A stretch of DNA of 64,000 bases. Source: an uncultured Acidobacteriota bacterium (lineage in GTDB: Bacteria; Acidobacteriota; Thermoanaerobaculia; UBA5066; Gp7-AA6). The notes under the pieces were generated by a model. The model did no database searches, was not told the origin of the DNA, and worked only from the letters and a program-made list of their open reading frames with translations. Both the position numbers and the translations under genes were made by a program. The stretch lies in the NCBI GenBank assembly GCA_963764715.1, contig CAVXTP010000015.1, positions 161,693-225,692 of the forward strand. Reading direction: 5' to 3'. Of this stretch, positions 1-64,000 are shown piece after piece. Position 1 is the first letter of the stretch; every line of letters begins with the position of its first letter.

Positions 1-824
1 GAGGCGCCCTTGCCCGGGGCCGCGTCGCAGCGCGGCGTCTCCTTCAACCAGGCCCGGGTCGGTTCTCCCTCGAGGTCGAGGCAGGGCTTGAGGCCCGCGA
101 TCTCGCGGCGGACCGGCACGCCGAGGATCTGGAGATCGCCGCCGTAGTTGCACTGCACCAGGACCCCAACGGTGTAGGACGCGGAGCCCTTCTCCGCCAC
201 GACCCGCGACGAGGTGCCGATCCCGCCCTTGAACCCGTTGCAGATCATTCCCGTCCCGCCGCCAACCGCTCCCTCCGTCACGCGCCCGCCCTTCGCGGCG
301 TCGAGCGCCGCCCAGACGTGCTCGGGCTTGACGTACTGTCCGTTGGCGTCCGACAGCGAGTCGAACGTCTCCGAAACGATCGGGTACGTGAACTCGAACT
401 GCCGCCCCCGCGCGATCTCCCACTGGATCGCGGCGTCGCGCACGGTGCCCACGCTGTGCGTTCCCGTCAGCAGGATCGGGCCCTCGAGGAAACCCGACTC
501 CCTGATCCAGTTGACGCCGGTCATGTCGCCGTTGCCGTTCTGGTTGAAGGTCGCCGCCATCACGAAGTCCCAGTCGCCCTTCGGCCGCGTCAGGATCGCC
601 GTGACGCCCGTGCGCACCGGGCCCTGGCCGAGCACGACCCGGCCCTCGCCCGAGATCAGCGTCACGTGCGCGACGGCGACACCCTCGACGTCCGTGATCG
701 CGTTCTCCGGGCCCGTCTTTCCGGGAAACGGGATGCCGAGCTCCCGTCCGCGCGGCTTCGTCTGGGCCGCGAGGACTCCGGGAAGAAGCCACGCGAGCAG
801 GATCGCCCGGATGAAAACTTTCAT
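1..824 (-). CDS. DmpA/peptidase S58 (P1) family aminopeptidase, runs off the window end
   Basis: Hand translation MKVFIRAILLAW...RELGIPFPGKTGPENAITDVEGVAVAH...GPVRTGVTAI; GGAGGAG RBS. Confidence 0.85.
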   Translation of the reverse strand, partial: MKVFIRAILLAWLLPGVLAAQTKPRGRELGIPFPGKTGPENAITDVEGVAVAHVTLISGEGRVVLGQGPVRTGVTAILTRPKGDWDFVMAATFNQNGNGDMTGVNWIRESGFLEGPILLTGTHSVGTVRDAAIQWEIARGRQFEFTYPIVSETFDSLSDANGQYVKPEHVWAALDAAKGGRVTEGAVGGGTGMICNGFKGGIGTSSRVVAEKGSASYTVGVLVQCNYGGDLQILGVPVRREIAGLKPCLDLEGEPTRAWLKETPRCDAAPGKGA

Positions 825-1186
825 GACTCCTCCCCGGGGTCCGACCCGAATCGCAGCACGTTGCCGTCGGGGTCCTCGATCCGCATCTCGAGCGCCCACG
901 GGAAGCGCGTCGGCTCGAGCCGCACGACGGCGCCCCGCGCCGCGTACTCCCGGTGCAGGGCGCGCACGTCCTCGACGCCCACCCAGACCCACGCGCCGCC
1001 GCGTCCCTGGCCCGCCCGGCAGAGATAGATCCCGCGCCCGTCCCGTCCCACGAAGCGGAAGTCGTCGTTTCCCCAGGGCGCCTTCTCGAAGCCGAGCACC
1101 TCGACGTAGTAGGCGACGCTCCTCGCCATGTCCTCGACCCGGAGGATGGGATCGATGCACTCGAAGCGCTGCGGCCCCGAGGTCAT
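821..1186 (-). CDS. VOC/glyoxalase/bleomycin-resistance family protein
   Basis: PILRVEDMARSVAYY...EDPDGNVLRF; ATGA overlaps at both ends. Confidence 0.85.
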   Translation of the reverse strand: MTSGPQRFECIDPILRVEDMARSVAYYVEVLGFEKAPWGNDDFRFVGRDGRGIYLCRAGQGRGGAWVWVGVEDVRALHREYAARGAVVRLEPTRFPWALEMRIEDPDGNVLRFGSDPGEES

Positions 1187-1884
1187 CGCGGCCGGCGCTC
1201 CGGCTTCGGCAGAAACCGGAGGATCGCCGCGAGCGCCTTCGGTCCCTCCGGCGTGCCGAAGAGAAACTGGGCGTGAGCCGAGCCATCGAGGATCAGGAGC
1301 TCTTTGGGCTCCGGCGCCGCATCGTAGGACGCCCGGATGCCGGGCAGCCGCTTCTCGCCGCTTCCGTCGGCGTCGTCCCGGGCGACGATGAAGAGCTTCC
1401 GGCACGCGATCTTCTTCGGATCGCGGCCGGCCGACGCGCCGAGGAGCACGAGCGCGTCGATCTCCCCGGGCTTCGCCGCCGCCGCGGCGTTGCCGGCGGC
1501 GAACCCGCCAATGCTCGCGCCCACGACGGAGACCTTCGCCGCGCCCTGGCGCCGCAGGTACCGCACGGCCGCGAGCACGTCGTTCTGGAGGGGCGCGCTC
1601 ATCGGGTCGGCCTGGCCGGGACCGCGGGACCGGCCGTAGCCCCGGAAATCGAGGGCGAGCACGCGGTATCCGGCCCTGGCGAGAGCGCGCGCCTCCCCGG
1701 CCCAGCTCTCCTTGTCGAACCGCCCGCCGTGGGCGAGGACCACCGCGTCGCCTCCCGAGCCGTAGACGTCGGCGTAAACGCGCCCGCCGTCCTGCGTCTG
1801 GAACGAGACCGTCTCCTGCGCGCCGAGCGCCGCGGACAGGGCCGAGGCCAGGATCGCCGCGGCCGCGGCCCTCCGGCGGCGCAC
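1183..1884 (-). CDS. Secreted alpha/beta hydrolase
   Basis: Signal peptide; LAHGG, DFRGYGRS and GASIGG nucleophile motif. Confidence 0.85.
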   Translation of the reverse strand: MRRRRAAAAAILASALSAALGAQETVSFQTQDGGRVYADVYGSGGDAVVLAHGGRFDKESWAGEARALARAGYRVLALDFRGYGRSRGPGQADPMSAPLQNDVLAAVRYLRRQGAAKVSVVGASIGGFAAGNAAAAAKPGEIDALVLLGASAGRDPKKIACRKLFIVARDDADGSGEKRLPGIRASYDAAPEPKELLILDGSAHAQFLFGTPEGPKALAAILRFLPKPERRPR

Positions 1885-1888
1885 GTCC

Positions 1889-2134
1889 CTACTCCTCCGC
1901 GCTCTCCGCGAACAGGCGCTCGAGCGACGACTCGTCTTCGAGTCCCGCCTCCGCCCCCGGGCTGCTGTAGACCTCGACCTCCACGTGCCCGTCCGCGAAG
2001 AACTCGACCTCCCAGTGCTCGCCCGGCACCATGACCTCGACCATCACGGCTTCCCGGACGCTGTCGAGACGGAACGCCAGATTGGCGGCCCGAAGCCTCT
2101 CGATGAAGTCGATCACTTTCTGCAGCGGGTTCAT
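1889..2134 (-). CDS. Small acidic hypothetical protein
   Basis: 81-aa ORF with GAGGGGAG RBS; VPGEHWEVEFFADG. Confidence 0.7.
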   Translation of the reverse strand: MNPLQKVIDFIERLRAANLAFRLDSVREAVMVEVMVPGEHWEVEFFADGHVEVEVYSSPGAEAGLEDESSLERLFAESAEE

Positions 2135-2199
2135 CGTCGATCACTCCCCTCGTTTTGTCCCTACCCCGGCGGGAGAACGATAGCGCGAGACGGCCCGGT

Positions 2200-2895
2200 T
2201 CAGGTCAGCGGCAGCGCTCGAAACCATGTCGCGACGGGCACCCAGCGCGGCCCCTGGACCACCGTGAACCAGGCCACGTGCGCCAGCGGGAACGCCAGGG
2301 CGCCCGCGAGGAACCGGCGGCGCAGGCGCGGCGCGAGGGGCGGCCGCCAGAGGAGAGCGAGGAGGATCAGGTCCGTCGATCCGAAGGTGACGGCCTGGTA
2401 GAGGAGAGGACGCGGCAGGGGCGGGCCGTAATAGAAGAGCAGCCGGCCGACGACCGGGTCGATCAGCACGAGGCCGGTCCCGATCATGAACCGGGCGTGC
2501 AGGGCCTGCGTCTTCCGAAAGGCCATGGCGAGCGCGTAGGAGAGCCCGAAGAGGACGACGGCCGACAGCGGCAGGAAGAGGTTCGCCGCTTCCGAAGCGA
2601 ACCTCGCCTCGTCCATGGCGCGAAAGCGCGCGTGGGCGAGCAGCGTCGAGGCGACGAGAACGAGGGGCGCGATCCCGTAGGACAGCGCGCCGATCCTCCG
2701 GTGGAGGTCCCGGCGCCCGGCGCGGATGAGAAACGGCTGAACGATCAGCAGCCCGCACCACGCCGTCGCGACGATCGCGTGGAAATGGGTGTACGGATCG
2801 ATGGACTCGTTCAGGCGCCCGAGATATCGCGGCCAGAATGCGAAGCCGGCCGCGACGAGAAGCCCGGCGAACCAGTAGCCGCTAGACCGGAACAT
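2200..2895 (-). CDS. Multi-pass membrane protein, related to 29939..30697
   Basis: HFHAIVATAW...LIVQP...LHRRIG...HARFM. Confidence 0.75.
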   Translation of the reverse strand: MFRSSGYWFAGLLVAAGFAFWPRYLGRLNESIDPYTHFHAIVATAWCGLLIVQPFLIRAGRRDLHRRIGALSYGIAPLVLVASTLLAHARFRAMDEARFASEAANLFLPLSAVVLFGLSYALAMAFRKTQALHARFMIGTGLVLIDPVVGRLLFYYGPPLPRPLLYQAVTFGSTDLILLALLWRPPLAPRLRRRFLAGALAFPLAHVAWFTVVQGPRWVPVATWFRALPLT

Positions 2896-4351
2896 CGGCG
2901 TTCCAGAGAGGCGGCCGGCGCAGGTGCCAGTCGGTCGCGCGCTCGTAAGCCCGGGCGAGCGCGAGAATGCGCGGCTCCGAAAGCGGCGGGCCGCCGACGA
3001 GCAGTCCGATCGGCAGCCCCGAGCGCGAGAATCCGCACGGCAGCGAGATCGCCGGCAGGCCTCCCAGGCTGAACCCGAACGTGCACGCGGCCTGGGCGAA
3101 GGGATCGATCGCTTCGCGAATGGGGATCGGCAGCCCCGGCATCGTGGGGAGGACGACGAGGTCGACCTCGGTGAACGCTTCGTGGATCGATGCGCGGTGC
3201 CGCTCGAGCGCGCGCCGCAGGTCCGCGGCCGCAGCCTCGGACACGCCTCCCGAGGACGCATCCTTGCGGGTCCGCGGGTCGTAGCCCCCGGACGCCTCTT
3301 CCAGAAGCGGCCGGTGAAACGCGTACGACTCCGCGTCGATCAGGGCTCCGAGGTCCGGCATCGGCAGCTCCGACTCGCGAATCTGGCCGACGAGCGGCCG
3401 GAGAACCTCGATCGCCGCGGCGACCGCGGCCGCGACCTCCGGCTCGACGTGCGCGTCGCAGACGTCGCCGGTCGTGTGGAGCACGCCGACGCGCAGGCCC
3501 GCGATCGCCGGAAGAGCCTCCGGGTCGCACTGCGCCGCGACCGGATGATTCGTCATCGCCCGGAACATCCGCGCCGCGTCCTCGACCGTGCGGCACAACG
3601 GCCCGACGTGGTCGAAGGAGGGTGATACCGGGACGGTGCCCCGCGCGCTGACGACCCCGAAGGTGGGCTTGAGGCCGACGATCCCGCAGCAGGACGCGGG
3701 AATGCGAATCGAGCCTCCCGTGTCCGTGCCGACCGACCCGAAGCAGAGACCCGCCGCGACGGCGGCGCCGGAGCCGCCCGAAGAGCCGCCGGCCACGCGC
3801 TCGAGGTCCCACGGGTTGTGCACGGGACCGTAGTGGCTGATCGCCGACGTCGTGCCCATCGCGAACTCGTGCATGTTGAGCTTGCCGAGGAACACGGCGC
3901 CCGCTTCCTTCAGCCGGAGGATCACCTCCGCGTCCTCGGCCGGAATGCGATCCGCGAAGACCGCGCTCGCGGCCGTCGTGCGCACGCCGGCCGTGTCGAC
4001 GTTGTCCTTGACGGCGATCGGAATGCCGTGCAGCGGGCCGCGCCAGCGCCCCCGGCCCACCTCCTCCTCGGCCCGGCGCGCCTCGGCGAGCGCCGACTCC
4101 CGCGTCACCGTGATGAAGGCGTCGAGCTTCGGGTCGAGCCTCTCGATCCGGTCGAGGCAGGCGCGCGTCAGCTCGACCGGGGAGACCGCGCGCTCCCGCA
4201 CCGCGCGCGCCGCCCCGGTGAGATCGAGCAGGGCCGGATCGCCCGCCGGGCCGCGCTTCCGGGAGCAGCCGAGCGTCCCGAGCAGGACGGCGCCCGAGCC
4301 CGCCGCGAGCCCGGCGATCACGTTCCGCCGGGAGAGAACCCGCTCGGTTAC
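2882..4351 (-). CDS. Amidase-signature family enzyme with Tat-like signal; start codon uncertain
   Basis: SRRNVI twin-arginine; GIPIAVKD, GGSSGGS, GTDTGGSIRIPAS; expected start reads GTA. Confidence 0.85.
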   Translation of the reverse strand, partial: VTERVLSRRNVIAGLAAGSGAVLLGTLGCSRKRGPAGDPALLDLTGAARAVRERAVSPVELTRACLDRIERLDPKLDAFITVTRESALAEARRAEEEVGRGRWRGPLHGIPIAVKDNVDTAGVRTTAASAVFADRIPAEDAEVILRLKEAGAVFLGKLNMHEFAMGTTSAISHYGPVHNPWDLERVAGGSSGGSGAAVAAGLCFGSVGTDTGGSIRIPASCCGIVGLKPTFGVVSARGTVPVSPSFDHVGPLCRTVEDAARMFRAMTNHPVAAQCDPEALPAIAGLRVGVLHTTGDVCDAHVEPEVAAAVAAAIEVLRPLVGQIRESELPMPDLGALIDAESYAFHRPLLEEASGGYDPRTRKDASSGGVSEAAAADLRRALERHRASIHEAFTEVDLVVLPTMPGLPIPIREAIDPFAQAACTFGFSLGGLPAISLPCGFSRSGLPIGLLVGGPPLSEPRILALARAYERATDWHLRRPPLWNADVPV

Positions 4352-4782
4352 GGCGTCCCCGCGCCCGGAAGGGAAACGGCCCACTCCTTCAGAAGCGCCG
4401 CGTCCTCGGCCGACAGCGCGGCCTCCCGGTGCATGGCCACGTAGAACCACGGAGGCATCTCGCCTTTCGCGACCTGCTCCTGGATCTCCTTCGCCTTCCG
4501 CGCCCGGCGCTTCTCCGCGTACAGGTTCCACGTCGAGAAGTTCAGCTCCTTGCGCCCTTCGCGCACGTCGCGCGCGACGAGCCAAGAGACCGGCGCCACC
4601 CGGCTGTACCAGGGCCAGACGCTCTCGTTGGAGTGACAGTCGTAGCAGGCGCGCCGCAGGACCGCGCGCACGTTCTCCGGCGCCGGGAACTCCGTCTCGA
4701 CCGGCGGGCTCGCCCGATCGACGGGAACGAGCTGGATGGCGACGATCGCGACGACGAGGCCGAGCAACCCCTTCTTCAGCAC
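4348..4782 (-). CDS. Haem-binding (cytochrome c-type) domain protein
   Basis: CYDCHSN...WPWY...GEMPP. Confidence 0.85.
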   Translation of the reverse strand: MLKKGLLGLVVAIVAIQLVPVDRASPPVETEFPAPENVRAVLRRACYDCHSNESVWPWYSRVAPVSWLVARDVREGRKELNFSTWNLYAEKRRARKAKEIQEQVAKGEMPPWFYVAMHREAALSAEDAALLKEWAVSLPGAGTP

Positions 4783-4997
4783 GTCCTTCCGAAACGTTCC
4801 CTTCACGAGCCGCCTCCCGCTTCCGTTCGCTTCGCCGGGCCGGCCTTTCGGCGTGGCGCGGCGAGCGTCAACGCCGCATACGCTACCAGCCCCCGGAGGA
4901 GGGCGCTCGGCGCGGTCGCGAGCCGGAGCCTTTCTCCTTCCGCAGGCAGAGTTTACGGTCACGGCGCACCCCCGCTCGAAGGCGGGCGATTTGAGGC

Positions 4998-5027
4998 TTG
5001 ACGCGCGCCTCTTCCGGCCTGTATATT
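4998..5027 (+). promoter_or_regulatory. Putative sigma70 promoter for a leaderless ArsR gene
   Basis: TTGACG-18bp-TATATT shortly before ATG 5039. Confidence 0.5.
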
Positions 5028-5038
5028 ACCGTTCTGTT

Positions 5039-5410
5039 ATGGAACTAAATAGTTATGTAAGCCCGACTCCCGGATCGCTCGACGCCACGTTCGCGGCGCT
5101 GGCGGACCCGACCCGCCGCGCGATCCTCGCCCGGCTCGCGGAGGGCGAGGCGTCCGTGACGGAGCTCGCCGCGCCCTTCCGAATGAGCCAGCCCGCGATC
5201 TCGAAGCACCTCAAGGTGCTCGAGCGCGCCGGCCTCGTCTCGACCGGACGCGACGCGCAGCGCCGCCCCCGGCGGCTCGAGGCGCAGCCCCTCGCCGCGG
5301 CCACGCAGTGGATCGAGGCTCTCGAGGGCAGCTTCCAGCGCCTCGATGCCCTGCTCGACGAGCTCAAAGCCACCCGGCCGAAACGCGATCCCAACGAAGG
5401 CAAGAAATAG
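5039..5410 (+). CDS. ArsR/SmtB family regulator
   Basis: FAALADPTRRAIL...SQPAISKHLKVLERAGLV. Confidence 0.9.
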   Translation: MELNSYVSPTPGSLDATFAALADPTRRAILARLAEGEASVTELAAPFRMSQPAISKHLKVLERAGLVSTGRDAQRRPRRLEAQPLAAATQWIEALEGSFQRLDALLDELKATRPKRDPNEGKK

Positions 5411-5422
5411 AGGAGCGTGCCC

Positions 5423-5920
5423 ATGACGAACTTCGGAAAACTGAAAGTCGACACGCCGAGCGACCGCGAGATCCGCATCACGCGCGTCTTCGAAGCTCCG
5501 CGTCCCCTCGTCTTCGACTGCTGGACGAAGCCCGAGCTTCTCCGGCGCTGGCTGACGGGGCCGCCCGGGTGGTCCTTCGTCGTCTGCGAGGTCGACCTGC
5601 GCGTCGGCGGCGCCTACCGCTTCGTCTGGCGCGGCCCGGACGGGACCGAGATGGGGATGGGCGGCGTCCATCGCGAGGTCGTGCCCCCGGAGCGGATCGT
5701 CAACACGCAGCTCTTCGACCAGGACTGGACGGGAGGCGAGGCCGTCGGGACCCTCCTCCTCTCCGAGAAGGACGGGCGCACCACCGCGACGAACACCATC
5801 CTCTATTCCTCGAAGGCCGCGCGGGACGGCGCCCTGAAGTCCGGCATGGAGCAGGGCATGGAGGCCGGCTACGCGAGGCTCGACGAGCTGCTGGCGCAGA
5901 AACGCTCCGCGAAGAACTGA
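5423..5920 (+). CDS. SRPBCC/AHSA1 domain protein
   Basis: ITRVFEAPRPLVFDCWTKPELL...DLRVGG. Confidence 0.9.
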   Translation: MTNFGKLKVDTPSDREIRITRVFEAPRPLVFDCWTKPELLRRWLTGPPGWSFVVCEVDLRVGGAYRFVWRGPDGTEMGMGGVHREVVPPERIVNTQLFDQDWTGGEAVGTLLLSEKDGRTTATNTILYSSKAARDGALKSGMEQGMEAGYARLDELLAQKRSAKN

Positions 5921-5956
5921 GCTCTTTCACAACCTTTTTTTCGAGGAGAACCGACC

Positions 5957-6412
5957 GTGCAGAAGATCACCCCGTTCCTGTGGTTCGACGGAAAGGCCGA
6001 GGAGGCCGTGAATTTCTACGTCTCCGTCTTCAAGAACTCGAAGATCGTGAGCGTCAGCCGCGGGCCCGACGGCGGCGTCTTTCACATCACCTTCCGCCTC
6101 GAAGGCCAGGACTTCCAGGCCTTGAACGGCGGCCCCAGGTTCAAGTTCACCGAAGCCCTCTCGCTCTACGTCGACTGCGCCGATCAGGCCGAAGTCGACG
6201 CGCTCTGGGAGAAGCTCTCGTCGGGAGGCGAGATCCAGATGTGCGGCTGGCTCAAGGACCGGTTCGGCCTCTCCTGGCAGATCATTCCCTCGGCGCTCGG
6301 CAGGCTGATGGGGGACAAGGACCCCGCAAAGGCCGGGCGCGTCATGCAGGCCATGCTCCAGATGAAGAAGCTCGACGTCGCGAAGCTCCAGCAGGCGTAC
6401 GACGGACGATGA
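5957..6412 (+). CDS. PhnB-like VOC family protein
   Basis: QKITPFLWF...ALNGGP...[14 protein letters not shown]. Confidence 0.9.
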
Positions 6413-7278
6413 GCCTCTCGGCCAGGCGCGGCGGCCGGGCCGCACCGGAGGCGTCCGTCGACGAGCGCGTCCGCTCGTGCCTCCGGTGGCTCGAGCGGCA
6501 CGCCACCCGGAAGACCCGCGAGGCGATGGCCCGCTACGGCCTTCCCTCGGACCACGCCCTCGGGGTGTCGATGAAGGACATCCAGGCGCTCGCGAAAGAA
6601 GTCGGCCGCGACCACGCGCTCGCCGCCGGCCTCTGGAAGACGGGCGTCTACGAGGCCCGCATGCTGACGTCGTTCGTCGACGAGCCGGCGCGCGTCACCG
6701 CGGCGCAGATGGACCGCTGGTGCCGCGCCTTCGACAACTGGGGCATCTGCGACACGCTCTGCTTCAACCTCTTCGACCGCACGCCGCACGCGTGGTCCCG
6801 CGTCGCGGCCTGGAGCGGGAAGCCCGCAGAGTTCGTCAAGCGCGCCGCCTATGCCCTGCTCTGGAGCCTCAGCGTCCACGACAAGACGGCGGGCGACGCG
6901 CGGTTCCTCGACGGCCTCGCCCGCATCGAGCGGGCCGCGGTCGACGAGCGCCACTTCGTCTCCAGGGCCGTGAACATGGCCCTCCGCGCGATCGGCAAGC
7001 GCAACCCCGCCCTCCATGCCGCCGCGGTCGAGTCGGCCCGCCGCCTCGCCGGCTCCCCGAACGCGTCCGCGCGATGGGTCGGCAAGGACGCGCTGCGGGA
7101 GCTCAGCGGGCCCTCCGTGATGCGGCGGATCGAGGCGAGCCGGGCCAAGCCGGCGCGCGAGCTTCAGTTCGCCCTCACGGGGCGGGCGACATCGCCAGCA
7201 CCAGCGGCGCGTCCTGGCCGTCGCCGGAAACCTCGAGCGCCATCTCGACGGTCTCGTATCCGGCGCGGCACGTCTTGA
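6409..7278 (+). CDS. DNA alkylation repair (AlkD-like) protein
   Basis: [10 protein letters not shown]...FDNWGICD...[13 protein letters not shown]. Confidence 0.85.
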
Positions 7279-7594
7279 GGAGGTAGCCTCCCGACGGAAC
7301 GCCGCCGACGACGAAGCGGCCGGTCCCGTCGCTCGTCGCCTGGTAGACCGACGTGGCCGCGTCCTCCGCGATCAGGACGACCGCCACGCCCGGAAGCGAA
7401 CGCTCGGACGAATCGACCGTGCGGCCGGCCACGACCCTCACGGCGGTTCCGGGCAGGCGCACCGAGACGCGGCCCCGGCAGAGGAGTGCGGCGTTGCGCG
7501 CGCTGCCCGTCAGTGCGCGCGAGGACGACGCGCAGCCCCCCGCCGCGAGGCCGACCGCGAGAAAGCAGGCCGCCCGGCGGCCGGCGCGCCGCAC
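7175..7594 (-). CDS. Lipoprotein with carboxypeptidase-regulatory-like domain
   Basis: Lipobox-like AGGC; LPGVAV...TSDGTGRF...GY. Confidence 0.6.
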   Translation of the reverse strand: MRRAGRRAACFLAVGLAAGGCASSSRALTGSARNAALLCRGRVSVRLPGTAVRVVAGRTVDSSERSLPGVAVVLIAEDAATSVYQATSDGTGRFVVGGVPSGGYLLKTCRAGYETVEMALEVSGDGQDAPLVLAMSPAP

Positions 7595-7626
7595 CCTGGC
7601 GTCCGGACGGAGCGGCCGCGGCCGGG

Positions 7627-8058
7627 TCAGGGCCGGACGTGCGCGATCCACTGGCGGAGGACCTTCCGGAAGGCGGCGCGCCGGAACTCGATCTCCTTCC
7701 CGTCGCGGAACCGGACCGAGGCGCGGTCCGGCCCCAGCCACTCGAGCAGCGAGTCGGGGTCCGCGATCGCGGCGCGCGGGCTCGCTCCGTCCCGTTTCTT
7801 CGCGCCGAGGTGGAGGATGAGCTGCACTCCCTCCGGCGCCCGCAGATGGAACGTCGCGAAGTACTCCGAGGTGCGAAAGCTCGGCGCGTTCCACTTGATC
7901 CCCTCGGAAATCTTCGGGTCGGCGTCGAGGATGATCTTCCGGACGGCCCGGATCTCCGCCACCCGCGGGTGATCGAGAGCCGCGAGAAAGGCCTCGACCT
8001 CTCCGTCCCCGGCCGACCCTTTCGCGCCGGACCGGCTTCTCGTGCTCTTCCCCCTCAT
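7627..8058 (-). CDS. DUF1801 family protein
   Basis: EGIKWNAPSF. Confidence 0.8.
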   Translation of the reverse strand: MRGKSTRSRSGAKGSAGDGEVEAFLAALDHPRVAEIRAVRKIILDADPKISEGIKWNAPSFRTSEYFATFHLRAPEGVQLILHLGAKKRDGASPRAAIADPDSLLEWLGPDRASVRFRDGKEIEFRRAAFRKVLRQWIAHVRP

Positions 8059-8071
8059 GGCGCCTCCCGCC

Positions 8072-8674
8072 TCAAGTGCGTTGCCCGCGCCGCTTCCGGG
8101 CGGGGGCCTCGGCGACCTCGCGCGCCCGCGCCGTCCACTGCCAGACGCCGCCCGCGATCTCCACCGGGAGCCGGCCGAGCTGCCGCGCGATCAGGATGAT
8201 CTGTCCGCGGTGGTGGGCCTCGTGCGCCGCGAAGTACGCCAGGACGTGCGCGACGTCGAGCGGGAGGTTGCGCCAGACGTAGGCGCGGGTCGCGGGGATC
8301 CGCCCACCGCTGGCGAGGCCGAGCTCGAGAAGCGCGCGGATCCCGGCGCCGCTCCGGGGGAACGCGGCGAGAAGGTCCTTGCGGCGGACGCGCTGCTTGT
8401 CGACGCTCTCGGGTATTGCGACTCCGTTCTCGCGGCCGAGCGTCCGAGTCCAGGAGCGCCGGCTGTTGTGGAGGTGGGCCCCGATCGCGCGGATCGAGCG
8501 GCGCGGCAAGCCCGGAACGGGAGCCTCCCAGAGCTCGTCCGTCAGGTTCTCGAAGAGGAAGCTCGTGACGCGAACGTTCGTGTCCCACGCCGTGAGAATC
8601 GCCTGCCCCGGATCTTCCGGCGGCCGGCCGGGATCCTCGCCGCGCCGCGCCCGGCGGCCGGAGGGCTCACGCAT
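8072..8674 (-). CDS. DinB family protein
   Basis: HLHN...HEAHHRGQ. Confidence 0.8.
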   Translation of the reverse strand: MREPSGRRARRGEDPGRPPEDPGQAILTAWDTNVRVTSFLFENLTDELWEAPVPGLPRRSIRAIGAHLHNSRRSWTRTLGRENGVAIPESVDKQRVRRKDLLAAFPRSGAGIRALLELGLASGGRIPATRAYVWRNLPLDVAHVLAYFAAHEAHHRGQIILIARQLGRLPVEIAGGVWQWTARAREVAEAPARKRRGQRT

Positions 8675-8785
8675 GCGCTCCTCCTCCCGACCCGCGCACC
8701 GGCTCTCCGAACGTGATCCAGAGGCCGTTGAGGTTCCGGATGACGAAGTCGTGACGCCTGGTCATTGCGAGCTCTCCCTTTCCGA

Positions 8786-9202
8786 TCAAGGGTCGCTTCG
8801 TTCCCACGGCACCCGCGCGACGGCCACTCCCGTGCGGACGGTGCTCTGTACTTCCGCGACGGCGTCGGTCAGGCGCAGGAGGTCGGCGATGTCGGCCTCC
8901 GACGCTGGCGAGGACACCCGCGCGCGGTACGTGATGTTGGAGGCGGCGACGCCCTCGCTCGCGAACTCGGCCCGGGCCTCGACTTCCACGGCCTCCAGCG
9001 GAACGTTCCGGCGCCCGGCTTCGCGGTAGAGATCGTTGCAGTAGCAGGTCGCCAGCGCGAGGAGCAGGAGCTCGCCGCCGCTGACGGCCGAGCCCCGGCC
9101 CTCGCCTCTCGGGGGAAGCGCCACGGGTCGCGCGACACCGGCCGTGCCGACCCACGCTTCGTGGGACGCGCCGTCGTTCCGGACCCGGGCCGCGATCAGC
9201 AT
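8786..9202 (-). CDS. OsmC family protein
   Basis: GGELLLLALATC. Confidence 0.8.
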   Translation of the reverse strand: MLIAARVRNDGASHEAWVGTAGVARPVALPPRGEGRGSAVSGGELLLLALATCYCNDLYREAGRRNVPLEAVEVEARAEFASEGVAASNITYRARVSSPASEADIADLLRLTDAVAEVQSTVRTGVAVARVPWERSDP

Positions 9203-9209
9203 TCTCGGG

Positions 9210-9374
9210 CTACCCCACCAATGACGACCGCCGCTTGAAGTACTGCACGGCGCGCTCGTGCCGTTCCGCCGCCGCCCGATTCTCGAACGTTCCGAGGTTG
9301 CGCCGCTTGCCGGTCTTCGGATCTTTCTTGCGGGAGTACAACCGGTACTGGCCGGACTTGAGCTTTCGGATCAT
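9210..9374 (-). CDS. Small basic protein, 54 aa, not in the ORF track
   Basis: MIRKLKSGQYRLYSRKKDPKTGKRRNLGTF...; GAGGAG RBS. Confidence 0.7.
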   Translation of the reverse strand: MIRKLKSGQYRLYSRKKDPKTGKRRNLGTFENRAAAERHERAVQYFKRRSSLVG

Positions 9375-9452
9375 CGCCGCCGCTCCTCGAACGAACCCAC
9401 CGAATCCTAACCGCGGCCGACCCGGTTCATTCCGCCCAATCGCCGTGCGGCC

Positions 9453-10025
9453 TCAGGCCGGGACGTAGCTCGCGAGGACGACCCCTTTGGACGTCGCCCG
9501 GCTCTCGACGAGCCGGAGCGCCGCCGGGGGCCCGCCGTCGGCGAAGAGGCGGCGCCCCGAGCCGAGAACGAGCGGGTGGATCAGGAGCAGGTACTGGTCG
9601 ACGAGGTTGCGCCGCATGAGCGAGCGAACGAGCTCGCCGCTGCCGAAGACCAGGAGGTCCGGGCCCGAGCCCCGGCGGATTTCCGCGACCGAGTCCCCGG
9701 CATCGCCCGGAAGATGCGTCGAGTTCATCCAGGGCAGCGGCTCCTTCAAGGTCCGGGACGCCACGTACTTCGGCATGTTGTTGAGGATCTCGGTGAAGGG
9801 GTTGTCTTTTCGCCCGGGCCAGACGGCGTAGAAGTCCTCGTAGGTCCTCCGGCCGAAGAGCAGGGCGCCGGCCTCCCCCATGGCGCCTCCGGCCTCCTGC
9901 ATCGCGGCGAACGGCGCGGCCCAGCCTCCGTGCTCGAAGCCTCCGCGGCGGTCCTCGTCCGGACGGCCCGGCGCCTGCATGACTCCGTCGAGCGTCAGGT
10001 TCGTGAAGACGCAGACCTTGCTCAT
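9453..10025 (-). CDS. DHFR-like (RibD C-terminal) protein
   Basis: TLDGVMQAPG...LLFGRRTY...GSG. Confidence 0.85.
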   Translation of the reverse strand: MSKVCVFTNLTLDGVMQAPGRPDEDRRGGFEHGGWAAPFAAMQEAGGAMGEAGALLFGRRTYEDFYAVWPGRKDNPFTEILNNMPKYVASRTLKEPLPWMNSTHLPGDAGDSVAEIRRGSGPDLLVFGSGELVRSLMRRNLVDQYLLLIHPLVLGSGRRLFADGGPPAALRLVESRATSKGVVLASYVPA

Positions 10026-10858
10026 CGCTTCCCTCCCGGAGACGTCCCGGCCTCCTCGGCGAAGGCGGCTTCCCGATGGCGCTCGGGCGCGTACCGGGCG
10101 GCGAGCCAGCCGGTCGCCTTCGCGGGGTCGATCGACTGGACCAGCACCCCCTCCTCGCCGTACGGCAAGTGGGCCTGGCAGGCGCCCGAGGGATCGATCA
10201 GGCTCGTCGCCGATTCCTGGAAGCGCATCGCGTAGTTGACGCTCGCGAAGTAGATCGTGTTCTCGATGCTCCGCATCATCATGGCCTTCTCGTAATAGGG
10301 TCCGTCCGCCGCGCCCCAGGCCGTCAACCGGACGCCCTCGCGGTCGCTCCCGGTGAGCTGCGGATGGAAGACGATCTTCGCTCCCCGCGCGGCGGCCCAC
10401 CGCACGGTCTCCGGATAGCGCCAGCCCTCGTGGCAGATCGCGATGCCGAACCGGACCCCGCCGACCTCGAAGACGCGCCGGCCGCGCCCCGGCACGTAGG
10501 ACGGCTCCTCGCTCGGATCGATCTGGTTCTTCGTCTGGAATCCCAGGACCTCGCCGCGCGCGTCGATGACGTACGCGGCGATCTGCCGGCCCGCGTCCGT
10601 CGGCCGCTCGATCCCGACGATCGCGGCGAGCCGGAGGGCGCGCGCCCGCCCCGCGACGGCCCGGAGTGCCCGCTCCTGCGCGGCCGCGTCGAAGGGCGGG
10701 ACCTCGAAACCCTGTCCGCGCAGTCCCGGGAGGTAGGCCTCGGGAAAGCAGACGATCTCCGCGCCCTGCGCCGAAGCCTCGGCCATCAGCCGCTCGACCT
10801 TCTCCAGGCCCTCGTCGAGGCTCGAGGCGATGCGGGGCGACGCCAGCGCGACGATCAC
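10022..10858 (-). CDS. Carbon-nitrogen hydrolase (nitrilase family)
   Basis: VCFPE, conserved K and ICHE motifs. Confidence 0.85.
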   Translation of the reverse strand: MIVALASPRIASSLDEGLEKVERLMAEASAQGAEIVCFPEAYLPGLRGQGFEVPPFDAAAQERALRAVAGRARALRLAAIVGIERPTDAGRQIAAYVIDARGEVLGFQTKNQIDPSEEPSYVPGRGRRVFEVGGVRFGIAICHEGWRYPETVRWAAARGAKIVFHPQLTGSDREGVRLTAWGAADGPYYEKAMMMRSIENTIYFASVNYAMRFQESATSLIDPSGACQAHLPYGEEGVLVQSIDPAKATGWLAARYAPERHREAAFAEEAGTSPGGKR

Positions 10859-10871
10859 GGGTGACCGGAGG

Positions 10872-11351
10872 CTACGCGAGCCCCGGGATCTGCGCCAGGT
10901 GGTGCTTCAGGTGGCCGACGTAGTCGCGCATGAAGTACTCGAGGGTCGCCGGCGTCTGCCTGGGAACGGGCTTCCATGCGAGCTCGTCGAGGTTGTGCCG
11001 CGCCCGCGGCTGCTCACGGACGGACGGGGGAAGGTTCTCGATCACCCGCGCCAGGTGCAGGTTGAAGAGGCGCCAGAGCCCGACGAGCTCCGCCCACGGC
11101 GCGCCCTGGTAGCCCTGCGCCGCGACCCAGGATTCCTGCTCGTATCCGGCGAAGACGAGATCGTCCATGAACCGGACGCGGACGAAACGCTGGTGGTTGT
11201 TCGACGCGGAATCGATCAGGTGGCCGATGACCTGCTTCGGCGACCACTTCCCGGGCGCCGGCGGCTTCGACGCCTCGGCGTCCGGGATGGCGAGGAGGCG
11301 GGGCGTCGCGGCCGCGACGGCTTCACGCAGCTCCGCTTCGACGGTGCTCAC
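10872..11351 (-). CDS. DinB family protein
   Basis: KWSPKQVIGHLIDS...HLKHHLAQI. Confidence 0.85.
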   Translation of the reverse strand: MSTVEAELREAVAAATPRLLAIPDAEASKPPAPGKWSPKQVIGHLIDSASNNHQRFVRVRFMDDLVFAGYEQESWVAAQGYQGAPWAELVGLWRLFNLHLARVIENLPPSVREQPRARHNLDELAWKPVPRQTPATLEYFMRDYVGHLKHHLAQIPGLA

Positions 11352-11356
11352 TGCGG

Positions 11357-11629
11357 TCAGGCCTCTGCTCTCAGGATGAACAACCAGAAATACACCGGCT
11401 CGACGAGCGGCCCGGCGAGAAGGATCCCGATCCGCCACGCGCGCTCGGTCCCCTCGGGCACGAGCCCGTTCTTTCCGACGTCCCAGAGATACACGAGCAG
11501 CAGGACCGCCTGCAGCACGAGGACCCCGACGATCAGCGTGAGATCGAGATCGGCGTAGAAGAGCGCCACGCTCGCGACGAGTTGAATGACGGTCGCGCCG
11601 CCGAGCACGGCCTTGCCGGAACGGGTCAT
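11357..11629 (-). CDS. Small membrane protein
   Basis: Three hydrophobic segments. Confidence 0.6.
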   Translation of the reverse strand: MTRSGKAVLGGATVIQLVASVALFYADLDLTLIVGVLVLQAVLLLVYLWDVGKNGLVPEGTERAWRIGILLAGPLVEPVYFWLFILRAEA

Positions 11630-11664
11630 TCCGCGATCATCTCACCTCGCCGCCGCCACCGGCC

Positions 11665-12468
11665 TCAGCGATGCTGGTCGAAGAGCCAGCGGAAGAGGTC
11701 GGGATCGGCGTAGGCCTTCGGCGGCGCGTCGATGTGGTCGGCGCCCGGCAGCTCCGTGTAGCGCACCGGCGCCCCGACCGCCTTGAGCGCGGCCGCGAGC
11801 CTGCGCGATTCGTCGACGGGGACCACCGCATCCGCGTCGCCGTGAAAGATCCACACGGGCGTCTTCGCGAGCTTCGCCGCAAACGCCGCGTACGGGTCCT
11901 CGGCGGCCGCGGCCGGGTTCGCCGCGCGATCGATCGCGACCTCCTCGGCCGTGTAATTGGCGCCCGGGGCGATCCGGCCCGCCACGACGACGACCGCCGC
12001 GAACCGCTCGGGCCACTTCGCCGCGAGCCGGTAGCCGCCGCTCCCGCCCATCGAGTAGCCGTGAAGGTAGACGCGCGCCGGGTCGACGCGAAACTCCGCG
12101 ACCGTGCGGTCGAGCTCGGCCAGGACGAGCCGCTGCATCGCGGGATCGAACCAGCGCGTGCCGGCCTGCGCCTGGGGGAAGACGACGATCGCCGGAAACG
12201 GAGCGCGGTTCTCGCGGATGCGGATCGCGAAGTCCGTTCCCGTCGGCCGCATCCCGTCGCTTCCCTGCCGGCCGTTGCCGTGCAGGGACACGATCACGGG
12301 CCACGCTTTCGAGGCCGCGTAGTCGGACGGCACGTAGACCTGGTAGCGATGCGGCTCGCCGCCGACCGAAACCGTGCGGTCGAGGAATCCCGTCGACGTG
12401 TCGGCCGGGGCACCCGCCGCCGGAAGGAGCGCGGCGAGCGCGAGCAGCAGAGCGGCGCGGGCGGGCAT
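11665..12468 (-). CDS. Secreted esterase/peptidase, alpha/beta hydrolase
   Basis: Signal peptide; GYSMGG; HGDAD. Confidence 0.85.
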   Translation of the reverse strand: MPARAALLLALAALLPAAGAPADTSTGFLDRTVSVGGEPHRYQVYVPSDYAASKAWPVIVSLHGNGRQGSDGMRPTGTDFAIRIRENRAPFPAIVVFPQAQAGTRWFDPAMQRLVLAELDRTVAEFRVDPARVYLHGYSMGGSGGYRLAAKWPERFAAVVVVAGRIAPGANYTAEEVAIDRAANPAAAAEDPYAAFAAKLAKTPVWIFHGDADAVVPVDESRRLAAALKAVGAPVRYTELPGADHIDAPPKAYADPDLFRWLFDQHR

Positions 12469-12475
12469 CGCCGCC

Positions 12476-12757
12476 CTACTCGCGAAGGCCGGGAACGAAC
12501 CGGTGGATGGCGAAGGCGGCGGCCGCCAGGAGAACGAGGAGGATGAGGCCGGTGAGCGGCGAGAGCTCCGACCGCGACGAGAAGTACCAGCCCGAAAACA
12601 CGAGGCCGCCCAGGACCGCGACGAGGAGCGGCTCGAGGCTCAGGTTCGACAAGCTCTTGCCGGCGAACCCGTGCGCGCGCGAGGCCTCGAACCACACTCC
12701 GACCGGAAGGACGACGAGCGCGCTCAGCCAGCCGAGGGTTCGTGCGGGTCTTGCCAC
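12476..12757 (-). CDS. Small membrane protein
   Basis: Hydrophobic 93-aa ORF with AAGGGAG RBS. Confidence 0.6.
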   Translation of the reverse strand: MARPARTLGWLSALVVLPVGVWFEASRAHGFAGKSLSNLSLEPLLVAVLGGLVFSGWYFSSRSELSPLTGLILLVLLAAAAFAIHRFVPGLRE

Positions 12758-12788
12758 CGTCTAATCTCCCTTCGCGGTCTCCATGATC

Positions 12789-13712
12789 TCACCGGGTCCG
12801 GTAGACATCGGTGCTCAGGTACTTCAGACCCGAGTCGATCATCAAAGTGACCACCTTCGCGCCCCGGCCGAGCCGCTCGGCCACCCGAAGCGCAGCGACC
12901 ACGTTGGCCCCGGACGACGTCCCCGCGAAGAGGGCTTCCTCGCGCGCGAGCCGCCGCGCCATCGTCTCCGCCTCGTCGGTGCCGACCGCCAGGACCTCGT
13001 CCACGAGACCCGGCTCCCACAGCGGCGGCGTGCGGCCGATCCCGATTCCCTCGATCCGGTGCGCTCCCGCGGGGCCGCCCCGCAGCACCGAGGATTCCGC
13101 GGGCTCGACGACGACGTTCCGGACCCTCGGATCGTGGCGCTTCAGGACGCTCGCGACGCCGCGCGAGGACGCGGCCGCGCCCGCGGAGTGGACGAACGCA
13201 TCGATCCGGCCGCCCGTCTGGCTCCAGATCTCCTCGCCGAGCCCGTGGTAGCCCGCGATGCTGTCCTGGTTGTTGAGCTGGTCGATCCAGTAGGTGCGAG
13301 GCTCCCGGCTGATCTCGCGGGCGGCCTCGATCATGTCCTGGATCAGCTTCCGGGTCGTCAGGCCCCCCTCGCTCGGAACGAGCGTCAGCTCCGCGCCGAG
13401 CGCCGCCATGTGGTCGCGCTTCTCCTGGCTGAATGCGTCGGACGTGACGATCCGGAGACGGTAGCCCCGCGCGGCGCAGACGAGCGCGAGCGAGGTCCCG
13501 GTGCTTCCTCCGGTGTACTCGACGACGGTGTCGCCGGGCTTCAGGCGGCCGTCCGCCTCGGCCCGCGTGATCACCGAGAGCGCCATCCGGTCCTTCATGC
13601 TGCCGGTGGGGTTCTCCCACTCGAGCTTCGCGAAGATCTCCGCCGAGCCGGGCGGCACGAGCTTGCAGAGCCGGACCATCGACGTGTTTCCGATGGCATC
13701 GAGGATGTTCAC
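12789..13712 (-). CDS. Cysteine synthase family PLP enzyme
   Basis: KLEWENPTGSMKDR...DSGLKYLST. Confidence 0.9.
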   Translation of the reverse strand: MNILDAIGNTSMVRLCKLVPPGSAEIFAKLEWENPTGSMKDRMALSVITRAEADGRLKPGDTVVEYTGGSTGTSLALVCAARGYRLRIVTSDAFSQEKRDHMAALGAELTLVPSEGGLTTRKLIQDMIEAAREISREPRTYWIDQLNNQDSIAGYHGLGEEIWSQTGGRIDAFVHSAGAAASSRGVASVLKRHDPRVRNVVVEPAESSVLRGGPAGAHRIEGIGIGRTPPLWEPGLVDEVLAVGTDEAETMARRLAREEALFAGTSSGANVVAALRVAERLGRGAKVVTLMIDSGLKYLSTDVYRTR

Positions 13713-13739
13713 GGGCCCGTTCTCCGAAGCGCGATCGGA

Positions 13740-14288
13740 TCAGAAGCTGAGGAGCGCATAGCCCCGGTTCTGATAGGTCATCAGGACGATCAAGGCATCG
13801 CTCGCCACGGTCACGCTCGGCGCCAGCGTCGCCGGGTCGATGTGCTCGAAGGCGAGGTACTGGCCGCAGACGAACAGCTCGACGCCGGCCTTCCGGAACT
13901 GCTCGAGGACCGGCAGATTCGGATTGGACGTTCCGAATTTCGCCCGGTAATGGGCCTCGTCGAGCAGGCCGTCGACGGCGGCTCCGTGAAACGTCACGAC
14001 GAAGCTCACGCTTCCGAGGGCTACGCCGGCCACCCCGAACGCGTTGAGCTCGGAGCCGGCCATGTTGAGCGCCGGGATCAACTCGGTGGGCTTCCCCGCG
14101 CGCCGCGTGGCGTCGAAGACCGCGCGGTAGCTGCCGGTCTTTTCCGGCGGAATCGCCGCTCCGGGAATGGCCACGTAGCCGTCGGCGGCGGGGATGACGG
14201 GCGCCCGGGGAGGAGGCCAGGGCCGCATCGGGGGGCTGGCCGCGAGCGTCAGGAGCACGATCGGAGCGACGAAGAGACGGTGAAGCAT
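13740..14288 (-). CDS. DsrE family secreted protein
   Basis: VVTFHG...VELFVCGQ; AGGAGG RBS. Confidence 0.75.
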   Translation of the reverse strand: MLHRLFVAPIVLLTLAASPPMRPWPPPRAPVIPAADGYVAIPGAAIPPEKTGSYRAVFDATRRAGKPTELIPALNMAGSELNAFGVAGVALGSVSFVVTFHGAAVDGLLDEAHYRAKFGTSNPNLPVLEQFRKAGVELFVCGQYLAFEHIDPATLAPSVTVASDALIVLMTYQNRGYALLSF

Positions 14289-14361
14289 GGGCACCTCCTG
14301 CGTCACGACGGGTCGAGGATATCGAGGTCGAAAGCCGCCGGGGTTCATCCCGGATGAAAGG

Positions 14362-14910
14362 TCACGACCGGGGAGCGCCGTCGGACGGGGTCCGGAGGAT
14401 CGAGAGATAGGCCTTCCAGGGGCCGACGGCCGCCGAGTATTGCCGCGCCATGACGCGGACCACCTGGCCGAGGTGGCTCAGGTCGTGGGCCACCCAGGTC
14501 GACAGGTGCTGGCGGAGCGTCACGGCCCCGAGCTGCGGGTGGAGGCCCGGACGCGCCAGGTCGGCGTCCGTCAGGCGAAGCGCGGCCAGCCGGTCGAGGC
14601 TCCCGGCCCGCAACCCGGCGAAGGTGTCGAGGAGCTCGCCGAGCGAGAGCCCCCGCGACGCGGCGAACATCGCCTCCCGGTCGAAGGTCGGGAACGGGAC
14701 GGCGTCGCCGTGCCGGAGCAGGTGCTCGACGCGCGGCATCCAGTCGGTCCGCTCGCCGTGGATCAGGTGCCCCACGACGTCGAACGGGCTCCACGTCCCC
14801 GGCCCCTCGGTGGCCTCGATCCAGGGGCCGGGAAGGTCGGAGAGCAGGGCGCCGAGAACCGCGGGCGTACGCCGGAGAACCGGCAGGCCGTCGTCCAGCT
14901 GGAACTCCAC
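14362..14910 (-). CDS. DinB family protein
   Basis: WSPFDVVGHLIHGE...HDLSHLGQ. Confidence 0.85.
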   Translation of the reverse strand: MEFQLDDGLPVLRRTPAVLGALLSDLPGPWIEATEGPGTWSPFDVVGHLIHGERTDWMPRVEHLLRHGDAVPFPTFDREAMFAASRGLSLGELLDTFAGLRAGSLDRLAALRLTDADLARPGLHPQLGAVTLRQHLSTWVAHDLSHLGQVVRVMARQYSAAVGPWKAYLSILRTPSDGAPRS

Positions 14911-14933
14911 GAATGACCTCCTCGCTCGATCGT

Positions 14934-17492
14934 TCAGGCCGTCGCGTTGCGGGCCTGCGCGTAGAAAACCCTCTTGGCGACTTCCGTGACCGCGACATAG
15001 AGCGCCGTCAGCCCGATCATCGCCAGCATGAGCGGCGCCGGCAGCGGAACGAAGCCGAACATCGCCTGGAAGGGCAGGTAGGGCAGGACGAGCGTCACCC
15101 CGACGACGGCCGCCGTGCTCGCCAGCAGGAGCGTGCTCGGCCGGCTGCGGAAGAAAGGATGGCGCGTCCGCACGACGAGCGCGATGACGAGCTCCGTCAG
15201 CAGAGACTCGACGAACCAGCCGGTGCGGAATTCCTGCGGCGACGCGCGGAAAACGAGGATCAGGGCCCCGAAGGCCAGGAAGTCGAAGATCGAGCTGACG
15301 AGGCCGAAGAGCACCATGTAGTCCCGGATGAACCTTGTGTTCCAGCGACGCGGCCTCTCCACCCATTCCGGGTCCACGTTGTCACCGGCGATGGTCATGG
15401 CGGGAATGTCGGACAGGAAGTTGTTGAGCAGGATTTGTGACGCGAGCAGGGGGAGAAACGGAAGGAACAACGAGGCCGCGGCCATGCTGAACATGTTGCC
15501 GAAGTTGGCGCTGATGGTCGTCAGAACGTACTTGAGCGTGTTGGCGAATGTCCGGCGGCCCTCGTCGATGCCCTCCCGGAGGATGTCCAGATCCCGCTCG
15601 AGCAGCACGAAGTCCGCCGCGCCCTTGGCCACGTCGACCGCCGTGTCCACCGAGATGCCGACATCGGCGGCCTGCAGCGCCGGCGCGTCGTTGATGCCGT
15701 CGCCCATGTAGCCGACCACGTGCCCGGTCTTGCGGAGCGCGAGAATGATGCGCTCCTTCTGGTTCGGGTCGACCTCCGCGAAAATCGTGGTGCGCTCGGC
15801 GGCGTTCCAGAGCGCCTCGTCCCGCATGTCGTTCAAAGCGCGGCCGGTCAGAACGCCCTCGACCGGCAGCTTCACGGCCTCCGCGACGTGCCGGGCCACC
15901 TTCTGGTTGTCGCCGGTGATGATCTTGAGCCGGACCCCCCGGCTCGCCAGGTCCGCGATCGCCCGCTCGACACCGGCCTTCGGCGGATCGAAGAACAGCA
16001 GGAACCCGGCGAAGGTCAGGTCGCTTTCATCGGCGTACGAATAAGAGGCGGACTTCTCATCGACCCTCTTCGTCGCCACCCCCAGCACCCGGAAGCCCTG
16101 GCCGCTCCAGTCGCTGTATCGCCGCTCGATGCCGGCCCGCCTCGCGTCGTCGAGCGGCCGGGCTTCTCCTCCCTCCTGCACGCGGCGGCAGATCGACAGA
16201 ATGCTCTCCAGCGCGCCCTTGGCGATGAGGGTCCGCTCGCCCTGCGCATCCGCCGTCACCACGCTCAGGCGCTTGCGCACGAAGTCGTACGGGATCTCGT
16301 CGACTTTGCGGTCCGTTCCGCCGGTCACCCCGGCCTCCCGAGCGCACGCCTGAACCGCTTCGTCGAGCGGGTTGGCGAGCCCCGTCTGGTAGAGCGCGTT
16401 GAGATAGGTGCAGCGCAGAACCGCGTTCGAGGACCGGCCCTCGGGGTCGAGCGCGCCGTCGAGCCGCACGACGCCTTCCGTGAGAGTGCCGGTCTTGTCG
16501 GTGCACAGCACGTCCATGCTGCCGAAGTTCTCGATCGAGTTGAGCCGCCGCACGATCACGCCGCGCCTGGCCATCCGCTGCGCGCCGTGCGAGAGCGTGA
16601 TGCTGATGATGGCGGGCAGAAGCTCCGGGGCCAGCCCGACCGCCAGCGCGAGCGCGAAGAGGAGGGAGTCGATCGGCGGTTTGGCGCGGAAGATGTTGAC
16701 GGCGAGAACGACGACCACCATGACGAGCATGACCCGGGTCAGGAGATACCCGAACCGCTGGATGCCCCGCTCGAACTCGGTCTCCGGCGGCCGCAGGCTC
16801 AGCCGTTGGGCGATCTGGCCGAACACCGTGGCCCGGCCCGTCTGCACGATCAGGACGCGCGCCGCGCCGCTGCCGACGCTCGTTCCCATGAAGACGGCGT
16901 TGGTGCGCTCGGCCAGGCTCGCCGTCGCGGCGAGGACCCCGGGCATCTTCTCCGTGGGAAACGTCTCCCCCGTCAGCACGGCCTGCTTGACGAAGAAGTC
17001 GTTGGCCTCCAGCACGACGCCGTCGGCCGGGACCAGGCTGCCCGCCGAGAGCAGGACCACGTCGCCCGGCACCAGCTGCTCCGACGGGAGCAGCCGCGTC
17101 TGCCCGTCGCGCAGGACGCTCGCCTTGATGCTGACCTGCGATCGCAGCCTTTCGACGGCGTTGCTCGCCCGGTACTCCTGCACGAACCCGAGCATCGTGC
17201 TGCCGACGACCACGGCCAGCACGATCACGGCGTCGGTCCACTCCCCCACGAAGCTGGAAACCGTGGCGGCGAAGATGAGGATGAGAACGAGCGGGCTCTT
17301 GAACTGGCTGACGAAGAGGCCGAGCGCCGTCGCCCGGCGCTTCGCGGCGAGCGCGTTCGGCCCGTACTGCCTGGCGCGGGCCTCGGCCTCGGCGCTCGCG
17401 AGACCCCGGGCCGAGCTGCCGAGGTCCGAGAGCAGTCGCTCGGCGGGGAGGCTCCAGTAAGCCGGCGGGCTGGCCTGCATCTCGGGTCGCAT
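14934..17492 (-). CDS. mgtA: Magnesium-translocating P-type ATPase
   Basis: DKTGTLT, TGE, GDGIND, SANFGNMFS, LLNNFLSD. Confidence 0.88.
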   Translation of the reverse strand: MRPEMQASPPAYWSLPAERLLSDLGSSARGLASAEAEARARQYGPNALAAKRRATALGLFVSQFKSPLVLILIFAATVSSFVGEWTDAVIVLAVVVGSTMLGFVQEYRASNAVERLRSQVSIKASVLRDGQTRLLPSEQLVPGDVVLLSAGSLVPADGVVLEANDFFVKQAVLTGETFPTEKMPGVLAATASLAERTNAVFMGTSVGSGAARVLIVQTGRATVFGQIAQRLSLRPPETEFERGIQRFGYLLTRVMLVMVVVVLAVNIFRAKPPIDSLLFALALAVGLAPELLPAIISITLSHGAQRMARRGVIVRRLNSIENFGSMDVLCTDKTGTLTEGVVRLDGALDPEGRSSNAVLRCTYLNALYQTGLANPLDEAVQACAREAGVTGGTDRKVDEIPYDFVRKRLSVVTADAQGERTLIAKGALESILSICRRVQEGGEARPLDDARRAGIERRYSDWSGQGFRVLGVATKRVDEKSASYSYADESDLTFAGFLLFFDPPKAGVERAIADLASRGVRLKIITGDNQKVARHVAEAVKLPVEGVLTGRALNDMRDEALWNAAERTTIFAEVDPNQKERIILALRKTGHVVGYMGDGINDAPALQAADVGISVDTAVDVAKGAADFVLLERDLDILREGIDEGRRTFANTLKYVLTTISANFGNMFSMAAASLFLPFLPLLASQILLNNFLSDIPAMTIAGDNVDPEWVERPRRWNTRFIRDYMVLFGLVSSIFDFLAFGALILVFRASPQEFRTGWFVESLLTELVIALVVRTRHPFFRSRPSTLLLASTAAVVGVTLVLPYLPFQAMFGFVPLPAPLMLAMIGLTALYVAVTEVAKRVFYAQARNATA

Positions 17493-17509
17493 GGTCGGCG
17501 GCGCCGCGC

Positions 17510-17887
17510 CTAACCGTCCGGCGACTTCGCCGCCTCCGGTCCCTGCTCGTAGAACTGCAGGCAGACTCCCGAGGGAACGATCATGTGGAACTCCCGGCGT
17601 CCCCAGGACTTCATCTCGAGCGGGCCGACCCTCGCGGGGATCCGGCGGTACTCCTCGTACAGCGCCTCGAGCCCGGAGACGCCGATGCTGAAGCTCGCGT
17701 TGTCGGCCCAGGCCCGCTCGGCGCTGACGACGAGGTTGAAGGCGATTCCGTCGCGCCGGATCCCCGCCATCGTGTCGCTCCGCCAGATGGTCTCGAATCC
17801 CATGTGGCGTGTGTAGAAGACGAGCGCGTCGGCGAGGCTCCCGCCGGTCGGGATCAGGGGGACGACGGACCGCAGCGTCGGTGTCAC
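17510..17887 (-). CDS. VOC family protein
   Basis: FYTRHMGF...WGRREF...PSGVCLQF. Confidence 0.8.
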   Translation of the reverse strand: MTPTLRSVVPLIPTGGSLADALVFYTRHMGFETIWRSDTMAGIRRDGIAFNLVVSAERAWADNASFSIGVSGLEALYEEYRRIPARVGPLEMKSWGRREFHMIVPSGVCLQFYEQGPEAAKSPDG

Positions 17888-17915
17888 TCGGCCGGCGGCT
17901 CTCCGGGGCCGCGTC

Positions 17916-18435
17916 TCAGGGCCGCCCGGAACGCAGGCGCGGGGCCCATCGGCCCACGCTCCGCGTGTACCGCTCGTACGATTCCCCGAAGCGCCGGCGG
18001 AGGTAGGGCTCCTCGTACCCGATCACGAAGACGTTCACCATCGCGAAGAAAACGGCCCAGTAGAGCAGAAGCCCGCGCGACCGGATCAGGGCGGCCTCGC
18101 CCAGGACGATCAGGCTCACGCCAACGTACATGGGATTGCGCACGTAGCGATAGAGCCCGCGGACCACGAGCTCCCGTGGGGGATCGGCCGGGGACAGCGT
18201 CCCGCGACCCGAGCGGGCGAACTCCCGGATGCACGTCAGAAGGATGACGTGCGCCGATCCCGGCGCACAGCAAGCCGAGCGTGTCGACGGGGCTCCGGAG
18301 GTCGGGCCGCGCGGCGGAGAGGCCGAAGTACCGCCACGGGACATACCCCGCGACGAGGCCCGGAAGGAGGATCGTCCAGAAGAGACTCCGGAGGACGAGG
18401 CCCACCGGGATGCGGCCCGGGCCGCCGGCGGTCAT
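17916..18435 (-). pseudogene. Isoprenylcysteine carboxyl methyltransferase (PEMT) family, frameshift near 18255
   Basis: N-terminus in ORF 17884..18435; RGLYRYVRNPMY...EEP in ORF 17916..18344. Confidence 0.7.
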
Positions 18436-18442
18436 CGAACGC

Positions 18443-19084
18443 TCACGCCGCTCCCGGCCCGGCGCCCGCCGCCGGGCCCTCGAAGAATTCGACGAGCCCG
18501 GACTCCAGCGAATACTCCGCGCCCGCCACGACGAGACGCCCGTCCTGGATGCACTGCTCGAGAATCCCGGACCCGTGGCGAAGATGGTCGACGGACGCGC
18601 GCACGTTGGCCCGCACCGCCTGGGCCACGAGCGCCTCCGGGTCGCGGCGGAGCTCCGTCGCGAGCAGCGTCTCGACCGAGGGCCGCACGCGGTCGACGAT
18701 CGACCGGAGGTTGCGGGACTGGCTTTCCGACGGCCGGTTGAGCTCGTCCAGGGTCGCGAGCACGGCGCCGCACCGGGAGTGGCCGAGGACGACGACGAGC
18801 GGCGTCCCGAATCGCTCGACCGCGAACTCGACGCTTCCGATCTGCGAGGGAGCCACGATGTTCCCGGCGACCCGGATGACGAAGAGGTCCCCGAGCCCCT
18901 GGTCGAACACGATCTCGGCGGGCACGCGCGAATCGGAGCAGCCGAGAATCACGGCGAACGGCTCCTGCCCCCCGGCGAGCTCGGTGCGGCGCAGCAAGGT
19001 CGCGACCGCGCCGCCGGACGAACCCGACGCGAACCGTTGGTTGCCCGTGCGGAGGCGCTCCAGGGCCTCGGTTGCCGACATCAT
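18443..19084 (-). CDS. Beta-class carbonic anhydrase
   Basis: GCSDSRV, RVAGN, HSRCG. Confidence 0.92.
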   Translation of the reverse strand: MMSATEALERLRTGNQRFASGSSGGAVATLLRRTELAGGQEPFAVILGCSDSRVPAEIVFDQGLGDLFVIRVAGNIVAPSQIGSVEFAVERFGTPLVVVLGHSRCGAVLATLDELNRPSESQSRNLRSIVDRVRPSVETLLATELRRDPEALVAQAVRANVRASVDHLRHGSGILEQCIQDGRLVVAGAEYSLESGLVEFFEGPAAGAGPGAA

Positions 19085-19199
19085 GAAGGTGACCCCTCCG
19101 ATTCGCCGAACGGTGCCGCCGGCGAGGCGGAATCATACGGTCTCGTGAGGCCGGCCGGGCTGCGAGGCATCGAAACCGGTGCCGGAGGAAGCGGGAACA

Positions 19200-19862
19200 T
19201 CACGATCCTCGCGTCGCTCCCGGGACCAGCTCCCGGTCCATCAGCATCGGGCCGCCGTGCTCGGCGATCGACGCGAACACGTTGCGTCCGCCGAAACGAT
19301 GCGCCGCGTAGGACCGTTGCGCGCGCTCCACGAATCCGAGCTTGCGGAAGACCCGCTGCGACACCCGGTTGGTCGCCTCCGTGACCGCACGCCGATAGCC
19401 CGAGGCCGCGCCATGCGCGAGGCATTCCGCGACGAGCCGCTGGGCGACTCCCCTTCCGGCGGCCCGATCCGCGACGCCCAGGAGGAACAGGTGGAGCGAC
19501 TCGCCCGGCGGCACTGTCCGATCGCCCCGGTACTCGGCGTCGAGCTGCCCGAGGATGTCGAAGATCGGGTCGAACTTCGGGCTCAAACGCTCGACCCCCT
19601 CCGGCAGGGCTGAGGCGGAGTCCTCCGTGAGAAGCGTCCCGACGAGCTCGCCCGTTCCGGCGAGCCGCGCCACGACGGTCAGCCCTTCGGTCGCCGCCCT
19701 CGGGCAAAGGAGCCGGACGAAGGCCTCGAACTCGGCGGCAGTCAGGCCGGTGGCGACGGCGGGAGGGTCGTGCCGGCTGAAGACGTCGGCGAGAAGCCTC
19801 GCCATCGCGACCGTCTCGGACGCGGCGAGAACGCCGTACTCGATCGGGCCGATTTCGGTCAT
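19200..19862 (-). CDS. GNAT acetyltransferase
   Basis: GVADRAAGRGVA...NRVSQRVFRKLGF. Confidence 0.8.
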   Translation of the reverse strand: MTEIGPIEYGVLAASETVAMARLLADVFSRHDPPAVATGLTAAEFEAFVRLLCPRAATEGLTVVARLAGTGELVGTLLTEDSASALPEGVERLSPKFDPIFDILGQLDAEYRGDRTVPPGESLHLFLLGVADRAAGRGVAQRLVAECLAHGAASGYRRAVTEATNRVSQRVFRKLGFVERAQRSYAAHRFGGRNVFASIAEHGGPMLMDRELVPGATRGS

Positions 19863-19984
19863 CGATCTTCATCCCTCCGAGTAGCGCGTTCGTCCCGCGG
19901 TTCGGGCGGGGTCGATCCTGACGCGCCGTCGATGCGCCCGCCCGATGCAACACTTCCTTCCCGCCGACGTATCTCGCGAAAAGG

Positions 19985-21185
19985 ATGCACCTCGACATGA
20001 TGACGCGAAAACCGCGCGCTTTCCCGGGCTTCGCCTCGATCCTGGCGGCCGCGCACCTGGGCCTGGCCTCGGCCGTCGCGGCCGCGGCCGCTCCCCAGAC
20101 GGGGCCGACGCTTTCCGTTCCGCCCGGCTCGCCGCGCTGGGAGCTCGAGGGAAAGGCCCAGCCGGCCGAATACCTGGGCCGCTCGTGTCTCATGCTCGAC
20201 GGCGGCGCCGCGGCCGTGAAGGACTTCGAGATGCGCGACGGCGTCATCGACGTCGACGTCGCCACCCCGGCAAACCGGGGCTTCTTCGGCATCCAGTTTC
20301 GGATCGTCGACGAGGGCGCCAGCGCGGAATGGGTCTATCTGCGGCAGCACAAGTCCGGGCTTCCCGACGCGATTCAATACACGCCGGTCCTCGGCACCGG
20401 CCTCAACTGGCAGATCTACAACGGGCCCGGGTTCACCGCCGCCGTCGACATCCCGAAGGACGCGTGGTTCCACCTGCGCCTCGAGGTCGCCGGCGCGCAG
20501 GCCCGGCTCTTCGTCAAGGACATGGAGAAGCCGGCGCTCGTCATGAACGACCTGAAGAGCGGCGATCCCGAAAGGCCAGGTGGCCCTCGCCGTCCTGACG
20601 GGCGCGACGTACTTCTCGAACTTCGAGGTCCGGACGACGCCCGATGCGCCCTGGGAGCGGCGCCCGCCGCCGATGCCGCCCAACACGCTGACGAAGTGGA
20701 GCATCTCGCCTTCGTACGACGCCCTCGAGCGCAACCTCGAGCGGCCGCTGACGCCGTCCGAGATCGACGCCATCCGCTGGCAGGACGTCGAGGCCGAGCC
20801 GCCCGGCTTCGTCGTCCTCTACCGTGATCGCCAGGCTCCCCATCCGAGGGTCTCGTTCCAGGGCGACTTCTCGAAGCGCCTGGAGCCGCAGCCCGGAATG
20901 AAGGTCCTCTACGCCCGGACCCGCATCGAGTCGGACCGCGACCAGGTCAAGAGGCTCGACATCGGCTACAGCGACGACGTCAGCGTCTTCCTGAACGGGA
21001 AGATCCTCTGGCGCGGCCGCAGCGCCCAGGGCTTCCGCGATCCCGGCTTCCTCGGCATCGTCAATCCCGAGAACGACGCCGTCTACCTGCCGCTGACGAA
21101 GGGCGCCAACGAGCTCGTGCTCGCGCTGAGCGAGCTCGGCGGCGGCTGGGGATTCATCTGCCGCCTGGAGGACCCGGCCCGCTGA
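19985..21185 (+). pseudogene. Secreted DUF1080-like beta-rich protein, frameshift near 20570
   Basis: ORFs 19985..20827 and 20580..21185 join at KSGD/GQVAL. Confidence 0.65.
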
Positions 21186-21189
21186 CGCT

Positions 21190-21711
21190 TCAACCGACGA
21201 CGAGGTACTCGCTCTGCACGAGGCCGCTCGCGTACGTCCCGGTCGCCACGTGCCGGAGCCGGATGTCGCGCCCCGTCACGCCGAAGAGCGGAATGCCCTC
21301 GCCGATCAGCACCGGCACCCGCGTGACGATGAGGCGCTGGATGAGGCCGGCGCGCAGAAACCGCTGGATGGTCTCGCCGCCGTCCACGTAGGCGTGGCGG
21401 ATGCCGCGCGCGTCCAGCCGCGCCGCGATCTCCGCCGGCTCCCCCGACAGGCGCTCCACGACCGCCCCCTGGGGGAACGGAGCGAGTGCGCGGGTCGAGA
21501 GAACGAAGACCGGCTTCGACCCGTAGGGCCACTCCGGCAGGTTCAGAACGACCTCGTACGTGTTTCGTCCGATGACGAGCGCGTCGACCGTGGCCATGAA
21601 CTCGTCGTAGCCGTGGGGCTCGCCGCCGCCTGCCGGCAGGAAGTCGTACCTCCCGTCGCGGCGGGCGAGGAACCCGTCGACGCTCGTTCCGACGAACACG
21701 GACGCTTTCAT
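21190..21711 (-). CDS. DHFR-like protein
   Basis: SVDGFLA...GRNTY...YVDGG...GEGIPLF. Confidence 0.88.
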   Translation of the reverse strand: MKASVFVGTSVDGFLARRDGRYDFLPAGGGEPHGYDEFMATVDALVIGRNTYEVVLNLPEWPYGSKPVFVLSTRALAPFPQGAVVERLSGEPAEIAARLDARGIRHAYVDGGETIQRFLRAGLIQRLIVTRVPVLIGEGIPLFGVTGRDIRLRHVATGTYASGLVQSEYLVVG

Positions 21712-21726
21712 GGCGACGCCTTCCTT

Positions 21727-21999
21727 CTATCCCTTGAGCATCGTCCAGACGCCGATGGCGATGAAACCGGCGCCGGCGACGCGCGCCAGGACCTTCGGGT
21801 TGATCCTCGGACCGATGAGGCCGCCGGCGAAGACGCCGAGGGCCGACGAAACCACGAGCGCGAGCGCCGAGCCGAGGAACACGACCCACTTGCTGTTGCC
21901 CGCCCCGGCGGCGTACAGCAGCGTGCTGAGCTGCGTCTTGTCTCCGAGCTCGGCCACGAACACGGTGGCGAACACCGTCGCCAGGAGCTTGACGTCCAT
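21727..21999 (-). CDS. TMEM165/GDT1 (UPF0016) family protein
   Basis: AELGDKTQL motif. Confidence 0.9.
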   Translation of the reverse strand: MDVKLLATVFATVFVAELGDKTQLSTLLYAAGAGNSKWVVFLGSALALVVSSALGVFAGGLIGPRINPKVLARVAGAGFIAIGVWTMLKG

Positions 22000-22023
22000 C
22001 CGTTCTCCTTCGGCCGGCGGCGT

Positions 22024-22536
22024 TCAACCGCGCGGCAGCCGCGCGCGGAGCCAGCGGATCTGCCCGCGGTGATTGATCTCGTCCTCGGCCACATGAAACC
22101 ACGCCCAGTGCGGGTTGAGCGCGGGTTTCGCCCGGAGCGGAGCTTCGAGCCAGGCGTCGTCGCGCCCGGCCAGCCCGGCGAGGGTCGCCTCGCGGACACG
22201 GGCCAGATCGTCCAGGTACGACTCCGGCTCCCGCCCCCGGAGCTGCCGCCGCCCGTCTTCTCCGAGGTCGAGGGCGGCGAGCCAGGGCGCGATCTCGGCG
22301 TCGGACGGTTCACGCTCCTCGAAGGTGAGGACCTGGTACCAGCGCTCGACCGCGGCCACGTGCGCGAGCAGCGCGCCGATCGAATTGCTCCCGGCGTCGT
22401 GCAGGTGGTCGAGGTCGCCGCGCGAGAGTCCGTCGACCGCCGCGAGCAGCGTCTCCCGCGAGTACGTCAGCATGGCGACGAGGCGTCCGATCGTCGGCGT
22501 GTAGCCGGGCAGCGGCACGATGCGATGGGACGTCAT
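22024..22536 (-). CDS. DinB/DUF664 family protein
   Basis: NSIGALLAH...HVAEDEINHRGQ. Confidence 0.85.
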   Translation of the reverse strand: MTSHRIVPLPGYTPTIGRLVAMLTYSRETLLAAVDGLSRGDLDHLHDAGSNSIGALLAHVAAVERWYQVLTFEEREPSDAEIAPWLAALDLGEDGRRQLRGREPESYLDDLARVREATLAGLAGRDDAWLEAPLRAKPALNPHWAWFHVAEDEINHRGQIRWLRARLPRG

Positions 22537-23219
22537 GCGTCCCTTCGCAGGACGAGGGTGATGCCCTCGCGCAGGAACGGCGGCAGGGCGCGGTACACCA
22601 GGTTCTTGGCGGAGCCGAGGAGCAGGCTCGGCCGCGTGTCGCCCTCCCCGTGGTGCGCGTACCGGGCGTCGAAGTAGAACCGCCGGTGCTCGGCGACCAC
22701 GCGCAAGCCCGACCGCGCCGCGATCCCGCGAAGCTCGCGCAGCGTGTACTCCCGGAAGTGGCCCGGGTTCGAGGGGTCCTCGCGGATCAGCTCGTACGGA
22801 TTCCGGCCGGCCAGCAGCTTCAGCCGTTTGGGAAGCGCGGCGGCGTTCGGCGTCTGAAGAACCATCGCTCCTCGGGGCGCCAGGTGCTCCCTCAGCGCCG
22901 ACAGCACGCGGACCGGCGAAGCGTGCAGGTGCTCGACGACCTCCGCGAAGACGATCAGGTCGTACGTCGGCAGGTCGCGCGGCAGGGACTCCGGGCGATT
23001 GAGGTTGGCCTGGTGATGGTTCCCGCCTCCGTTCAGCGACGCGGGAGACTCGAGCCCGAGCGTGTCGACGGGGCAGGCCAGCGTCTCCCGCAGGAGCTTC
23101 GAGAACGGGGAGGGGCCGATGTCGAGGACCCGCCCGGCGCCGTCCGGAAGCGCCTGCCGGCACAGCCCCAGCAGAAAGCGGAAGCGCGGCGCGTGGTAGG
23201 CGAGGTAGCCCCGGTTCAC
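22533..23219 (-). CDS. Class I SAM-dependent methyltransferase
   Basis: VLDIG, YDLIVFAEVVEH, TPN. Confidence 0.8.
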   Translation of the reverse strand: MNRGYLAYHAPRFRFLLGLCRQALPDGAGRVLDIGPSPFSKLLRETLACPVDTLGLESPASLNGGGNHHQANLNRPESLPRDLPTYDLIVFAEVVEHLHASPVRVLSALREHLAPRGAMVLQTPNAAALPKRLKLLAGRNPYELIREDPSNPGHFREYTLRELRGIAARSGLRVVAEHRRFYFDARYAHHGEGDTRPSLLLGSAKNLVYRALPPFLREGITLVLRRDA

Positions 23220-23947
23220 CGCCGGCTCTCGGCCGCGGCCTTCTCTCCCCTGGCCTGCGCCGCCAGGGCCTTCGCCCGGTCGCTGCTGAACGGGAAATAG
23301 TTCAGGACGTCGTACTCCCAGACGTTCGTCGGGAAGATGACCACGAGCTGCGCGACGTCCTCGTCCAGGTTCTGAAACGAGTGCGGCACCATCGGAGGAA
23401 TGTTCACGACGTAGGGCCCCTGCATCACGAACATCTCGTCGCCGAGCGCGTAGAGCACCTTCTGGCCCTTCACGAGCACGTGGGACTCCTCGCCCGTGTG
23501 GGTGTGCATCGGCGGGGCGCCGCCGGGCGCGGTGTACGTGATCCCGATGGTGAGATTGCGATACCCGTGCCGCTGTCCCTCCATGACGTGGACGTACTCG
23601 CCCGGCCCGGGATGGATGACGTCGAGATCGTCCTTGGAGAGCGCGAAGTCCCGGACGTTCTTCATCGCGGGCGGCGTGAACGGTCCCGGCACTTTCCGCG
23701 TCTCCAGCACCGCGTGCGGATGATGCTGCGCGTGGAGCGCCCGCTTCGCCTGATCCACGTCGAGGATCAGCTCTCCGTGCTCGATCCGTCCGGCTCCGGT
23801 GCCGGACGCCGCGTGGTTCACGACGGGTTCCGGCAGGGAGAGCTTCGGTTTCGTTTTCGCGGAATGCCGGGCTCCGTCCCGGGAACACCCGGGAAGGACG
23901 AGCACCAGTACGAAGGCGCCGACGACTCCTCTCCGTCCGTGTCTCAC
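23216..23947 (-). CDS. Cupin-domain lipoprotein
   Basis: LPGC lipobox; PPMHTH...E...IPPMVPHSF. Confidence 0.75.
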   Translation of the reverse strand: MRHGRRGVVGAFVLVLVLPGCSRDGARHSAKTKPKLSLPEPVVNHAASGTGAGRIEHGELILDVDQAKRALHAQHHPHAVLETRKVPGPFTPPAMKNVRDFALSKDDLDVIHPGPGEYVHVMEGQRHGYRNLTIGITYTAPGGAPPMHTHTGEESHVLVKGQKVLYALGDEMFVMQGPYVVNIPPMVPHSFQNLDEDVAQLVVIFPTNVWEYDVLNYFPFSSDRAKALAAQARGEKAAAESRR

Positions 23948-24019
23948 TCCCCGCCTCCTTGCTCGATCGAAGAGCGAATCCATCCCGGCCGCGGTCCGGC
24001 CGGATCGGCGCATCCCGGA

Positions 24020-24301
24020 CTAGCTTCGGTGATCGCGGAGGATCTGATCGATCTCCTCCATCGTGAAGCAATTGAGCTGGACGATCTTCGTTTGCGCCCG
24101 GAAAGCCGGCGGGACGATCGACCGGGCCTCGTCCTTGCTGTCGACGTCCACGATCATCCACGCCTTGTGCACGCCGTCCTTGCATCCCCAGTCCGCATGG
24201 CTCAGGAAGTGGGAGCCGGTCGTGAGGAACACCTCGACGGCCCGGGCGCAGGCGACCGTGGCGTCTTCGTGCGGAACCTCGATGAGAAATCTTTTCGTCA
24301 C
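24020..24301 (-). CDS. Small hypothetical protein
   Basis: 93 aa; AAGGAG RBS. Confidence 0.7.
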   Translation of the reverse strand: MTKRFLIEVPHEDATVACARAVEVFLTTGSHFLSHADWGCKDGVHKAWMIVDVDSKDEARSIVPPAFRAQTKIVQLNCFTMEEIDQILRDHRS

Positions 24302-24380
24302 GTGCGATCTCCTTCGCCGGAGCGATTCTCGACTCTCCTGATTCTAGTGCCGTCCCGGCCCGCGCCGTTCCCGCGGCGCC

Positions 24381-25325
24381 TCAAGGCTTCTGCGCCGGAT
24401 TCAGCCACTCTGCGGGAATCGGATTGTCCGGCCTCTCCTGGTCCCAGACCGCGCCGGCGATCCACCAGCGCGCGCCGTCCCAGAAGAGCTGAACGTAGTT
24501 CACGTAGCGGGCCTCGACGGGACCTTCGGGCGTGCGGCGCGCCACCGAGACGCTCCGCACCTGGGCCACGTTGCCGAAGCGCTCGACACGCGAGCCGATC
24601 TCCGTCTCGAACAGTCCCTGCGCGACGAACCCCGCGTCGGACTTGCGACGGTATTCCTCCGGCGTCAGGATCGTCGTTTCCACCTTGCCGTTGCGCTCGC
24701 CGGTGACCACGAACGTGGCGCCCGGCATGTAGAGCGTCCGGTCGCGATCCCACTGCCGCGGCGCGCCGGCGGGCCCGCTGATGACCTCGTAGGAGGCGCG
24801 CATGATGTCCTCGATCGTGCCGACGTCGGACGTCCGCGCCGACGGAATCGCAGGGGCGGCCGGCACCGGCGTCGGCCCGAGGAGGACGGACGCCGTGGGA
24901 CTCGGGGCCGCGGCCTTCGTCCCGGCGCCCGACAGGCCCACGTCGAGAGTGTAGTTCGCGGTTTCCTGTCGCCCCGCCGCGCCCCGCATCAGGTAGACGC
25001 GGATCGTGTACTCGCCGCTCGACTTCAGGGCGGTCGAGAACTCGTTGCCCAGCGTCAAGCCGACGAAGATTGCCTTGTCGGATTCCGGGGCGAGGACGTT
25101 AAAGAAGGCCGACGGATTGCGCGGCTTGAACCGCACCGAAATCACCTGCCCGGCCTCGGCGCGAAGCTTGTAGTCGACGATCTCGTCGCCCTTGATCTGG
25201 TCCCTGATCCGGACGCCCGTCTCGCCTTCCGTGAACTGCACCGCCTGCCGCCGGATGTGGTCCTCGGCCCGGGCCGCAGGCGCCAGGAACACCAGGCTCG
25301 ACAGGACCGCGACGATGGCTCTCAT
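24381..25325 (-). CDS. Secreted two-domain protein (PPC-like plus NTF2-like)
   Basis: Signal peptide; YKLRAEAGQ...SGEYTIRVY; Pro/Ala linker; second domain. Confidence 0.7.
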   Translation of the reverse strand: MRAIVAVLSSLVFLAPAARAEDHIRRQAVQFTEGETGVRIRDQIKGDEIVDYKLRAEAGQVISVRFKPRNPSAFFNVLAPESDKAIFVGLTLGNEFSTALKSSGEYTIRVYLMRGAAGRQETANYTLDVGLSGAGTKAAAPSPTASVLLGPTPVPAAPAIPSARTSDVGTIEDIMRASYEVISGPAGAPRQWDRDRTLYMPGATFVVTGERNGKVETTILTPEEYRRKSDAGFVAQGLFETEIGSRVERFGNVAQVRSVSVARRTPEGPVEARYVNYVQLFWDGARWWIAGAVWDQERPDNPIPAEWLNPAQKP

Positions 25326-25327
25326 GT

Positions 25328-25840
25328 TCACCTGTCCTCGCGGCGCGCGGGCCGCGACGACCGCTCCGCCGTTCCGCCGTTGCGCAGCTCCTCGAGCATC
25401 TGGTCTCCCTCGCGCTTGCTCGCCACGCGCAGAGGGATCCCGCCTCCGAACCCGGACTGGATTCGCGGCGCCGCGACCAGGCGGCCCTTCACGAAGATGC
25501 CCAGGTAATCCCCCGCGTGCCGTCCCGACCAGTCCGCCAGGCGGCGGTTGCCCTCCGGCGAGAGCGGCAGCCAGAGCGTCGCCTCGCCCGCGATGCTCGT
25601 TCTCCCGCCCGCGAACGCGACGGCCCCGAGATCGAACGACGTCATGTCGAGCAACTTCGCGGACGACGCGAAGCCGTACCCCGCCCCGGAGTAAGGAAGC
25701 TCGACGCGCATCGTGTGGTCGGCGTCGGGCTCCCGCTGGATGGACCGCACCACGAGATAGTCCGGGTCCCGGACGACGACCCGCGCCGGCTCGACGCCCT
25801 CGTTCCGGCACGCCCAGGCGAGCAGGACCGAGGCCGCCAC
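25328..25840 (-). CDS. Lipoprotein with SecDF P1-head-like domain
   Basis: AWAC lipobox; LGIFVKGRLVAAPRIQ. Confidence 0.55.
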   Translation of the reverse strand: MAASVLLAWACRNEGVEPARVVVRDPDYLVVRSIQREPDADHTMRVELPYSGAGYGFASSAKLLDMTSFDLGAVAFAGGRTSIAGEATLWLPLSPEGNRRLADWSGRHAGDYLGIFVKGRLVAAPRIQSGFGGGIPLRVASKREGDQMLEELRNGGTAERSSRPARREDR

Positions 25841-25895
25841 TCCCGCGGCGCGCCGGGCGCGGGCGGACGACGGCCGGGGCGCCTCGCGACGGCGG

Positions 25896-26264
25896 TCAGG
25901 AAGCAGCCGTCCACTCCCCGACCCGGGCCTCGACCAGCTTCAGCAGCCCGGCCAGATCGGCGCCGGGCTCGAGCGCCACGGCCACGTGGCCCCCCGCGAC
26001 CGGAAACACGCACTGGAAGAAATTGCCGTAGCGGATCACGACGTAGCGGACGCCGCCGCAATCGATGTTGCCGCGCTGGCGCACGAGCGTCAGGACCGCC
26101 GGATTCACGATCAGCTCCTCGTACCGGTCCGACTCGGAGGCGCTCGCGCCGGACAGGCCGGCGCGTTCCTGCTGCCGGAGGACCTCGTCGCGGTACACGG
26201 CCACGTACCGGATGTCGGGGCTCAAGGCCAGAAAGCGGTCGATCAGCTCCTGGTGGCCGAGCAT
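25896..26264 (-). CDS. Hypothetical protein
   Basis: AAGGGAGG RBS; SPDIRYVA...YGNF. Confidence 0.65.
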   Translation of the reverse strand: MLGHQELIDRFLALSPDIRYVAVYRDEVLRQQERAGLSGASASESDRYEELIVNPAVLTLVRQRGNIDCGGVRYVVIRYGNFFQCVFPVAGGHVAVALEPGADLAGLLKLVEARVGEWTAAS

Positions 26265-26334
26265 GGCGCCTCCCTTCGCGTCCTCCGCAAGTCCGGTCCT
26301 TCGCACGCGCGTCAGGCTGCGCGGGCCGGCGCGA

Positions 26335-26673
26335 TCACTTCAGCTCGACGATCAGCACGTGCGTGTCGGTCGTGCCGACGTTCTCGCCGATGTGCGATTG
26401 CGCCTTGCCCCACGCGACCTCGCCCGGGCGAAACTCGCGAACGGCCTCCCGCCCGTCCGACAGGACGAGCCGGCGCCGGAACGCGCTCAACGCGCAGAGC
26501 GCGTAATCGGGATGCCGGTGCGGCGACGTCCGCTGGCCCGGCGAGTCGCGGTACTCGAGAATCCGGACCCGGTCGTTTTCGAGGACGACCCTGTACTTGT
26601 CGCCGTCGGTGACCACGGGATCGCGGCTGGGATCGCGAAGCTGTTCGAGCTCGGCCGGGGTGACGCTGCTCAT
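26335..26673 (-). CDS. Cupin protein, related to 43360..43707
   Basis: VLENDRVRILE...HRHP...ENVG...VELK. Confidence 0.8.
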   Translation of the reverse strand: MSSVTPAELEQLRDPSRDPVVTDGDKYRVVLENDRVRILEYRDSPGQRTSPHRHPDYALCALSAFRRRLVLSDGREAVREFRPGEVAWGKAQSHIGENVGTTDTHVLIVELK

Positions 26674-26745
26674 CGACCCTCCTCGCGCGCGACGGAGGCG
26701 CGCTTCGACATCGCCTTCCACGGGCGCCTCGCCACGGCGAGCCGC

Positions 26746-27504
26746 TCAGATCCCCGTGTACCAGGCCCACCCGTTCTGAATGTTTCCCTTCTTGCCGCCG
26801 TCGTCGAACTCGTCCGTGACGACGATGCGCTTCAGGTACTTCATGCTCTTGTAACCCATCTGCCGCTCCACGCGCAGCCGCACCGGCGCTCCGTGCGGGA
26901 TCGGGAGGTCGCGCCCGTTCATGCCGTAGGCCAGGATCGTCTGCGGGTGCAGGGCATCGGCCATGTCGACGCTGTCGATCCAGTCGTCGTACGAGTGGAA
27001 CACCACGAACCGGGCGGACGGCAGGGCGCCCGCCGCCGCGAGCACCAGGCCGAGCGGCACGCCCGTCCACTGGCCGATGGCGGTCCAGCCCTCCTCGCAC
27101 GTGTGCCGCGTGATCTGCGTCCGCGGCGGGAACTGCTTGAGGTCGGCGAGAGAGAACGCGCGCGGCTTCGCGACGCGGCCCTCGACCGGGAGGCTCCAGT
27201 CGGCGAACGCTCCGCCCTGCGCGCGGCGATAAGCGTCGCCGAGCTCCCCTTTGACCGTCCGGCCCGGATCGGTCGTGCCCGTCGCGGGAAACGACGTGAC
27301 GTCCCGCGGGTCGTACTCTTTCACCAGCGACTGGCCGAGGAGCGCGCGCTGCGCGCCGTAGGTGAACGAGTCGCCCATCCGCAACACGTTTCCGCCGGTG
27401 GGCGGCAGGATCTTCGGGAAGCGGCGCGCGAGCACGATCCCGCCGACGGAAGCCAGCCCCGCGACGATCGCCCCGCGGCGCGTGATGAGCCCCTTGGTCT
27501 TCAT
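26746..27504 (-). CDS. Molybdopterin-dependent oxidoreductase (MsrP/sulfite oxidase family)
   Basis: Tat TRRG; HTCEEGW; HGAPVRL; GYKSMK. Confidence 0.88.
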
Positions 27505-27505
27505 G

Positions 27506-28264
27506 TCACTCCCCCGCCGTCATGGCCCGGATCTGGCGCCGGAATCCGGACTTGACGACCATCACGATGTGCACGATCACGAACAGGACGAGCACGGCGG
27601 ACGCGAAGAAATGGATCGTCCGCGCGGACTGATAACCCCCGAAAAGATCCAGGAGAAACGGAAGCGCGGAGGTCACGGCCGGCGACATCGTCAGCCCGGT
27701 CCCGACCATCAGCGGCGCGGCCACGAAGATCACGAACGAGTACGCGCACTTCTGCAGCAGGCCGTACTGCGGACCGCCGTGGGCCGGCGGGATCCGGAAG
27801 CGCAGGTGTTCGAGCATGTCGCGCCAGACGAATCGCGGCGCGAGCTCCCGGGCCCTCGGCCAGACGTGGGAGCGGAAGTGGCCGCGCAGGAGGCCCATGA
27901 GGAGGTAGATGGCGCCGGGCACGACGAGAAACCAGGCGGACAGGAAGTGCAGGCTCCGCGCCCAGCCGTTCTGATTGAAGATGTCGTAGGTCCGGCTGGC
28001 GCTGACCGGGCCCGCCGCATTCGCGAAGAAGGGCGTGGGCTTGTCCCATCCGCCATGCCGGTAGTTCCGGCTGATCGGCAGCTCGACGAGCGCCGGCGTC
28101 AGGTCGTTCCCGGCTTTCCCCCAGTAGAGCCGCGGGTGGACCATCAGGATAAAAAACCCGCTCACGACGAGCGCGAGAACGCTCGCGGTCACGATCCAGT
28201 GCGAGATCCGCACCCAGCGGGCGTGGCCTTCGACCCCGCTGGCGTCGGGCGGTCGCGATTTCAT
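27506..28264 (-). CDS. Cytochrome b/b6 membrane partner
   Basis: RISHW, RSLHF, YGLLQK, RTIHF. Confidence 0.85.
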
Positions 28265-28375
28265 CCCTGGTTCTCCGGAGCCTCCGCCGCATCCGGACGC
28301 GGTGCGGCATCGGCGCGCTCAGCGTACGATGCCACCGGAACGGCCGTGGCGCAACGCACAGTGCAGACCCCCGGG

Positions 28376-28837
28376 ATGGACATTCGGCCCGCCGAGCTCC
28401 CCCGGGACCTCGAGCTGGTTCGCCGCCTCTTCCGGGAGTACGCCGGCGGCCTCGGCGTCGACCTGGGGTTCCAGGAGTTCGAGGAGGAGCTGGCCGCGTT
28501 GCCCGGCAAGTACGCGGAGCCTGCCGGGAGGCTGCTGATCGCGTGGAGCGGAGACCGGCCGGTCGGCTGCATCGCGCTCCGTCCCCTCGACGCCCGGACC
28601 TGCGAGATGAAGCGACTCTACGTGCGCCCGGAGGCGCGCGGCGGCGGGCTCGGGCGCCTGCTGGCCGAGCGACTGATTCAGGAAGCGCGGGCCGCCGGCT
28701 ACTTGCGCATGTGCCTCGACACGCTGCCCGCCATGGCTTCCGCCCAGTCCCTCTACCGCTCCCTGGGATTCGTTCCCACCGAGCCCTACGTCTTCAATCC
28801 GATCCCCGGCACGAAGTTCCTCGCCCTGGATCTCTGA
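28376..28837 (+). CDS. GNAT acetyltransferase
   Basis: [18 protein letters not shown]. Confidence 0.9.
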
Positions 28838-28857
28838 GGAGACGGCGGACGGCAGAA

Positions 28858-28899
28858 CCGCTTACTGCTTACCGCTTACTGCTTACTGCTTACTGCTCA
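28858..28899. repeat. Tandem heptamer repeat (CYGCTTA) x6
   Basis: ccgctta ctgctta ccgctta ctgctta ctgctta ctgctca between convergent genes. Confidence 0.9.
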
Positions 28900-29484
28900 C
28901 GAGGAGCAGTCCGTCTTCAGCACCACGACACCTGGCTCGGCGGAGACGGCCGCCACCTTCCAGTGCCCGCCGTCCAGGCGGAGGGTGACGTGCTCGGCTT
29001 TCCCGCGCAGCTCGCAGTTCCAGGCCAGCCCGTCCCAGCGCCATGCCGTCAGGGTCGCCGACGCGCCGCGGATCCGCGGCACGGAGACTTCGAGGATCGT
29101 CGTCCTGCCCGGGAAGTCGGCCTCGAAGACCCGGGCGCGATACTTCGGCTTCCCTCGATCGATCGGCCCGAGCTTGCCGTCGACGTCCATGGCGACGCGA
29201 AGCTCCGTCCTGAGCGGATTCAGGTCGAGCCGCTGATAGACGTCGCCGGCGTACCGCGCGACGACGACCGAGCGAGGGCTCTCCGCCGTCAGGGCGCCGA
29301 TCGCGGCCGCGAGCACGGACATTTCCGGCTCCTTCACGGGGGCGATCGGCCCCCACGGCCCGAAGTGAGTCGGCGGCTCCTGCGTGGACGCGCAGGCTCC
29401 GGCGAGCAGCGCGAGAGCGAGTCCCGGGCCCGCGAGCCAGAGGCGCCGACGCCGGCGATGAGGTCTTTCCCTCGCCGCGATCAC
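28897..29484 (-). CDS. Lipoprotein homologous to the cassette gene at about 60.0-60.55 kb
   Basis: AGAC lipobox; FGPWG...VVVARYAG...FPGRTTILE. Confidence 0.75.
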   Translation of the reverse strand: MIAARERPHRRRRRLWLAGPGLALALLAGACASTQEPPTHFGPWGPIAPVKEPEMSVLAAAIGALTAESPRSVVVARYAGDVYQRLDLNPLRTELRVAMDVDGKLGPIDRGKPKYRARVFEADFPGRTTILEVSVPRIRGASATLTAWRWDGLAWNCELRGKAEHVTLRLDGGHWKVAAVSAEPGVVVLKTDCSS

Positions 29485-29927
29485 GCCGTTTCTCTGAGGC
29501 GCTCGTAGAGCCTCGACACCGCGGCGTCGATCGCCCGGGCGCACGCCGGATATCCCGACGGCTCGTCCCAGGGATCGTCGATGTCCCACACGATCAGCTT
29601 GCCATCTCCCATGACCGGGAGGGAACCGGCGACGTCGCGATCCATCGCCACGACGAGGTCGAACGCGTCGAGGTCGACCGACGCGACCGACCGGGGGACG
29701 TGCCCGGAGGCGTCGAGGCCAAAGAGACTGCGCAGGGTGTCGATCGCGGCGCGAGCGTCCTCGGCCGGCTGAGGCCGGAGGCCCGCCGACTCGGCTCGGG
29801 CCGAACCGCCGAACCGCCGCCGGGCGAGGGCCTCGGCCATCGCGCTACGGCAGGTGTTGCCGGCGCAGACGAAGAGGATCGAGACCCCGGCACCCGCCGG
29901 GTTGGTCACGCTCGGGGGCTCCTCCAT
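29481..29927 (-). CDS. Low-molecular-weight phosphatase/ArsC family
   Basis: CAGNTCRS, ESAG, DDP. Confidence 0.88.
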   Translation of the reverse strand: MEEPPSVTNPAGAGVSILFVCAGNTCRSAMAEALARRRFGGSARAESAGLRPQPAEDARAAIDTLRSLFGLDASGHVPRSVASVDLDAFDLVVAMDRDVAGSLPVMGDGKLIVWDIDDPWDEPSGYPACARAIDAAVSRLYERLRETA

Positions 29928-29938
29928 GACGCGCGCCC

Positions 29939-30697
29939 TCACCTCGTCAGCAGCTCCGCGAACGCTCGCCACGCGCCGGTCTTCGAAATGGCCAGGCGGA
30001 TCGGCACGGAGACCAGGATGAGCGTCCCGCCCCACCGATAGACCCAGTGGACCCGGCGCCTCGAGACGAAGTCGTAGATCACGGCCGCGACGACGAAGAG
30101 GAACGCCAGGCCGAAGAACGCCGGGGGCCCTTTGCGCAGCATTCCGGGGAGGCGTGCGACGGCGGCCACGATGATGCTGATGTACGCGAGCAGCATGAGC
30201 CGCTTGTGCGCCTCCTTGTCGCGTCGCAGCGCCAGGGCCGCCGTGACGAAGGTCGCGAACAGGGCCATGTCGAAGAGCGGAATGGCCAGGAAGGCCAGCG
30301 GATCGACGCCCGGCGGCCCTGAGCCGCGCGCCGCGGTGAAGATGGCCGTGGACGTGCCGGCCACGAGCATCGCGGCCGCGAGCACCGCCCCCGCGACTCC
30401 CAGGCGGCGGTGCACCGCGACGCGATGGCTCGCGATCAGCGCCGTCTGGACGATGAAGAGCAGCACCCAGGCCGTGAAGAGCGCGCCGTGCACGTGGACG
30501 CGCGCGGTGAAGGGCCCGCCGCTGAACGTCGCCCTCGGGCCGCCGTCGAGGAATCGCAGGTAGTAGGTCGAGGCGAATCCCCCGAAGGCCGTGAGTCCCA
30601 TCGCGATCGCCATCCCGCCGTAGAACAGGCGGTCGTGCGCGCCGGCCGCAGGGACGGGCAAGCGCGAAGCGGTTCCGGCGTCCGAGGCTGCTGGCAT
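29939..30697 (-). CDS. Multi-pass membrane protein
   Basis: HVHGALFTAW...HRRLG...HKRLM. Confidence 0.8.
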   Translation of the reverse strand: MPAASDAGTASRLPVPAAGAHDRLFYGGMAIAMGLTAFGGFASTYYLRFLDGGPRATFSGGPFTARVHVHGALFTAWVLLFIVQTALIASHRVAVHRRLGVAGAVLAAAMLVAGTSTAIFTAARGSGPPGVDPLAFLAIPLFDMALFATFVTAALALRRDKEAHKRLMLLAYISIIVAAVARLPGMLRKGPPAFFGLAFLFVVAAVIYDFVSRRRVHWVYRWGGTLILVSVPIRLAISKTGAWRAFAELLTR

Positions 30698-30763
30698 GTG
30701 ATCGGGGCTCGTCGAAACCGTATCACGGCGAAGCGGTCCGAGGCGGAGTGCCCCGGTTGGACG

Positions 30764-31129
30764 TCAGTCTTCCCGCTCCATGAGCTCGAGGCGGTTTCCA
30801 AACGGATCCGTCGCGTAGACCCGCCGGTAGCCCGGCAGCAGGTCGTCGTCGACCACGTCCACTCCGGCCGCACGAAGACGCTGCGCCAGGGCGGCGAGGT
30901 CTCGAACCAGGAATGCCGGATGCGCCTTGAGAGCCGCGCGAAACTCCGGATCGACTCCGAGATGAATCCTCACGTCGCCGCGCTGGAACCACACTCCCCC
31001 TCTCCCGGCGAGCGCCCGGGGCTTCGGAACCTCGGGAACCTCCAGGAGCCCGGCGTAGAACTCGCGCGCCCTGTCCTCCCCGCCGCGCGGCATCGCGAGC
31101 TGGACGTGGTCGATCTTGATGATCGTCAT
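30764..31129 (-). CDS. VOC family protein
   Basis: IDHVQLAMP...DPFGNRLE. Confidence 0.9.
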   Translation of the reverse strand: MTIIKIDHVQLAMPRGGEDRAREFYAGLLEVPEVPKPRALAGRGGVWFQRGDVRIHLGVDPEFRAALKAHPAFLVRDLAALAQRLRAAGVDVVDDDLLPGYRRVYATDPFGNRLELMERED

Positions 31130-31224
31130 GGCTCCGCCTCGTGGCGCTCAAAACACATGAGGCACCATCCGTTTCGTGATCTCCGCGTCAGCACCGGACC
31201 CGCGGGCCTGCGCGAGACCGGCCT

Positions 31225-31617
31225 CTACCGCGCGCTTCCCGCCTTCAACCACCGGCCCGCGGCCTCGGCGCTGTCGTCGGGCCGCGTGTTGAAGGCGATC
31301 GCCGCGCGCGGGGCCGCCTTGTGAACGGCATTGATCACGGCTTCGAAATCCCCGAGTCTCCGAGGCGGCAGGCGGACGCCCGCGCCGACGACGACGCAGT
31401 CGTAGCTCTTCGACGTCAGCAGATGCTCCACGGTCGACCCGACGGACTCGTCCGGCCGGATGAAGCCGACGTCGCTCTCCCACCCGCGCTCGGCGAACTG
31501 CTTGAGAGCAACCGCGATGCCGGCGTGGACCTTCTCGACGCTCATGCCGGGTGGCAACGCCGGGTCGGAAAAATCCACCGTCTCCGGATCGTAGCCGAGA
31601 AGCAGAACACGTGGCAT
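31225..31617 (-). CDS. Hypothetical protein
   Basis: YDCVVVGAGVR...IAFN; AGGAGG RBS. Confidence 0.75.
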   Translation of the reverse strand: MPRVLLLGYDPETVDFSDPALPPGMSVEKVHAGIAVALKQFAERGWESDVGFIRPDESVGSTVEHLLTSKSYDCVVVGAGVRLPPRRLGDFEAVINAVHKAAPRAAIAFNTRPDDSAEAAGRWLKAGSAR

Positions 31618-31641
31618 GAGACCTCCTTTGCCTTTCGGCAG

Positions 31642-32052
31642 TCAGCGTCCGGTGGAGACGCCCTCGAGTTGACTCTCGTACTCCGCCTCGTCGAAGTGGC
31701 CGAGCGACTTCGCGATGAGCCCGTCCGCGCCGACGACCCACTCCTCGTACCCGCTGATGTGGACGCGACGGCCGGTGCCGCCGGGGCCCGTGTTCGTGCC
31801 GACGAGCGTCCAGCGGTAGAGGAAGCCCGGTCCGTCCGCCTCGACCGCGTCCATGCGCACGATCATGTCGGGGAAGGCGGACATGAAGCCTCGGGCGGCG
31901 GCGGCGATCGCGGCTCGCCCGACGGACGGGGCTCCGTCGTTGATCGTGAGCGAGCCGTCCTCGGCAAAGAACGCGGCCACCTGCGAGGGGTCCTGGCTGC
32001 ACCAGGCCGCGGTGTACCGGGACGCGATCGACCGGATGCCGGCGAGGTCCAT
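31642..32052 (-). CDS. SnoaL-like/ester cyclase protein
   Basis: AFPD...WTLVGTNTGPGGTG. Confidence 0.8.
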   Translation of the reverse strand: MDLAGIRSIASRYTAAWCSQDPSQVAAFFAEDGSLTINDGAPSVGRAAIAAAARGFMSAFPDMIVRMDAVEADGPGFLYRWTLVGTNTGPGGTGRRVHISGYEEWVVGADGLIAKSLGHFDEAEYESQLEGVSTGR

Positions 32053-32057
32053 GGGCC

Positions 32058-32579
32058 TCACTTTCCCGCGGCCGCAGGCGGTGGCGCCGTGCTGTTCCAG
32101 ATTTCCCGCGCGAACTGCCAGCGCCCGTCGGGTCGCCGCCTCCACACCTGCATGTAGTGGCCGCGATCCACGGCCGGATCGCCGCCGCCCGCCGCGGGCT
32201 CGAGGCCCCATTCGTAGCTCCCGACTTCGACGGCCCAGCCCGCCCCGACGAAGACCTCGCGGTCCCCGAGGACCAGCGACGACGTCCGGAACTGCGACAG
32301 GAACGCGGCATACCACTCGCGCATCGCCGCCTTGCCGCGGATGGCGGCTTCGCCGGGCGGCATCATCACGACGTCGTCCGCGACGAACGAGAACAGCCTG
32401 TCGGCATCGTTCGTCCTCAGCGCCTGGTGAAACTTCTCGGTCGTGGCCTCGACCTCGGCGCGCCCGGGTTTCCCGTCGCCGCCGGCGGCCGACGGCTCCG
32501 GACCGGCACAGCTCAGGAGGGCCACGAGGCACGAGGCGACGGCGAGCATCCGGGCGGCCTCGAGGGTTCTCACGTACAT
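32058..32579 (-). CDS. DUF4440/YybH NTF2-like lipoprotein
   Basis: LLSC lipobox; MMPPG...VWRRRPDGRW. Confidence 0.78.
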   Translation of the reverse strand: MYVRTLEAARMLAVASCLVALLSCAGPEPSAAGGDGKPGRAEVEATTEKFHQALRTNDADRLFSFVADDVVMMPPGEAAIRGKAAMREWYAAFLSQFRTSSLVLGDREVFVGAGWAVEVGSYEWGLEPAAGGGDPAVDRGHYMQVWRRRPDGRWQFAREIWNSTAPPPAAAGK

Positions 32580-32878
32580 GTCACGGCGATTCGCTTCCCG
32601 AAGCGTGACCATACCCTCGCTACCCGCCGCACACGAGCACGATCTTGCCCGTCACGCCTCCCTCGCCCAGAAGCTCGTGCGCCTTTCTCGCCTCGGCCAA
32701 AGGGAATCGCCGCGCGATGAGCGGCTTGATCTTCTGCTGCTGGAGGAGGTCGAACAGGGCCGTCAGGAAGCCGCGGGCGATGCCCGCAGCACTCCGGCCG
32801 CAGCCACGAGGATGCAGAGCGTCCGGCCGAACCGCCTGCCGATTTCACCCGACATGCTCTTCCCCCTTTCTTTCGAGT

Positions 32879-33631
32879 TCATTCTGCTTCGTTCTTCCCG
32901 GTCGCTGCACGGAGGAAGACGGTCTGCCCGACCGCCAGCCGGCCGATGCGGGTGACGGTCCCGTAGATTCCGGCGTTGTTCCCGTTCGCGCGAACGACCG
33001 CCTTCAGCATTTCCGGCGCGGAGCTGGCCGAGTCGGGATCGAGGTTCACCATCGAGCAGCGAACGTCGCGCATCGTGACGGCGACGGCCGGGGCTTCCGC
33101 CCCCTCGCCGAACGAGAGCACGCCGCCCAGCCACTCGTCCTCCTGGAAGGCCCCCGGCCGCGCGAGGCGAACGACGACGTTCGGACGAAATCGCCGCACG
33201 TCCGGGCTTCGCCCGGCGAGCCTCGAGATCTCGCGCACCGTGTCCACCGCGATCACGGAGATGCAGGCGTCGTCGAAGATGCCGTGTCTCAACTGCATCA
33301 TCTGCACCGGAGAGCCGTGCCGGCGTCCGACCTCCGCGGCCAGGCCCTCCCCGAAGACGGGCATCGCCTCGCCCTCCGGTGTCCGAACGTGCGTCGGAAG
33401 GTCTCCCGGAGCACCGTCTTCACGGCGCTGCGGGGTGAACAGGAGCAGCTCGGGAAGCCGGCTCGCCGACAGCCAGGGGAACCCGCTGTGGTCAGCCATC
33501 CGCCGGAAAGCGAGGCGCCTGTCCCCATCGACGCCGTGCCAGCCCAGCTCGGCAACCTCGAGCCGTTCGCCGCCCATGGACTTCACGGGATACCGGAAGA
33601 TCGCCTCGACCTGTCCGATTTCCATGAGCAT
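32879..33631 (-). CDS. MOSC domain protein
   Basis: RYPVKS, GDR, RRFRPN, RC. Confidence 0.9.
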   Translation of the reverse strand: MLMEIGQVEAIFRYPVKSMGGERLEVAELGWHGVDGDRRLAFRRMADHSGFPWLSASRLPELLLFTPQRREDGAPGDLPTHVRTPEGEAMPVFGEGLAAEVGRRHGSPVQMMQLRHGIFDDACISVIAVDTVREISRLAGRSPDVRRFRPNVVVRLARPGAFQEDEWLGGVLSFGEGAEAPAVAVTMRDVRCSMVNLDPDSASSAPEMLKAVVRANGNNAGIYGTVTRIGRLAVGQTVFLRAATGKNEAE

Positions 33632-33643
33632 GCGGGTTCGAGG

Positions 33644-34309
33644 CTACTTGAGCTCGAACTCGACGAGGATGCCCTTCTCGGGCCCGCGGTTCGTGAAGGA
33701 GTGCGTGACGGCGGTGTCGACCCAGTGCAGGTCGCCCGCCTTGACCGCGTGCTCCATGGACGCGCCGTCGGGCGAGGTCATGCCGAGATCGACGGCGGTA
33801 GCGGCGACGAGCAGGTACGGCCGCGCGTGGGTATGCGGCGCCGTGGCCGCGCCTGGCGCGAGGTCGTAGCGGTACACACGCATCTTCTCGTTCTCGGCCG
33901 CGGGTGCCGAGATCGCCGGTACGACGGGGCCCGGCGGGCGCCCCAGAATCTGGACGTCGATCACGTCGAACACGGTGGTCCCGAGGTTGTGAACGCGATG
34001 CGTGAGCGGTTTGGCCTCGTTGTTTCGAGCGGAGACGAGACCGGGCTGAACAGATTCGTCCGGACCGAGGGGCTGGCCCGGGCTGTCCGCCGCGACGGTG
34101 GCCGTGCTCAACCGGACCGCGCCATCATCGTGGGAATGGACGTGCATGAGCGATTGCTGGCCGGGTTCGAGCGTCACCCGAAATGCCTGGACGTACTCGT
34201 TCTTGAACACCGTCCTGTGATGCGGCTCTTCCTCCACGGGCACGGCGCCATCCTGGGAAGGCGCCATGGCGGCGAGGAATGCAAGCAGCCCGACGAGACG
34301 GAGAGTCAT
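33644..34309 (-). CDS. Secreted double-cupin protein
   Basis: Two cupin repeats (HVHSH; HTH). Confidence 0.75.
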   Translation of the reverse strand: MTLRLVGLLAFLAAMAPSQDGAVPVEEEPHHRTVFKNEYVQAFRVTLEPGQQSLMHVHSHDDGAVRLSTATVAADSPGQPLGPDESVQPGLVSARNNEAKPLTHRVHNLGTTVFDVIDVQILGRPPGPVVPAISAPAAENEKMRVYRYDLAPGAATAPHTHARPYLLVAATAVDLGMTSPDGASMEHAVKAGDLHWVDTAVTHSFTNRGPEKGILVEFELK

Positions 34310-34376
34310 GCGTGTTCCTCACGACGGCGAGGGAGCCGCGCGGAATCATAGACCATGCATCCCGACGGATCGCGCG

Positions 34377-34787
34377 TCAAAACAACGCCCGGAGGAACGC
34401 GGCCGCTTCATCCGAGATGCCGACGATCTTGTTCGTCGCCTGCCGATAGAACTTGAAATTGAGCTCGGTCTCCGGCCGGCCGTCGTCCCGTTGGACGAAC
34501 GGTTTGAGCTCGCTCCGTCCCAGGCGCCGTTTCGCGAGCCCGGTGCGCCGGATGGTGATGCTCACGCGCGGCGTCTGCCGGGCGATCCCGCGTTTCCTGG
34601 CGACCGCCCGGGCCGAGGTGACGACGCCGCGCGCGACGAGACCCGGCCCGCCCTCGTTCTCGCTCGCGAAGACGAAGATCGCGTCGCCCCGGGCGACGTT
34701 TTCGCCGCCATACATCGTCTTCTGCGCCGGGAACGCGAACGTCCGCGCCCGGGGATCGCTGACCTCGGCTTTGATCGCGAAGGGCAT
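34377..34787 (-). CDS. Hypothetical protein
   Basis: QKTMYGG...ASENEGG...FYRQATNK. Confidence 0.7.
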   Translation of the reverse strand: MPFAIKAEVSDPRARTFAFPAQKTMYGGENVARGDAIFVFASENEGGPGLVARGVVTSARAVARKRGIARQTPRVSITIRRTGLAKRRLGRSELKPFVQRDDGRPETELNFKFYRQATNKIVGISDEAAAFLRALF

Positions 34788-34804
34788 GCTTCTCGTCTCC
34801 CGCC

Positions 34805-35233
34805 TCAGAGCGGATAAGTCACGACGACCGCGGAGTCGTCCTCCACCTTTCCCCCGGTGCGCGCGTACAGCCCTCGCGCCGGCGCGTTGCCGCGACTCGT
34901 CAGGACGAAGGCCTCGAACATTCCTTCGGCTCGAGCGAGCGCGACGATCTCGCGAAGCAGCGCCGTCCCCACGCCCCGGCGGCGCCACTCCTCCGCGACG
35001 CCGACCTCGTAGACGAACATCTGGCAGGCTTCGCGATCGGCCCGCTCCGGGCGATAGGCCGTCAGAAAGCCCACGATCCGCCCGCCGGCCTCCGCCACCA
35101 GAATGTAGTTTGCGGGGTTGCGCAGAAAGGCCCCGAGCGAGCCGACCGAGCGCGACGCGTTCTTGAAGGTGCGCACCGCGTCCTCGGCCTTTTCCCCGTC
35201 GTCCGGCCCGAGCCTCCTGATCCGCGTCGTCAT
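34805..35233 (-). CDS. GNAT acetyltransferase
   Basis: VAEEWRRRGVG...NAPARGLY. Confidence 0.85.
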   Translation of the reverse strand: MTTRIRRLGPDDGEKAEDAVRTFKNASRSVGSLGAFLRNPANYILVAEAGGRIVGFLTAYRPERADREACQMFVYEVGVAEEWRRRGVGTALLREIVALARAEGMFEAFVLTSRGNAPARGLYARTGGKVEDDSAVVVTYPL

Positions 35234-35243
35234 CGGCACCCGC

Positions 35244-35981
35244 TCAGTCACAGTGAAAATGAAACCGGTGTCCGGCGAGGTCTTCGAGCGTGAACTGCGT
35301 CAGCCCCCAGGGCTTTTTCTCCAGCGGCTCCGCGATCCTCGCACCCGAAGATCGGAGCTCCGCGTACGCGGCGTCGATGTCTCCGGCGAATACCCAGTGA
35401 ACCGCGGGTTCGAAAGTTCCCTGTCGTCGCCGGAAGAAGATGACCGCATTTCCCCGTGAGACGGCGCCGATCTCCTTCCCCGGATAGAGCCATCCGATCT
35501 CGAAGCCGAGAACGTCGCGATAGTACTGCTGTGCCTGTTCGACGTCGGCGACCGGCAGCTCCGGTACCGCCTCCCCGATCGGAGTCGAGCCCCGGGCGAG
35601 TGCATCGCGCGCCGGAGCTTCGGAGAAGCAGAGGATGTAGCCGTCCGGGTCCTCGACCTGGAAATCCAGCGTTCCCCACGGACGCTCCCCGAGCGGTTGC
35701 GTGATCGGAGCGCCGCGCCCGACGAGCTCGTCATGCAGCGCACGGACCCCGGATATGTCGAGGAAGGCGTCGAGGTGCTCGCCCGACTTGCGGTGGGCCC
35801 GCTCGGCGTCGAGCCTGGGGGCGCACTTGAGATGGATCGGAGCGCCGTCTCGCGACACGCTCGCGTAGAAATCGCCGTAGACGAAGTCCGTCGTGAAGCC
35901 GAGGCGATCTTCGTAGAATGCGATCGCGTCACGGAGGTTGCGGACCAGAAACTGGGGAGCCGCTCGCCTGATCGTCGGCAT
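35244..35981 (-). CDS. Tandem double VOC protein
   Basis: Two VOC modules, each ending PWG...D-x-x-G. Confidence 0.8.
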   Translation of the reverse strand: MPTIRRAAPQFLVRNLRDAIAFYEDRLGFTTDFVYGDFYASVSRDGAPIHLKCAPRLDAERAHRKSGEHLDAFLDISGVRALHDELVGRGAPITQPLGERPWGTLDFQVEDPDGYILCFSEAPARDALARGSTPIGEAVPELPVADVEQAQQYYRDVLGFEIGWLYPGKEIGAVSRGNAVIFFRRRQGTFEPAVHWVFAGDIDAAYAELRSSGARIAEPLEKKPWGLTQFTLEDLAGHRFHFHCD

Positions 35982-36102
35982 GTCGTAGACCTCCGAGGAA
36001 GCTGGCCTGGACGCCCATCCTATGGCCGCCATGCCGGCCGCTGGAATCCGGGGCGCGGCGTGAGAAGATCGGGTCACCCTCTCCCTGCGAACGGAGGAAG
36101 CC

Positions 36103-36420
36103 TTGAAGAACACCCTGCGGATCGCCGCCTGGCCGCTCGTCCTCGTGGCGCTGCTTCTGTTCTCGACGGAGCGAGCGGTCGGATCGCCGCCGCCGAAGGC
36201 CGACGCGCCCCGGGCCGACTGCGCCTTCAGCAACCCCGGATACTCGGGCTGGTGCCGGCAGACGGTCCCGATCCCGGCGGGCTCGACGCCGAGGCAGGCG
36301 TGCGAGGCCGTGCTGAGCTGCCTGAACGGCAACGCATGCCCGTCCAACTACTGCAACGCCCAGAACATCCGCAGCGGCTGGAGACTGGAAGAGGCAAAGC
36401 CTTCGACGCCGCCGCGCTGA
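36103..36420 (+). CDS. Small secreted protein with six cysteines
   Basis: GGAGG RBS, signal peptide, six Cys. Confidence 0.7.
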   Translation: MKNTLRIAAWPLVLVALLLFSTERAVGSPPPKADAPRADCAFSNPGYSGWCRQTVPIPAGSTPRQACEAVLSCLNGNACPSNYCNAQNIRSGWRLEEAKPSTPPR

Positions 36421-36449
36421 CGCGTTCCTGACTCCCCGGTGCTCGCCGG

Positions 36450-36875
36450 CTACGGAAGCCAGCCGGGCAACGCCGCCGCCTGCTTCACCCACTTCGCCAT
36501 CCGGGCCTCGTCGAGATCGTCCTCGTGGATGTCGATCCAGCGCGCTTCCTTGCTCGTGCCTCCGGGTGGAACGGGCCGCAGCGACGTGCCTCGGAAGAAG
36601 GTCGTCTTGACGTAGCGGGTGAAGACGTGGAACGACAGGAACCAGCCCTGGCCCTCGATGCCGTAAAACGGCGAATTCCACTTCACGGCCTTGCGCACGT
36701 CGGGCACGTGGCGAACGACGAGGGCGTCGAGGCGCTTCCCGATGTCGTGCTTCCAGCCCGGCATCGCGGCGATGTACGCCTTCACCGGGGCGTCGCCGTC
36801 CGCCTTCGCGATGCGCGGGTTGCCGCCCGAGAGCAGGACGGCGGCCTTCCCGCCCTTTCGAGCTTTCTTCGGCAT
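36450..36875 (-). CDS. DUF1801 family protein
   Basis: KAVKWNSPFYG. Confidence 0.85.
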   Translation of the reverse strand: MPKKARKGGKAAVLLSGGNPRIAKADGDAPVKAYIAAMPGWKHDIGKRLDALVVRHVPDVRKAVKWNSPFYGIEGQGWFLSFHVFTRYVKTTFFRGTSLRPVPPGGTSKEARWIDIHEDDLDEARMAKWVKQAAALPGWLP

Positions 36876-36955
36876 CAGGGCCTCCTCCGGGCCTGTCAGA
36901 TTGGCGGACCACGGCCCGTCAGTCAACCGGCGAAATGCCGCCTTCTCGTCAGAAA

Positions 36956-36992
36956 ATATGCCTTGACAGGCATATGACCCAATAGGTATATA
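36956..36992 (+). promoter_or_regulatory. Sigma70 promoter with palindromic operator
   Basis: TTGACA...TATATA; inverted repeat ATATGCCT-tgac-AGGCATAT over the -35 box. Confidence 0.65.
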
Positions 36993-37000
36993 TACACGCC

Positions 37001-37333
37001 ATGGAATCTTCGTTCGCGATCATCGCGGAGCCGAACCGCCGGACCATCCTCGGCCTGCTCGCGTCGTCGGAGCGCTCCGTCGGCGAAATCGAGCGCCGGC
37101 TGCGGATGCCGCAGACCTCCGTGTCCAAGCACCTCCGCGTGCTGCGCGAGGCCGGATTCGTGGAGGCGCGCGTCGAGGCCCAGCGGCGCGTCTACCGGCT
37201 CCGGCCCGAGCCGCTCATGGAGGTCGACGCCTGGCTGGAGCCTTTCCGGCGCTTCTGGACGGCCCACGTCGATGCGCTCGAACGCCATCTCGATCGGATG
37301 GAACGGACATCCAGGAAAGGAAAGAAGCGATGA
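37001..37333 (+). CDS. ArsR family regulator
   Basis: AEPNRRTIL...VSKHLRVLREAG. Confidence 0.9.
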   Translation: MESSFAIIAEPNRRTILGLLASSERSVGEIERRLRMPQTSVSKHLRVLREAGFVEARVEAQRRVYRLRPEPLMEVDAWLEPFRRFWTAHVDALERHLDRMERTSRKGKKR

Positions 37334-37899
37334 GCAACCGTAAGGAGTACGCGCCCGGCCCCGCGGCCGGGGCCGAGGTCCGGAAAGATGGAGAGAAGTG
37401 GACGCTCGTTCTCGTCCGCGACCTCCGCCACCCTCCCGCAACGGTCTGGAAGGCGCTCACGGACCCCGAGGAGCTCCGCGAATGGGCCCCGTTCGACTCC
37501 GACCGGAGCCTCGGCGCCGTCGGCACCGCGATGCTCTCGACGGTGGGAGCGCCGACGCCGCAGGTGACCGAGACGCAGGTCAAGCGGGCCGACGCTCCCA
37601 GGTTGCTCGAGTTCAACTGGGGTGGACAGGACATCCGCTGGGAGCTGGAGCCGCACGGAGGCGGCGGCACGCGCCTCACGCTCTGGCACAACATCGACCG
37701 ACGCTTCATTTCGATGGGCGCCGCGGGCTGGCACATCTGCTTCGACGTGCTGGATCGGCTTCTCGCCGGCGAGCCCGTCGGACGCATCGTCGGCGCCGAG
37801 GCCATGAAGTTCGGCGGCTGGCAGCGATTGAACGCCGAGTACGCGAAGCAGTTCGGCGTCGAGACCCCCGGCTGGCCGCAAAGCGCCCCGCGGGCTTGA
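37330..37899 (+). CDS. SRPBCC family protein
   Basis: HPPATVWKALTDP...AAGWH. Confidence 0.85.
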   Translation: MSNRKEYAPGPAAGAEVRKDGEKWTLVLVRDLRHPPATVWKALTDPEELREWAPFDSDRSLGAVGTAMLSTVGAPTPQVTETQVKRADAPRLLEFNWGGQDIRWELEPHGGGGTRLTLWHNIDRRFISMGAAGWHICFDVLDRLLAGEPVGRIVGAEAMKFGGWQRLNAEYAKQFGVETPGWPQSAPRA

Positions 37900-37912
37900 A
37901 GGAGGGACGGAC

Positions 37913-38302
37913 ATGAGCATGCCCCGCTTCAGGGGAATCGCCATCGGCTTCTGGATCTTCACCGCGCTCTTCTGCCTGCAGATAGGCTTCACCGCCTATG
38001 CGCAGCTGCGCCTGCCGCAGGTGGCGGAGATGTTCACCCACCTCGGCTTCCCCGCCTACTTCCGGGTGGAGCTCTCGTGGGCCAAGCTCCTCGGCGTGGC
38101 GCTGCTGCTCGCGCCCGTGCCGGCGCGGCTCAAGGAGTGGGCCTACGCCGGCTTCGCCATCACCCTCGGCTCGGCGCTCATCGCCCACTTCGCGGTGGGC
38201 GATGGCCCGGCGGTGTGGGGCTGGGCGGCGGCCACCGGCGTGCTCTGGGGGCTCTCGTACTTCTTCTGGCGCCGCCTGCAGGCCACGCCGGCGATCGCCT
38301 GA
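37913..38302 (+). CDS. DoxX-like membrane protein
   Basis: HLGFP...LKEWAYAG. Confidence 0.85.
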   Translation: MSMPRFRGIAIGFWIFTALFCLQIGFTAYAQLRLPQVAEMFTHLGFPAYFRVELSWAKLLGVALLLAPVPARLKEWAYAGFAITLGSALIAHFAVGDGPAVWGWAAATGVLWGLSYFFWRRLQATPAIA

Positions 38303-38338
38303 CGGCGCGCTGAGCACCGCCTTTCCGACGGAGACGAC

Positions 38339-38860
38339 ATGAACCCTTCCGAGCGCATCGACAAGGCGATCGCCGATCACGCCGACTGGCGGGGTCAAAC
38401 GCTGGCGGAAGTCCGTCGCATCATCCGCGCGACCGTCCCCGACGTGACGGAAGACTGGAAGTGGATGGGCACGCCCACGTGGAGCCACGACGGCATCCTC
38501 TGCATCTGCAACGTCTTCAAGGACATGGTGAAGGTGACCTTCATCAACGGCGCGAAGATCGAGGACATGGGCGGCGTCTTCAATGCCGAGCTCGCCGGCA
38601 ACAGGTGGCGCGCCATCAAGATCTTCCAGGGCGACAGGGTGAACGCGAGCGGCCTGAAGAAGGCTCTCCTCGCCGCCGTGGAGTTCAACGCCGCCAGCGG
38701 AAAGGGCAAAGCCAGATCAACTGCCGCGGCGGGCGGCGCACGAACCGGGAAGCCGGCCGCAGCCAAGACGAAGCCGGCCGGGACCGCAGGGAAAACGAAG
38801 GGCGCCAGGATCGCGGCGAAGGCAAAGCGTCCGACCCCCCGCGGCGGCAGATCGCGTTAG
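38339..38860 (+). CDS. DUF1801 family protein
   Basis: EDWKWMGTPTW...VKVTF. Confidence 0.85.
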   Translation: MNPSERIDKAIADHADWRGQTLAEVRRIIRATVPDVTEDWKWMGTPTWSHDGILCICNVFKDMVKVTFINGAKIEDMGGVFNAELAGNRWRAIKIFQGDRVNASGLKKALLAAVEFNAASGKGKARSTAAAGGARTGKPAAAKTKPAGTAGKTKGARIAAKAKRPTPRGGRSR

Positions 38861-38916
38861 GCTGGTCTCCCCCGCTCGGCGGTTACGGCTGTCAGGCCGC
38901 GCGCGGTAACGCGGTG

Positions 38917-39315
38917 CTAGGCCAGCTCATAGCTCAGGGTGAAGGGATGCTCCATGCCGTGCCCAACCGCGGAGCTGCCATCGCCCAGGAGGCCCAGCAG
39001 TTGTCCCGTCGCGGAGCCGGGGATGACGGAGTAGGACTCCTTCGCCTGCCCGCTCTCGAATAGGCCCGTGCGTTGGAGCACGAAAGTGCCGGTCCTGCCG
39101 CCGACTCGCCCGACGACCCGCTCGAGGCCCACGAAGGTGGCCGAGCCGTCGCTGCGATACATCATCAGGTACTCGACCTCGCCATCTCCCTCGATATCGC
39201 CTGTGTAGGTCTTGGTCACCCTGGCCCGAGTGAGCCTTGGCTGGTCCGGGCCCTCACTGTAGGGCTTCTCATCCCAGCTCTTGATGGCGAACCGGGCGTT
39301 CGCGGTCTTTTTCAT
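38917..39315 (-). CDS. DUF3224 family protein
   Basis: WDEKPY...VIPGSATG. Confidence 0.85.
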   Translation of the reverse strand: MKKTANARFAIKSWDEKPYSEGPDQPRLTRARVTKTYTGDIEGDGEVEYLMMYRSDGSATFVGLERVVGRVGGRTGTFVLQRTGLFESGQAKESYSVIPGSATGQLLGLLGDGSSAVGHGMEHPFTLSYELA

Positions 39316-39383
39316 GAGCGACCTCCTCCGGCTGATGAAGAGTGGCGAGTCCACTGCACCCGCCGGTCAGGGCGCGGCATCAT

Positions 39384-40001
39384 CTACCTCTCTCCGATCG
39401 GTATCGTCATCGTCTGAGACGCAACGGACTCCTCCCGGCAACCGTAGCGCTGATCGCACGCCGCGGGATCGATGACCTTCACCCATCCGGTGACTTTCGC
39501 CGTGCCGGCGCGCAGACTACTGAGCGGAACCGTCTTTGACCACACGATCTTCTGACCCGGCAGAAGCGTCAATTTTTCATCGCAGCCCGGGTGCTCAGCG
39601 CGAACGATGTGACCCGCATCGTGGCCGCCCGCAATCACGCTGACGCCCCACGACGGCCCAAAGCACCCTTCGAATACCGCCGGCCCGTTGTTCGTGAGAG
39701 TGAACCTGGCCGTCACCGACCGGTCGCCCACCGCCAGGGCGTTTCCCAATGACATCGCGAGGCTCAGGCTCTGGCCAATGCTCGATCTCGGACGCGCCGC
39801 TGCTGGTGCCGCGTGGACCGCCTGGGGCGCGGAGGTACACCGAACAGCCACGATCGCGACGAGCACGAGGCCGCCGAAGCACTTCCGCGACTGTCCGCTG
39901 CCGAACGGTCGGCGCGTCAGCGGCGAGCCCGGAGGCGCAGCCGACGAGCGAGGCCGCCGCGCCCGCGTCTCAGGCCGCACCGGCTTCGCCCCTTCGACCA
40001 T
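39384..40001 (-). CDS. Putative exported protein, in frame through a degenerate attC
   Basis: ORF includes attC peptide ...SPLTRRPFG then a hydrophobic segment; no clear own start. Confidence 0.55.
   Translation of the reverse strand: MVEGAKPVRPETRARRPRSSAAPPGSPLTRRPFGSGQSRKCFGGLVLVAIVAVRCTSAPQAVHAAPAAARPRSSIGQSLSLAMSLGNALAVGDRSVTARFTLTNNGPAVFEGCFGPSWGVSVIAGGHDAGHIVRAEHPGCDEKLTLLPGQKIVWSKTVPLSSLRAGTAKVTGWVKVIDPAACDQRYGCREESVASQTMTIPIGER
39900..39975 (-). repeat. attC, highly degenerate
   Basis: gccgaac...gtcagcggcgag...ctcaggc. Confidence 0.7.
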
Positions 40002-40090
40002 AGAAGGCCAGTATGAGGCGCTTCATCTCACCGTTGTATCGGCCACCCCAGAACACTCGCCCGAGGAAGCACCAGCCGATCTCGATGACG
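39970..40090 (-). pseudogene. GNAT fragment
   Basis: IEIGWCFLGRVFWGGRYNGEMKRL; stop inside the attC. Confidence 0.55.
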
Positions 40091-40118
40091 CTCTCCCCCT
40101 CCGGGAACGCCCCGGCAT

Positions 40119-40655
40119 CTATTTCTTCGTGGTTTTGCCTTCCAATACGGTGGTCCAGGTGGTGCCGTCGGGCGATAGTTCGAACCTGAAGCTGTAGGCC
40201 CTGGCCGACAGCACCTTGATGGTGAGTCGTCCTTTTGTGGTCTGTGCGGCCATCCTCGTCTCGCTCTGCCAGGTCCAGGTGTCGCCGTCCACGTTGCCTC
40301 TGGCGTGGTCGGCTTCGCCCAGGGTGTTGAACGAGTCGTAGGTGTACATCCTGTCGTTGACGTCGTAGCCCATGTAGGCCGTTTCCGCGCCTTTGCCCAT
40401 GGCGCCGTTGAACTCGGAGCGCGTCACCAGGAAAAATCCACCGTCCATCCACCGGACGCGGTTCGTTCCCGTGAACTTGCCGCCCGGGCCCATGGGCCCC
40501 GGCTTGATCTCGCCTTCGCTGGTCCATGTGCCGGCGAAGTATTCGAGTTTCTTCAGCTCGGGCGTGGGCCTGGGATTCTCCGTCTGGACTCGGGCCGATA
40601 ACGCGATCCCGAGCAAGAGCGTCATGCAGGTGAGAACGGCGACACGCCCCTTCAT
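40119..40655 (-). CDS. DUF1579-like secreted protein
   Basis: PELKKLEYFAGTW...GYD...SPDG. Confidence 0.75.
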   Translation of the reverse strand: MKGRVAVLTCMTLLLGIALSARVQTENPRPTPELKKLEYFAGTWTSEGEIKPGPMGPGGKFTGTNRVRWMDGGFFLVTRSEFNGAMGKGAETAYMGYDVNDRMYTYDSFNTLGEADHARGNVDGDTWTWQSETRMAAQTTKGRLTIKVLSARAYSFRFELSPDGTTWTTVLEGKTTKK

Positions 40656-40670
40656 TGGTCTCTCCTCGAG

Positions 40671-40976
40671 TCAGTCTCGCGGAAGCTCCCGGATCTCCAC
40701 CGTTCCTCCCGCCTCGAATACCGGGTTCCCTTCGAGCAGTGCTTTGGCGTCCTCGAGGTCACGGGCCTGGACGCGAATGTATCCCGACAGGTGCGAGGTG
40801 GTCTGTTTCGGCGGACGCCTCTTCGACACGCACTCACCGGCCCCGATCGAGCTTCCTCCTTGAAACCGGCCCGCTGTCCGGAGCGTCTCGACGTATTGCT
40901 CCCAGGTCGCCGGATCTCGACCCGTCCCCTCTTGCTCGGGAACATCGCCGTGCATGAAGAAGATGTACTCGCGCAT
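40671..40976 (-). CDS. YciI family protein
   Basis: SGYIRVQA...P...GGTVEIRE. Confidence 0.8.
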   Translation of the reverse strand: MREYIFFMHGDVPEQEGTGRDPATWEQYVETLRTAGRFQGGSSIGAGECVSKRRPPKQTTSHLSGYIRVQARDLEDAKALLEGNPVFEAGGTVEIRELPRD

Positions 40977-41016
40977 GGGTTTCTCCAACTCCTATCGACG
41001 GCAAGAATGCTACCGG

Positions 41017-41577
41017 TCACTGAAGCGGCGGTCCCACCACCTCCATCTTGTGCTTTGACATGAGCGCACGGTTTGTCGCCGCATCCACGCCCTGCCGTTC
41101 CTCGAACATCTTCTCGAACCCGCCCGGCGTCACACCCACCAACAGCACGCCGGGCTCCGTCCCGACGTTTTCGAAGGTGTGCGCGGTCCCTCGAGGGATG
41201 AACATGACGGACTGAGCCGGCACGCTCATGATCCGGTCACCGAGCCTGACCTTGAACTCCCCGCTCACGACGTAGAAGAACTCGTCCTCTGCCTGGTGAA
41301 TGTGCGCGGGCGGCCCGCTCCCGGGCGCGATGGTCTGCCGGACCAGGCCGAGCGCTCCGCCGGTCTGGTCTCCCGTCGCCACCAGTTCCGTGACGTCCGC
41401 TTCTCTGCCCTTTGGCCCGGTGAACCGGGGTGCGCCGCCGGGCAGGACGACAAACCCCGCCTTCGCAGCGGCCTCGGCGAGAAGCCAGACGGAAGTCACC
41501 GTGGCAGGCCCGGAGAGGAGGGCGATCAGAATCCATGCGGCGATCGGCCAGGACCGAGTGTCGCGACGCACCTTCAT
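41017..41577 (-). CDS. Cupin protein
   Basis: PPAHIH...DEFFYV...PRGTAH. Confidence 0.85.
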   Translation of the reverse strand: MKVRRDTRSWPIAAWILIALLSGPATVTSVWLLAEAAAKAGFVVLPGGAPRFTGPKGREADVTELVATGDQTGGALGLVRQTIAPGSGPPAHIHQAEDEFFYVVSGEFKVRLGDRIMSVPAQSVMFIPRGTAHTFENVGTEPGVLLVGVTPGGFEKMFEERQGVDAATNRALMSKHKMEVVGPPLQ

Positions 41578-41637
41578 GGCTTGGTCCTCCTTGTCAACCG
41601 CCTGACCGAGAAACCACTGCCCTTAAGCCGCGCGTCC

Positions 41638-41712
41638 GCCTGACGGGTGGCGGGTCCGCGGCGAGCCCCCTTGCGAAGCGCAGGGGCGTTCCGCTGCACC
41701 CGCGGGTCAGGC
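41638..41712 (-). repeat. attC, degenerate
   Basis: gcctgac...gtcaggc. Confidence 0.85.
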
Positions 41713-42012
41713 GGGTCGCTGCGCGTTGCGCCTACGCGCCCTCCTCGTCAAGAGCATGAAGAATATGGCCCACCACACGAGGATGCTCGAGAGCCCGGCG
41801 AACCAGATCGCCTGGGCGCTACGCACACCGCCGATCAAATAGACAAGGCGAACGAATGGCAGCGCGATGACCTGGATAGCGATGTGGAGTGGACGGGGTT
41901 CCTCCACGTCCGCCCAGAGCGCGGTGAAGCCTGCCGCCGCAACGAGCAGCGCTGCGAGGAGGGACCCGAGCACGCGGCGCCACGGGAACCTGCCCTCACC
42001 CGGCACAGTCAT
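41707..42012 (-). CDS. Small membrane protein cassette
   Basis: Three hydrophobic segments; stop inside the attC end. Confidence 0.65.
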   Translation of the reverse strand: MTVPGEGRFPWRRVLGSLLAALLVAAAGFTALWADVEEPRPLHIAIQVIALPFVRLVYLIGGVRSAQAIWFAGLSSILVWWAIFFMLLTRRARRRNAQRPA

Positions 42013-42022
42013 CCTTCGGCCC

Positions 42023-42096
42023 GCCGAACGGGTGGCGGGTCGACGGCCCGCGAAGAGCCGGCGATGAGCGCGTCCGCTGCACGCCGCATGTCGGGC
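42023..42096 (-). repeat. attC, degenerate
   Basis: gccgaac gggtggcgggtc...tccgctgcac...gtcgggc. Confidence 0.8.
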
Positions 42097-42181
42097 CGCG
42101 GCACGACTCGAAAGTCACTCTTCATGGGCCTGTGCGCCGCGGGTGCGTCTGGCGCCGGCCCATCGAGCGACGGTGCTCTCC

Positions 42182-42961
42182 TCAATTCGGCCAACTGAGC
42201 CCGAGCGCCTTCGCCAGAAATACGGCCATCTGCCCACGGGTCACCGGGCTATCCGGACAGTACAGCGGCGGCGCCGCGTTGCAACCGCCCGTGATTCCCG
42301 AAGCCCTCAGCGCCTCGATGAACTGGAAGAAAGGATGGTTTGTCGGCACGTCGTTGAAGGATGCGGTTCCCGGCGCTGGACTGACGGTGCGCTTCCACCA
42401 GACGTCCACGGAACCGAAGAACTGTGTACCGCCGCTGGGCGCGATTTCCATGTCCAGTATGAGGGTGCGACCGACCCCCTGGCTGCCAGTCCAAAGGATC
42501 CCCAGTGGCGCGGGATTGATGTCCGTCGCCCACGAGTTATGAGCCGTATTGCCGAGAGCGGAGAGAGGAGTCGCGGTGCCACTTGCGTCGCGCACATACA
42601 AGTGGATAACCATCACGCTCGGTGTTCCGTCGTTTAAATTATTGAACCCGATGAAGTCGATGACTGAGCCCGCCGGGATGTCGAGTGCCGAATAGAAGTG
42701 CCCGCCAATGGCGTTGACGGCCCGAGCGACGCTGCCACTGACGTTGTAGATCATGCCGTTGCTGCCTGGAGCGAACCCAACGCCCGCGATTGTAGTTACC
42801 GTGTAGTCTGCCGTACCGTACGCCGTCGGGGGCCCGCTCGACGCCAGGACTGGCTGCCCCGAGGGCGGGGTCTGAGCGGCGACCGACAGACTTGCGAGCA
42901 GCATCAGCAGACCGAAAGACACCGATTCACCGGTCCTGCACATTTTGAGACTCGCGGGCAT
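42182..42961 (-). CDS. Secreted protein with C-terminal SLH domain
   Basis: FNDVPTNHPFFQFIEAL...GITGGC...VTRGQMAVFL. Confidence 0.85.
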   Translation of the reverse strand: MPASLKMCRTGESVSFGLLMLLASLSVAAQTPPSGQPVLASSGPPTAYGTADYTVTTIAGVGFAPGSNGMIYNVSGSVARAVNAIGGHFYSALDIPAGSVIDFIGFNNLNDGTPSVMVIHLYVRDASGTATPLSALGNTAHNSWATDINPAPLGILWTGSQGVGRTLILDMEIAPSGGTQFFGSVDVWWKRTVSPAPGTASFNDVPTNHPFFQFIEALRASGITGGCNAAPPLYCPDSPVTRGQMAVFLAKALGLSWPN

Positions 42962-43132
42962 AGCTACCTCCTCACTGATTCGCGCCGCCCAACGAAGGGA
43001 CGCTCCGCCCCAAGGCTAACACCAAAGACCTGCGCGCTCCGCGCGACGGCAGAAAGTCTGCGCGTCGCCCCCACGAACGCCGAGGGGCGTCACGTCAGGG
43101 TCGCCCGTGAGTTTGAGGCGCGGCTCAGGACG

Positions 43133-43208
43133 GCCGAGCGGGCGGCGGTCAGCCGCGAGCGCCGAGCCTCAGGCGAGCGGCGACTCCGCTGCACCCCGGG
43201 GGTCAGGC
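43133..43208 (-). repeat. attC, degenerate
   Basis: gccgagc...ctccgctgcac...gtcaggc. Confidence 0.75.
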
Positions 43209-43235
43209 GCGGCGCCCATAACTTTCATCGAACGC

Positions 43236-43311
43236 GCCTGACGGATGGCGGTCCAGCGGCGAGGTCCGTAGCGAAGCGTAGGAGCGAATCCGCTGCATCC
43301 GCGGGTTAGGC
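43236..43311 (-). repeat. attC, mildly degenerate
   Basis: gcctgac...gttaggc. Confidence 0.85.
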
Positions 43312-43359
43312 CGCGGTGATCGCCGCGATCGTGGCGCCAGTTGATGCATCGCCGACGGC

Positions 43360-43707
43360 CTAAGGACGCTTGAGTTCGACGGCGATGATGCGCAACTCCC
43401 CGCTTCCCACGTTGTGTACGTAGTGCGGAACAAGGGGTGCTGACCACAGGGCCGTACCGATGGGCGGCTTTGCCGCCATAGACCTCGAATCGACGAGCAC
43501 TTTCCCGTCCGGGTCGTAACGAATGAAGTCGCTCCAGCCCAGGACGTAGAGGGCGCTGTGCCAACGATGCGTGTGAACCGGAGTGCGCTCGCCCGGACCG
43601 AGGCGAGTATCGAGCACCCGGACAGACTCGTTCTCCAGGAGCACCTCGTGGTGATGAGGTGCCGCACTCATCGCGTCGAGCGGATCCGTCGCCGCTTCGT
43701 TTGTCAT
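43360..43707 (-). CDS. Cupin protein
   Basis: LLENESVRVL...HTH...HNVG...VELK. Confidence 0.8.
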   Translation of the reverse strand: MTNEAATDPLDAMSAAPHHHEVLLENESVRVLDTRLGPGERTPVHTHRWHSALYVLGWSDFIRYDPDGKVLVDSRSMAAKPPIGTALWSAPLVPHYVHNVGSGELRIIAVELKRP

Positions 43708-43806
43708 CCGTCTTCCTCCGGAATCAGGGCCGGTTCTCGTTCGAGTTCACCAGCGGTTGAACGAAGTATTACGGCCGCAGTTCGCGGCCGTGAGTAACGA
43801 GCCTGC

Positions 43807-44193
43807 TCACTGGCCTGGAGGCGGCTCCCACAGCTCGACCTTGTTTCCCTCTGGATCAATCACCCAGGCAAACTTCCCATACTCGGATTCGTCAATCTTC
43901 TCGAGCACATTGCAGCCTTCTTCCCTCAAGGCCTCGACCAGGCCGTGGAGGTCTGCCACTCGGTAGTTGACCATGAAGGCAGCAGAGCTCGGCGCAAAGT
44001 GATTGCTTTCTTGCGGGTCGATCAACCAGGCCGTTGTGCCGGCAACCGGCTTGCCCTCGGCGTCGGTCCAGGGGAAGGCCGCTCCGCCCCAGACCTGGAC
44101 ATCGATCCCCAGGTGCCGCTTGTACCAGGCCTGCAGTGAGGGAGCGTCTTTGGCCTTGAAGAAGATGCCGCCGATGCCGGTGACTCGTTTCAT
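43807..44193 (-). CDS. VOC family protein
   Basis: MKRVTGIGGIFF...DPEGNKVELW. Confidence 0.9.
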   Translation of the reverse strand: MKRVTGIGGIFFKAKDAPSLQAWYKRHLGIDVQVWGGAAFPWTDAEGKPVAGTTAWLIDPQESNHFAPSSAAFMVNYRVADLHGLVEALREEGCNVLEKIDESEYGKFAWVIDPEGNKVELWEPPPGQ

Positions 44194-44281
44194 GTGACCT
44201 CCGATACGCGGCGATGGTAAGTCCAGCGTCGTTCCTGACCTCGACCCACCAGACTGTCCGGGGCCGCGCTTCGACGGATGG

Positions 44282-44824
<543 letters not shown>

Positions 44825-44853
44825 TCCGTAAGAATACCAATCGCCATAGGGCG

Positions 44854-44929
44854 GTCCAACGCGTGGCGGGTCAGCGGCGAGCCCCGTGGCGAAGCGTGGA
44901 GGCGAGTCCGCTGCACCCGCGGGTTGAGT
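44854..44929 (-). repeat. attC variant
   Basis: gtccaac...gttgagt. Confidence 0.85.
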
Positions 44930-44959
44930 GGGCGGCCGGGGTCAGTGTCGGGACTGAGC

Positions 44960-45304
44960 TCACCGTTGCCTGACGATATCGACTGAGATCTCCACCGCCG
45001 GCGTCGTTCCTCTATTCTCGAGCCAGTGCGTGGTGTTCCGATCCTCGGGCCAGCCCAATCCCGGCCCATACTCCCTGGCCACTCCATCCCGATGATCAGT
45101 GATTGTTCCTTGCAGGATGTAGACCATGCCCGGTCTGTCTTTATGGTCGTGACTCGGGCCGAAGACCCCTCCCGGTTCGATGGTCACCATTCGCATTCGA
45201 AGCTGGCGCCCTGCCAGGCCCTCGATTTCAGAGCCAAGGTCAAGCGCGGCCAGTAGCTTCACCGTAATACCTTTCGTCTCGGGTGCCGCCTGCTCGTTTC
45301 GAAT
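44960..45304 (-). CDS. Cupin protein; start possibly degraded to ATT
   Basis: HDHKDRPG...HWLENRG; RBS precedes an in-frame ATT. Confidence 0.7.
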   Translation of the reverse strand: MRNEQAAPETKGITVKLLAALDLGSEIEGLAGRQLRMRMVTIEPGGVFGPSHDHKDRPGMVYILQGTITDHRDGVAREYGPGLGWPEDRNTTHWLENRGTTPAVEISVDIVRQR

Positions 45305-45332
45305 CGTGGTCTCCCTTCTGTACGTTCTGGCC

Positions 45333-45408
45333 TCCTAACGGGTGGCGTGTCGGCGGCGAGCTCCGAGTCGAACTCGAGGAGCGAGTCCGCTGCACCCGCG
45401 GGTCAGGC
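45333..45408 (-). repeat. attC variant
   Basis: tcctaac...gtcaggc. Confidence 0.88.
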
Positions 45409-45582
45409 CGCGCCCTCCACCTGGACATTCCTGGCCAGCGTCTTGAAACGGGGCCCGTTCTGAGGCACCACGGTGATGGTGACGTTCCCGCTCTTGCTCT
45501 TGTTGATGTCTCGCACGGTGCCGGACTTACCCTTGTGCGTGCCGGCGACGACCTTGCAGAAGGCACCCTCTTTCAACTTCAT
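45403..45582 (-). CDS. KOW-motif small protein, 59 aa, not in the ORF track
   Basis: MKLKEGAFCKVVAGTHKGKSGTV; GGGAGG RBS; stop in the attC. Confidence 0.8.
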   Translation of the reverse strand: MKLKEGAFCKVVAGTHKGKSGTVRDINKSKSGNVTITVVPQNGPRFKTLARNVQVEGAA

Positions 45583-45613
45583 CTCTTCCTCCCTGTCAAT
45601 CCATGGTCGCGCG

Positions 45614-45660
45614 GCCTAACGATACTCGAGTTCACCGGGCGCGCCGCTCGCGGGTCAGGC
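45614..45660 (-). repeat. Short or chimeric attC remnant, 47 bp
   Basis: gcctaac gatactcgagttcacc...cgcgggtcaggc. Confidence 0.6.
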
Positions 45661-46059
45661 CGCTGGTAACGCACGGTGACGGCGTCCCCACAACAGACCG
45701 ATCGCGAGCCACTGCAGGGAGGACACGAGCACGGCGAGGACTCCCGCGATGAATGAGACCAGTGCCATCGACATGGACGTCAGTTCGAGCATCTCAAAGG
45801 CTGTCACCGATGCGAGGAGAGCTGGCGTATTGATCAGCATGAAGAACGAGGCTACCCTGCTCTGCGGAGAGTGACCACCGACTTCTCGTCCGAACAACGG
45901 TGTGCCCCACGCCGTATTGTGTTCGACCGATACGCCACCCGGCGTGAAGTGCGGGCGGCGGTCCTCCAACTCTGCCCACGGTGTTGCGGGTCGACTGCCA
46001 AGAAAGATGACCCACGCCAGGGCATTTGCCGCAACCAGAACGAGCGCCGCGCGGCTCAC
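45655..46059 (-). CDS. Membrane protein cassette
   Basis: Hydrophobic segments; stop in the attC end. Confidence 0.65.
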   Translation of the reverse strand: MSRAALVLVAANALAWVIFLGSRPATPWAELEDRRPHFTPGGVSVEHNTAWGTPLFGREVGGHSPQSRVASFFMLINTPALLASVTAFEMLELTSMSMALVSFIAGVLAVLVSSLQWLAIGLLWGRRHRALPAA

Positions 46060-46081
46060 GTCACACCGCCCCTCGAGAGCG

Positions 46082-46169
46082 CCCCAACGGGTGGAGGGTC
46101 AGCGGGGAGCGGGGAGGCGAGCTCCGAGGCGAAGCCGAGGAGCGAGTCCGCTGCACCCGCGGGTCAGGC
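46082..46169 (-). repeat. attC with a 12-bp insertion
   Basis: ccccaac...gtcaggc, 88 bp. Confidence 0.85.
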
Positions 46170-46172
46170 GGC

Positions 46173-46436
46173 TTATCGATACACGTCCTTGCGATCAGCG
46201 ACTCGCACGACGAGCACCACCAATTCGGCATCAGCGATTGAGTAAGCGATGCGAAATCGGCCGACGCGGATCCGGTACCGATCGTCTCGCCCTGCGAGCT
46301 TCTCGCATCCGACCGGCCGCGGCTCCTCCGCAAGCGCAAGAATGCTCGCCACGATGCGCTGCCTGTCTTTCTTCTGGTCAACGGCCTCGATCTCCCTGGC
46401 CGCGGACGGCTTGATCAGGACGCTATAGCTTGCCAC
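46173..46436 (-). CDS. RelE/ParE family toxin
   Basis: PRPVGCEKLAG...YRIRVGRFRI. Confidence 0.9.
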   Translation of the reverse strand: MASYSVLIKPSAAREIEAVDQKKDRQRIVASILALAEEPRPVGCEKLAGRDDRYRIRVGRFRIAYSIADAELVVLVVRVADRKDVYR

Positions 46437-46653
46437 GCCGCTTGAGAGCCTTCACGAACCGTTCAAAGTCGAGATTCGGCTCCCGCTTGCGCTTCTCGAA
46501 CGCTTCCAGGTCCTCGACATCCTCAGCCAGTGACAGTCTCACGGCATCGTTAACCATGTCGGAGATCGACTTGTCGGACGTCGCGGCCTTGAGCCGCAAG
46601 GCCCGGTGGATCTCCGGCTCAAAGTAAACGGTGGCTCGCTTGGCGCTGCTCAT
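46423..46653 (-). CDS. CopG/RHH antitoxin
   Basis: KRATVYF...LRLKAA...SISDMVN; overlaps the toxin. Confidence 0.88.
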   Translation of the reverse strand: MSSAKRATVYFEPEIHRALRLKAATSDKSISDMVNDAVRLSLAEDVEDLEAFEKRKREPNLDFERFVKALKRRGKL

Positions 46654-46660
46654 GGACCAC

Positions 46661-46689
46661 AGGTTAACGCTTTGACGTTAAGACGTCAA
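46661..46689 (-). promoter_or_regulatory. TA promoter with operator palindrome
   Basis: TTGACG-17bp-TAACCT, 7 nt before ATG; inverted repeat TTGACGT...ACGTCAA. Confidence 0.75.
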
Positions 46690-46702
46690 TTCGCCAGGAG
46701 CC

Positions 46703-46778
46703 GCCTGACGGGTGGCGGGTCAGCCGGGAGCTTCGAGCCAAAGGCGAGGAGCGAGTCCGCTGCACGCGCGTTTTCGGG
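46703..46778 (-). repeat. attC with a broken right end
   Basis: gcctgac...tccgctgcacgcgcg, then no gttaggc. Confidence 0.8.
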
Positions 46779-46812
46779 GGCCAGTCATGCATGCTGGATG
46801 GTGGTGGAGTAA

Positions 46813-47763
46813 TCATCCTGCGGCTACCTGGCAGCCGACGCCGGAGCCGGGTGGTAGTCGAACTTTCCCTTCCCCTCTTGGTAGAACAAGCAATCGCTTC
46901 CGGGGCGGCAGCCACGCGCCACTAGCCCGCATGAAGAAGAACGAATAACGCACGCCCAGGTTCCTGGCCCGCGCTCGACTCTTTCGGCTCATCAGAGCCA
47001 TCACGGGCTTCAGCAGTGGCCGGCCGATCTGCTCGGCGAAGGCAGCGTCCGGCGGGCCTACGACGCTGACCGCTAGGCCACCAGGTGTCAGTACGGTCAG
47101 CGACTTTGCGAGGTTGTGGCCTCCAAGGGAATCGAGCACGACGTCGTAGCCGGAGAGCAACTCTGCGAAGTCTGCCTTTGTGTAGTCGATGACTTCGTTC
47201 GCGCCGAGGCCGCGCACCTTCAGCTCGTCGTTGCCGTGCGCAGTTGTGGCGACGTATGCGCCCAAGTGTTTTGCGAGCTGAACCACTGTCGAGCCCAGTC
47301 CACCGGCGCCAGCGTGCACGAGGACCTTCTGCCCCGCCTTGACCTGTGCGAGGTCGACCAACGCCTGCCACGCGGCAAGCGCGACCAGAGGGACCGCTGC
47401 AGACTCTTCTATCGTGAGTGAGTTCGGCCTGTGGGCGATGTCGGCATGGTCAATGGCGATGTACTCCGCGAAGGCCCCGATACGCAGGTCACGAGGTCGG
47501 GCGTAGACCTCGTCGCCAACCTTGAAATCCCGCAAGTCGGCGCCGACCCGCGTCACGATGCCCGCAGCGTCATGGCCGAGCACGAACGGCGTCTTGTACT
47601 TCAGGAGCTGCTTAAACTCGCCGTTGCGGATCATCTTGTCCAGCGGGTTGATGCTGGCAGCGCTCACCCGGACCAGAACGTCACGCGGCCCGACACTGGG
47701 CTGCGGGACCTGGGCGGCACGCAGGCCACTCTTGCCATATCTCTCGACGACGAATGCTTTCAT
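46813..47763 (-). pseudogene. NADP-dependent (MDR/Qor) oxidoreductase, C-terminus apparently truncated
   Basis: AASINPLD, HAGAGGLG; family similarity fades after FFFMRASG. Confidence 0.7.
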
Positions 47764-47768
47764 GGGCG

Positions 47769-47845
47769 CTCTAACGGGCTGCCGGTCAGGGGCGAGCGAA
47801 CAAGCGAAGCGCGGAAGCGAGGCCGCTGCAACGGCATTGTCAGGC
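47769..47845 (-). repeat. attC, divergent
   Basis: ctctaac...ccgctgca...gtcaggc. Confidence 0.8.
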
Positions 47846-48130
47846 GGCCGCAAATTCTGGGACTCTGGACCGCGCCGAACTCTCCCGCGCGAGTCCCGCA
47901 GCTTCCGCCACGATGCGACGTTTAGCATCCTGACCGGGTCGAGGCTTTCGGCACGTTCGCTCATCCGCGTGCTCAGGTTTAAGACGCCGCAATCATCTCA
48001 GCGGTTCCCATCCTCTGATGGATCTAGAGTTGCAGGCGCCGAACTCCTGCCGCACGCCGGTTGTCGCCGAGAAGAGTAGCGTGCCCTCGGGGACGACCGC
48101 CGTCGAAACGCGGCCCGCGGTTGGGCTCCC

Positions 48131-48159
48131 TTGCATGCTGGTCCCACTCCTCCTATACT
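48131..48159 (+). promoter_or_regulatory. Putative sigma70 promoter
   Basis: TTGCAT-17bp-TATACT, 7 nt before ATG 48167. Confidence 0.6.
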
Positions 48160-48166
48160 GAACCGG

Positions 48167-48532
48167 ATGGTTCAGTATTTGCACGCCCGCCTCGATGTCT
48201 CGTTCGCCGCGCTCTCGGATGCGACCCGACGCGGCGTTCTGGAGCAGCTGGGACGTTCCGAAGCTTCGATCACGGACCTTGCCGAGAAGTTCCACATGAC
48301 CCTCACGGGCATGAAGAAGCACGTCGGCGTCCTGGAGCAGTCCGGGCTCGTCACCACGGAGAAGCTCGGGCGCGTGCGGACCTGCAAGCTCGGCCCGCGC
48401 CGATTGGAGGAAGAGACGGCCTGGATCGAGAGGTATCGCCAGCTCTGGGACGCACGCTTCGACGAGTTGGACAAGGTTGTCGAGGAATTGAAACGGAGGG
48501 AGAAGGTCGATGGACGCAAGAAGAGAGAGTGA
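48167..48532 (+). CDS. ArsR family regulator, antiparallel to the array
   Basis: FAALSDATRRGVL...KKHVGVLE. Confidence 0.9.
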   Translation: MVQYLHARLDVSFAALSDATRRGVLEQLGRSEASITDLAEKFHMTLTGMKKHVGVLEQSGLVTTEKLGRVRTCKLGPRRLEEETAWIERYRQLWDARFDELDKVVEELKRREKVDGRKKRE

Positions 48533-49025
48533 GGCCACACCGATGAAGAACCGCACGACGGTGGAGCGAACGTCCGAGCGTGAGCTCGTCGTCACGCGAA
48601 CTTTCAACGGCCCGGCGCGCCTCGTGTTCGAGGCGTGGACCAAGCCCGAGCTGTTCAGGCAGTGGTGGGTGCCGAAGTCGATGGGAATGTCCCTGCTTTC
48701 CTGCGAAATGGATGTTCGTGTCGGGGGCAGGTACCGTTTGGAGTTCGCGCACGGGGACTCACAGTCGGCGTTCTTCGGCACGTACAAGGAAGTCGCACCG
48801 CACTCGCGCCTCGTCTGGACCAATGAGGAAAGTGACGAGGGCTCCGTCACGACGGTGACCTTCGCGGAAAAAGGCGGCAAGACGCTGCTCGTCATGCACG
48901 AGCTCTATCCCTCGAAGGAAGCTCTCGACGCTGCCGGCACCGGGGCGGCGGATGTGATGAAAGAGACGTTCGAGCAACTGGATGAGCTTCTCGTCGCCCT
49001 GGGCGCGAGCGTGGGACGGTCATGA
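48510..49025 (+). CDS. SRPBCC/AHSA1 protein
   Basis: VVTRTFNGPARLVFEAWTKPE. Confidence 0.88.
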   Translation: MDARRESEATPMKNRTTVERTSERELVVTRTFNGPARLVFEAWTKPELFRQWWVPKSMGMSLLSCEMDVRVGGRYRLEFAHGDSQSAFFGTYKEVAPHSRLVWTNEESDEGSVTTVTFAEKGGKTLLVMHELYPSKEALDAAGTGAADVMKETFEQLDELLVALGASVGRS

Positions 49026-49202
49026 ACTCGTCGATCTCGCGGTCGGCCGCCTGGCTTATTGGTCTCGACCTCGATCCCTCGTGGCACAGCATCAGCGAGT
49101 GGGCAATCGGTCCTCACGGCTGACCTCGGCGCGCTGCTCGCCCCGGCCGGCCTGGCTCACATGCTGGCCGGGGCCACGTGAAATTAGATAGTGCTTCGGT
49201 CC

Positions 49203-49277
49203 GTCTACGGGTGGCGGGGCAGCGGCGAGCTCCGAGGCGAAGCCGAGGAGCGAGTCCGCTGCACCCGCGGGTTAGGC
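49203..49277 (-). repeat. attC with a 1-bp deletion in the core
   Basis: gtctac gggtggcgggg...gttaggc. Confidence 0.88.
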
Positions 49278-49514
49278 GGCCACGTGAAGCTTGTCGTACA
49301 AGAACTCCGGTGCGAAGTCCGCACCGTTGGGCCAGGCGATTGTTCCGAGGTCGCTCGAAACTGCAAACCGCTGAAAGTAGCCTCGGTCCCGAAGCGGCTC
49401 GAACACCGGGCCGTGAAGGTCGGCTGAGAGATCCACCTCACCGCTGACGCCATCCTCGAACCTCAGCCAGATCGTGAAGTCCCTGACGTATCGAGCTTCC
49501 ACTACGTCAACCAT
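49272..49514 (-). CDS. DUF2442 family protein (putative TA partner)
   Basis: LRFEDG...TIAWPNGADFAPE; TAA inside the attC. Confidence 0.85.
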   Translation of the reverse strand: MVDVVEARYVRDFTIWLRFEDGVSGEVDLSADLHGPVFEPLRDRGYFQRFAVSSDLGTIAWPNGADFAPEFLYDKLHVAA

Positions 49515-49518
49515 CTCT

Positions 49519-49774
49519 CTACTCCAAAGGTTGGATCGCCTTGAGCTCACGTCCCTCATGCGCCAGACGCCAGTTCTCGGCCAGTTCCTGGCGGTGCAAG
49601 CTCCACCATTCCATCACGTGGCCCAACGCCCGCGGCGGAAAGTCCCCGTCCACCGCGCCATCCGCGATTCGCACGGTCACCTTGTGCCCCGAGTATCGAG
49701 CGTGAAAATGGGCGGGCTTGCTCCCGGTGGTACATCGTGATCACAATCCCGAGAAACCGGCAAATCTCCGGCAC
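49519..49774 (-). pseudogene. DUF4160 family protein (putative TA partner), frameshifted
   Basis: MPEICRFLGIVITMY, shift near 49718, then HFHARY...ELAENW...IQPLE. Confidence 0.75.
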
Positions 49775-49846
49775 CTAAGAATGGTACCCCGATGCTCCAG
49801 CGTCGCCCAATGGGCGGAGAGACGGCGGGTACAGTCCGGCTGCGGG

Positions 49847-50035
49847 CTAGGCGCTCCATTCCTTGCCAGAATTGTCGCCTCCAGCCCTATGAATCCGCCG
49901 AACCTCCGACGCTTTACGAGCGCCCAGCCGATCCATCTTGCCATTCGAGTTCCCCACCACCTTCTGAGGTTTGCACATGCCGTGGCGAGCTCCGCCGGCA
50001 CGCTGCTTCTTCGCCCTTCCGCGCTTGTGGTGCAC
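49847..50035 (-). CDS. Small basic protein
   Basis: HHKRGRAKKQRAG...CKPQK directly after the attC. Confidence 0.45.
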   Translation of the reverse strand: MHHKRGRAKKQRAGGARHGMCKPQKVVGNSNGKMDRLGARKASEVRRIHRAGGDNSGKEWSA

Positions 50036-50071
50036 GACAGCACTCTACGCCAGCGCAGGTGGCTTAGGGCC

Positions 50072-50147
50072 GCCTAACGGGTGGCGGGTCAGCGGCGCGT
50101 GAAGAGCCGAAGGCGATAAACGCGTCCGCTGCACCCGCGGGTTAGGC
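50072..50147 (-). repeat. attC, intact
   Basis: gcctaac...gttaggc, 76 bp. Confidence 0.95.
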
Positions 50148-50172
50148 GGCGGCTGATCGTGATGCCGAGATC

Positions 50173-50418
50173 TCACACGCAATCCCCGTGGAAGACGCAT
50201 GCGAACCACAAGGCCGTGAAGATGAACGCTGCGCCGAAACCGACTGCAGTGCACACGGACGCCACCGCGAGAGCAGTGGCTGACCGGCGGCTCAGACGCC
50301 AAGCCATGATCGCCATTATCGCGCCAGGAAGCCACGTGAGTCCCAGGATCGCTACCCATGTCCCCACGTAGGGCGCGACGGGATCCCATACCGGCGACGC
50401 GTCGCCTGCTGCTTTCAC
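50173..50418 (-). CDS. Small membrane protein, possibly 5'-truncated
   Basis: Two hydrophobic helices ending before the attC. Confidence 0.5.
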   Translation of the reverse strand: MKAAGDASPVWDPVAPYVGTWVAILGLTWLPGAIMAIMAWRLSRRSATALAVASVCTAVGFGAAFIFTALWFACVFHGDCV

Positions 50419-50419
50419 G

Positions 50420-51826
50420 TCAGGCTCGCGGCTGGGCGGTGGTCGCTTCGAAGAGCTTCACCAAGTTGCTCTCCGCCGCGGCCCGAAACCGTGTGATGCG
50501 CTCCCGAGCGTCAAGGACATCCGGAGCATCGCGATAGCGCGCGATTTCGCCCAGCGGATTGAGCCGTGTTTCCTTCGCCCAGCTCGCAAGCGTCGGGTGC
50601 GCTGCCCGAGCCCGTTCGTTCGCAAGAGTCGCGAGGAACGCCGACAGGTAGTCCCTGATCGAATCCCAGTAGGGGATGGGCGGGCAGATGCGGTTCTTCT
50701 CGTTGTCGCTCTCGACCGTGGCCTCGAGCACGCCCAGCATGGCGAACTGATAGCAGACAAAACCCCACAGGAACGGCTGTATCGTCACTCGGCCGGCCTC
50801 GAAGATCGGCCGAAGCGGAGGGCTCGCCAGCCCTCTCGACGCGCAGTGGACATGCACCGTCCTCTCGTTCGTCGGGACGCGGCCCTTGTCCAGGACGATC
50901 TCGTCACGCTCGATCCTCAGCACGTGACCCAGGCGGACCACGTCCTCGATCCGGCGCAGAAGCCCCCGCTCGGCCTCGCTGACCACCCCTCCGTGGAACA
51001 TCGTCGGCGTCACGCCGGGATCGATGCGAAGAAGGAACTCTTCCTCTTCGAGGCGCGCAACGAGATCCCGGACCGAAGCCGCCGTCGCCATGGCCTCGAA
51101 CTGGATCGCCATGCCCCGATAGAAGTTCGGAAGCAGCTCGTGGGGCTGGTGAAACCGGCGGTTCAGCCACCACGCGTCGCGCGGCCTGATCCAGCGGATC
51201 GCCGGCGCGGGGACGCCCTGTTCCAGCAACCATACGCACGCGTCCAGGGCAGTCTTGCCCGCACCGATGATGACGAAGCGCTCGGGGCGCTCCCTCAGCT
51301 GCGCGATCTCGCCTGCGGGCAGGCAGCGAACGCCGTCGGCCACCTCGAAGGGAGGCGCGCTAGTGGCGGGAATGGCGCCTTCGAGATAGGTCGTGTCCAC
51401 GATCTTCTTCAGCACGCGCACCCTGCACGACCGTTTCGCGAGCCTCGAGACGAAACGGCCCTCCCCGACGTAGTCGCTCGAAGGGAAATAGCCGACGCGG
51501 CCGCTGGGCAGAAAGACGCGATGCATCACGTGCTCGTAATAGGCTCGAATCTCGTCCGCGCCGGCGAGCTCGTAGTAGCCGACATTCGTCCCGGCCACGT
51601 CGCGAGCGTCATGTCCGAGCGGCACGGAGCCGACTCCATAGAAAGCGGAAGGCTGATGGAGACGGACGTAGGGGTACGCGTCGATCCAGTGCCCGCCGGG
51701 AGCGAGGCGGCGATCGACGATCGTGATCGTCGCGCCGGAATGCGCGAGGAGCGCGTCGGTAAACGCCATCCCCGCTGCCCCGGCACCGACCACGAGATAG
51801 TCTGTTTCGAGCTCTTCGTCGGCCAC
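50420..51826 (-). CDS. FAD/NAD(P)-binding oxidoreductase
   Basis: VVGAGAAG, PGGHW, IIGAGKT. Confidence 0.85.
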   Translation of the reverse strand: MADEELETDYLVVGAGAAGMAFTDALLAHSGATITIVDRRLAPGGHWIDAYPYVRLHQPSAFYGVGSVPLGHDARDVAGTNVGYYELAGADEIRAYYEHVMHRVFLPSGRVGYFPSSDYVGEGRFVSRLAKRSCRVRVLKKIVDTTYLEGAIPATSAPPFEVADGVRCLPAGEIAQLRERPERFVIIGAGKTALDACVWLLEQGVPAPAIRWIRPRDAWWLNRRFHQPHELLPNFYRGMAIQFEAMATAASVRDLVARLEEEEFLLRIDPGVTPTMFHGGVVSEAERGLLRRIEDVVRLGHVLRIERDEIVLDKGRVPTNERTVHVHCASRGLASPPLRPIFEAGRVTIQPFLWGFVCYQFAMLGVLEATVESDNEKNRICPPIPYWDSIRDYLSAFLATLANERARAAHPTLASWAKETRLNPLGEIARYRDAPDVLDARERITRFRAAAESNLVKLFEATTAQPRA

Positions 51827-51855
51827 CCGACGATGATATTCACTTCGGAAGGCGC

Positions 51856-51885
51856 GCCCAACGGACGACGCGTCAGCGGCCAGCC
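51856..51885 (-). repeat. Half attC remnant
   Basis: gcccaac ggacgacgcgtcagcggc. Confidence 0.55.
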
Positions 51886-51938
51886 AGAACAAGGGGCGCT
51901 GAGCCTCCTGCCCTCACGCAACCATGCGCCTTCCGGCC

Positions 51939-52017
51939 GCCTAACGGGTGGCGGGTCAGCGGCGAGCGAGCCCGAGCAAAGCGAGGGACGCGAGTCCGCT
52001 GCACGCGCATGTTAGGC
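51939..52017 (-). repeat. attC, intact, 79-bp variant
   Basis: gcctaac...gttaggc. Confidence 0.93.
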
Positions 52018-52079
52018 CGCCGCCTAGCCGGCAGCGGGCGGTCGGAACCCCACGCGGCGGGAGCAATCGGACGGTGGCA

Positions 52080-52982
52080 TCACGGCCCGTCCGTCGACTC
52101 GAAGAACTCTTTGGTATCGGGACGACTGAATGGGTTGCGAAAGAACGTTTCAACGGTCAGATTGAACAACGCGGGGTCCTGCCAAGGAATCATGTGGGTC
52201 GCTGCAGGGAAGATGCAGAGCTGTGCCTTTGGGAGATCATGAAATATCTGCAACGTGTGAGCATCCCGTATCACATCCTTGTCGCCCGCCATTACCAGTG
52301 TCGGTGCAGACACGCTCTTTAGTTTCTCGGCCGGAATATTCGGTTGCTTGCCCAGCAGATCCAATTGCTGCTTGTAGACCGACCACGGCTGGGACGTATC
52401 GGCCTTCTTAATCATCGCATCCACTAGCCTCTCCTGCTTCGCGACCCAGGCACGGGCCCAATCATAGGCCCCACTGGGATTCAGATTGGCACCCATGATG
52501 GCCAATTTCGCCACCTTGTCCGGATGGTTGATGGCAAGCAGCAGACCGACAATCCCGCCGTCACTCCACCCGAGCACGTACACGTCTTTCAAGCCCAGTG
52601 CTTGCAGCAAGGCGTTGGCGTCTTCAGCCATCTGCTCGTAGGTCAAGCGCCCGGCCCCCATTTCGCTCTTTCCATGACCTCGACTGTCAGCTGCGACGAC
52701 TTGGTATTGCTCGGAGAAGAACTTGATCTGATTGCCCATGGCGGAAATGCTTTGTCCGTTGCCGTGAATCTGTAACATCGCTGGACCCTTGCCATAAGTC
52801 TCAAAGTAGAGCTTGATCCCGTTAAGCTCTTGGAATCGGCCGGTGGATTCGTTGCTGCCGTAGGGAGGGTCAAACGTGGGCGGTGTCAGCGGCTCAGAGT
52901 TCACCGATCCAGACGAAACGTTGAGCAGGCTCGACGCCAACAACAGAGTCCAGAGTGGGTTCCGGCTCCTTGGAGCTCTCAT
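52080..52982 (-). CDS. Secreted alpha/beta hydrolase cassette
   Basis: DSRGHG, GWSDGG; GGAGG RBS. Confidence 0.88.
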   Translation of the reverse strand: MRAPRSRNPLWTLLLASSLLNVSSGSVNSEPLTPPTFDPPYGSNESTGRFQELNGIKLYFETYGKGPAMLQIHGNGQSISAMGNQIKFFSEQYQVVAADSRGHGKSEMGAGRLTYEQMAEDANALLQALGLKDVYVLGWSDGGIVGLLLAINHPDKVAKLAIMGANLNPSGAYDWARAWVAKQERLVDAMIKKADTSQPWSVYKQQLDLLGKQPNIPAEKLKSVSAPTLVMAGDKDVIRDAHTLQIFHDLPKAQLCIFPAATHMIPWQDPALFNLTVETFFRNPFSRPDTKEFFESTDGP

Positions 52983-53020
52983 CTTCCTCCCTCCATGAGG
53001 TTGTCGACCGTTTTCCAGCG

Positions 53021-53096
53021 GCCTAACGGGTGGCGGGTCAGCGGCGCGTGAAGAGCCGAAGGCGAGGAGCGAGTCCGCTGCACCCGCGGGTTAGGC
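53021..53096 (-). repeat. attC, intact
   Basis: Consensus repeat. Confidence 0.95.
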
Positions 53097-53402
53097 GCGC
53101 CGCCGCGTCCCGGTTGTGCGAACAACATCGAGGACTGCCTCAGGGTGCTTGGCCACGATTCTCAGAAGGATTCGGGCGCTTCCTTCCGGCTTCCGACGCC
53201 CCTGTTCCCAGTTTCTGAGCGTGCCCGCGCTGATACCCATTAGCGCCGCAAACTTCGATTGGCTGAGTCGGTAACCTTTTCGAACAGCCCGAACGTCCGG
53301 CTCATCAATCTGAAACACACGGGACGCCTTGCGCCGTCCCCGCAGAATCTCGCCACCCTCCTGGACGCTCTGGAGAAGCTCCTTGAACAGTTCTTCCTTC
53401 AT
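53091..53402 (-). CDS. HigA-like HTH antitoxin
   Basis: LSQSKFAALMGIS...NWEQGRRKP; TAA inside the attC. Confidence 0.9.
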   Translation of the reverse strand: MKEELFKELLQSVQEGGEILRGRRKASRVFQIDEPDVRAVRKGYRLSQSKFAALMGISAGTLRNWEQGRRKPEGSARILLRIVAKHPEAVLDVVRTTGTRRRA

Positions 53403-53716
53403 CGGTACTCCGTTTCGACGATCTGTCGCAATAGCTTCTTCTGCGCCGGCCCGATATCGGCCCTCTCGCTCTTCGTGAAAGCGAAGAGCATCAAGAGCCG
53501 GCTTGAGACCGGGTGCCAGAAGTAGATCACTCGACAGCCTCCGCGTTTGCCACGCCCCTTCGAACCCCAGCGAAGCTTCCGCAGCCCGCCAGTTCCCGGA
53601 ATGACGTCGCCCGCCGCCGGGCGCCGGACCAAGTGAAGCTGAAGGTCACGGTATTCATCTTGGGTCAGCAGGTCATCGATCCGCGCGGTGAACGCGCGAG
53701 TCTCAAGAATGACCAC
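53399..53716 (-). CDS. HigB/RelE-like toxin
   Basis: GDVIPGTGGLRKLRW...GKRGGCRVIY. Confidence 0.9.
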   Translation of the reverse strand: MVILETRAFTARIDDLLTQDEYRDLQLHLVRRPAAGDVIPGTGGLRKLRWGSKGRGKRGGCRVIYFWHPVSSRLLMLFAFTKSERADIGPAQKKLLRQIVETEYR

Positions 53717-53724
53717 GGTGTGGG

Positions 53725-53753
53725 ACTATACGCCAATGGCGTAATGCGGTCAA
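53725..53753 (-). promoter_or_regulatory. TA promoter with operator palindrome
   Basis: TTGACC-17bp-TATAGT; TACGCCA-T-TGGCGTA. Confidence 0.8.
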
Positions 53754-53767
53754 GGCCCCTTTAGCGC

Positions 53768-53843
53768 GCCTAACGGGTGGCGGGTCAGCGGCGAGCTCCG
53801 AGGCGAAGCCGAGGAGCGAGTCCGCTGCACCCGCGGGTTAGGC
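53768..53843 (-). repeat. attC, intact
   Basis: Consensus repeat. Confidence 0.95.
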
Positions 53844-53849
53844 GCGTCG

Positions 53850-54389
53850 TTAGTCGGATAGCCAGACATGGACCCACCCTTTCCGTGTCTTGACAAAAGC
53901 AATATCCGTCGCTTCGATCGCTCCGGTCACCAGTACTTCGTGGTCGCTCGTGAACGTAACTACTTGGCCCGGCCCGAGCTCCCCGTCCAAGCAGCAGTCA
54001 TCAAACTTCCCTGGCGCCGCCTTATCGACGAAGAGCCGCATTCGGTATTCTGATGGCCCTGCGTTCCAGACCTTCTCAAATCGCCAGGACTTCCCTTCAA
54101 GCGTGGCGACGACCAGCCACACTCTGTCACCATCCGTGAGGAGGAAGCCGTAGTCCCTCTTGCCACGAGCGGTGAAGCTACCTCTCGTGACCCCCAGGCA
54201 GCCGTCGCCGCCGTGATCAACCTGATACTGGATGTCCTCGGGCAAGTTGTCAGACTGCCTCGGCAGTGCGCCGCCGGGGAACGCCTGTGAAGCCGCCGTC
54301 CTTAGGTCGTATGGAAGAACGCACGCATCAGGCGGCCGAGGAGCGCCGGCGACGACGAACGAAAAGGCAATGAGCAGACTAGCCAGCAT
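53850..54389 (-). CDS. Secreted orphan protein, paralogue 1 of 3
   Basis: DAC...FP...EDIQYQVDHGGDGCLG...WVHVWLSD. Confidence 0.8.
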   Translation of the reverse strand: MLASLLIAFSFVVAGAPRPPDACVLPYDLRTAASQAFPGGALPRQSDNLPEDIQYQVDHGGDGCLGVTRGSFTARGKRDYGFLLTDGDRVWLVVATLEGKSWRFEKVWNAGPSEYRMRLFVDKAAPGKFDDCCLDGELGPGQVVTFTSDHEVLVTGAIEATDIAFVKTRKGWVHVWLSD

Positions 54390-54408
54390 TTGGAACTGTA
54401 GCGAACGC

Positions 54409-54484
54409 GCCTAACGGGTGGCGGGTCAGCGGCGAGCTCCGAGCCGAAGGCGAGGAGCGAGTCCGCTGCACCCGCGGGTTAGGC
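54409..54484 (-). repeat. attC, intact
   Basis: Consensus repeat. Confidence 0.95.
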
Positions 54485-54493
54485 AGCCCTTCG

Positions 54494-55063
54494 TCAGTCC
54501 GCGATCCGCACATGGATCCAACTCCCCTTGAGGAAGAAGAACGCCAGGGCCCAGGATTCGAGCTTTCCTGCGAGAATGCCTTCTCTGGCGCTGTTGACGA
54601 TAGCGAGCTCCCCGACATCCAGCGCCCCCTCTGCGGACTCCGAGCGAACGTACTTGCCTGGCTCCAGCTTCTCCGCGTATAGCCAACCGATAGGCATCGG
54701 GAACTCGTAGATCTTCTGAATCTCCCACCGGTCACGACCAAGTGCGCGCGCGACGACTAGGATCGATGACCCACTGCCGCCTCGCGCGCCGAGTAGGACT
54801 GCAATCTCCGGCGCTGCTGTATGGAAGCCCCCACCAGTGATCCCTAAGCACGCCGAGCCGCCGTGCTCCACCGAGTATTTGACATCCTCGGGATCCCAGT
54901 CCTTCGCGAACGGTAATCGATACTCCGGAAACTGTGCATCGATCTGGGCGACCAACGGCCTCGGTATCAGCCCCGCACAGGCATCAATACTGCCGCCGTC
55001 TTGAGCGAACACCGGCCTACTCGCGAACACGAGCAGCAACAGTAGGCCGATGCGAAGGATCAC
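54494..55063 (-). CDS. Secreted orphan protein, paralogue 2; in frame with the attC
   Basis: DAC...EDVKYSVEHGGSACLG...WIHVRIAD. Confidence 0.8.
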   Translation of the reverse strand: MILRIGLLLLLVFASRPVFAQDGGSIDACAGLIPRPLVAQIDAQFPEYRLPFAKDWDPEDVKYSVEHGGSACLGITGGGFHTAAPEIAVLLGARGGSGSSILVVARALGRDRWEIQKIYEFPMPIGWLYAEKLEPGKYVRSESAEGALDVGELAIVNSAREGILAGKLESWALAFFFLKGSWIHVRIAD

Positions 55064-55078
55064 TCTGCTGATCGGGCT

Positions 55079-55154
55079 GCCTAACGGGCTGCGCGTCAGC
55101 GGCGAGTGAGGAGGCGAAGCCGACGAACGAGTCCGCTGCACGCGCGTGTTAGGC
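55079..55154 (-). repeat. attC, intact
   Basis: Consensus repeat with paired arm changes. Confidence 0.95.
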
Positions 55155-55188
55155 CGCGCCAGCCGTGTCATCGGTTGAGCCTGGACAT

Positions 55189-56118
55189 CTAGTGATAGCC
55201 CCACACGAAGTCGCAGCGCGATGTGAAACCGTGGCTGAACAAGAAGTAGCCGTCCGCGTTGTGAAGGGACCTTCCGAACAGTACCTCGGACCTGCCGTCG
55301 CCATCGTAATCGCCAGCATCAACGAGCGAAAGATCAGAGCCAAGAGGCGTTACGTGTTTGCCATCGACTAGGAACATGTACGTGATCGGGTAGTCAATAC
55401 CGCTCTCAGCGGGAGGCGAACAGCCGGTCAACTCAACCGACAACAGGCCTCGACCATCCGCCGACCTGTAGGCCCGCGCGAGCTTGAGAGACCGATCGTC
55501 GCACCGGAACGAGATGGATTCCGTCTCTCCTCCCTCCTCGAGAGTGACAGGTAGGCCCGATCCCAAAAGTTGCCGGAGCTGAATAAACCTGTCTTTCAGA
55601 GTTTCCGGCGGTGGCGTATTCCTTCGCCACCGATCTGGATCCCGCCACGATTCCCCCGTCACCACGACGAGGGGTCGGACCTGGGTATTTCCAGGCCACC
55701 ATGAGGGATCGCGCGATTCGGGCGACGCCATCACGGGTGCCGGCAGCGTTGAGGACGTGATGAGCTGCAGGCCGATCGAACCATAGGATCGACCCTCTTC
55801 CGGCCGCTTGGTCACTACTTCGCCAAGCGCCTTTCCATCGCTTACAACCGTCCACCGGATCGGGCTCGGATACCAGTTTGGACTCTCCCGAAGCGATGGC
55901 AGATCGTGCGCCTGTGCATGAACTATCTCCCAGACGCCATTCCTCTTCTCGAAAACGACCCTAACCCTCGGGAAGGGTGCGCCTCCTTCCGCATTTGCCT
56001 CCTCGGCATTGAGGCCACCTCGCTCGAAAAAGCCTACGTACGTCGTTTCGAGATCCCGTGCCTCAGGGACGCCAGCGCGGATTCCGACGTGAAGTACCAG
56101 GGCGGCAAGCCAAGTCAT
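55189..56118 (-). CDS. Secreted hypothetical protein with a DYDGDG motif
   Basis: DAGDYDGDGRSEVLF. Confidence 0.75.
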   Translation of the reverse strand: MTWLAALVLHVGIRAGVPEARDLETTYVGFFERGGLNAEEANAEGGAPFPRVRVVFEKRNGVWEIVHAQAHDLPSLRESPNWYPSPIRWTVVSDGKALGEVVTKRPEEGRSYGSIGLQLITSSTLPAPVMASPESRDPSWWPGNTQVRPLVVVTGESWRDPDRWRRNTPPPETLKDRFIQLRQLLGSGLPVTLEEGGETESISFRCDDRSLKLARAYRSADGRGLLSVELTGCSPPAESGIDYPITYMFLVDGKHVTPLGSDLSLVDAGDYDGDGRSEVLFGRSLHNADGYFLFSHGFTSRCDFVWGYH

Positions 56119-56132
56119 AACTTCTGAGCGCG

Positions 56133-56208
56133 GCCTAACGGGTGGCGGGTCAGCGGCGAGCGCCGTAGCGAAGCGTAGGCGCGAGTCCGCTGCACCCGCG
56201 GGTTAGGC
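56133..56208 (-). repeat. attC, intact
   Basis: Consensus repeat. Confidence 0.95.
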
Positions 56209-56224
56209 GCCTGCGACGGGGGCA

Positions 56225-56971
56225 CTACGGCCACTGAAGACCGAGCATTTTCGCGAAGAAGACGGCCACCTGCCCACGAGTCACGAAGGCATTCGGACAG
56301 TAGTTCTGATCTCCGCAGCCAGCCGTCACTCCTGCCGCCGCGAAGGCCTCTATGAACTGATAGTAAGGATTCGACGGGGGCACATCGAGAAACGTCTGCC
56401 CAACTGGCTCGCTAACCTGGAGCTCATACTGCAACGCCGCTCCGGACAACGAGGTTGTCGCGTCCCCCGCCATCGTTCTGGCGCTCAGCACCAACGTCGT
56501 GTTTACGTTGTCAACCCTGAATGGTGGCGTGACTGCCGCCATCGAGGATACACAGGGTATTCCCTGGTCCCCAACTGCGGTAGCCAAAAGAAATGGCGAG
56601 GTGCCGTCGAAATTCGCCACGTACAGCTCGAGCACCACGCCGTTCGGTACGGTCGCGTTGCAGTAATCCAATTCGATTCCGGTGACCAGCGCCCCACCGG
56701 GTAGGTGTGGGTTCGCGATGAAGCGACCATCTGGAACCGTCGAGAACCGGGACATGATGACACCGCCGGACCGGAACTGGTCATCGTAGGTAGTACCCGT
56801 GCTGATCGGCGAGAACTCTGCGGCCCCCAAGCGATACACGGACACGTTTGGTCCGAATGTGGTTGGATCCATTGCGTGGCTGCGAGCATGCCTAACGTCT
56901 ACTTGCGCGAGCCCAAGTGACGAAAGAACGCAGAGACTCGAAATGCCGATCCAAACGATCTTTGACCTCAT
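56225..56971 (-). CDS. Secreted protein with C-terminal SLH domain
   Basis: FLDVPPSNPYYQFIEA...YCPNAFVTRGQ; AAGGAG RBS. Confidence 0.85.
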   Translation of the reverse strand: MRSKIVWIGISSLCVLSSLGLAQVDVRHARSHAMDPTTFGPNVSVYRLGAAEFSPISTGTTYDDQFRSGGVIMSRFSTVPDGRFIANPHLPGGALVTGIELDYCNATVPNGVVLELYVANFDGTSPFLLATAVGDQGIPCVSSMAAVTPPFRVDNVNTTLVLSARTMAGDATTSLSGAALQYELQVSEPVGQTFLDVPPSNPYYQFIEAFAAAGVTAGCGDQNYCPNAFVTRGQVAVFFAKMLGLQWP

Positions 56972-57033
56972 TGCTTCGACTCCTTAGGTTCCGGATCGGT
57001 CAGAACCAGCTGACCACCAAGACTCTTGCGGGC

Positions 57034-57109
57034 GCCTAACGGGTGGCGGGTCAGCGGCGAGTGACGAGCCGAAGGCGAGGAGCGAGTCCGCTGCACCCGC
57101 GGGTTAGGC
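57034..57109 (-). repeat. attC, intact
   Basis: Consensus repeat. Confidence 0.95.
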
Positions 57110-57113
57110 AGCG

Positions 57114-57689
57114 TCATTGCTCTACCTTGTGTTTCTCTGGCTTGACCTCGCCAAGACGGCGTCCCGTAGGAAGAGGAATGAGCGGCTGCAACGGGCGACT
57201 TTGCGACGGGGGGCTGATGAGCCACCACTCTGTCTGGCGTATGGCGGCCTCGGCTGCGAAATAGAGGTCGCCAATCTCGTACCTCCCGAGATCGGGGGGA
57301 CAGGCGTTCTGAAGAATGTCACCCGCGGAGCTCGAGACGGAGAAACCCTCGTTAAATAAGCAGTCGTAGGGAGGACGGCACAGCGGGGGAAGGTTAGCCA
57401 TTCTGGTGAAGACATAATCGGTCAAGGCCTTGGCCACGACTCCTCTGTATGACCCGTCGGGCATAAACGGAACCCCCTTGCAGACCAGAGCCGCCCTTCC
57501 ATCTGGCCAGATGTCAAGGCTGAAAGAATTAGCCGACGACGAACTAGTTAGAGACGCCATACTTGGCCCGAGTCGTAAGGTCACGAAAGAGACCGATCCC
57601 GTTTCGTCAAGAGGTGCCCGGAACGAGCCCGAGACCACTAGGCCAGCGAACACGGAAAAGCAGACGGAGCTCAGGCTAGAGCTGGCCAT
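57114..57689 (-). CDS. Secreted hypothetical protein
   Basis: Fills the cassette; hydrophobic N-terminus. Confidence 0.7.
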   Translation of the reverse strand: MASSSLSSVCFSVFAGLVVSGSFRAPLDETGSVSFVTLRLGPSMASLTSSSSANSFSLDIWPDGRAALVCKGVPFMPDGSYRGVVAKALTDYVFTRMANLPPLCRPPYDCLFNEGFSVSSSAGDILQNACPPDLGRYEIGDLYFAAEAAIRQTEWWLISPPSQSRPLQPLIPLPTGRRLGEVKPEKHKVEQ

Positions 57690-57702
57690 GTCTCTACGCG
57701 CT

Positions 57703-57778
57703 GCCTAACGGGTGGCGGGTCAGCTGCGGGCGCCGTAGCGAAGCGTAGGCGCGAGTCCACTGCACCCGCGGGTTAGGC
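57703..57778 (-). repeat. attC, intact
   Basis: Consensus repeat. Confidence 0.95.
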
Positions 57779-57869
57779 GGGCGGCTACTCACCGGGGCCG
57801 ACATAGAACTGCCCGACTAACGCGATCGGGTTGAATGGCGCCACCGACGAACGCCAGCCGCGCACTTCC

Positions 57870-58667
57870 TCAGGGCTCCGGCGCTGAAGGTTGCTTCGTC
57901 GCCGACAGAGTTCCCGAGGACAGGCCTTGGCAATCGGTTCCGCCCCACGATCCGGCAGCACTCAGGCCATCCTCGCTGACTGTCAGCAGCAAACCGACCG
58001 TGCCGGAACAGGGGCTGAATTCATAGGCGGTGAGCTGAACTACATCACTCCCCGAGCCCAGGAGATCACCCACCACCCCCTGTAAGACGGCTCCCGCACG
58101 CGGAAGCGCAGCACTCCCAGTGACCGCCGCGCCGTGTTGAACGAGCGTGACGAGTGCCGAGGCGTCCGTGCCGCTATGAAGAGTGACATCCCAAGAGCCC
58201 GTGACATTTGGGCTTATCGAGGTGCCGCCCGCGGTCGATAGATTGGCGGCAAAAAGACTGGCGATGAAGGCCCCGTTACAGTCCGAGCCACTGAACGTGC
58301 CTCCAAACGTGCGGTAATCCGAGCTGATGTTCATGATCCCCGTTCCAGAGCCGGGGCATGGGGCCTGAATCGTCAGACTGAACTCGAGATGCTGGCCCGT
58401 AACGGTGCCGGTGACGGGACCGATGCCCCCGTCCTGAACGGCGAGGAGTCCGGTTACGCTTGATACCGTCTGTACCAAGGAAAGTGTCGCCGCGGCCACG
58501 CGCAGCTGCGGAAACTCCATGAACACGTACCAGGACCCAGTCAGGGTACTCGCGCTCCCGCTCCGATCGGCCAGTACGACAGGCTGTCTTGGAGACTGAG
58601 CTCCTGCCGGCGTGATGGTCAGAACACCAAACAGGACAGTAGCCAGACACCTTGGGCTTCCGCGCAC
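57870..58667 (-). CDS. Secreted protein with two repeated beta domains
   Basis: AGGAGG-GTG start; repeat TGSW...LVQ...VTG...PC.G...G.DC twice. Confidence 0.75.
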   Translation of the reverse strand: MRGSPRCLATVLFGVLTITPAGAQSPRQPVVLADRSGSASTLTGSWYVFMEFPQLRVAAATLSLVQTVSSVTGLLAVQDGGIGPVTGTVTGQHLEFSLTIQAPCPGSGTGIMNISSDYRTFGGTFSGSDCNGAFIASLFAANLSTAGGTSISPNVTGSWDVTLHSGTDASALVTLVQHGAAVTGSAALPRAGAVLQGVVGDLLGSGSDVVQLTAYEFSPCSGTVGLLLTVSEDGLSAAGSWGGTDCQGLSSGTLSATKQPSAPEP

Positions 58668-58804
58668 AGCGAACCTCCTGACCGATTGCTCGATTTCGGC
58701 AACTACTCTACGGTCGCGGCCACCCAAGCGTCATGATGCGCTTTCACCACAAGTGACTTATCCCGCAGGAAGGCCGACTCGACGCTCAATGCTCCGCCAC
58801 GCCC

Positions 58805-58880
58805 GCCTAACGGGTGGCGGGTCAGCGGCGAGCTCCGAGCCGAAGGCGAGGAGCGAGTCCGCTGCACCCGCGGGTTAGGC
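58805..58880 (-). repeat. attC, intact
   Basis: Consensus repeat. Confidence 0.95.
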
Positions 58881-58895
58881 CACGGCAACCAATGC

Positions 58896-59414
58896 CTACT
58901 CATGCGATTTCCGGAACGGTATTGGCTCGGACTTGAGCTTCACGACCGGGATGCTGAGGTTCGGGTACTTGTGACGCAGAAATGACTTGCGCTGCGAGCT
59001 CAACTGCTCGGCATCATCGTTGTGGTAGGTAACGACGAACCGATAGTCCCGATCGGGATCAAGCCCGTACGCCTCCGACCCATCGATTCTTAGCCTTACG
59101 CGTTGCGGCGCGAGAATGTCGATCTCTGTTCCGAACAACTCCTCGCCCGCGTCCTTATCGCCTCTGAGCATCTGGAAATCGGATTCTGATGGCGAAGGAC
59201 AACTCGCGCGCGGGCCGAAATGCCCTACTGGCACTCCACGGTCATCCTGGACCTCAACCTCCACGTAGCACCCCAGGGTAGTCCGCGGCGTCAAGAGTAC
59301 GAGCGTTGAACCTTCCGCCACGAGAAGAACTTGTAGGAATCGACCTCTCACGACCTGCGCGCGCAACTCGAGCGTACCCATGATTCCGAGTGCGACGGCA
59401 AGTAGCGCCGGCAT
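58896..59414 (-). CDS. Hypothetical exported protein
   Basis: Fills the cassette. Confidence 0.7.
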   Translation of the reverse strand: MPALLAVALGIMGTLELRAQVVRGRFLQVLLVAEGSTLVLLTPRTTLGCYVEVEVQDDRGVPVGHFGPRASCPSPSESDFQMLRGDKDAGEELFGTEIDILAPQRVRLRIDGSEAYGLDPDRDYRFVVTYHNDDAEQLSSQRKSFLRHKYPNLSIPVVKLKSEPIPFRKSHE

Positions 59415-59427
59415 GCTAGTTTCCGTG

Positions 59428-59503
59428 GCCTAACGGGTGGCGGGTCAGCGGCGAGCCCCGTAGCGAAGCGTAGGGGCGAGTCCGCTGCACCCGCGGGTTA
59501 GGC
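59428..59503 (-). repeat. attC, intact
   Basis: Same variant as 63431. Confidence 0.95.
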
Positions 59504-59516
59504 GGCTGGCCCAACA

Positions 59517-59900
59517 TTAGTTTCTGCGCCACGGAAGCGGACCCGGCGTGGAGAGGATCACAGGCTGATCAAAAGAGAGATTTAACGCGATAACCAGCGG
59601 TCGTGCCAGCCGCTCCTTGGTAATCACAAACGGCCCAACACGCGTATCGACAAAACCCGACCCGGTTGCGAGGATCTCGTACTTGGCTCCATATTCAGCC
59701 GTGAACAAGGCATCGCCGGTGGAATCCGTCACGCGTCCCCAAATTGGCTCCTCGCCTGAGTGGCCGGCACGAAACGCGGCGAGCACTATCCCAGGAACCG
59801 CGCGGCAATCTGCGTCGAGGACGCGCACGAGGAGTCGGGGCGGCTCGCTTGCCGGACCGCGTAACAAGAACGCGGTAACAAGCGCGAGTTCAGTCAACAT
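59517..59900 (-). CDS. Carboxypeptidase-regulatory-like domain protein (cassette B, copy 1)
   Basis: VPG...TDSTG...GF; same protein as 63520..63903. Confidence 0.75.
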   Translation of the reverse strand: MLTELALVTAFLLRGPASEPPRLLVRVLDADCRAVPGIVLAAFRAGHSGEEPIWGRVTDSTGDALFTAEYGAKYEILATGSGFVDTRVGPFVITKERLARPLVIALNLSFDQPVILSTPGPLPWRRN

Positions 59901-59914
59901 GTGTATCTCCAGCC

Positions 59915-59990
59915 GCCTAACGGGTGGCGGGTCAGCGGCGAGCTCCGAGGCGAAGCCGAGGAGCGAGTCCGCTGCACCCGCGGGTTAGGC
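59915..59990 (-). repeat. attC, intact
   Basis: Consensus repeat. Confidence 0.95.
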
Positions 59991-59997
59991 GGCCTCA

Positions 59998-60552
59998 CTA
60001 ATCGCTCTCCGACGAGGTGAACATCCTCTGGGATCGACACGCTGCTGACTGTCCAGCTGGCACCCTCGAGCGTGAGCGTAACGGTATCTGAACCTCCCGA
60101 GGCATGTCGCCGATTGTTCGACACCGGGCAGCTTCGCCACGTCCAAGCGTTGACAGTTGCGCTGCCGGACCATGCTCCCGCTGGCGGCTCGAGCTCCAAG
60201 ACAGTCGTCTGACCGGGAAACGCTTTAACAACAGGCGGCGGCGCGACCGGCTTGCGACATCCCGGCTATCGCGTCAAGCCGGTCATCGACATCCACCACA
60301 ACGGGTACCTCGGCTGCCACCGAAACCAAGTCAAGCCTGAGCCTTGAGTCGTCCCGCGTAGCGCGCCAACACGACAGATTCCGAATCGGACGAGGTCACC
60401 GCGGAGACGGCAGCCGCCACGATTGGCCGCTGGGAGGCTGGCAGCGGCAACGGAGAACCCCACGAGCCAAATCGACTTGGGGCCTGGGCCTGCGATGCGC
60501 ACGCGCTGGCCATTAGGCATAGCCCCACAAGCCACGGACCTCGATTGAGGAC
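59998..60552 (-). pseudogene. Lipoprotein homologous to 28897..29484, with frameshifts
   Basis: SACAS...FGSWG...VVLARYAG, then RLDL...DVD and FPGQTTVLE...VTLTLEGASW in another frame. Confidence 0.7.
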
Positions 60553-60628
60553 GCCTAACGGGTGGCGGGTCAGCGGCGAGCCCCGAAGCGGAGCGCAGGG
60601 GCGAGTCCGCTGCACCCGCGGGTTAGGC
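60553..60628 (-). repeat. attC, intact
   Basis: Same variant as 62955. Confidence 0.95.
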
Positions 60629-60635
60629 CACGCCA

Positions 60636-61023
60636 TCAGCCAAGGCGCCAAGTCACCGTAACCCTAAGCCACACGGCTACTGGCTCGCCCTCCAGCGTGG
60701 CAGGTTTGTAGCCCCACTGGCGAGCAGCGAGCACCGCCTGCCGATCCATGCGCATCGTTCACGCTCTCCATCACAACGACGTCTTGAACAATCCCCTCGC
60801 GACTCACGAGGAGCTTCATGACGACGATGCCTTGGTTGGACGTGTCACGAAGTGCTGGTGGCCACACCGGGTCCACGCGCTTCGAGATAACGGGGGCAAC
60901 AACCCGCGCGACATCATCGTGCCACTGGCCGTCTTGAGCCTGATAGGCAAGGACGCTCTTCGGTTCAGGCGCCGTGGTCGCACAGCCAATCAAGAATCCT
61001 GCGATGACCGCAGCGCTGAACAT
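60636..61023 (-). pseudogene. TonB C-terminal domain lipoprotein (cassette A, copy 1; +1 bp near 60750)
   Basis: Matches 63038..63424 except gatccatGcgcatc. Confidence 0.8.
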
Positions 61024-61029
61024 AGCGTG

Positions 61030-61105
61030 GCCTAACGGGTGGCGGGTCAGCGGCGAGTGACGAGCCGAAGGCGAGGAACGAGTCCGCTGCACCCGCGTGT
61101 TAGGC
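61030..61105 (-). repeat. attC, intact
   Basis: Consensus repeat. Confidence 0.95.
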
Positions 61106-61112
61106 CGCTCGC

Positions 61113-61619
61113 TCATTGCCGTGGCTGATCCTTCGCCACCTGATCACGCACCCACGTGACCCAGGCGTCATCCGAGCCATGCACTTGCTCATTAAGCGGT
61201 GACAGCGGATCCCATTCAGCCGTGTACTGCCCATCTCGAGTCCGAAGGATCACGAGAAACATGCCTCCCTTGCGGTAATTCGCCGCCCAGCACGTCCCCC
61301 CTCTGCCCCCTGGCCTCACGAACTTGTACGGAGGATCGTGGTCGTTGAAATCGTCGGCTGACGTCAGATGTCCGCCCAAGGCGACTTGCCTCGGTACGGC
61401 CTTCCCTTTGAGAACCTCGATCACGTCGAACTCGATTTCGCCATCCGACGACCCTGACGGATCTGGCTCGCGAAGGTACTTTGCCGCCGACACAAGCAGA
61501 ATCGTGTCTGCTGCTCGGACTAGGTAGACCGGATCGACCTCGCCCACCCTCTGGCACGGGAACAACACACCGGCAGAGAAAACGGCAGCCGCAAGAACTG
61601 ACGCCACCGCGCTGAACAA
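61113..61619 (-). CDS. Secreted hypothetical protein, in frame with the attC, no own ATG
   Basis: Hydrophobic stretch directly after the attC; FDVIEVLKG. Confidence 0.72.
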   Translation of the reverse strand: MFSAVASVLAAAVFSAGVLFPCQRVGEVDPVYLVRAADTILLVSAAKYLREPDPSGSSDGEIEFDVIEVLKGKAVPRQVALGGHLTSADDFNDHDPPYKFVRPGGRGGTCWAANYRKGGMFLVILRTRDGQYTAEWDPLSPLNEQVHGSDDAWVTWVRDQVAKDQPRQ

Positions 61620-61622
61620 GCG

Positions 61623-61698
61623 GCCTAACGGGTGGCGGGTCAGCGGCGAGCGCCGTAGCGAAGCGTAGGCGCGAGTCCGCTGCACCCGCGTGTTAGGC
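61623..61698 (-). repeat. attC, intact
   Basis: Consensus repeat. Confidence 0.95.
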
Positions 61699-62259
61699 GA
61701 CCCGGTCAAAGCAAAAATCCGCATTGAGGTGAGGCCGAAATTCGTAGTGATACCTGATGATCTCATGCAGCGGTGTATCTGGAGCGACCGGGTCCGCTGA
61801 GCTTGGCTCAGAGTCGAGCAAGTCCATGGCTCGATCCTGGGCCTTGAGCTCCTCTATTACTTCGTCTGCAGTTCGATCCGCCGGCAGGTATCGCTCGCCC
61901 CGAAACCACGTTCCATCTGACTCGAGCTTTCGCACGTAAATTGAGGAAGCTGCTCTCGCCGTAAGCCTGGCGAGCACTTTGTGAACACACACGCCTTCGA
62001 TAATCAAGGGTCGGCCCGCAGATCGGACGGCGGCGGCCAGCTCAGCGTACCGAATCTCTTCAACGTACCGGCCCCGGCCCTTCTCAAGAAACTCATCCAG
62101 CTCAAGATGCGATGCGCCGAGCTCCTGTGCGAGTTGCGCTGCCAGATACGACTTTCCCGACCCGTCGAAGCCATCGCACGTGATGATGCTCCCCGCGACC
62201 AGAGGTGTAGCGGCTGCGACAGCGCCGCGCAGAGCATTGACGTCACGCGTGGTGATCAC
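61693..62259 (-). CDS. P-loop kinase-like protein
   Basis: DGFDGSGKS, LIIEG; TAA inside the attC. Confidence 0.75.
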   Translation of the reverse strand: MITTRDVNALRGAVAAATPLVAGSIITCDGFDGSGKSYLAAQLAQELGASHLELDEFLEKGRGRYVEEIRYAELAAAVRSAGRPLIIEGVCVHKVLARLTARAASSIYVRKLESDGTWFRGERYLPADRTADEVIEELKAQDRAMDLLDSEPSSADPVAPDTPLHEIIRYHYEFRPHLNADFCFDRVA

Positions 62260-62278
62260 GATGCTGTTTCTTCGGGTC

Positions 62279-62354
62279 GCCTAACGGGTGGCGGGTCAGC
62301 GGCGAGCTCCGAGCCGAAGGCGAGGAGCGAGTCCGCTGCACCCGCGTGTTAGGC
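62279..62354 (-). repeat. attC, intact
   Basis: Consensus repeat. Confidence 0.95.
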
Positions 62355-62363
62355 GGCCTGCCG

Positions 62364-62927
62364 CTAGTCTGAGAGCCACACATTGATCCAACCCTTTGAC
62401 CCAAGGCAATACGCAAATGCCCAGGCCTCCGTCTTGCCCGTGATTACGCACGGCCTTCGGCTTGTGAATGACCGCACCTCTCCCGGCCGGAAGCCCTCGC
62501 CCTCGGCATCAACAACCTCGGACCGCTCGTACTTGCCTGGCTTCCCCCGCTCCACGAAGAGGCCGCCGAGGAAATCGAACTCTGCCAGTGTCGTGATTTG
62601 CCACTTCTGTTTACGCGCAAGCGCTGCGAGCACGAGCATCTTGCCTTCTCCCTCCGGTCTGATGATGAGGGCGAGGTCCATTTGGCCGTCTCCGTCATAG
62701 TCTCCCAGCGCAGCCCCCAAACAGCCGCTTCCGCCATGCTCGAGGTTGTACGCAATATCTTCCTCTGAACTGTCGGCCGCGAGCGGAAGACGGTGGTGAG
62801 GGAACCGCTCCTTCAAGGCCTTCGCCAGAGACGCCGGAATGAGGCTTCCGCATGCGTCAGCCTGCGCCACCTCAGCAGGAGCTAGACCACAGAACCCGAG
62901 TGTGAGCAGCGCAGCGAACCCTGCCAC
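62364..62927 (-). CDS. Secreted orphan protein, paralogue 3; in frame with the attC
   Basis: DAC...EDIAYNLEHGGSGCLG...GDYDGDG...WINVWLSD. Confidence 0.8.
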   Translation of the reverse strand: MAGFAALLTLGFCGLAPAEVAQADACGSLIPASLAKALKERFPHHRLPLAADSSEEDIAYNLEHGGSGCLGAALGDYDGDGQMDLALIIRPEGEGKMLVLAALARKQKWQITTLAEFDFLGGLFVERGKPGKYERSEVVDAEGEGFRPGEVRSFTSRRPCVITGKTEAWAFAYCLGSKGWINVWLSD

Positions 62928-62954
62928 CGAGCGCCGCCACCTTGCGCCCTGGCC

Positions 62955-63030
62955 GCCTAACGGGTGGCGGGTCAGCGGCGAGCCCCGAAGCGGAGCGCAG
63001 GGGCGAGTCCGCTGCACCCGCGGGTTAGGC
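62955..63030 (-). repeat. attC, intact
   Basis: Consensus repeat. Confidence 0.95.
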
Positions 63031-63037
63031 CACGCCA

Positions 63038-63424
63038 TCAGCCAAGGCGCCAAGTCACCGTAACCCTAAGCCACACGGCTACTGGCTCGCCCTCCAGCGT
63101 GGCAGGTTTGTAGCCCCACTGGCGAGCAGCGAGCACCGCCTGCCGATCCATCGCATCGTTCACGCTCTCCATCACAACGACGTCTTGAACAATCCCCTCG
63201 CGACTCACGAGGAGCTTCATGACGACGATGCCTTGGTTGGACGTGTCACGAAGTGCTGGTGGCCACACCGGGTCCACGCGCTTCGAGATAACGGGGGCAA
63301 CAACCCGCGCGACATCATCGTGCCACTGGCCGTCTTGAGCCTGATAGGCAAGGACGCTCTTCGGTTCAGGCGCCGTGGTCGCACAGCCAATCAAGAATCC
63401 TGCGATGACCGCAGCGCTGAACAT
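63038..63424 (-). CDS. TonB C-terminal domain lipoprotein (cassette A, copy 2, intact)
   Basis: LIGC lipobox; PVWP...QGIV...AVLAARQWGYKPA..GEPV. Confidence 0.85.
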   Translation of the reverse strand: MFSAAVIAGFLIGCATTAPEPKSVLAYQAQDGQWHDDVARVVAPVISKRVDPVWPPALRDTSNQGIVVMKLLVSREGIVQDVVVMESVNDAMDRQAVLAARQWGYKPATLEGEPVAVWLRVTVTWRLG

Positions 63425-63430
63425 AGCGTG

Positions 63431-63506
63431 GCCTAACGGGTGGCGGGTCAGCGGCGAGCCCCGTAGCGAAGCGTAGGGGCGAGTCCGCTGCACCCGCGGG
63501 TTAGGC
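63431..63506 (-). repeat. attC, intact
   Basis: Consensus repeat. Confidence 0.95.
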
Positions 63507-63519
63507 GGCTGGCCCAACA

Positions 63520-63903
63520 TTAGTTTCTGCGCCACGGAAGCGGACCCGGCGTGGAGAGGATCACAGGCTGATCAAAAGAGAGATTTAACGCGATAACCAG
63601 CGGTCGTGCCAGCCGCTCCTTGGTAATCACAAACGGCCCAACACGCGTATCGACAAAACCCGACCCGGTTGCGAGGATCTCGTACTTGGCTCCATATTCA
63701 GCCGTGAACAAGGCATCGCCGGTGGAATCCGTCACGCGTCCCCAAATTGGCTCCTCGCCTGAGTGGCCGGCACGAAACGCGGCGAGCACTATCCCAGGAA
63801 CCGCGCGGCAATCTGCGTCGAGGACGCGCACGAGGAGTCGGGGCGGCTCGCTTGCCGGACCGCGTAACAAGAACGCGGTAACAAGCGCGAGTTCAGTCAA
63901 CAT
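63520..63903 (-). CDS. Carboxypeptidase-regulatory-like domain protein (cassette B, copy 2)
   Basis: Same protein as 59517..59900. Confidence 0.75.
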   Translation of the reverse strand: MLTELALVTAFLLRGPASEPPRLLVRVLDADCRAVPGIVLAAFRAGHSGEEPIWGRVTDSTGDALFTAEYGAKYEILATGSGFVDTRVGPFVITKERLARPLVIALNLSFDQPVILSTPGPLPWRRN

Positions 63904-63917
63904 GTGTATCTCCAGCC

Positions 63918-63993
63918 GCCTAACGGGTGGCGGGTCAGCGGCGAGCTCCGAGGCGAAGCCGAGGAGCGAGTCCGCTGCACCCGCGGGTTAGGC
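63918..63993 (-). repeat. attC, intact
   Basis: Consensus repeat. Confidence 0.95.
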
Positions 63994-64000
63994 GGCTGCT

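Follow-up and report, generated by a model that had tools for sequence, protein, structure and literature searches.

An attC-free run of small genes as the probable distal tail of a sedentary chromosomal integron in an uncultured Acidobacteriota bacterium

In the accounts cited here, loss of the attC recombination site is known for single integron cassettes and hypothesised for CALINs. Very degenerate attC sites have been proposed as the intermediate between integron capture and definitive gene stabilisation (Cury et al. 2016, PMC4889954); for CALINs, clusters cut off from the integrase, stabilisation is put forward there as a hypothesis, whereas in the present case intact, decayed and lost sites form a series within one integron-joined locus that is repeated across relatives. 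The fused cassettes blaOXA-10/aadA1 and blaGES-1/aacA4 are described as operon-like units that arose by partial or total attC loss, are possibly translationally coupled and stay movable through the outer attC (PMC8876359). These are two-gene units of mobile integrons in clinical elements, whereas here tens of genes and at least 20-40 kb of chromosome are involved, with codon usage drifting towards that of the host. The work on SALINs and attG suggests cassette domestication through replication-slippage deletion of the folded attC (10.1101/2022.09.11.507474), for single cassettes scattered genome-wide, in contrast to the in-place loss at the array end, with a specific 36-nt deletion found 14 times, that we describe. 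The Vibrio cholerae superintegron shares with the present locus its sedentary nature, long array and toxin-antitoxin cassettes (PMC11551772) but is characterised in that source as isolated, both genetically and functionally, from the genome, whereas the present integron appears to pass genes to the chromosome. A literature search found no description of such a graded tail.

The window, that is, the whole 64,000-nucleotide stretch of DNA that was analysed, has the following layout from the distal to the proximal side:

1..19100, minus strand: putative old tail, host-like small genes (GC3 0.91-0.92)
19200..39315, minus strand: young tail, attC-free genes that, judging by attC-linked homologues, are very likely former cassettes
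39331..49278, minus strand: decay zone, 12 attC sites with mutated cores
39331..39373, minus strand: last recognisable attC, shortened (HMM 19 bits, covariance model E 0.1)
50069..63994, minus strand: intact array zone, 19 attC sites of 76-81 nt

A putative attI site and the integrase (IntI) probably lie past the right end of the window. The end of contig C15 and the start of contig C17 are both within the array, without overlap, and relatives show continuity; in total, 31 attC sites in the window and 11 on C17, with R'' and R' cores, are on one strand. The match to TIGR02249 (integron integrase) at C17:9551-10538 is split over two frames, so that intI is frameshifted in this assembly; the gene is unbroken in most relatives. 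It is encoded on the cassette strand, an orientation shared with the inverted-integrase group as described in PMC4889954, and an attI-like motif is conserved past its stop in this genome (G000) and relatives. The candidate attI would be the conserved motif that has GTTAGGC as its terminal core, about 70 nt past the intI stop, and is followed by differing first cassettes; new cassettes appear to be inserted at this site. The relatives repeat the succession of IntI, intact attC, decayed attC and attC-free small genes, G028 and G038, from a second family, being laid out identically, and one conserved gene block is found on the distal side in G006, G013, G017, G019, G021, G054, G055 and G059, which fixes the chromosomal position. 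With its intI gene, attC array and fixed position across relatives, the locus as a whole is a sedentary chromosomal integron. We consider it probable that the region left of the array is the fixed, attC-free distal tail of this co-oriented ('inverted integrase') integron.

Both core boxes, RYYYAAC and GTTRRRY, are kept in 19 of 19 attC sites of the intact zone (50-64 kb) and in one of 12 in the decay zone (39-49 kb). The open reading frames of the intact zone mostly encode lineage-specific secreted or membrane proteins (Pfam match in 7 of 20), with a homologue in relatives for two of the 14 tested and a GC3 of 0.68; in the decay zone, with a GC3 of 0.78, 13 of 17 tested are common to relatives, and the widely shared cassettes encode VOC, RibD-C, cupins, a ParE/RHH pair and an inverted ArsR-SRPBCC. 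The toxin-antitoxin cassettes were considered as the edge of the decay zone and rejected: in other arrays the positions of ParE/RHH homologues span 0.28-0.95, with no fixed edge. Of the 26 arrays followed to their end, 22 have better attC sites in the proximal than in the distal third. The HMMs used make score trends unreadable in genera having other attC types, and the family-level sample leaves out further arrays of nine genomes (three in family f2). A 36-nt deletion inside attC is recurrent (14 forms in eight genomes, none on the opposite strand) and appears to mark one route to attC loss; the half site at 39331..39373 fits this form, with further mutations.

The sequence-only reading of the left part of the window was of about 55 small genes, mostly on the array strand, and our own gene calls bear this out with a higher count: 63 genes, from one spanning position 1 to 39881, with 52 on the minus (cassette) strand. 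The median protein length in the left 39 kb is 165 aa, compared to 289 aa genome-wide; when 689 sliding 40-kb windows of the genome are ranked for short, co-oriented genes, the top ranks are occupied only by this locus and a ribosomal-protein cluster on contig C6. The small-gene run extends leftward about 42 kb beyond position 1. The supposed absence of attC is real: neither the HMM nor the covariance model (R1, with an RNAalifold structure lacking the outer stem) has a match left of 39,331 at E<0.3, the latter being the kind of scan proposed with the sequence-only reading. Lacking a functional attC, the genes of 1-39.3 kb are not integron cassettes today; nor does the locus qualify as a CALIN, with no attC cluster in the tail and an intI in the array. 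The GC content, which by eye seemed higher than in the array, is indeed so (0.699 and 0.631 to the left and right of 39.3 kb) but is at, not above, the host level (genome 0.700). All six 4-nt overlaps that had been listed are present, as ATGA or GTGA; with 9 of 52 co-directional neighbours (17%) compared to 23.6% of 2536 pairs genome-wide and 2-6% in the array, such overlaps are at the genome background and thus are not evidence on their own. Among the families thought to recur inside the array, VOC, cupin, RibD-C (DHFR-like) and ArsR-SRPBCC do so, GNAT was not found there, and a carboxypeptidase-regulatory-like domain is placed by Pfam only just left of the window; for w28897 this label has no Pfam support and was dropped. 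A scan of 20-40 kb returned no promoter-like signals and 14 terminator-like ones, compared to 8.5 +/- 3.3 in shuffles, an outcome without diagnostic value.

The young tail encodes GNAT, DinB, methyltransferase, cupins, VOC, SnoaL, MOSC, an MsrP/MsrQ-like pair and unknowns. For 10 of the 35 genes at 19-40 kb, a relative (at least 55% identity) is directly followed by attC, compared to 8 of 3627 other genes and 7 of 2053 size-matched ones; a relative with attC or inside an array exists for 19 of 35 compared to 11 of 3627. Eight of these ten attC-linked genes hold in regions picked by IntI position alone, and the attC detector has a sensitivity of 173/206 in-genus, lower in some other families, with 9/1200 false positives. 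In each of the 11 families compared, the copies that carry attC have the lower GC3 (Wilcoxon p 0.001). The dN/dS of the young tail is 0.22-0.26, and pN<pS holds in all 46 tail genes shared with G023. The genes and remnants that carry the comparison are:

39384..39881, minus strand: w39384, 165-aa unknown gene that marks the boundary in many relatives
38917..39315, minus strand: w38917, DUF3224 gene, cassette with attC in G023, G019 and G057
38860..38897, minus strand: attC scar behind the DUF3224 gene (by-eye and MAFFT alignment; PSSM p 0.046)
37001..38860, plus strand: inverted ArsR-SRPBCC-DoxX-DUF1801 operon, relatives in arrays
31225..31617, minus strand: w31225, 130-aa unknown gene, attC-bearing homologues
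26335..26673, minus strand: w26335, cupin-like gene, cassette with attC in G006, G021 and G057
26294..26317, minus strand: attC scar, left-arm remnant, 13 kb into the tail (alignment; PSSM p 0.021)
19200..19862, minus strand: GNAT; no large gene deeper in the tail has close attC-bearing relatives

The homologues of w39384 cover the whole range of attC states, from a 54-bit site to none, and its junction with w38917 carries a half site here, none in G023 and 54 bits in G001. Such partial or complete attC loss between intact genes is a feature of fused cassettes; their mobility through an outer attC is absent here, this genome having no distal attC. Aligned attC remnants are found behind w39384, w38917, w26335 and w31225: the scar at 38860..38897 has the 3' spacer as in G023 followed by a mutated R'' box, the remainder being lost, and w31225, with attC (41-66 bits) in 6 of 13 homologues, has a weak scar at about 31183-31209. 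A blind PSSM scan for attC left arms past stops gave no excess in the tail over 3501 other gene ends (p 0.25, 0.58); its best tail match, 15.5 bits behind w23216, was discarded because it lies inside the next gene. Homologues of ArsR, SRPBCC and DoxX (82-97% identity) are located between attC sites in G058 and G068, and in G058 multi-gene blocks are present between attC sites. The attC-bearing relatives of the GNAT gene, in G021, G058 and G068, are 78-80% identical. Trees of five families were mostly poorly resolved, with 3-4 changes of attC state that cluster no more than in shuffles, and leave the losses undated.

The old tail encodes VOC, three DinB, RibD-C, OsmC, CN-hydrolase, CysK-like, carbonic anhydrase and P-type ATPase proteins as well as an inverted ArsR-SRPBCC-VOC-AlkD operon. 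At 0-19 kb, a relative with its own attC (at least 55% identity) was found for one of 29 genes, and 4 of 26 small genes are related to cassette families compared to 55 of 2053 (p 0.005). Two genes are informative:

9210..9374, minus strand: w9210, 54-aa gene, homologue is a cassette in G019
14362..14910, minus strand: w14362, DinB-family gene, in the tails of all three families

The 81% identical homologue of w9210 is the first cassette (attC 77 bits) adjoining IntI in G019, and a 59% identical homologue of w14362 is a cassette between two attC in locus L224; among distant relatives, attC accompanies 1 of 81 for w14362 and 0 of 69 for w10872. No attC-bearing homologue was found for the large genes and operons (P-type ATPase, amidase, MsrP/Q-like pair) or for any of the 20 genes just left of the window. 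The proposal that the left 39 kb consists of former cassettes without attC is well borne out at 19-40 kb, where we regard it as very likely, and is thin at 0-19 kb, where we lean towards it with modest confidence and where some genes probably came via other routes.

Gradients of decay, composition, spacing and gene order continue across the boundary between array and tail. From the array to 40 kb past the last good attC, in 11 genomes pooled, GC3 is 0.73, 0.79, 0.84, 0.87, 0.89 and 0.90, the median gap falls along the same axis through about 140, 78, 61, 34, 28 and 23 nt, and 4-nt overlaps climb from about 3% to 25%. Neighbour adjacency, from the far left to the array, is kept in 32/36, 24/25, 42/57, 14/25, 12/16, 6/23 and 1/10, the last two values reflecting the shuffled gene order of the young tail among relatives. 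Homologues unlinked to attC and a gene order independent of the integron, which would speak against a former-cassette tail, are not what was found, given the attC-bearing homologues and the order gradient through the boundary.

Only the part near the array might consist of ex-cassettes, the rest being an accessory-gene hotspot beside the integron that gained its genes through homologous recombination between relatives or through off-target IntI insertion, with the co-orientation explained by read-through transcription. The weak direct evidence left of 19 kb would fit such an arrangement, as would the multi-gene sugar-use block further left and the position of at least one old-tail gene, w4348, which in G006-type relatives such as G019, G021, G054 and G059 is elsewhere and fixed, within the conserved block further left; furthermore, IntI is reported to insert cassettes at short GWT sites (10.1101/2022.09.11.507474). 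However, GC3, spacing, strand and order conservation show no step at 19 kb, w9210 and w14362 have true cassette homologues, and the enrichment of cassette families persists at 0-19 kb, so that we consider this explanation unlikely.

An accessory island that is beside the integron by chance would account for 39 kb without attC and for content that varies among relatives. Against it stand the host-level GC, the absence of any tRNA and of an integrase or transposase among the proteins scanned, and an edge that is not sharp, so that the typical features of genomic islands (a tRNA target, an integrase or transposase of their own, atypical composition and sharp ends) are lacking; many genomes, from two families or more, also have the region in this place behind their arrays, and it is linked to the array and has attC-bearing homologues, making chance proximity highly improbable. 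Even harder to credit is the opposite direction, with the tail as the source and chromosomal genes gaining attC and entering the array. The same families do occur in both states, and to our knowledge the origin of cassettes is without explanation, which counts in its favour; but the partial sites are copies of the proximal attC, itself homogeneous, that have undergone mutation or deletion, the candidate attI is at the opposite end, and the attC-bearing copies have a low, foreign-type GC3 and the tail copies a host-like one, the opposite of recent host export.

Under the favoured reading, in which the tail derives from the integron, captured genes seem to move outward until they reach the distal end of the array, with stepwise loss of their recombination sites, and finally to become ordinary chromosomal genes. 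Insertion at attI would drive older cassettes outward, most being re-excised and useful ones retained. In the latter, attC may decay through point mutations of the core boxes and through slippage between two 7-nt repeats within the site that deletes 36 nt, whereupon excision would stop and neighbours would fuse into blocks, movable while an outer attC survives. Further deletion would reduce spacers to operon size, and codon use would drift to that of the host, leaving enzymes of stress response, detoxification and small-molecule metabolism arranged by age.

Such a locus bears on the final fate of integron cassettes and on whether chromosomal integrons supply lasting host genes, and implies that attC-based tools undercount integron contributions. 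Because all stages are adjacent in many genomes, the rates at which attC sites decay, spacers are lost and codon usage drifts are measurable on one axis. The region resembles a dated record of mobile genes turning permanent and offers a natural list of selection-retained cassette functions (VOC, DinB, RibD-C, GNAT, cupin, SnoaL and ArsR-SRPBCC), in contrast to the short-lived unknown secreted proteins close to attI. More tentatively, and with some doubt, the integron could be a one-way conveyor to the core genome, in which case the co-oriented run of about 110 genes, which starts at 39 kb and reaches some 42 kb beyond the left end of the window, would consist of age-ordered ex-cassettes, and its deepest layer would predate the genus. 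Separate lineages would then have fixed the same cassette families in parallel, so that tail position would date capture and show which functions selection keeps. The approximately 110 genes of this run are about 3% of the genes in the genome.

The attC array to the right of the attC-free part of the window and the integrase gene lie on two contigs of the source genome:

39.3 kb to the window end, then C17:599-8872; minus strand; attC array with a 76-81 nt repeat
C17:9516-10592 (locus L007:9404-10592); same strand as the cassettes; integron integrase gene intI, read in two frames owing to a frameshift in the assembly that may be real or a sequencing error

The right end of the window (G000:C15:161693-225692) is the contig end, and C15 does not overlap C17; the continuity between array and intI is visible in the relatives G006, G013, G017, G019, G021 and G023. 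IntI is present in 103 of the 175 genomes of the order (a tally that includes the unpublished G095, which enters no other result), and in this genus it carries a long acidic C-terminal extension (frames of about 390-410 aa). About 70 nt past the intI stop, the relatives share a conserved motif with a terminal GTTAGGC core, after which the first cassettes differ; this putative attI, located beside intI, would make the left part of the window the array end farthest from the entry site.

The left part is best explained, with fairly high though not full confidence, as the attC-free distal tail of a sedentary chromosomal integron. The sequence-only reading had proposed such a domesticated tail, with a plain accessory island as the rival, and the proposal is firm for the young part of the tail (19-40 kb) and plausible for the inferred old part (0-19 kb). 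We retrieved 42 genomic regions outside the source genome, 40 of which contain attC matches (about 38 genomes, 822 sites of at least 40 bits), and searched for homologues of at least 55% identity with a site of at least 40 bits directly after the gene. Such own-attC homologues were found for 10 of the 35 genes at 19-40 kb vs 8 of 3627 elsewhere (7 of the 2053 genes up to 320 aa), so that the check on attC-flanked homologues favours the integron origin over the island for this part; the corresponding count at 0-19 kb is 1 of 29, and two stretches further left have none (0 of 20, 0 of 28). When in-array homologues are included, the counts become 19/35 and 1/29 for the two parts of the tail, 0 and 0 further left, and 11/3627 elsewhere. 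The first 11 regions were chosen by match to tail DNA, and 8 of the 10 own-attC genes qualify also from regions chosen by IntI position alone.

In all 11 families that are represented in both states, the attC-bearing copies have lower third-codon-position GC (GC3), which sets the order of events: the attC was lost first, and the genes then drifted towards host composition. The spacer behind w38917 matches that of the closest relative, G023, where a 62-bit attC comes next and of which the source genome retains only a mutated R'' box; short attC remnants, likewise read from alignments, lie behind w26335 and w31225. A blind scan for attC scars behind tail genes yielded no excess. In G058 and G068, the counterpart of the tail's inverted ArsR-SRPBCC operon at 37,001-38,302 is flanked by attC sites. 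Most relatives with the unknown protein gene w39384 (39384-39881) carry it beside or close to their last attC, with identities near the core-gene level.

Within the array, both core boxes are kept in 19 of 19 sites at 50,069-63,994 vs 1 of 12 at 39,331-49,278, and the attC HMM score drops with distance from the entry end (rho -0.79; -0.48 to -0.82 in 10 of 10 first-set relatives having sites). Judged by the core boxes only, the proximal third exceeds the distal third in 22 of the 26 arrays with more than 8 kb fetched beyond the last site (means by third 0.77, 0.73 and 0.36), with four family f3 arrays having other core variants and low scores throughout; in this family (G028, G038), attC scores fall at the far end too, and tail families follow directly. 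The attC contains two imperfect 7-nt direct repeats spaced by 36 nt. A junction-pattern search gave 84 matches; 14 of them, recognised by eye in 8 genomes, represent attC lacking exactly this 36-nt stretch, and the remainder represent full-length attC in which the pattern met a single arm; on the opposite strand, the pattern had 0 matches in 2.56 Mb. The last site of the window, 39,331-39,373, is the 36-nt-deleted form with further mutations. The deletion probably arose by slippage between the 7-nt repeats, a route of attC loss already proposed in 10.1101/2022.09.11.507474.

The tail comprises 63 genes, 52 of them on the cassette strand, with a median of 165 aa (called not with Prodigal but with our own hexamer script, which under-calls low-GC genes). 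The small, mostly co-oriented genes described from the sequence are thus confirmed, and HMM and covariance-model scans of the window found no attC left of 39,331. The GC content of the left part is indeed above that of the array (0.699 vs 0.631; genome 0.700). All six quoted 4-nt overlaps exist but are no evidence in themselves, their frequency (9 of 52 pairs, 17%) being below the 23.6% of the genome. Pfam matched 45 of the 62 tail proteins; among the array ORFs, a few of them mis-started, it matched 14 of 20 in the 40-50 kb stretch and 7 of 20 in the 50-64 kb stretch. Short tandem runs of a GCAGTAA-type 7-nt unit lie between genes at 28838-28896 and, outside the window on its left, near -7200.

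Across 11 genomes aligned on the last attC of at least 40 bits, pooled GC3 is 0.72-0.74 in the array, then 0.79, 0.84, 0.87, 0.89 and 0.90 over the 40 kb that follow (whole genome 0.93), while codon adaptation goes from 0.37 to 0.69, the median gap from about 140 to 23 nt and 4-nt overlaps from 2-6% to 25%; these genomes are kin rather than independent, so the gradients serve as descriptions, not tests. The cassette strand holds 86-99% of the genes in the pooled regions, with median lengths of 137-164 aa. In the source genome alone, GC3 runs from right to left as 0.68, 0.78, 0.87, 0.91, 0.92 and 0.91, and is flat left of 30 kb.

Left of the window, neighbouring genes have stayed adjacent in 32/36, 24/25 and 42/57 cases; through the tail in the direction of the array, the series is 14/25, 12/16, 6/23 and 1/10, or 8/18, 1/5, 0/6 and 0/8 without G023. 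Rank order still correlates positively among the shared tail genes (Kendall tau 0.29-0.94 vs 0.82-1.0 left of the window). Nearer the array the synonymous distance to G023 is larger, climbing from 0.24 to 0.61, with dN/dS steady at 0.20-0.26, and pN is below pS in all 46 tail genes common to both genomes, indicating that the genes are maintained. From these comparisons, the younger tail genes are either separate captures or still drifting.

Array ORFs are common to relatives in 13 of 17 cases tested in the decay zone and 2 of 14 in the intact zone. An inverted ArsR-SRPBCC cassette (48296-49025), at 82-97% identity across 9 genomes of several genera, has a relative array position of 0.49-0.78, always in the outer half; operons of this inverted type, of which the tail has two, can therefore be cassettes. 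Together, this pattern suggests that cassettes are replaced quickly close to attI and that the same useful ones have been kept in parallel. Two intact-zone cassettes are exactly duplicated (59424-59723 = 63427-63726; 60549-61050 = 62951-63451), which could reflect either recent integrase activity or assembly trouble.

The direct evidence at 0-19 kb is as follows. An 81% homologue of w9210 is the first cassette in G019, and a 59% homologue of w14362 lies between two attC sites at 1 of 81 loci (L224); for w10872, attC-linked homologues were found at 0 of 69 loci. Genes of cassette families number 4 of 26 here vs 55 of 2053 (p 0.005), a weak excess at the family level. In several relatives, w4348 is within a conserved block further left, so some genes came in by other means. 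Co-oriented small genes run on to about -42 kb (G000:C15:120100-161692; L322, L323, L009), comprising families that the tail has too (GNAT, DinB, cupin, SnoaL, VOC, DUF3224) in an order conserved across the genus, and between -42 and -30 kb 3 of 15 small genes have cassette relatives (p 0.007). This run is possibly an older layer of the tail. It is interrupted by a sugar-use block and also includes a beta-lactamase-family (PF00144) protein.

Comparison with PMC4889954, PMC8876359, 10.1101/2022.09.11.507474, PMC11551772, PMC8618304, PMC5371416, 10.1101/2025.06.18.660453, 10.64898/2026.03.17.712381 and PMC3607928 indicates that the idea of cassette fixation through attC loss is not new. A literature search, mostly of main texts outside subscription journals, found no account of a chromosomal integron that grades into an attC-free tail; what appears to be new is how large the tail is, that it is continuous with a resident integron and that it recurs across the order.

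In G060:C6 (L128-L129) and G003:C9 (L134-L135), only 7-8 attC sites past intI are followed by a long low-GC stretch without recognised sites or tail genes; an interruption of these arrays or a different type of site may account for this. Finally, the source genome contains a further, small cluster of attC sites in decay (C22:42312-54097, L008) beside another tyrosine recombinase (C22:40972-41430).

Follow-up and report, generated by a model that had tools for sequence, protein, structure and literature searches.

In class 1 integrons a short ORF internal to attC can, as summarised in a review, relieve the barrier posed by the attC hairpin through termination–reinitiation (Jacquier et al. 2009, Mol Microbiol 72:1475, via PMC8876359). 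At the class 1 attI1 site ORF-11, ORF-17 and ORF-18 have been described (Hanau-Bercot 2002; Papagiannitsis 2017; as outlined in PMC8876359 and PMC8024014); in these accounts the attI1 ORF spans the crossover point, the inserted cassette provides the stop codon and translation is coupled to a first cassette lacking an initiation region of its own (PMC8876359, PMC8024014), termination–reinitiation being the mechanism given for ORF-11 (PMC8876359). The stretch analysed here, referred to as the window (64,000 nucleotides of an Acidobacteriota contig), contains the distal part of the chromosomal integron array of a soil bacterium, for which a preliminary description had proposed that all attC sites share one open frame that relays ribosomes from cassette to cassette.

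Nineteen intact attC sites having both core boxes are found on the minus strand between 50072 and 63993; the distance from CCT to GGC is 75 nt in 18 of them and 78 nt in one. The array extends beyond 50045, with decayed attC continuing to ~39371 (~39.4 kb). The sites are the following:

63918..63993 (-): attC, R'' GCCTAAC ... R' GTTAGGC
63431..63506 (-): attC, 75 nt from CCT to GGC, F0 open
62955..63030 (-): attC, 75 nt, F0 open
62279..62354 (-): attC, 75 nt, F0 open
61623..61698 (-): attC, 75 nt, F0 open; the TAA inside R'' is the stop of the upstream gene
61030..61105 (-): attC, 75 nt, F0 open
60553..60628 (-): attC, 75 nt; duplicate of 62955-63030
59915..59990 (-): attC, 75 nt; identical to 63918-63993
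59428..59503 (-): attC, 75 nt; duplicate of 63431-63506
58805..58880 (-): attC, 75 nt, F0 open
57703..57778 (-): attC, 75 nt, F0 open
57034..57109 (-): attC, 75 nt; RNA hairpin of -37.1 kcal/mol
56133..56208 (-): attC, 75 nt; RNA hairpin of -46.1 kcal/mol
55079..55154 (-): attC, 75 nt, F0 open
54409..54484 (-): attC, 75 nt, F0 open
53768..53843 (-): attC, 75 nt, F0 open
53021..53096 (-): attC, 75 nt; the TAA inside R'' is the stop of the antitoxin-like gene 53091-53402
51939..52017 (-): attC, 78-nt variant, F0 open; no F0 start in the 60 nt upstream
50072..50147 (-): attC, 75 nt, F0 open
49201..49278 (-): attC with intact R'' half and degenerate R' (GTAGACGG)
39349..46778 (-): decayed distal array with attC-like sites

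In the decayed part the attC-like CCT starts are at 46777, 46168, 45407, 44928, 43310, 41711, 39974 (the weakest, with 5 mismatches) and 39371, and R'' is mutated in most of these sites (CCTGAC, CCGAAA, CTCAAC). The contig ends 7 nt upstream of attC 63918..63993, so that the cassette gene of this site falls outside the window. Two cassettes are duplicated (59503-59914 / 63506-63917 and 60628-61029 / 63030-63430) and the number of independent junctions is therefore smaller than 19.

As originally noticed, a single frame of attC, here called F0 (CCT AAC ... TTA GGC, encoding PNPRVQRTR...HPLG), is free of stops in 19 of 19 sites, F+2 being closed at the TAA of R'' and F+1 at a TGA and at the TAG of R'. 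The ORFs that occupy F0 are:

63425..63520 (-): relay ORF, TAATG entry with ATG over the TAA of gene 63520-63903, through attC, in frame ("fusion") with the TonB_C gene starting at 63424
62928..63038 (-): relay ORF, TGATG entry with ATG over the TonB_C stop TGA, continuing in frame into the next gene (called start 62927)
62243..62383 (-): relay ORF of 46 codons, ATG preceding the upstream TAG by 17 nt, stop 14 nt past the called GTG of the next gene
61620..61724 (-): relay ORF, ATG 29 nt ahead of the TAA stop in R'', continuing in frame into the next gene
61024..61116 (-): relay ORF, ATGA over the upstream stop, in frame with a frameshifted TonB_C copy
60331..60636 (-): F0 ORF starting from a TGATG motif, 101 codons into a decayed cassette, without tidy exit
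59894..59998 (-): relay ORF of 34 codons, GTG start, TGA 4 nt inside the next gene (ATGTTGA)
59416..59517 (-): relay ORF of 33 codons, TAATG entry, TAG 1 base before the next ATG
58703..58903 (-): F0 ORF of 66 codons, ATG 5 nt before the upstream TAG, stop 22 nt past the called TTG
57694..57804 (-): relay ORF of 36 codons, TAG 4 nt before the next ATG
56968..57117 (-): relay ORF of 49 codons, ATGA overlap at both ends
56115..56225 (-): relay ORF of 36 codons, TAGTG entry, ATGA exit
55064..55171 (-): relay ORF, upstream TAG, 6-codon ORF, then ATG; continuing in frame into the next gene (called start 55063)
54379..54513 (-): relay ORF of 44 codons, ATG 17 nt before the upstream TGA, stop 8 nt past the next ATG
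53750..53869 (-): F0 ORF of 39 codons, stop 36 nt short of the RelE-like gene in a toxin-antitoxin cassette
52979..53128 (-): relay ORF of 49 codons, ATGA exit onto an alpha/beta-hydrolase gene
50045..50200 (-): F0 ORF of 51 codons spanning the last intact attC

The motifs reported at the entry of these ORFs are all present, namely TAATG at 63431 and 59428, TGATG at 62955 and 60553, ATGA at 61030 and 57034, TAGTG at 56133 and ATG-AG-TAG at 58805, and the same holds true for the F0 ATG 17 nt ahead of the stop at 62279, 54409 and 53768, for the entry at 55079 through an ATG that follows the upstream TAG and a 6-codon ORF, and for the exits ATGA (57034, 56133, 53021), TAG-C-ATG (59428), TAG-4nt-ATG (57703) and ATGTTGA (59915 and 63918). 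What had to be corrected is the assignment to genes at two sites: the TonB_C gene of the 60.6 kb copy carries a frameshifting 1-nt indel and its ORF ends 39 nt before attC 60553, so that the TGATG is not the stop of this gene, and the GTGA at 50072 ends a putative 81-codon ORF instead of the 490-aa gene of the cassette. The six in-frame fusions originally counted are reduced to five, involving four distinct downstream cassettes, and the figure of 16 relay sites out of 19 rests on loose distance limits and includes duplicates.

The regularity noticed at first is real and goes beyond chance, chance being excluded by a wider survey of 12 genomes, belonging to five genera of the same family as the window organism, and not by the window alone. 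The attC length is a multiple of three in 512 of 543 sites and in eight of the nine length classes represented by at least 5 distinct sequences (57, 60, 69, 75, 78, 96, 114 and 117 nt), other classes being rare; by itself this is weak evidence, since lengths divisible by three also occur in two unrelated arrays (123 nt; 96 and 123 nt) in which all frames are closed. F0 is stop-free in 358 of 359 distinct in-frame sites, the sites bearing stops being 1 in F0 vs 355 in F+1 and 303 in F+2; within the variable centre of attC the stops by frame are 0/12/10, and permuting this centre 500 times gave a mean of 19.3 sites and a minimum of 7.

Independently of gene calls, the triplets in the 45 nt before and after attC were sorted by phase (F0 listed first). 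In 408 distinct upstream flanks, from related cassettes and genomes whose mutual dependence is lessened but not abolished by deduplication, ATG is distributed 219/36/35 (chi-square p 4e-51) and GTG 226/113/101, the F0 NTG counts being inflated at a single position by the fixed G in the codon preceding CCT, while the control codon CTG gives 121/97/94. Downstream, the stops are distributed 327/172/142. The signal is found again in each of the five genera and across the attC length classes, and genome G000 alone (30 distinct upstream flanks) gives 21/5/2 for ATG.

The preliminary description had also suggested tabulating the frame and distance of starts and stops with duplicates counted once; with one cassette per protein family (303 families) and start codons called by a simple first-start rule, the enrichment of F0 overlaps was indeed found. 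Of the 107 stops in F+1, 85 share bases with an F0 start (ATGA 41, GTGA 29) vs 18 of 80 in the other frames (Fisher 5e-15). In 123 of 303 families no more than 6 nt separate the first F0 stop from the next start, vs 39 and 36 in control frames. These results are unchanged without G000 (281 families). The genome-wide baseline is 34% for any overlap and 9.7% for ATGA (2890 ORFs), and in same-relative-frame controls an open F0 ATG within the last 16 codons was found in 58% vs 5% and in 45% vs 9%. Only 53% of 387 distinct junctions possess a short ORF that is closed and properly placed at its two ends, an F0 start being absent within 48 nt in 17% and an F0 stop within 45 nt in 35% of them. Furthermore, roughly one cassette gene in two terminates in F+2, which makes a direct F0 stop–start overlap impossible, so that the ribosome would need to back up by 5–20 nt. 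An SD-like 4-mer is found in only 20–39% of the cassette genes and most F0 ATGs are without such a motif (present in 17/77 and 22/88), its scarcity in overlapped genes not being significant (17/84 vs the rest, p = 0.24).

The reading that we favor, and consider probable, is that the attC-spanning short ORF of ~38 codons is read via termination–reinitiation. The attC would constitute both the recombination site and the body of a short "relay" ORF (median 38 codons), always in the CCT AAC ... TTA GGC frame, whose start tends to lie on the stop of the upstream cassette gene or within ~20 nt of it, usually in the form of ATGA, GTGA, stop+ATG or an ATG few codons before the R'' TAA stop, and whose stop tends to fall within the initial nucleotides of the cassette that follows, mostly as NTGA over the start of its gene. 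A ribosome finishing gene A would reinitiate on the relay ORF, melt the attC RNA hairpin while reading, end translation on gene B's start codon and begin anew there. The crossover lies inside R' (G|TTAGGC), so that the upstream cassette takes along the entry signal and the attC body while the downstream cassette brings the exit signal, and the common frame, together with the 3n length in all attC variants, would render any cassette compatible with any other. An ATG in attI, in the same frame, would feed the first cassette; an F0 ATG is found at this position in three genomes of the window's genus, where the ORF (ATG CAA GCG TTA GGC ... TGA over the cassette ATG) ends on the first cassette as ATGA in G038 and G036, whereas in G000 the two share one frame. 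A co-oriented integrase and stable attC RNA hairpins (-37 to -56 kcal/mol) complete the picture; the frameshift in the integrase of G000 counts against it.

The core of the original idea, i.e., that a shared attC frame would begin near the upstream stop, end near the next start and remain compatible after shuffling, is strongly supported by these sequence patterns, which recur in five genera and withstand controls for frame, strand, codon and family. A part that is not supported is the exit by in-frame fusion, which is not enriched (F0 in 47 of 303 families vs 62 and 111 in control frames). From the pattern we infer that F0 is translated and that this would raise the expression of the next cassette.

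Could F0 be translated merely to cover the transcript, thereby melting the hairpin, blocking Rho-dependent polarity and slowing mRNA decay, with no hand-over to the next start? The F0 ORF closes the untranslated gap at attC and, in the experiments described in PMC11511950, stop codons in the upstream cassette reduced both mRNA and protein of the next cassette, the same lowering being caused by a 98-bp untranslated stretch before attC. For coverage alone the relay stop need not coincide with the start of the following gene, but overlaps of the NTGA or stop-NTG type are found at 91 of 133 F+2 starts (29 of 79 and 38 of 91 for the remaining frames), and the downstream ATGA is phase-locked (TGA phase 88/23/23); we consider this explanation unlikely, the coverage and hand-over roles being mutually compatible.

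Far less likely is that F0 is open by happenstance and that early F0 stops only insulate the next gene, ending the read-through of stopless genes and barring out-of-frame ribosomes. Indeed, among 292 family representatives there are 17 that use F0 and continue across attC until they meet a stop codon in the following cassette, and F0 is depleted among gene frames (32/112/148); insulation, however, leaves unexplained the ATGA/GTGA overlaps on F+1 stops, the F0 ATG of attI and the finding that F0 ATG is sixfold in excess immediately ahead of attC.

A constraint imposed at the DNA level by the integrase or by the folding of attC, unrelated to translation, would account for the sequence and symmetry of attC, which recombination dictates, and for the closure of the other two frames, whose TAA and TAG are supplied by the R'' and R' boxes. 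The starts and stops, on the other hand, lie outside the conserved boxes at varied distances differing by multiples of three, and the F0 starts, occupying many positions always in phase, do not represent a fixed DNA motif. Moreover, CTG is unbiased and the bias is strand-specific despite the near-palindromic site, no F0 excess being present on the opposite strand (61/94/76 and 150/133/153); such a constraint is very improbable as the cause of the pattern. The same low probability is given to a functional small protein carried in every cassette, a premise suggested by the peptide core PNPR(V/L)QRT...PL(T/S)R.PLG, conserved across genera along with the open frame: the conserved residues map onto the R and L boxes of attC, both the ends and the centre are free to differ in sequence as well as in length (19 to 39 codons inside attC), and none of five relay peptides matched Pfam at E up to 1. 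Chance combined with flexible counting, to which a 25-codon open frame being common at 70% GC, GTGA at 16% of ordinary stops, the baseline of overlaps and fusion at or below chance level might point, is refuted by the phase counts, the family-level gene-call tests, the same-relative-frame controls and the per-genus repeats, the codon, strand and frame controls and the unrelated integrons being all flat.

These unrelated integrons, arrays G138, G267 and G388 of the same phylum, resemble the present one in that the integrase adjoins an array of hairpin attC with RYYYAAC and GTTRRRY cores, but their attC have stops in all frames (24/24/24, 16/16/16 and 6/5/5 sites) and the upstream ATG phase bias is absent (11/9/6, 4/6/3 and 2/1/2); the finder used on them also recovers the signal in the window's family.

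Concerning novelty, the principle is known, a short attC ORF relieving the hairpin being already recorded in the review PMC8876359, and what seems undescribed so far is the frame-locked relay extending over whole arrays and a whole family. In the class 1 case of Jacquier, as reviewed, the ribosome likewise restarts on the attC ORF after the upstream cassette, the hairpin block is averted and the next cassette is reached; that case concerns particular attC of mobile resistance integrons, diverse in length and sequence, whereas in the present case hundreds of cassettes, spread over entire chromosomal arrays of five genera, have the frame, the length modulo 3 and the positions of starts and stops in common, so that the system behaves as a common standard. 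ORF-11, as reviewed, has a layout matched by the attI ORF found here, but serves the first position only and has its own SD, unlike the present frame, which is carried on at every attC mostly from F0 ATGs devoid of an SD-like motif. Finally, ordinary operon coupling (ATGA/TGATG) makes use of identical 4- and 5-base overlaps and presumably of termination–reinitiation, but here the partner is not the neighbouring gene but a linker ORF on a mobile recombination site, so that the coupling would persist through the reshuffling of the genes.

On the minus strand of the window, whose right edge is the end of contig C15, 19 intact attC sites with cores GCCTAAC ... GTTAGGC lie between 50072 and 63993; in all of them the core boxes R'' (RYYYAAC) and R' (GTTRRRY) stand inverted at the two ends of the repeat, and the length from CCT to GGC is 75 nt in 18 of the 19 and 78 nt in the remaining one. 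Decayed attC with a mutated R'' (CCTGAC, CCGAAA or CTCAAC) reach down to ~39371 on the same strand, and one site has a degenerate R':

49201-49278, minus strand, attC with degenerate R'

The array extends ~10 kb past the start assigned to it in the preliminary description, and this additional stretch (39349-49278, minus strand), which holds one 87-nt attC variant among its decayed sites, looks like an old, fossilising array end.

Ten further intact attC are found on contig C17 of the same genome, together with a 39-nt deletion derivative (near 6347, minus strand; PNPRVQRTRHPLG) in which both core boxes and the frame are preserved; since the window's contig stops inside the array, it can only be inferred that the array carries on in C17. 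Three attC of the same type on the plus strand of contig C22 (at 42313, 43259 and 47259), far from the integrase contig, may represent an attC cluster without integrase. The intI of this genome is spread over three frames on C17 (9551-10538, minus strand; loci L001, L002 and L007), just upstream of 10 attC, and the integron integrase is probably frameshifted; an intact intI above the TIGR02249 cut-off was found upstream of the array and on the same strand in all five relatives examined. Identical cassettes occur behind different neighbours, a finding that bears only indirectly on IntI recombination at G|TT of R'. A degenerate attC-like site is located upstream of the integrase gene and outside the array of one relative (G025:C1 near 2233756, in L020).

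Folded in isolation and as RNA, attC shows an R''/R' stem, one bulged base and an internal loop that is asymmetric, with energies of -37.1, -55.8 and -46.1 kcal/mol and z-scores from -2.5 to -6.2. This distinct folding was seen for isolated sites only and not in context, the energy of a 151-nt stretch around one attC being no better than that of its shuffles (z = 0.02). A search of the whole window against Rfam gave zero family matches. Among the sequencing runs listed for the stretch there is no RNA run, and two runs of soil DNA contain small shares of it.

Most window cassettes consist of one minus-strand gene. Pfam matches comprise TonB_C, an AAA_33-like kinase, SLH, a RelE/HTH pair, an alpha/beta hydrolase, an FAD-type oxidoreductase and a cupin, and many window cassettes have no Pfam match. 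A P-type ATPase used for taxonomic placement has its best match, at 91% identity, in an uncultured Acidobacteriota MAG; as the matches ranking below it come from various phyla, no taxon was assigned on this basis. A RelE-like toxin gene shares a single cassette (53091-53716, minus strand) with an HTH/MqsA-like antitoxin gene, which has its stop in the TAA inside R''. Two window cassettes are duplicated, with a 1-nt frameshift in one copy: the TonB_C cassette is present at 60628-61029 and at 63030-63430 behind different upstream cassettes, and the copy at 60.6 kb has one additional base near 60751, its ORF being cut early at 60664.

The coding-strand frame of attC that reads CCT AAC ... TTA GGC (hereafter F0, the other two being F+1 and F+2) had been described as the only stop-free one, and indeed it is open in 19/19 window attC; F+2 ends at the TAA of R'', and F+1 runs into TGA and into the TAG of R'. 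The overlaps between start and stop codons on which a translational relay across attC had been proposed were likewise all recovered from the window sequence. By objective rules, an F0 start is present within 60 nt upstream at 17 of the 18 window junctions having upstream sequence (ATG in 15 of them), and of the resulting ORFs 11 are closed, with 33-66 codons, and 6 continue into the next cassette. Because the window is too small to judge chance, attC of the same type were gathered from relatives.

The 5' half of this attC type is present in 69/105 genomes of the host family, a tally that takes in three unpublished genomes (G051, G079 and G104) for the count only, none of their arrays being analysed. 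The comparative set consists of 15 array stretches from 12 genomes belonging to five genera, and among the attC with both ends the length is a multiple of three in 512/543, although divisibility by three alone is weak evidence because two of three arrays from unrelated integrons have it too. The in-frame length classes are 39, 57, 60, 66, 69, 75, 78, 87, 93, 96, 114 and 117 nt, and no class of any other length exceeds 5 sites. Stops occur in F0 in only 1 of 359 distinct in-frame attC (F0 being open in the other 358), as against 355 in F+1 and 303 in F+2. Within the variable centre the corresponding figures are 0, 12 and 10, whereas permuting the centres (500 trials) yields a mean of 19.3 sites with an F0 stop and a minimum of 7; in the 114 and 117 classes centre stops number 0 in F0 vs 10 and 9.

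The phase of start and stop codons around attC can be counted without gene calls. In the 45 nt preceding R'' of 408 distinct upstream flanks, ATG occurs 219/36/35 times by phase (F0 first), GTG 226/113/101 and TTG 105/52/63, the control triplet CTG giving 121/97/94. The bias of ATG is found in each of the five genera (93/17/13, 17/2/2, 16/3/6, 72/9/9 and 21/5/5) and also within the length classes 57, 69, 75 and 114, and the F0 starts stand at many distances from the site, all in phase. Downstream of attC (416 distinct flanks) stops are distributed 327/172/142, and the TGA of ATGA 88/23/23. Reading the same sites on the opposite strand gave 61/94/76 and 150/133/153.

Gene calls lead to the same frame. 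A forward ORF spanning at least half of the cassette was called in 412 of 486 cassettes, and these 412 genes fall into 303 protein families (blastp), of which one member each was counted; start calls were simple and the cassettes are mutually related. Gene stops are distributed 32/112/148 and gene starts 79/91/133 over F0, F+1 and F+2. When a gene stops in F+1 before attC, the stop overlaps an F0 start in 85/107 cases, vs 18/80 in the other frames (p = 5e-15); the 85 overlaps are made up of ATGA (41), GTGA (29), TTGA (5) and a stop followed by NTG (10), whereas in the genome-wide baseline (2890 long ORFs) 34% have some overlap and 9.7% have ATGA. Furthermore, the TAA of R'' serves as the stop of 83 genes, and 17 genes are in F0 and continue across attC. 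On the downstream side, the first F0 stop falls within 6 nt of the next start in 123/303 families, as against 39 and 36 in the control frames, and a stop overlaps 91/133 of the starts in F+2 vs 29/79 and 38/91 of those in the other frames. The results based on gene calls also hold when the genome of the window is left out (281 families).

The bias was also measured against codon usage: with the gene-relative frame held the same, an open ATG occurs in the last 16 codons in 58% of the cases where it coincides with F0, as against 5% otherwise, the values for the other gene-relative frame being 45% and 9%. The tabulation of start and stop frames in related arrays, with one cassette per family, upholds the F0 enrichment over controls, with one exception: fusion of F0 with the next gene, put forward as an exit route, is not enriched (F0 47 vs 62 and 111 in the control frames; 303 families) and was rejected. 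Similarly unsupported was the possibility that the F0 peptide is a functional small-protein family, 0/5 peptides having a Pfam match and the variable parts being unconstrained in length and sequence.

Over 387 distinct junctions, an F0 start is present within 48 nt in 83% (ATG in 48%) and an F0 stop within 45 nt in 65%; both ends are in place in 53%, attC being crossed in 206 of the 387 by a closed ORF (median 38 codons). By the phase counts, the gene calls and the codon-usage control, starts at or near the upstream stop and stops at or near the next start are commoner than chance. The leader from R' to the next start has medians of 12.5, 16, 19 and 21 nt in the compact classes, and an SD-like 4-mer precedes only 20-39% of the cassette genes, such motifs being not significantly rarer in overlapped genes. 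In the leaders of many unrelated cassettes a purine motif resembling GGC-N-GAAG recurs 3-9 nt past GTTAGGC and may either act as a weak ribosome-binding site or extend the recombination site. In the array of ~90 attC in G038, a relative (C1:123924-187873; L009-L012), many cassettes are 290 nt long and encode ~50-aa proteins of a single family; their genes stop 50 nt short of attC, the spacer being conserved.

The frame extends to attI. Just before the first cassette, three genomes belonging to the window's genus read ATG CAA/CGA GCG/CGG TTA GGC in F0; in G038 and in G036, another relative, this frame ends in a TGA overlapping the ATG of the first cassette, and in the genome of the window the first gene is in the same frame. 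The F0 ATG of attI was not found in two genomes of genus g6, and the attI of G025 was not located by the script.

Integrons from elsewhere in the phylum offer a comparison. An integrase was found in 103/301 sampled genomes (three unpublished ones, G249, G151 and G079, entering this tally only, with none of their arrays analysed), and a simple RYYYAAC ... GTTRRRY hairpin finder was applied to 20 genomes with an integrase (40 flank stretches), of which only 3 yielded at least 5 attC candidates (24, 16 and 8 sites). In these three arrays stops close all frames within attC, and ATG shows no phase bias upstream; that other integrons have no relay system rests on these 3 arrays, the only ones that the finder gave. 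Applied to the window's family, this finder does recover the signal (e.g., 46/4/3 in G060). Two of the outside arrays (L117 of G138 and L120 of G267) have attC of 123, or of 96 and 123, nt from YYY to RRY, which are multiples of three, with all frames closed.

Termination-reinitiation through the F0 ORF is the most economical reading of these sequence patterns. A ribosome leaving gene A would restart on the F0 ORF, unwinding the attC hairpin (-37 to -56 kcal/mol), and the same ribosome would halt at the start of gene B and restart there. Where a gene ends in F+2, its stop comes 5-20 nt after the restart codon, so that the ribosome would have to back up briefly; short backward movement is a property of bacterial reinitiation. 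In a second and compatible role, translation of F0 would keep the transcript covered by ribosomes.

Carried further, the recombination site might serve as a universal translated linker, one frame standard being shared by attI and every attC, with indels only in threes, so that any cassette order, in arrays of up to ~90, would form an unbroken chain of coupled ORFs fed from a single upstream start; to this reading we give roughly even chances. Promoter-distal cassettes of large chromosomal integrons are usually regarded as a silent reserve and attC hairpins as barriers to expression. If the linker reading is true, attC evolution is subject to coding as well as folding constraints, and in such chromosomal arrays the distal cassettes are not necessarily silent. 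A frame-locked relay would let promoterless, often SD-less cassettes be translated in any order, and would show a recombination site shaped by translation besides the recombinase. The old question of how position and neighbours set cassette expression becomes testable, and a simple sequence test, based on the phases of ATG upstream and of stops downstream of attC, would sort integron lineages with the system from those without.

As regards known systems, the intI of these relatives is on the same strand as the cassettes, whereas in class 1 integrons it is divergent. In class 1 arrays untranslated stretches reduce downstream mRNA and protein (PMC11511950). According to a review (PMC8876359, citing Jacquier et al. 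2009), the block posed by the hairpin can be relieved via termination-reinitiation on a short ORF inside attC; the review also describes ORF-11, ORF-17 and ORF-18 of attI1. Coupling "as in Jacquier et al., 2009" is invoked by another paper (PMC8024014). No frame-locked ORF over whole arrays and no attC length rule was found described in searches of the literature outside subscription journals. The arrays considered here likewise have an ORF across the recombination site, as in the attC short ORF and ORF-11 class; the mechanism is already known for single sites, and what seems to be new is the standard shared across arrays, attI and five genera.

Follow-up and report, generated by a model that had tools for sequence, protein, structure and literature searches.

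Short relay open reading frames (ORFs) that cross each attC site probably couple translation along this integron's cassette array, and secreted proteins encoded in the same frame would carry the attC peptide as a leader that can be cleaved off. We put the probability of this reading, which we draw from sequence comparison, at roughly 0.6.

The integron and its attC sites

The window, by which we mean the whole 64,000-nucleotide stretch of DNA analysed, contains the distal end of a sedentary integron in the chromosome of a soil Acidobacteriota bacterium. A regular-expression map of strict attC sites (GCCTAAC...GTTAGGC) places 19 of them on the minus strand at 50072–63993 (18 measure 76 nt, one 79 nt); this is the active cassette array, and its cassette genes lie on the minus strand. 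The window is a long way from intI; that gene sits on another contig and is frameshifted in the source genome.

The attC is open in just one frame on the coding (mRNA) strand, as 196 of 201 strict copies show. A looser detector lists 20 attCs in the window, every one open in frame 2, and 331 copies in 25 sequence stretches from 19 related genomes, of which 322 are open in that frame. The open frame translates as ...PNPRVQRTRSS..SPLTRHPLG and ends exactly at the crossover core, read x-TTA-GGC; the attC codon at 14–16 is GTG, ATG or TTG in 313 of the 331 loosely detected copies. Among the 24 attCs that are not 76 nt long, the length offset is a multiple of three in 14 (p = 0.01). Judged by this frame, the 76-nt attC of this integron family would also serve as a coding module. 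For the 20 window attCs, the RNA hairpin is predicted at -34 to -45 kcal/mol and encloses the internal GTG, which we counted against the relay reading.

Phasing of starts and stops at cassette junctions

Cluster counts use one representative per protein cluster (35% identity); the genomes are relatives, and shared ancestry is reduced by this step, not removed. Cassette genes seldom end in the open attC frame: stops in that phase occur in 10 of 137 clusters, against 65 and 62 for the two remaining phases (chi-square p = 8e-10). Of 59 phase-2 cassettes, 42 have an attC-frame ATG or GTG no more than 2 nt from the stop, compared with 435 of 1442 long genes elsewhere in the source genome (30%) that served as the control (p = 4e-10); of 27 phase-0 cassettes that have a stop of their own, 11 have such a codon no more than 5 nt away, versus 47 of 1442 control genes (p = 1e-9); in the non-attC frame the corresponding counts are 0/59 and 3/27. 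At the other end of the cassette, an attC-frame stop lies between -30 and +12 nt from the gene start in 47 of 50 out-of-frame cassettes versus 18 of 30 in a frame-matched control (p = 3e-4). For the other relative frame, the numbers are 16/30 versus 7/50 (p = 3e-4); ATGA-type overlaps at the gene start occur in 32/50 versus 11/30. SD-like motifs precede only 12 of 41 overlapping relay starts, compared with 20 of 137 in a mid-gene control, which we also counted against the relay reading. The phasing recurs in a second genus (G003; 7/10 versus 0/12); 13 loci from other phyla did not show it, a further point against, though they yielded only 8 and 6 observations of an open frame. The placing of attC-frame starts at the upstream stop, together with attC-frame stops at the next start, indicates that the frame is selected as translated.

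Within the window, ATGA, TGATG, TAATG or TAGTG overlaps occur at the gene stops 61113, 57114, 63038, 63520, 59517 and 56225, and relay stops overlap the gene starts 56971, 56118 and 52982. Some predicted relay ORFs stand free, all on the minus strand. The one at 56968..57117 (49 codons) spans the attC at 57034–57109: its ATG at 57117 overlaps the upstream TGA (57116–57114) and its TGA (56970–56968) overlaps the ATG at 56971 of a gene for an SLH-domain protein, both as ATGA. Another, of 36 codons (56115..56225, spanning the attC at 56133–56208), runs from a GTG at 56225 that overlaps the upstream TAG (56227–56225; TAGTG) to a TGA (56117–56115) that overlaps the next gene's ATG at 56118. A further one (59416..59517, attC 59428–59503) has its ATG at 59517 on the upstream TAA (59519–59517) and ends with TAG (59418–59416) 1 nt before the next gene's ATG at 59414.

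We propose that each cassette brings an attC-frame start on or beside the stop of its own gene (ATGA, GTGA, TGATG, TAATG or TAGTG); at an alternative type of cassette end, the TAA within the R'' box of the attC would serve as the gene's stop, with the internal GTG following 7 nt later. Because these starts adjoin gene stops, a terminating ribosome could re-initiate and translate the short relay ORF, which crosses the highly stable hairpin of the attC. Ahead of an out-of-frame cassette the relay ORF would end on or near the gene start, often as ATGA, and the ribosome would be passed on; ahead of an in-frame cassette it would meet no stop and continue into the gene, adding an Arg-rich leader of about 25–35 residues. 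This fused state is almost confined to proteins with an N-terminal signal peptide, lipobox or membrane segment, most of which have lost their own ATG or never had one. The leader would be an extended n-region of positive charge and would leave together with the signal peptide. In-frame cassettes that come first in the array would be started by the ATG of attI.

In-frame fusions across related genomes

Five of the 18 window cassettes, or six if a broken one is counted, are in frame with the attC peptide, and 134 protein clusters divide by the frame of the cassette gene relative to attC into 38 (in frame), 37 and 59; in-frame placement occurs at chance frequency, with no enrichment. These proportions favour an explanation in which the cassettes are ordinary genes with GTG or TTG starts of their own, the attC peptide is never made and the fusion is an artefact of ORF finding, since the attC has one open frame and a third of cassettes would enter it by chance. 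A missing RBS does not speak against such genes because the source genome uses SD sequences modestly (23% versus 15% background in a crude scan). We nevertheless think this explanation unlikely, for it leaves unexplained what the fusions contain and how they begin, as well as the phasing of starts and stops at both cassette ends, which follows the attC frame but not the other one.

In 27 of the 38 in-frame clusters, the reading frame continues unbroken across the attC. By a hydropathy rule made for this analysis, which calls a protein exported-like if it has a hydrophobic segment within 40 residues, 25 of these 27 fusions qualify, versus 52 of 80 out-of-frame cassettes (p = 0.006). Within the exported-like set, 3 of 25 fused members have an ATG at or ahead of the core, versus 44 of 56 out-of-frame members (p = 2e-8); for any ATG, GTG or TTG the figures are 12 of 25 versus 53 of 56 (p = 5e-6), and the remaining 13 fused cassettes lack any start codon ahead of the core. 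The fused ORFs run unbroken across 70% or more of the cassette and encode 116–322 residues, apart from one outlier of 480 (G100b 6175). Public gene calls contain 34 proteins that match the relay peptide, 30 of them at the N-terminus, and in 25 of these 30, judged by eye, a segment resembling a signal peptide or lipobox follows, in most cases with no Met. One (P0026) is an orthologue of the window gene ending at 62364; its upstream sequence is different and the frame with attC is still kept.

Fused genes of the window

According to the preliminary description, the genes ending at 54494, 61113, 62364 and about 59998, and an older gene ending at 39384, begin with a signal-like segment directly after the attC and in frame with it, with neither an ATG before the hydrophobic core nor an obvious RBS. 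This proved right for all but the gene near 59998 and for all but the strict absence of an RBS. The ORFs ending at 54494, 61113 and 62364 have no stop from the attC into SPISRVILRIGLLLLLV, RLFSAVASVLAAAV and GQGARWRRSVAGFAALL, respectively, and no ATG ahead of the core, the sole start-like codons being GTG 55063, TTG 61619 and GTG 62927. The window is consistent with the claim that clear in-frame fusions are all predicted exported proteins: each of the six ORFs open through an attC has a hydrophobic N-terminal segment, and the three cassettes of cytoplasmic type (a P-loop kinase-like gene, a RelE/HTH pair and an FAD oxidoreductase) are all out of frame with attC.

The fused ORF at 62364..63038 (minus strand, as are all features below) starts at ATG 63038, which overlaps the TGA (63040–63038; TGATG) of the upstream TonB_C lipoprotein gene, and runs through the attC at 62955..63030, translated in frame as PNPRVQRTRPCAPLRGSPLTRHPLG, and GQGARWRRS into the signal-like VAGFAALLTLGFCGLAPAEVAQA; its mature part is FG-GAP-like (a weak match, below the Pfam cut-off). 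A possible internal start, GTG 62927, has an AAGGTGG ending 9 nt upstream, an exception to the claimed lack of an RBS. The fused ORF at 61113..61709 is open from TTG 61709, or from GTG 61685 within the attC (61623..61698), into RLFSAVASVLAAAVFSAGVLFPC. The R'' TAA of this attC (61695–61693) is the stop of the upstream P-loop kinase-like gene (61693–62259), and the fused gene's own TGA (61115–61113) is overlapped by ATG 61116 (ATGA), the start of the next relay ORF. The third, at 54494..55171, begins with ATG 55171, 18 nt past the upstream stop (TAG 55191–55189), and passes through the attC at 55079..55154 and SPISR into VILRIGLLLLLVFASRPVFAQ.

The TonB_C lipoprotein cassette (63038..63520; TonB_C E = 8e-14) is in frame with the attC at 63431–63506 and has both a relay start, ATG 63520, overlapping the upstream TAA (63522–63520; TAATG), and an ATG of its own at 63424 (MFSAAVIAGFLIGC). 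TTG 61619, a possible internal start of the gene ending at 61113, aligns with this ATG (MFSA...), and a G009 homologue has GTG there. Similarly, GTG 55063, a possible internal start of the gene ending at 54494, and GTG 62927 would give signal peptides that match ATG-started paralogues (53850; G037) in length. Such codons, lying ahead of the cores and at sites occupied by ATG or GTG in paralogues or homologues, are what genes with starts of their own would be expected to show. Because the internal GTG or TTG of these three genes sits where paralogues have ATG, internal initiation may operate alongside fusion.

The gene said to end near 59998 is not intact. Its in-frame ORF (60331..60636) starts at ATG 60636, crosses the attC at 60553–60628 into VLNRGPWLVGLCLMASAC... 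and ends at a TGA at 60333–60331; the remainder of this broken cassette (59991–60552) is in other frames, and its pieces have no Pfam match. One of these pieces, 59894–60265, crosses the following attC in the frame that is open there.

An old fusion kept in five species

The old gene (39384..40001) lies far inside the stretch of the array that has decayed. From ATG 40001 it reads a decayed attC (about 39900–39975; R'' now GCCTGAG, R' now GTTCGGC) as PETRARRPRSSAAPPGSPLTRRPFG and continues into SGQSRKCFGGLVLVAIVAV..., with no ATG, GTG or TTG between the attC remnant and the hydrophobic core. Its orthologues in G016, G052, G009 and G027a (64–67% identity) all preserve an open frame across the decayed attC, with an ATG upstream of it; the G009 copy carries a large leader deletion that preserves the frame. 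A start between remnant and core is absent in four of the five copies, which genes with starts of their own would not explain.

The proposal that the attC peptide serves as an extended n-region, so that exported proteins tolerate the fusion, finds partial support in four independent comparative signals: the fusions are almost only exported-like, the fused exported cassettes have no ATG of their own, attC-frame starts and stops are placed at neighbouring gene stops and starts, and the old gene stays open through its decayed attC in five species.

The attI site and the first array position

In 8 of 10 arrays, attI carries an ATG 0–3 codons before TTA-GGC and in the same frame, as ATG-x-x-TTA-GGC or ATG-TTA-GGC, which gives short, normal-looking leaders (M-L-G- or M-Q-A-L-G-). 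In G016 and G061 the stop of the attI ORF overlaps the start of the first cassette gene as ATGA; in G009 the stop lies in GTGA, and in G000 the ORF is fused to the first cassette. Because the attI ATG shares the attC frame, start-less cassettes would be complete genes at the first array position.

The same leaders, and the distance of the window from an intI on another contig, fit a scheme in which start-less in-frame cassettes are expressed only when first in the array, through the attI ATG, and are silent stock elsewhere, with phasing that serves out-of-frame cassettes only. This we regard as quite improbable. Since each upstream cassette supplies a relay start whatever comes next, a ribosome in the relay frame must enter an in-frame gene; moreover, the old gene is conserved deep in the array with an ATG just before its attC remnant, and public gene calls include the 30 N-terminal fusions. 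That start-less in-frame cassettes are decaying pseudogenes, with phasing inherited from the shared ancestry of related genomes, is highly improbable: the broken cassette at 59991–60552, a frameshifted TonB_C copy at 60664–61023 and the frameshifted intI point that way, but the fused ORFs are intact, out-of-frame cassettes keep their start in 53 of 56 cases, and the signals persist with one representative per cluster and internal frame controls and extend to the second genus.

Returning to relay ORFs as couplers of translation, the claim that expression depends on which cassette sits upstream needs weakening, because nearly all attCs share one frame, each cassette brings a relay start and the attI ATG is in the same frame. 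The predicted relay system is standardised across cassettes.

Comparison with known systems

Class 1 integrons offer partial precedents for the relay reading. As summarized in PMC8876359, ORF-11 in attI1 passes ribosomes by termination-reinitiation to cassettes without an initiation region (Hanau-Bercot et al. 2002). Like ORF-11 and ORF-18 of attI1, small ORFs over the crossover whose stop comes from the inserted cassette, the attI here has such an ORF. However, ORF-11 stops at the TAG of GTTRRRY according to that account (PMC8876359), whereas the present frame reads TTA-GGC and goes on to the cassette's ATGA or into the gene; it also recurs at every attC, with cassettes phased to it at both ends.

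The same source describes a short ORF inside a class 1 attC through which termination-reinitiation relieves the hairpin in the mRNA (Jacquier et al. 2009, via PMC8876359): a ribosome from the upstream cassette re-initiates within attC, melts the stem-loop and the next cassette is translated, as we propose here. In its description that ORF belongs to single class 1 attCs; the present one is family-wide, of fixed length and frame in 322 of 331 attCs, with start and stop phasing in 137 cassette clusters and N-terminal fusions.

A closer parallel to the fusions is GCUF1-OXA-28 of Pseudomonas aeruginosa, in which an in-frame ORF crosses the intact gcuF1 attC into an exported protein; the fusion is exported and cleaved at an internal signal peptide, and the mature enzyme comes entirely from it (Hocquet et al. 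2012, PMC3375312). Its extension of 102 residues is, on that report, accidental and costly, unlike the short basic peptide recurring here in 27 clusters, and the fused genes here mostly have no ATG of their own.

Work on class 1 arrays found that attC deletion altered a downstream reporter little in most of 10 cassettes (PMC11511950), which we counted against the relay. The same study reports translation-dependent polar effects in integron arrays and proposes mRNA stability as the mechanism (Carvalho et al. 2024, PMC11511950). There, as here, cassette expression would depend on translation of the upstream cassette; in place of mRNA stability, our data point to direct ribosome hand-over through attC. 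If the relay reading is true, start-less genes for secreted proteins in this integron family would borrow both a start and a basic leader from the recombination site.

The cassette array and its integrase

In an integron array the attC sites form an imperfect palindrome with RYYYAAC and GTTRRRY cores, and between them lie single promoterless genes that all point the same way. The distal end of the window (contig C15, 161693-225692, of the Acidobacteriota genome G000) is such a cassette array, on the minus strand, with the cores, the palindrome and the one-orientation, single-gene spacing of a sedentary chromosomal integron. Between 50072 and 63993 it contains 19 strict attC sites (GCCTAAC...GTTAGGC), 18 of them 76 nt long and one 79 nt; the hairpins fold at -34 to -45 kcal/mol, and the GC content across the array stretch drops from 0.70-0.72 to 0.60-0.64. 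The window ends where the contig ends. Integrons also have, beside the array, an attI site and the gene of an integrase, a tyrosine recombinase with an extra domain specific to IntI. At the level of the genome the integrase gene is present as well: contig C17 starts with 10 more attCs, which intI adjoins. The N-terminal, middle and C-terminal parts of this intI (C17:9404-10630, minus strand, outside the window) lie in three different frames, which suggests that the integron integrase of G000 is probably inactivated. The related genome G016 encodes an intact 398-residue IntI with the IntI extra domain. IntI relatives are found on 593 sequence stretches from many phyla, and the nearest named ones, at 79-80% identity, belong, by their record titles, to Acidobacteria or Acidobacteriota MAGs. 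Ten related arrays were checked, and in each of them intI runs in the direction of the cassettes (the 'inverted integrase' layout). The same attC family occurs in 49 of the 101 genomes searched at the family level and in 31 of 39 at the level of the genus, a tally that counts G060, a genome used for this purpose only.

Decayed attC arms extend back to about 39.3 kb in the window. The stretch 39345-49277 is a fossil part of the array, where attC arms carry 4-6 changes and cores are lost (for example GCCTGAG and GTTCGGC); its GC content is above that of the active part. Cassette proteins of the active part (56225-56971) and of the fossil part (42182-42961), both on the minus strand, have an SLH-domain-like C-terminus in common, with the pattern ...QFIEA...GVTAGC...CP...VTRGQ.AVF.AK.LGL.WP. 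Two cassettes are duplicated, one at 59504-59914 and 63507-63917 and the other at 60629-61029 and 63031-63430. The TonB_C copy 60664-61023, in a cassette 1 nt longer than its counterpart (401 vs 400 nt), is probably a pseudogene because it is frameshifted after ...VMESVNDA. A two-gene cassette (53091-53716, minus strand) pairs the gene of a RelE-family toxin (53399-53716) with that of an HTH/MqsA-like antitoxin (53091-53402), and the latter gene terminates on the TAA of the attC R'' box. Short cassettes of about 207-214 nt recur many times in the related arrays of G016 (sense positions 16263, 23471 and 26786, for example) and G009 (19260, 19833 and 22906). They occur in all three frames relative to attC (one of the peptides is GRWGRNEVPRVPPSCPGLF). 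Probably they code for nothing, or their content is not a sense ORF, and our ORF minimum of 80 residues keeps them out of the counts.

The open frame of attC and genes in frame with it

On the coding strand of attC two frames are closed (TAA in R''; TGA plus the TAG of R'). No stop interrupts the remaining frame in 196 of 201 strict copies and, with a looser Hamming-distance detector, in 322 of 331 copies on 25 sequence stretches from 19 genomes; 313 of the 331 hold an in-frame GTG or ATG inside attC.

The preliminary description held that several exported-type genes begin with a signal-like segment directly after attC, in frame with its peptide, lacking both an obvious RBS and an ATG. For the genes ending at 54494, 61113 and 62364 the frame is as claimed: the ORFs run unbroken from attC into SPISRVILRIGLLLLLV, RLFSAVASVLAAAV and GQGARWRRSVAGFAALL, respectively, with no ATG ahead of the hydrophobic core, and the only start-like codons are GTG 55063, TTG 61619 and GTG 62927. 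The statement on the RBS has to be qualified for GTG 62927, which is preceded by AAGGTGG. A further gene, said to end at about 59998, turned out not to be intact, since the in-frame ORF following attC 60553-60628 stops at 60333-60331. Pfam searches returned nothing above cut-offs for 54494, 61113, 39384 or the pieces of cassette 59991-60552, and the FG-GAP matches of 62364 fall below the cut-off. P0026, a public orthologue of gene 62364, is preceded by other sequence and remains in frame all the same. A look-up of RNA and DNA sequencing runs for window positions 54400-63600 returned none.

Internal initiation at 54494, 61113 and 62364, instead of a start borrowed from attC, is a live alternative. 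Paralogues at 53850 and in the related genome G037 begin with ATG at the equivalent place, and TTG 61619 aligns with ATG 63424 of the TonB_C cassette, where a G009 homologue has GTG.

The old gene of the fossil part (39384-40001, minus strand) reads through a decayed attC, with zero start codons between the remnant and the hydrophobic core. Its orthologues in G016, G052, G009 and G027a (64-67% identity) also lie in decayed distal array parts. In each of the five copies the frame runs unbroken through the attC remnant, with an ATG just upstream, and in four of the five there is no start codon between remnant and core. In G009 a frame-keeping deletion took most of the 3' half of the remnant; in G027a an ATG was gained ahead of the core. 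Apparently startable only upstream of the remnant, the old gene is the strongest single case for a putatively translated attC-derived leader. The gene is conserved across five species, and therefore this end of the array predates their divergence.

Fused cassettes are mostly exported-like and mostly lack an ATG of their own

We sampled 294 inter-attC segments of the attC family from related genomes, of which 174 contain one sense ORF of at least 80 residues covering at least 70% of the segment. Clustering these ORFs at 35% identity over half of their length leaves 137 protein clusters, each represented once. The first ATG, GTG or TTG was taken as the gene start, and proteins were scored as exported-like by our own hydropathy-window rule and by inspection by eye.

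Comparing exported-like cassettes, we find an ATG at or ahead of the hydrophobic core in 3 of 25 fused cassettes (those in frame with attC and open through it) versus 44 of 56 out-of-frame ones (p = 2e-8); for any ATG, GTG or TTG the figures are 12/25 and 53/56. Several of the fused cassettes read ...HPLG-GRSAVVLLLLLALGNGC, ...HPLG-RLRLLSLLVAAAC or ...HPLG-RAITGLVLLVTLALRSPLQA, and neither their n-region nor the stretch ahead of it contains a start codon. The attC is crossed without a stop in 27 of the 38 in-frame clusters, and a hydrophobic segment lies within 40 residues in 25 of these 27 fusions versus 52 of 80 out-of-frame cassettes (p = 0.006); in-frame cassettes that have no such segment mostly contain a stop codon between attC and their start. 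In the window, the cassettes with cytoplasmic-type genes (AAA_33/SKI-like, RelE plus HTH, and FAD oxidoreductase) are out of frame in three of three cases.

Sec and lipoprotein signals consist of a positive n-region and a hydrophobic core of about 8-15 residues, followed by an AXA-like site or a lipobox Cys, while Tat signals have S/T-R-R-x-F-L-K ahead of the core. By eye, lipobox-like endings (...AGC, ...STAC, ...NGC) occur among the fusions. The attC peptide has no Tat motif: it reads QRTRSS, with no RR pair. Some cassettes add an RR after attC, such as RWRRS in 62364, with no consistent Tat motif.

The attC peptide also turns up in public sequences. A search with a 49-residue relay peptide, encoded by a short ORF spanning attC in the open frame, gave 34 matches at E ≤ 0.001 among longer public proteins, from 43 candidates; the peptide is N-terminal in 30 and C-terminal in four. 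Inspected by eye, 25 of the 30 N-terminal carriers run on into a signal-peptide- or lipobox-like segment, mostly without a Met in between. This set is biased towards start-less genes because gene-calling programs retain the leader chiefly where they lack a better start; such a bias does not explain the exported-like nature of the public fusions. Separately, the ORF at 59894-60265 of the window (minus strand) and the public proteins P0016, P0025, P0030 and P0038 have their 3' end in the attC open frame and no stop of their own; these ORFs gain the attC peptide as a C-terminal tail that ends a few codons into the next cassette.

Both ends of cassettes are phased to attC

The stops of cassette genes avoid the attC open frame (10 of 137 clusters, versus 65 and 62 in the other phases; p = 8e-10). 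In phase-2 cassettes an ATG or GTG in the attC frame lies within 2 nt of the stop in 42 of 59 cases, compared to 435 of 1442 long genes elsewhere in the G000 genome (p = 4e-10), and in phase-0 cassettes with their own stop one lies within 5 nt in 11 of 27 versus 47 of the same 1442 (p = 1e-9). In the non-attC frame the same test gives 0/59 and 3/27, respectively. In the control for ATGA only the base before TGA matters, and the genome baseline for A or G is 30%. A further 38 cassettes terminate on the TAA of R'', 7 nt ahead of the in-frame GTG or ATG of attC.

In 47 of 50 out-of-frame cassettes the attC frame closes near the 5' end, between -30 and +12 nt relative to the gene start (frame-matched control, 18 of 30; p = 3e-4), and for the other relative frame the counts are 16/30 against 7/50 (p = 3e-4). 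ATGA-type overlaps are found at 32 of 50 of these junctions versus 11 of 30. Relay ORFs thus have the two marks of coupling ORFs: they start close to, or overlapping, the upstream stop, and they end at or near the start of the downstream cassette. The Shine-Dalgarno sequence of ORF-11 of class 1 integrons is GGAG, 8 nt upstream. An SD-like tetramer is present at -18 to -4 of 12 of 41 relay starts versus 20 of 137 mid-gene controls; our genome-wide SD scan is crude, with starts set as the first ATG of long ORFs.

In the window, relay starts on the minus strand overlap the upstream stop at ATG 61116 (TGA 61115-61113), ATG 57117 (TGA 57116-57114), ATG 63038 (TGA 63040-63038), ATG 63520 (TAA 63522-63520) with its duplicate ATG 59517 (TAA 59519-59517), and GTG 56225 (TAG 56227-56225). 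Three relays close on the next start with an ATGA overlap: ORF 57117-56968 on ATG 56971, ORF 56225-56115 on ATG 56118, and the relay through attC 53021-53096 on ATG 52982. The relay from ATG 63038 is stop-free and turns into MAWPNPRVQRTRPCAPLRGSPLTRHPLGGQGARWRRSVAGFAALL....

A generic test based on de novo attC detection reproduced the two junction signals (11/20 versus 1/22; 12/14 versus 3/14) in three family loci, a second genus among them. In other phyla a relaxed version of this finder yielded 13 loci with at least three attCs, which gave no junction signal (1/8 versus 9/28; 1/6 versus 6/20), the 8 and 6 open-frame observations being too few to call the pattern absent.

The in-frame position itself is not more frequent than chance: of the 18 window cassettes 5 are in frame with attC, or 6 if the broken one is counted, and of 134 protein clusters 38 are. 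Given a single open frame and this chance-level share, we first read the fusions as an ORF-finder artefact, an explanation that we dropped after the results on missing starts, exported-like proteins and junction phasing.

In-frame ATGs at bases 8-10, 14-16 and/or 59-61 occur in 38 of 194 attCs of 76 nt (G009, G061 and others), the pair at 14-16 and 59-61 being the product of a compensated G-C to A-T stem change. That such variants preferentially precede in-frame cassettes is ruled out by downstream cassettes in all three frames (10, 14 and 11 for the 35 of 38 scored, with no association; 4 of 21 scored attCs with ATG at 59 have an in-frame next cassette).

The attI site offers the same frame

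We predicted attI from a conserved motif ending in GTTAGGC. In G016 an ORF of 22 codons opens 20 nt downstream of the intI stop codon; it crosses the recombination point in the frame GCG-TTA-GGC, and its own stop overlaps the start of the first cassette gene as ATGA. The ATGs of this attI are preceded by G-rich stretches. An ATG lies 0-3 codons ahead of TTA-GGC, in the same frame, in 8 of 10 arrays, and three of these eight have ATG-TTA-GG[C/T], in which the ATG and the core share one G. In G000 the attI ORF continues into the first cassette as a fusion. With the attI ATG in the TTA-GGC frame, a start-less in-frame cassette inserted at attI would begin M-L-G- or M-Q-A-L-G-, and continue with its own K/R and hydrophobic core.

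A proposed ribosome relay through attC

The single open frame, its start codon and the cassette ends phased to it can be read directly from the sequences, as can the confinement of fusions to exported-like proteins and the lack of own starts in these. We propose that attI and every attC may act as a standard coding joint that offers the same frame (x-TTA-GGC) with a start codon; cassettes would be adapted to this joint at both ends, arrays would be chains of coupled ORFs, and some cassettes would be start-less fragments of secreted proteins or lipoproteins that are completed by recombination. We put the probability of this reading at about one half.

Mechanistically, a ribosome terminating on a cassette gene would re-initiate on the relay ORF, and translation of the latter would melt the attC hairpin. 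The relay ribosome would then either terminate at the next start or run into an in-frame gene, in which case the Arg-rich peptide would serve as an extended n-region and be removed together with the signal peptide. This last role is the one that the preliminary description had assigned to the attC peptide; convergent but indirect evidence speaks for it, and it now appears as one face of a wider relay architecture.

Elements of such a mechanism are documented in class 1 integrons. The attI1 site contains ORF-11, ORF-17 and ORF-18 (PMC8876359), and a short ORF within attC was described as relieving the hairpin by termination-reinitiation (Jacquier et al. 2009, as cited in PMC8876359). Hocquet et al. 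2012 (PMC3375312) report a fusion read through the gcuF1 attC into OXA-28, in which the internal signal peptide is still cleaved and mature OXA-28 is derived solely from the GCUF1-OXA-28 fusion. According to Carvalho et al. 2024 (PMC11511950), downstream expression is dependent on upstream translation, and deletion of attC has little effect. The proposed fixed-frame relay architecture would be a new, systematic variant of this mechanism, which is known from single cases in class 1 integrons. The literature searched contains no account of a fixed-frame attC family, of cassettes phased to attC or of start-less cassettes for exported proteins.

A frame-standardized relay of ribosomes across attC would explain, for one lineage, how promoterless and often RBS-less cassettes deep in long chromosomal arrays are translated, in a form that can be tested with constructs. 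For annotation, start-less in-frame cassettes are entered as peculiar, overlong proteins whose N-terminus is Arg-rich (30 public ones) or cut at an internal Val or Leu, and relay ORFs of 35-50 codons are overlooked; in cassette metagenomics, 'incomplete' ORFs beside attC may be complete in context. If the proposal is true, cassettes need not be self-contained genes, as they would take the start and a disposable basic leader from the site, and attC would be selected for coding as well as for recombination. An attC open to selection as coding sequence would, in turn, constrain models of attC evolution and cassette birth.
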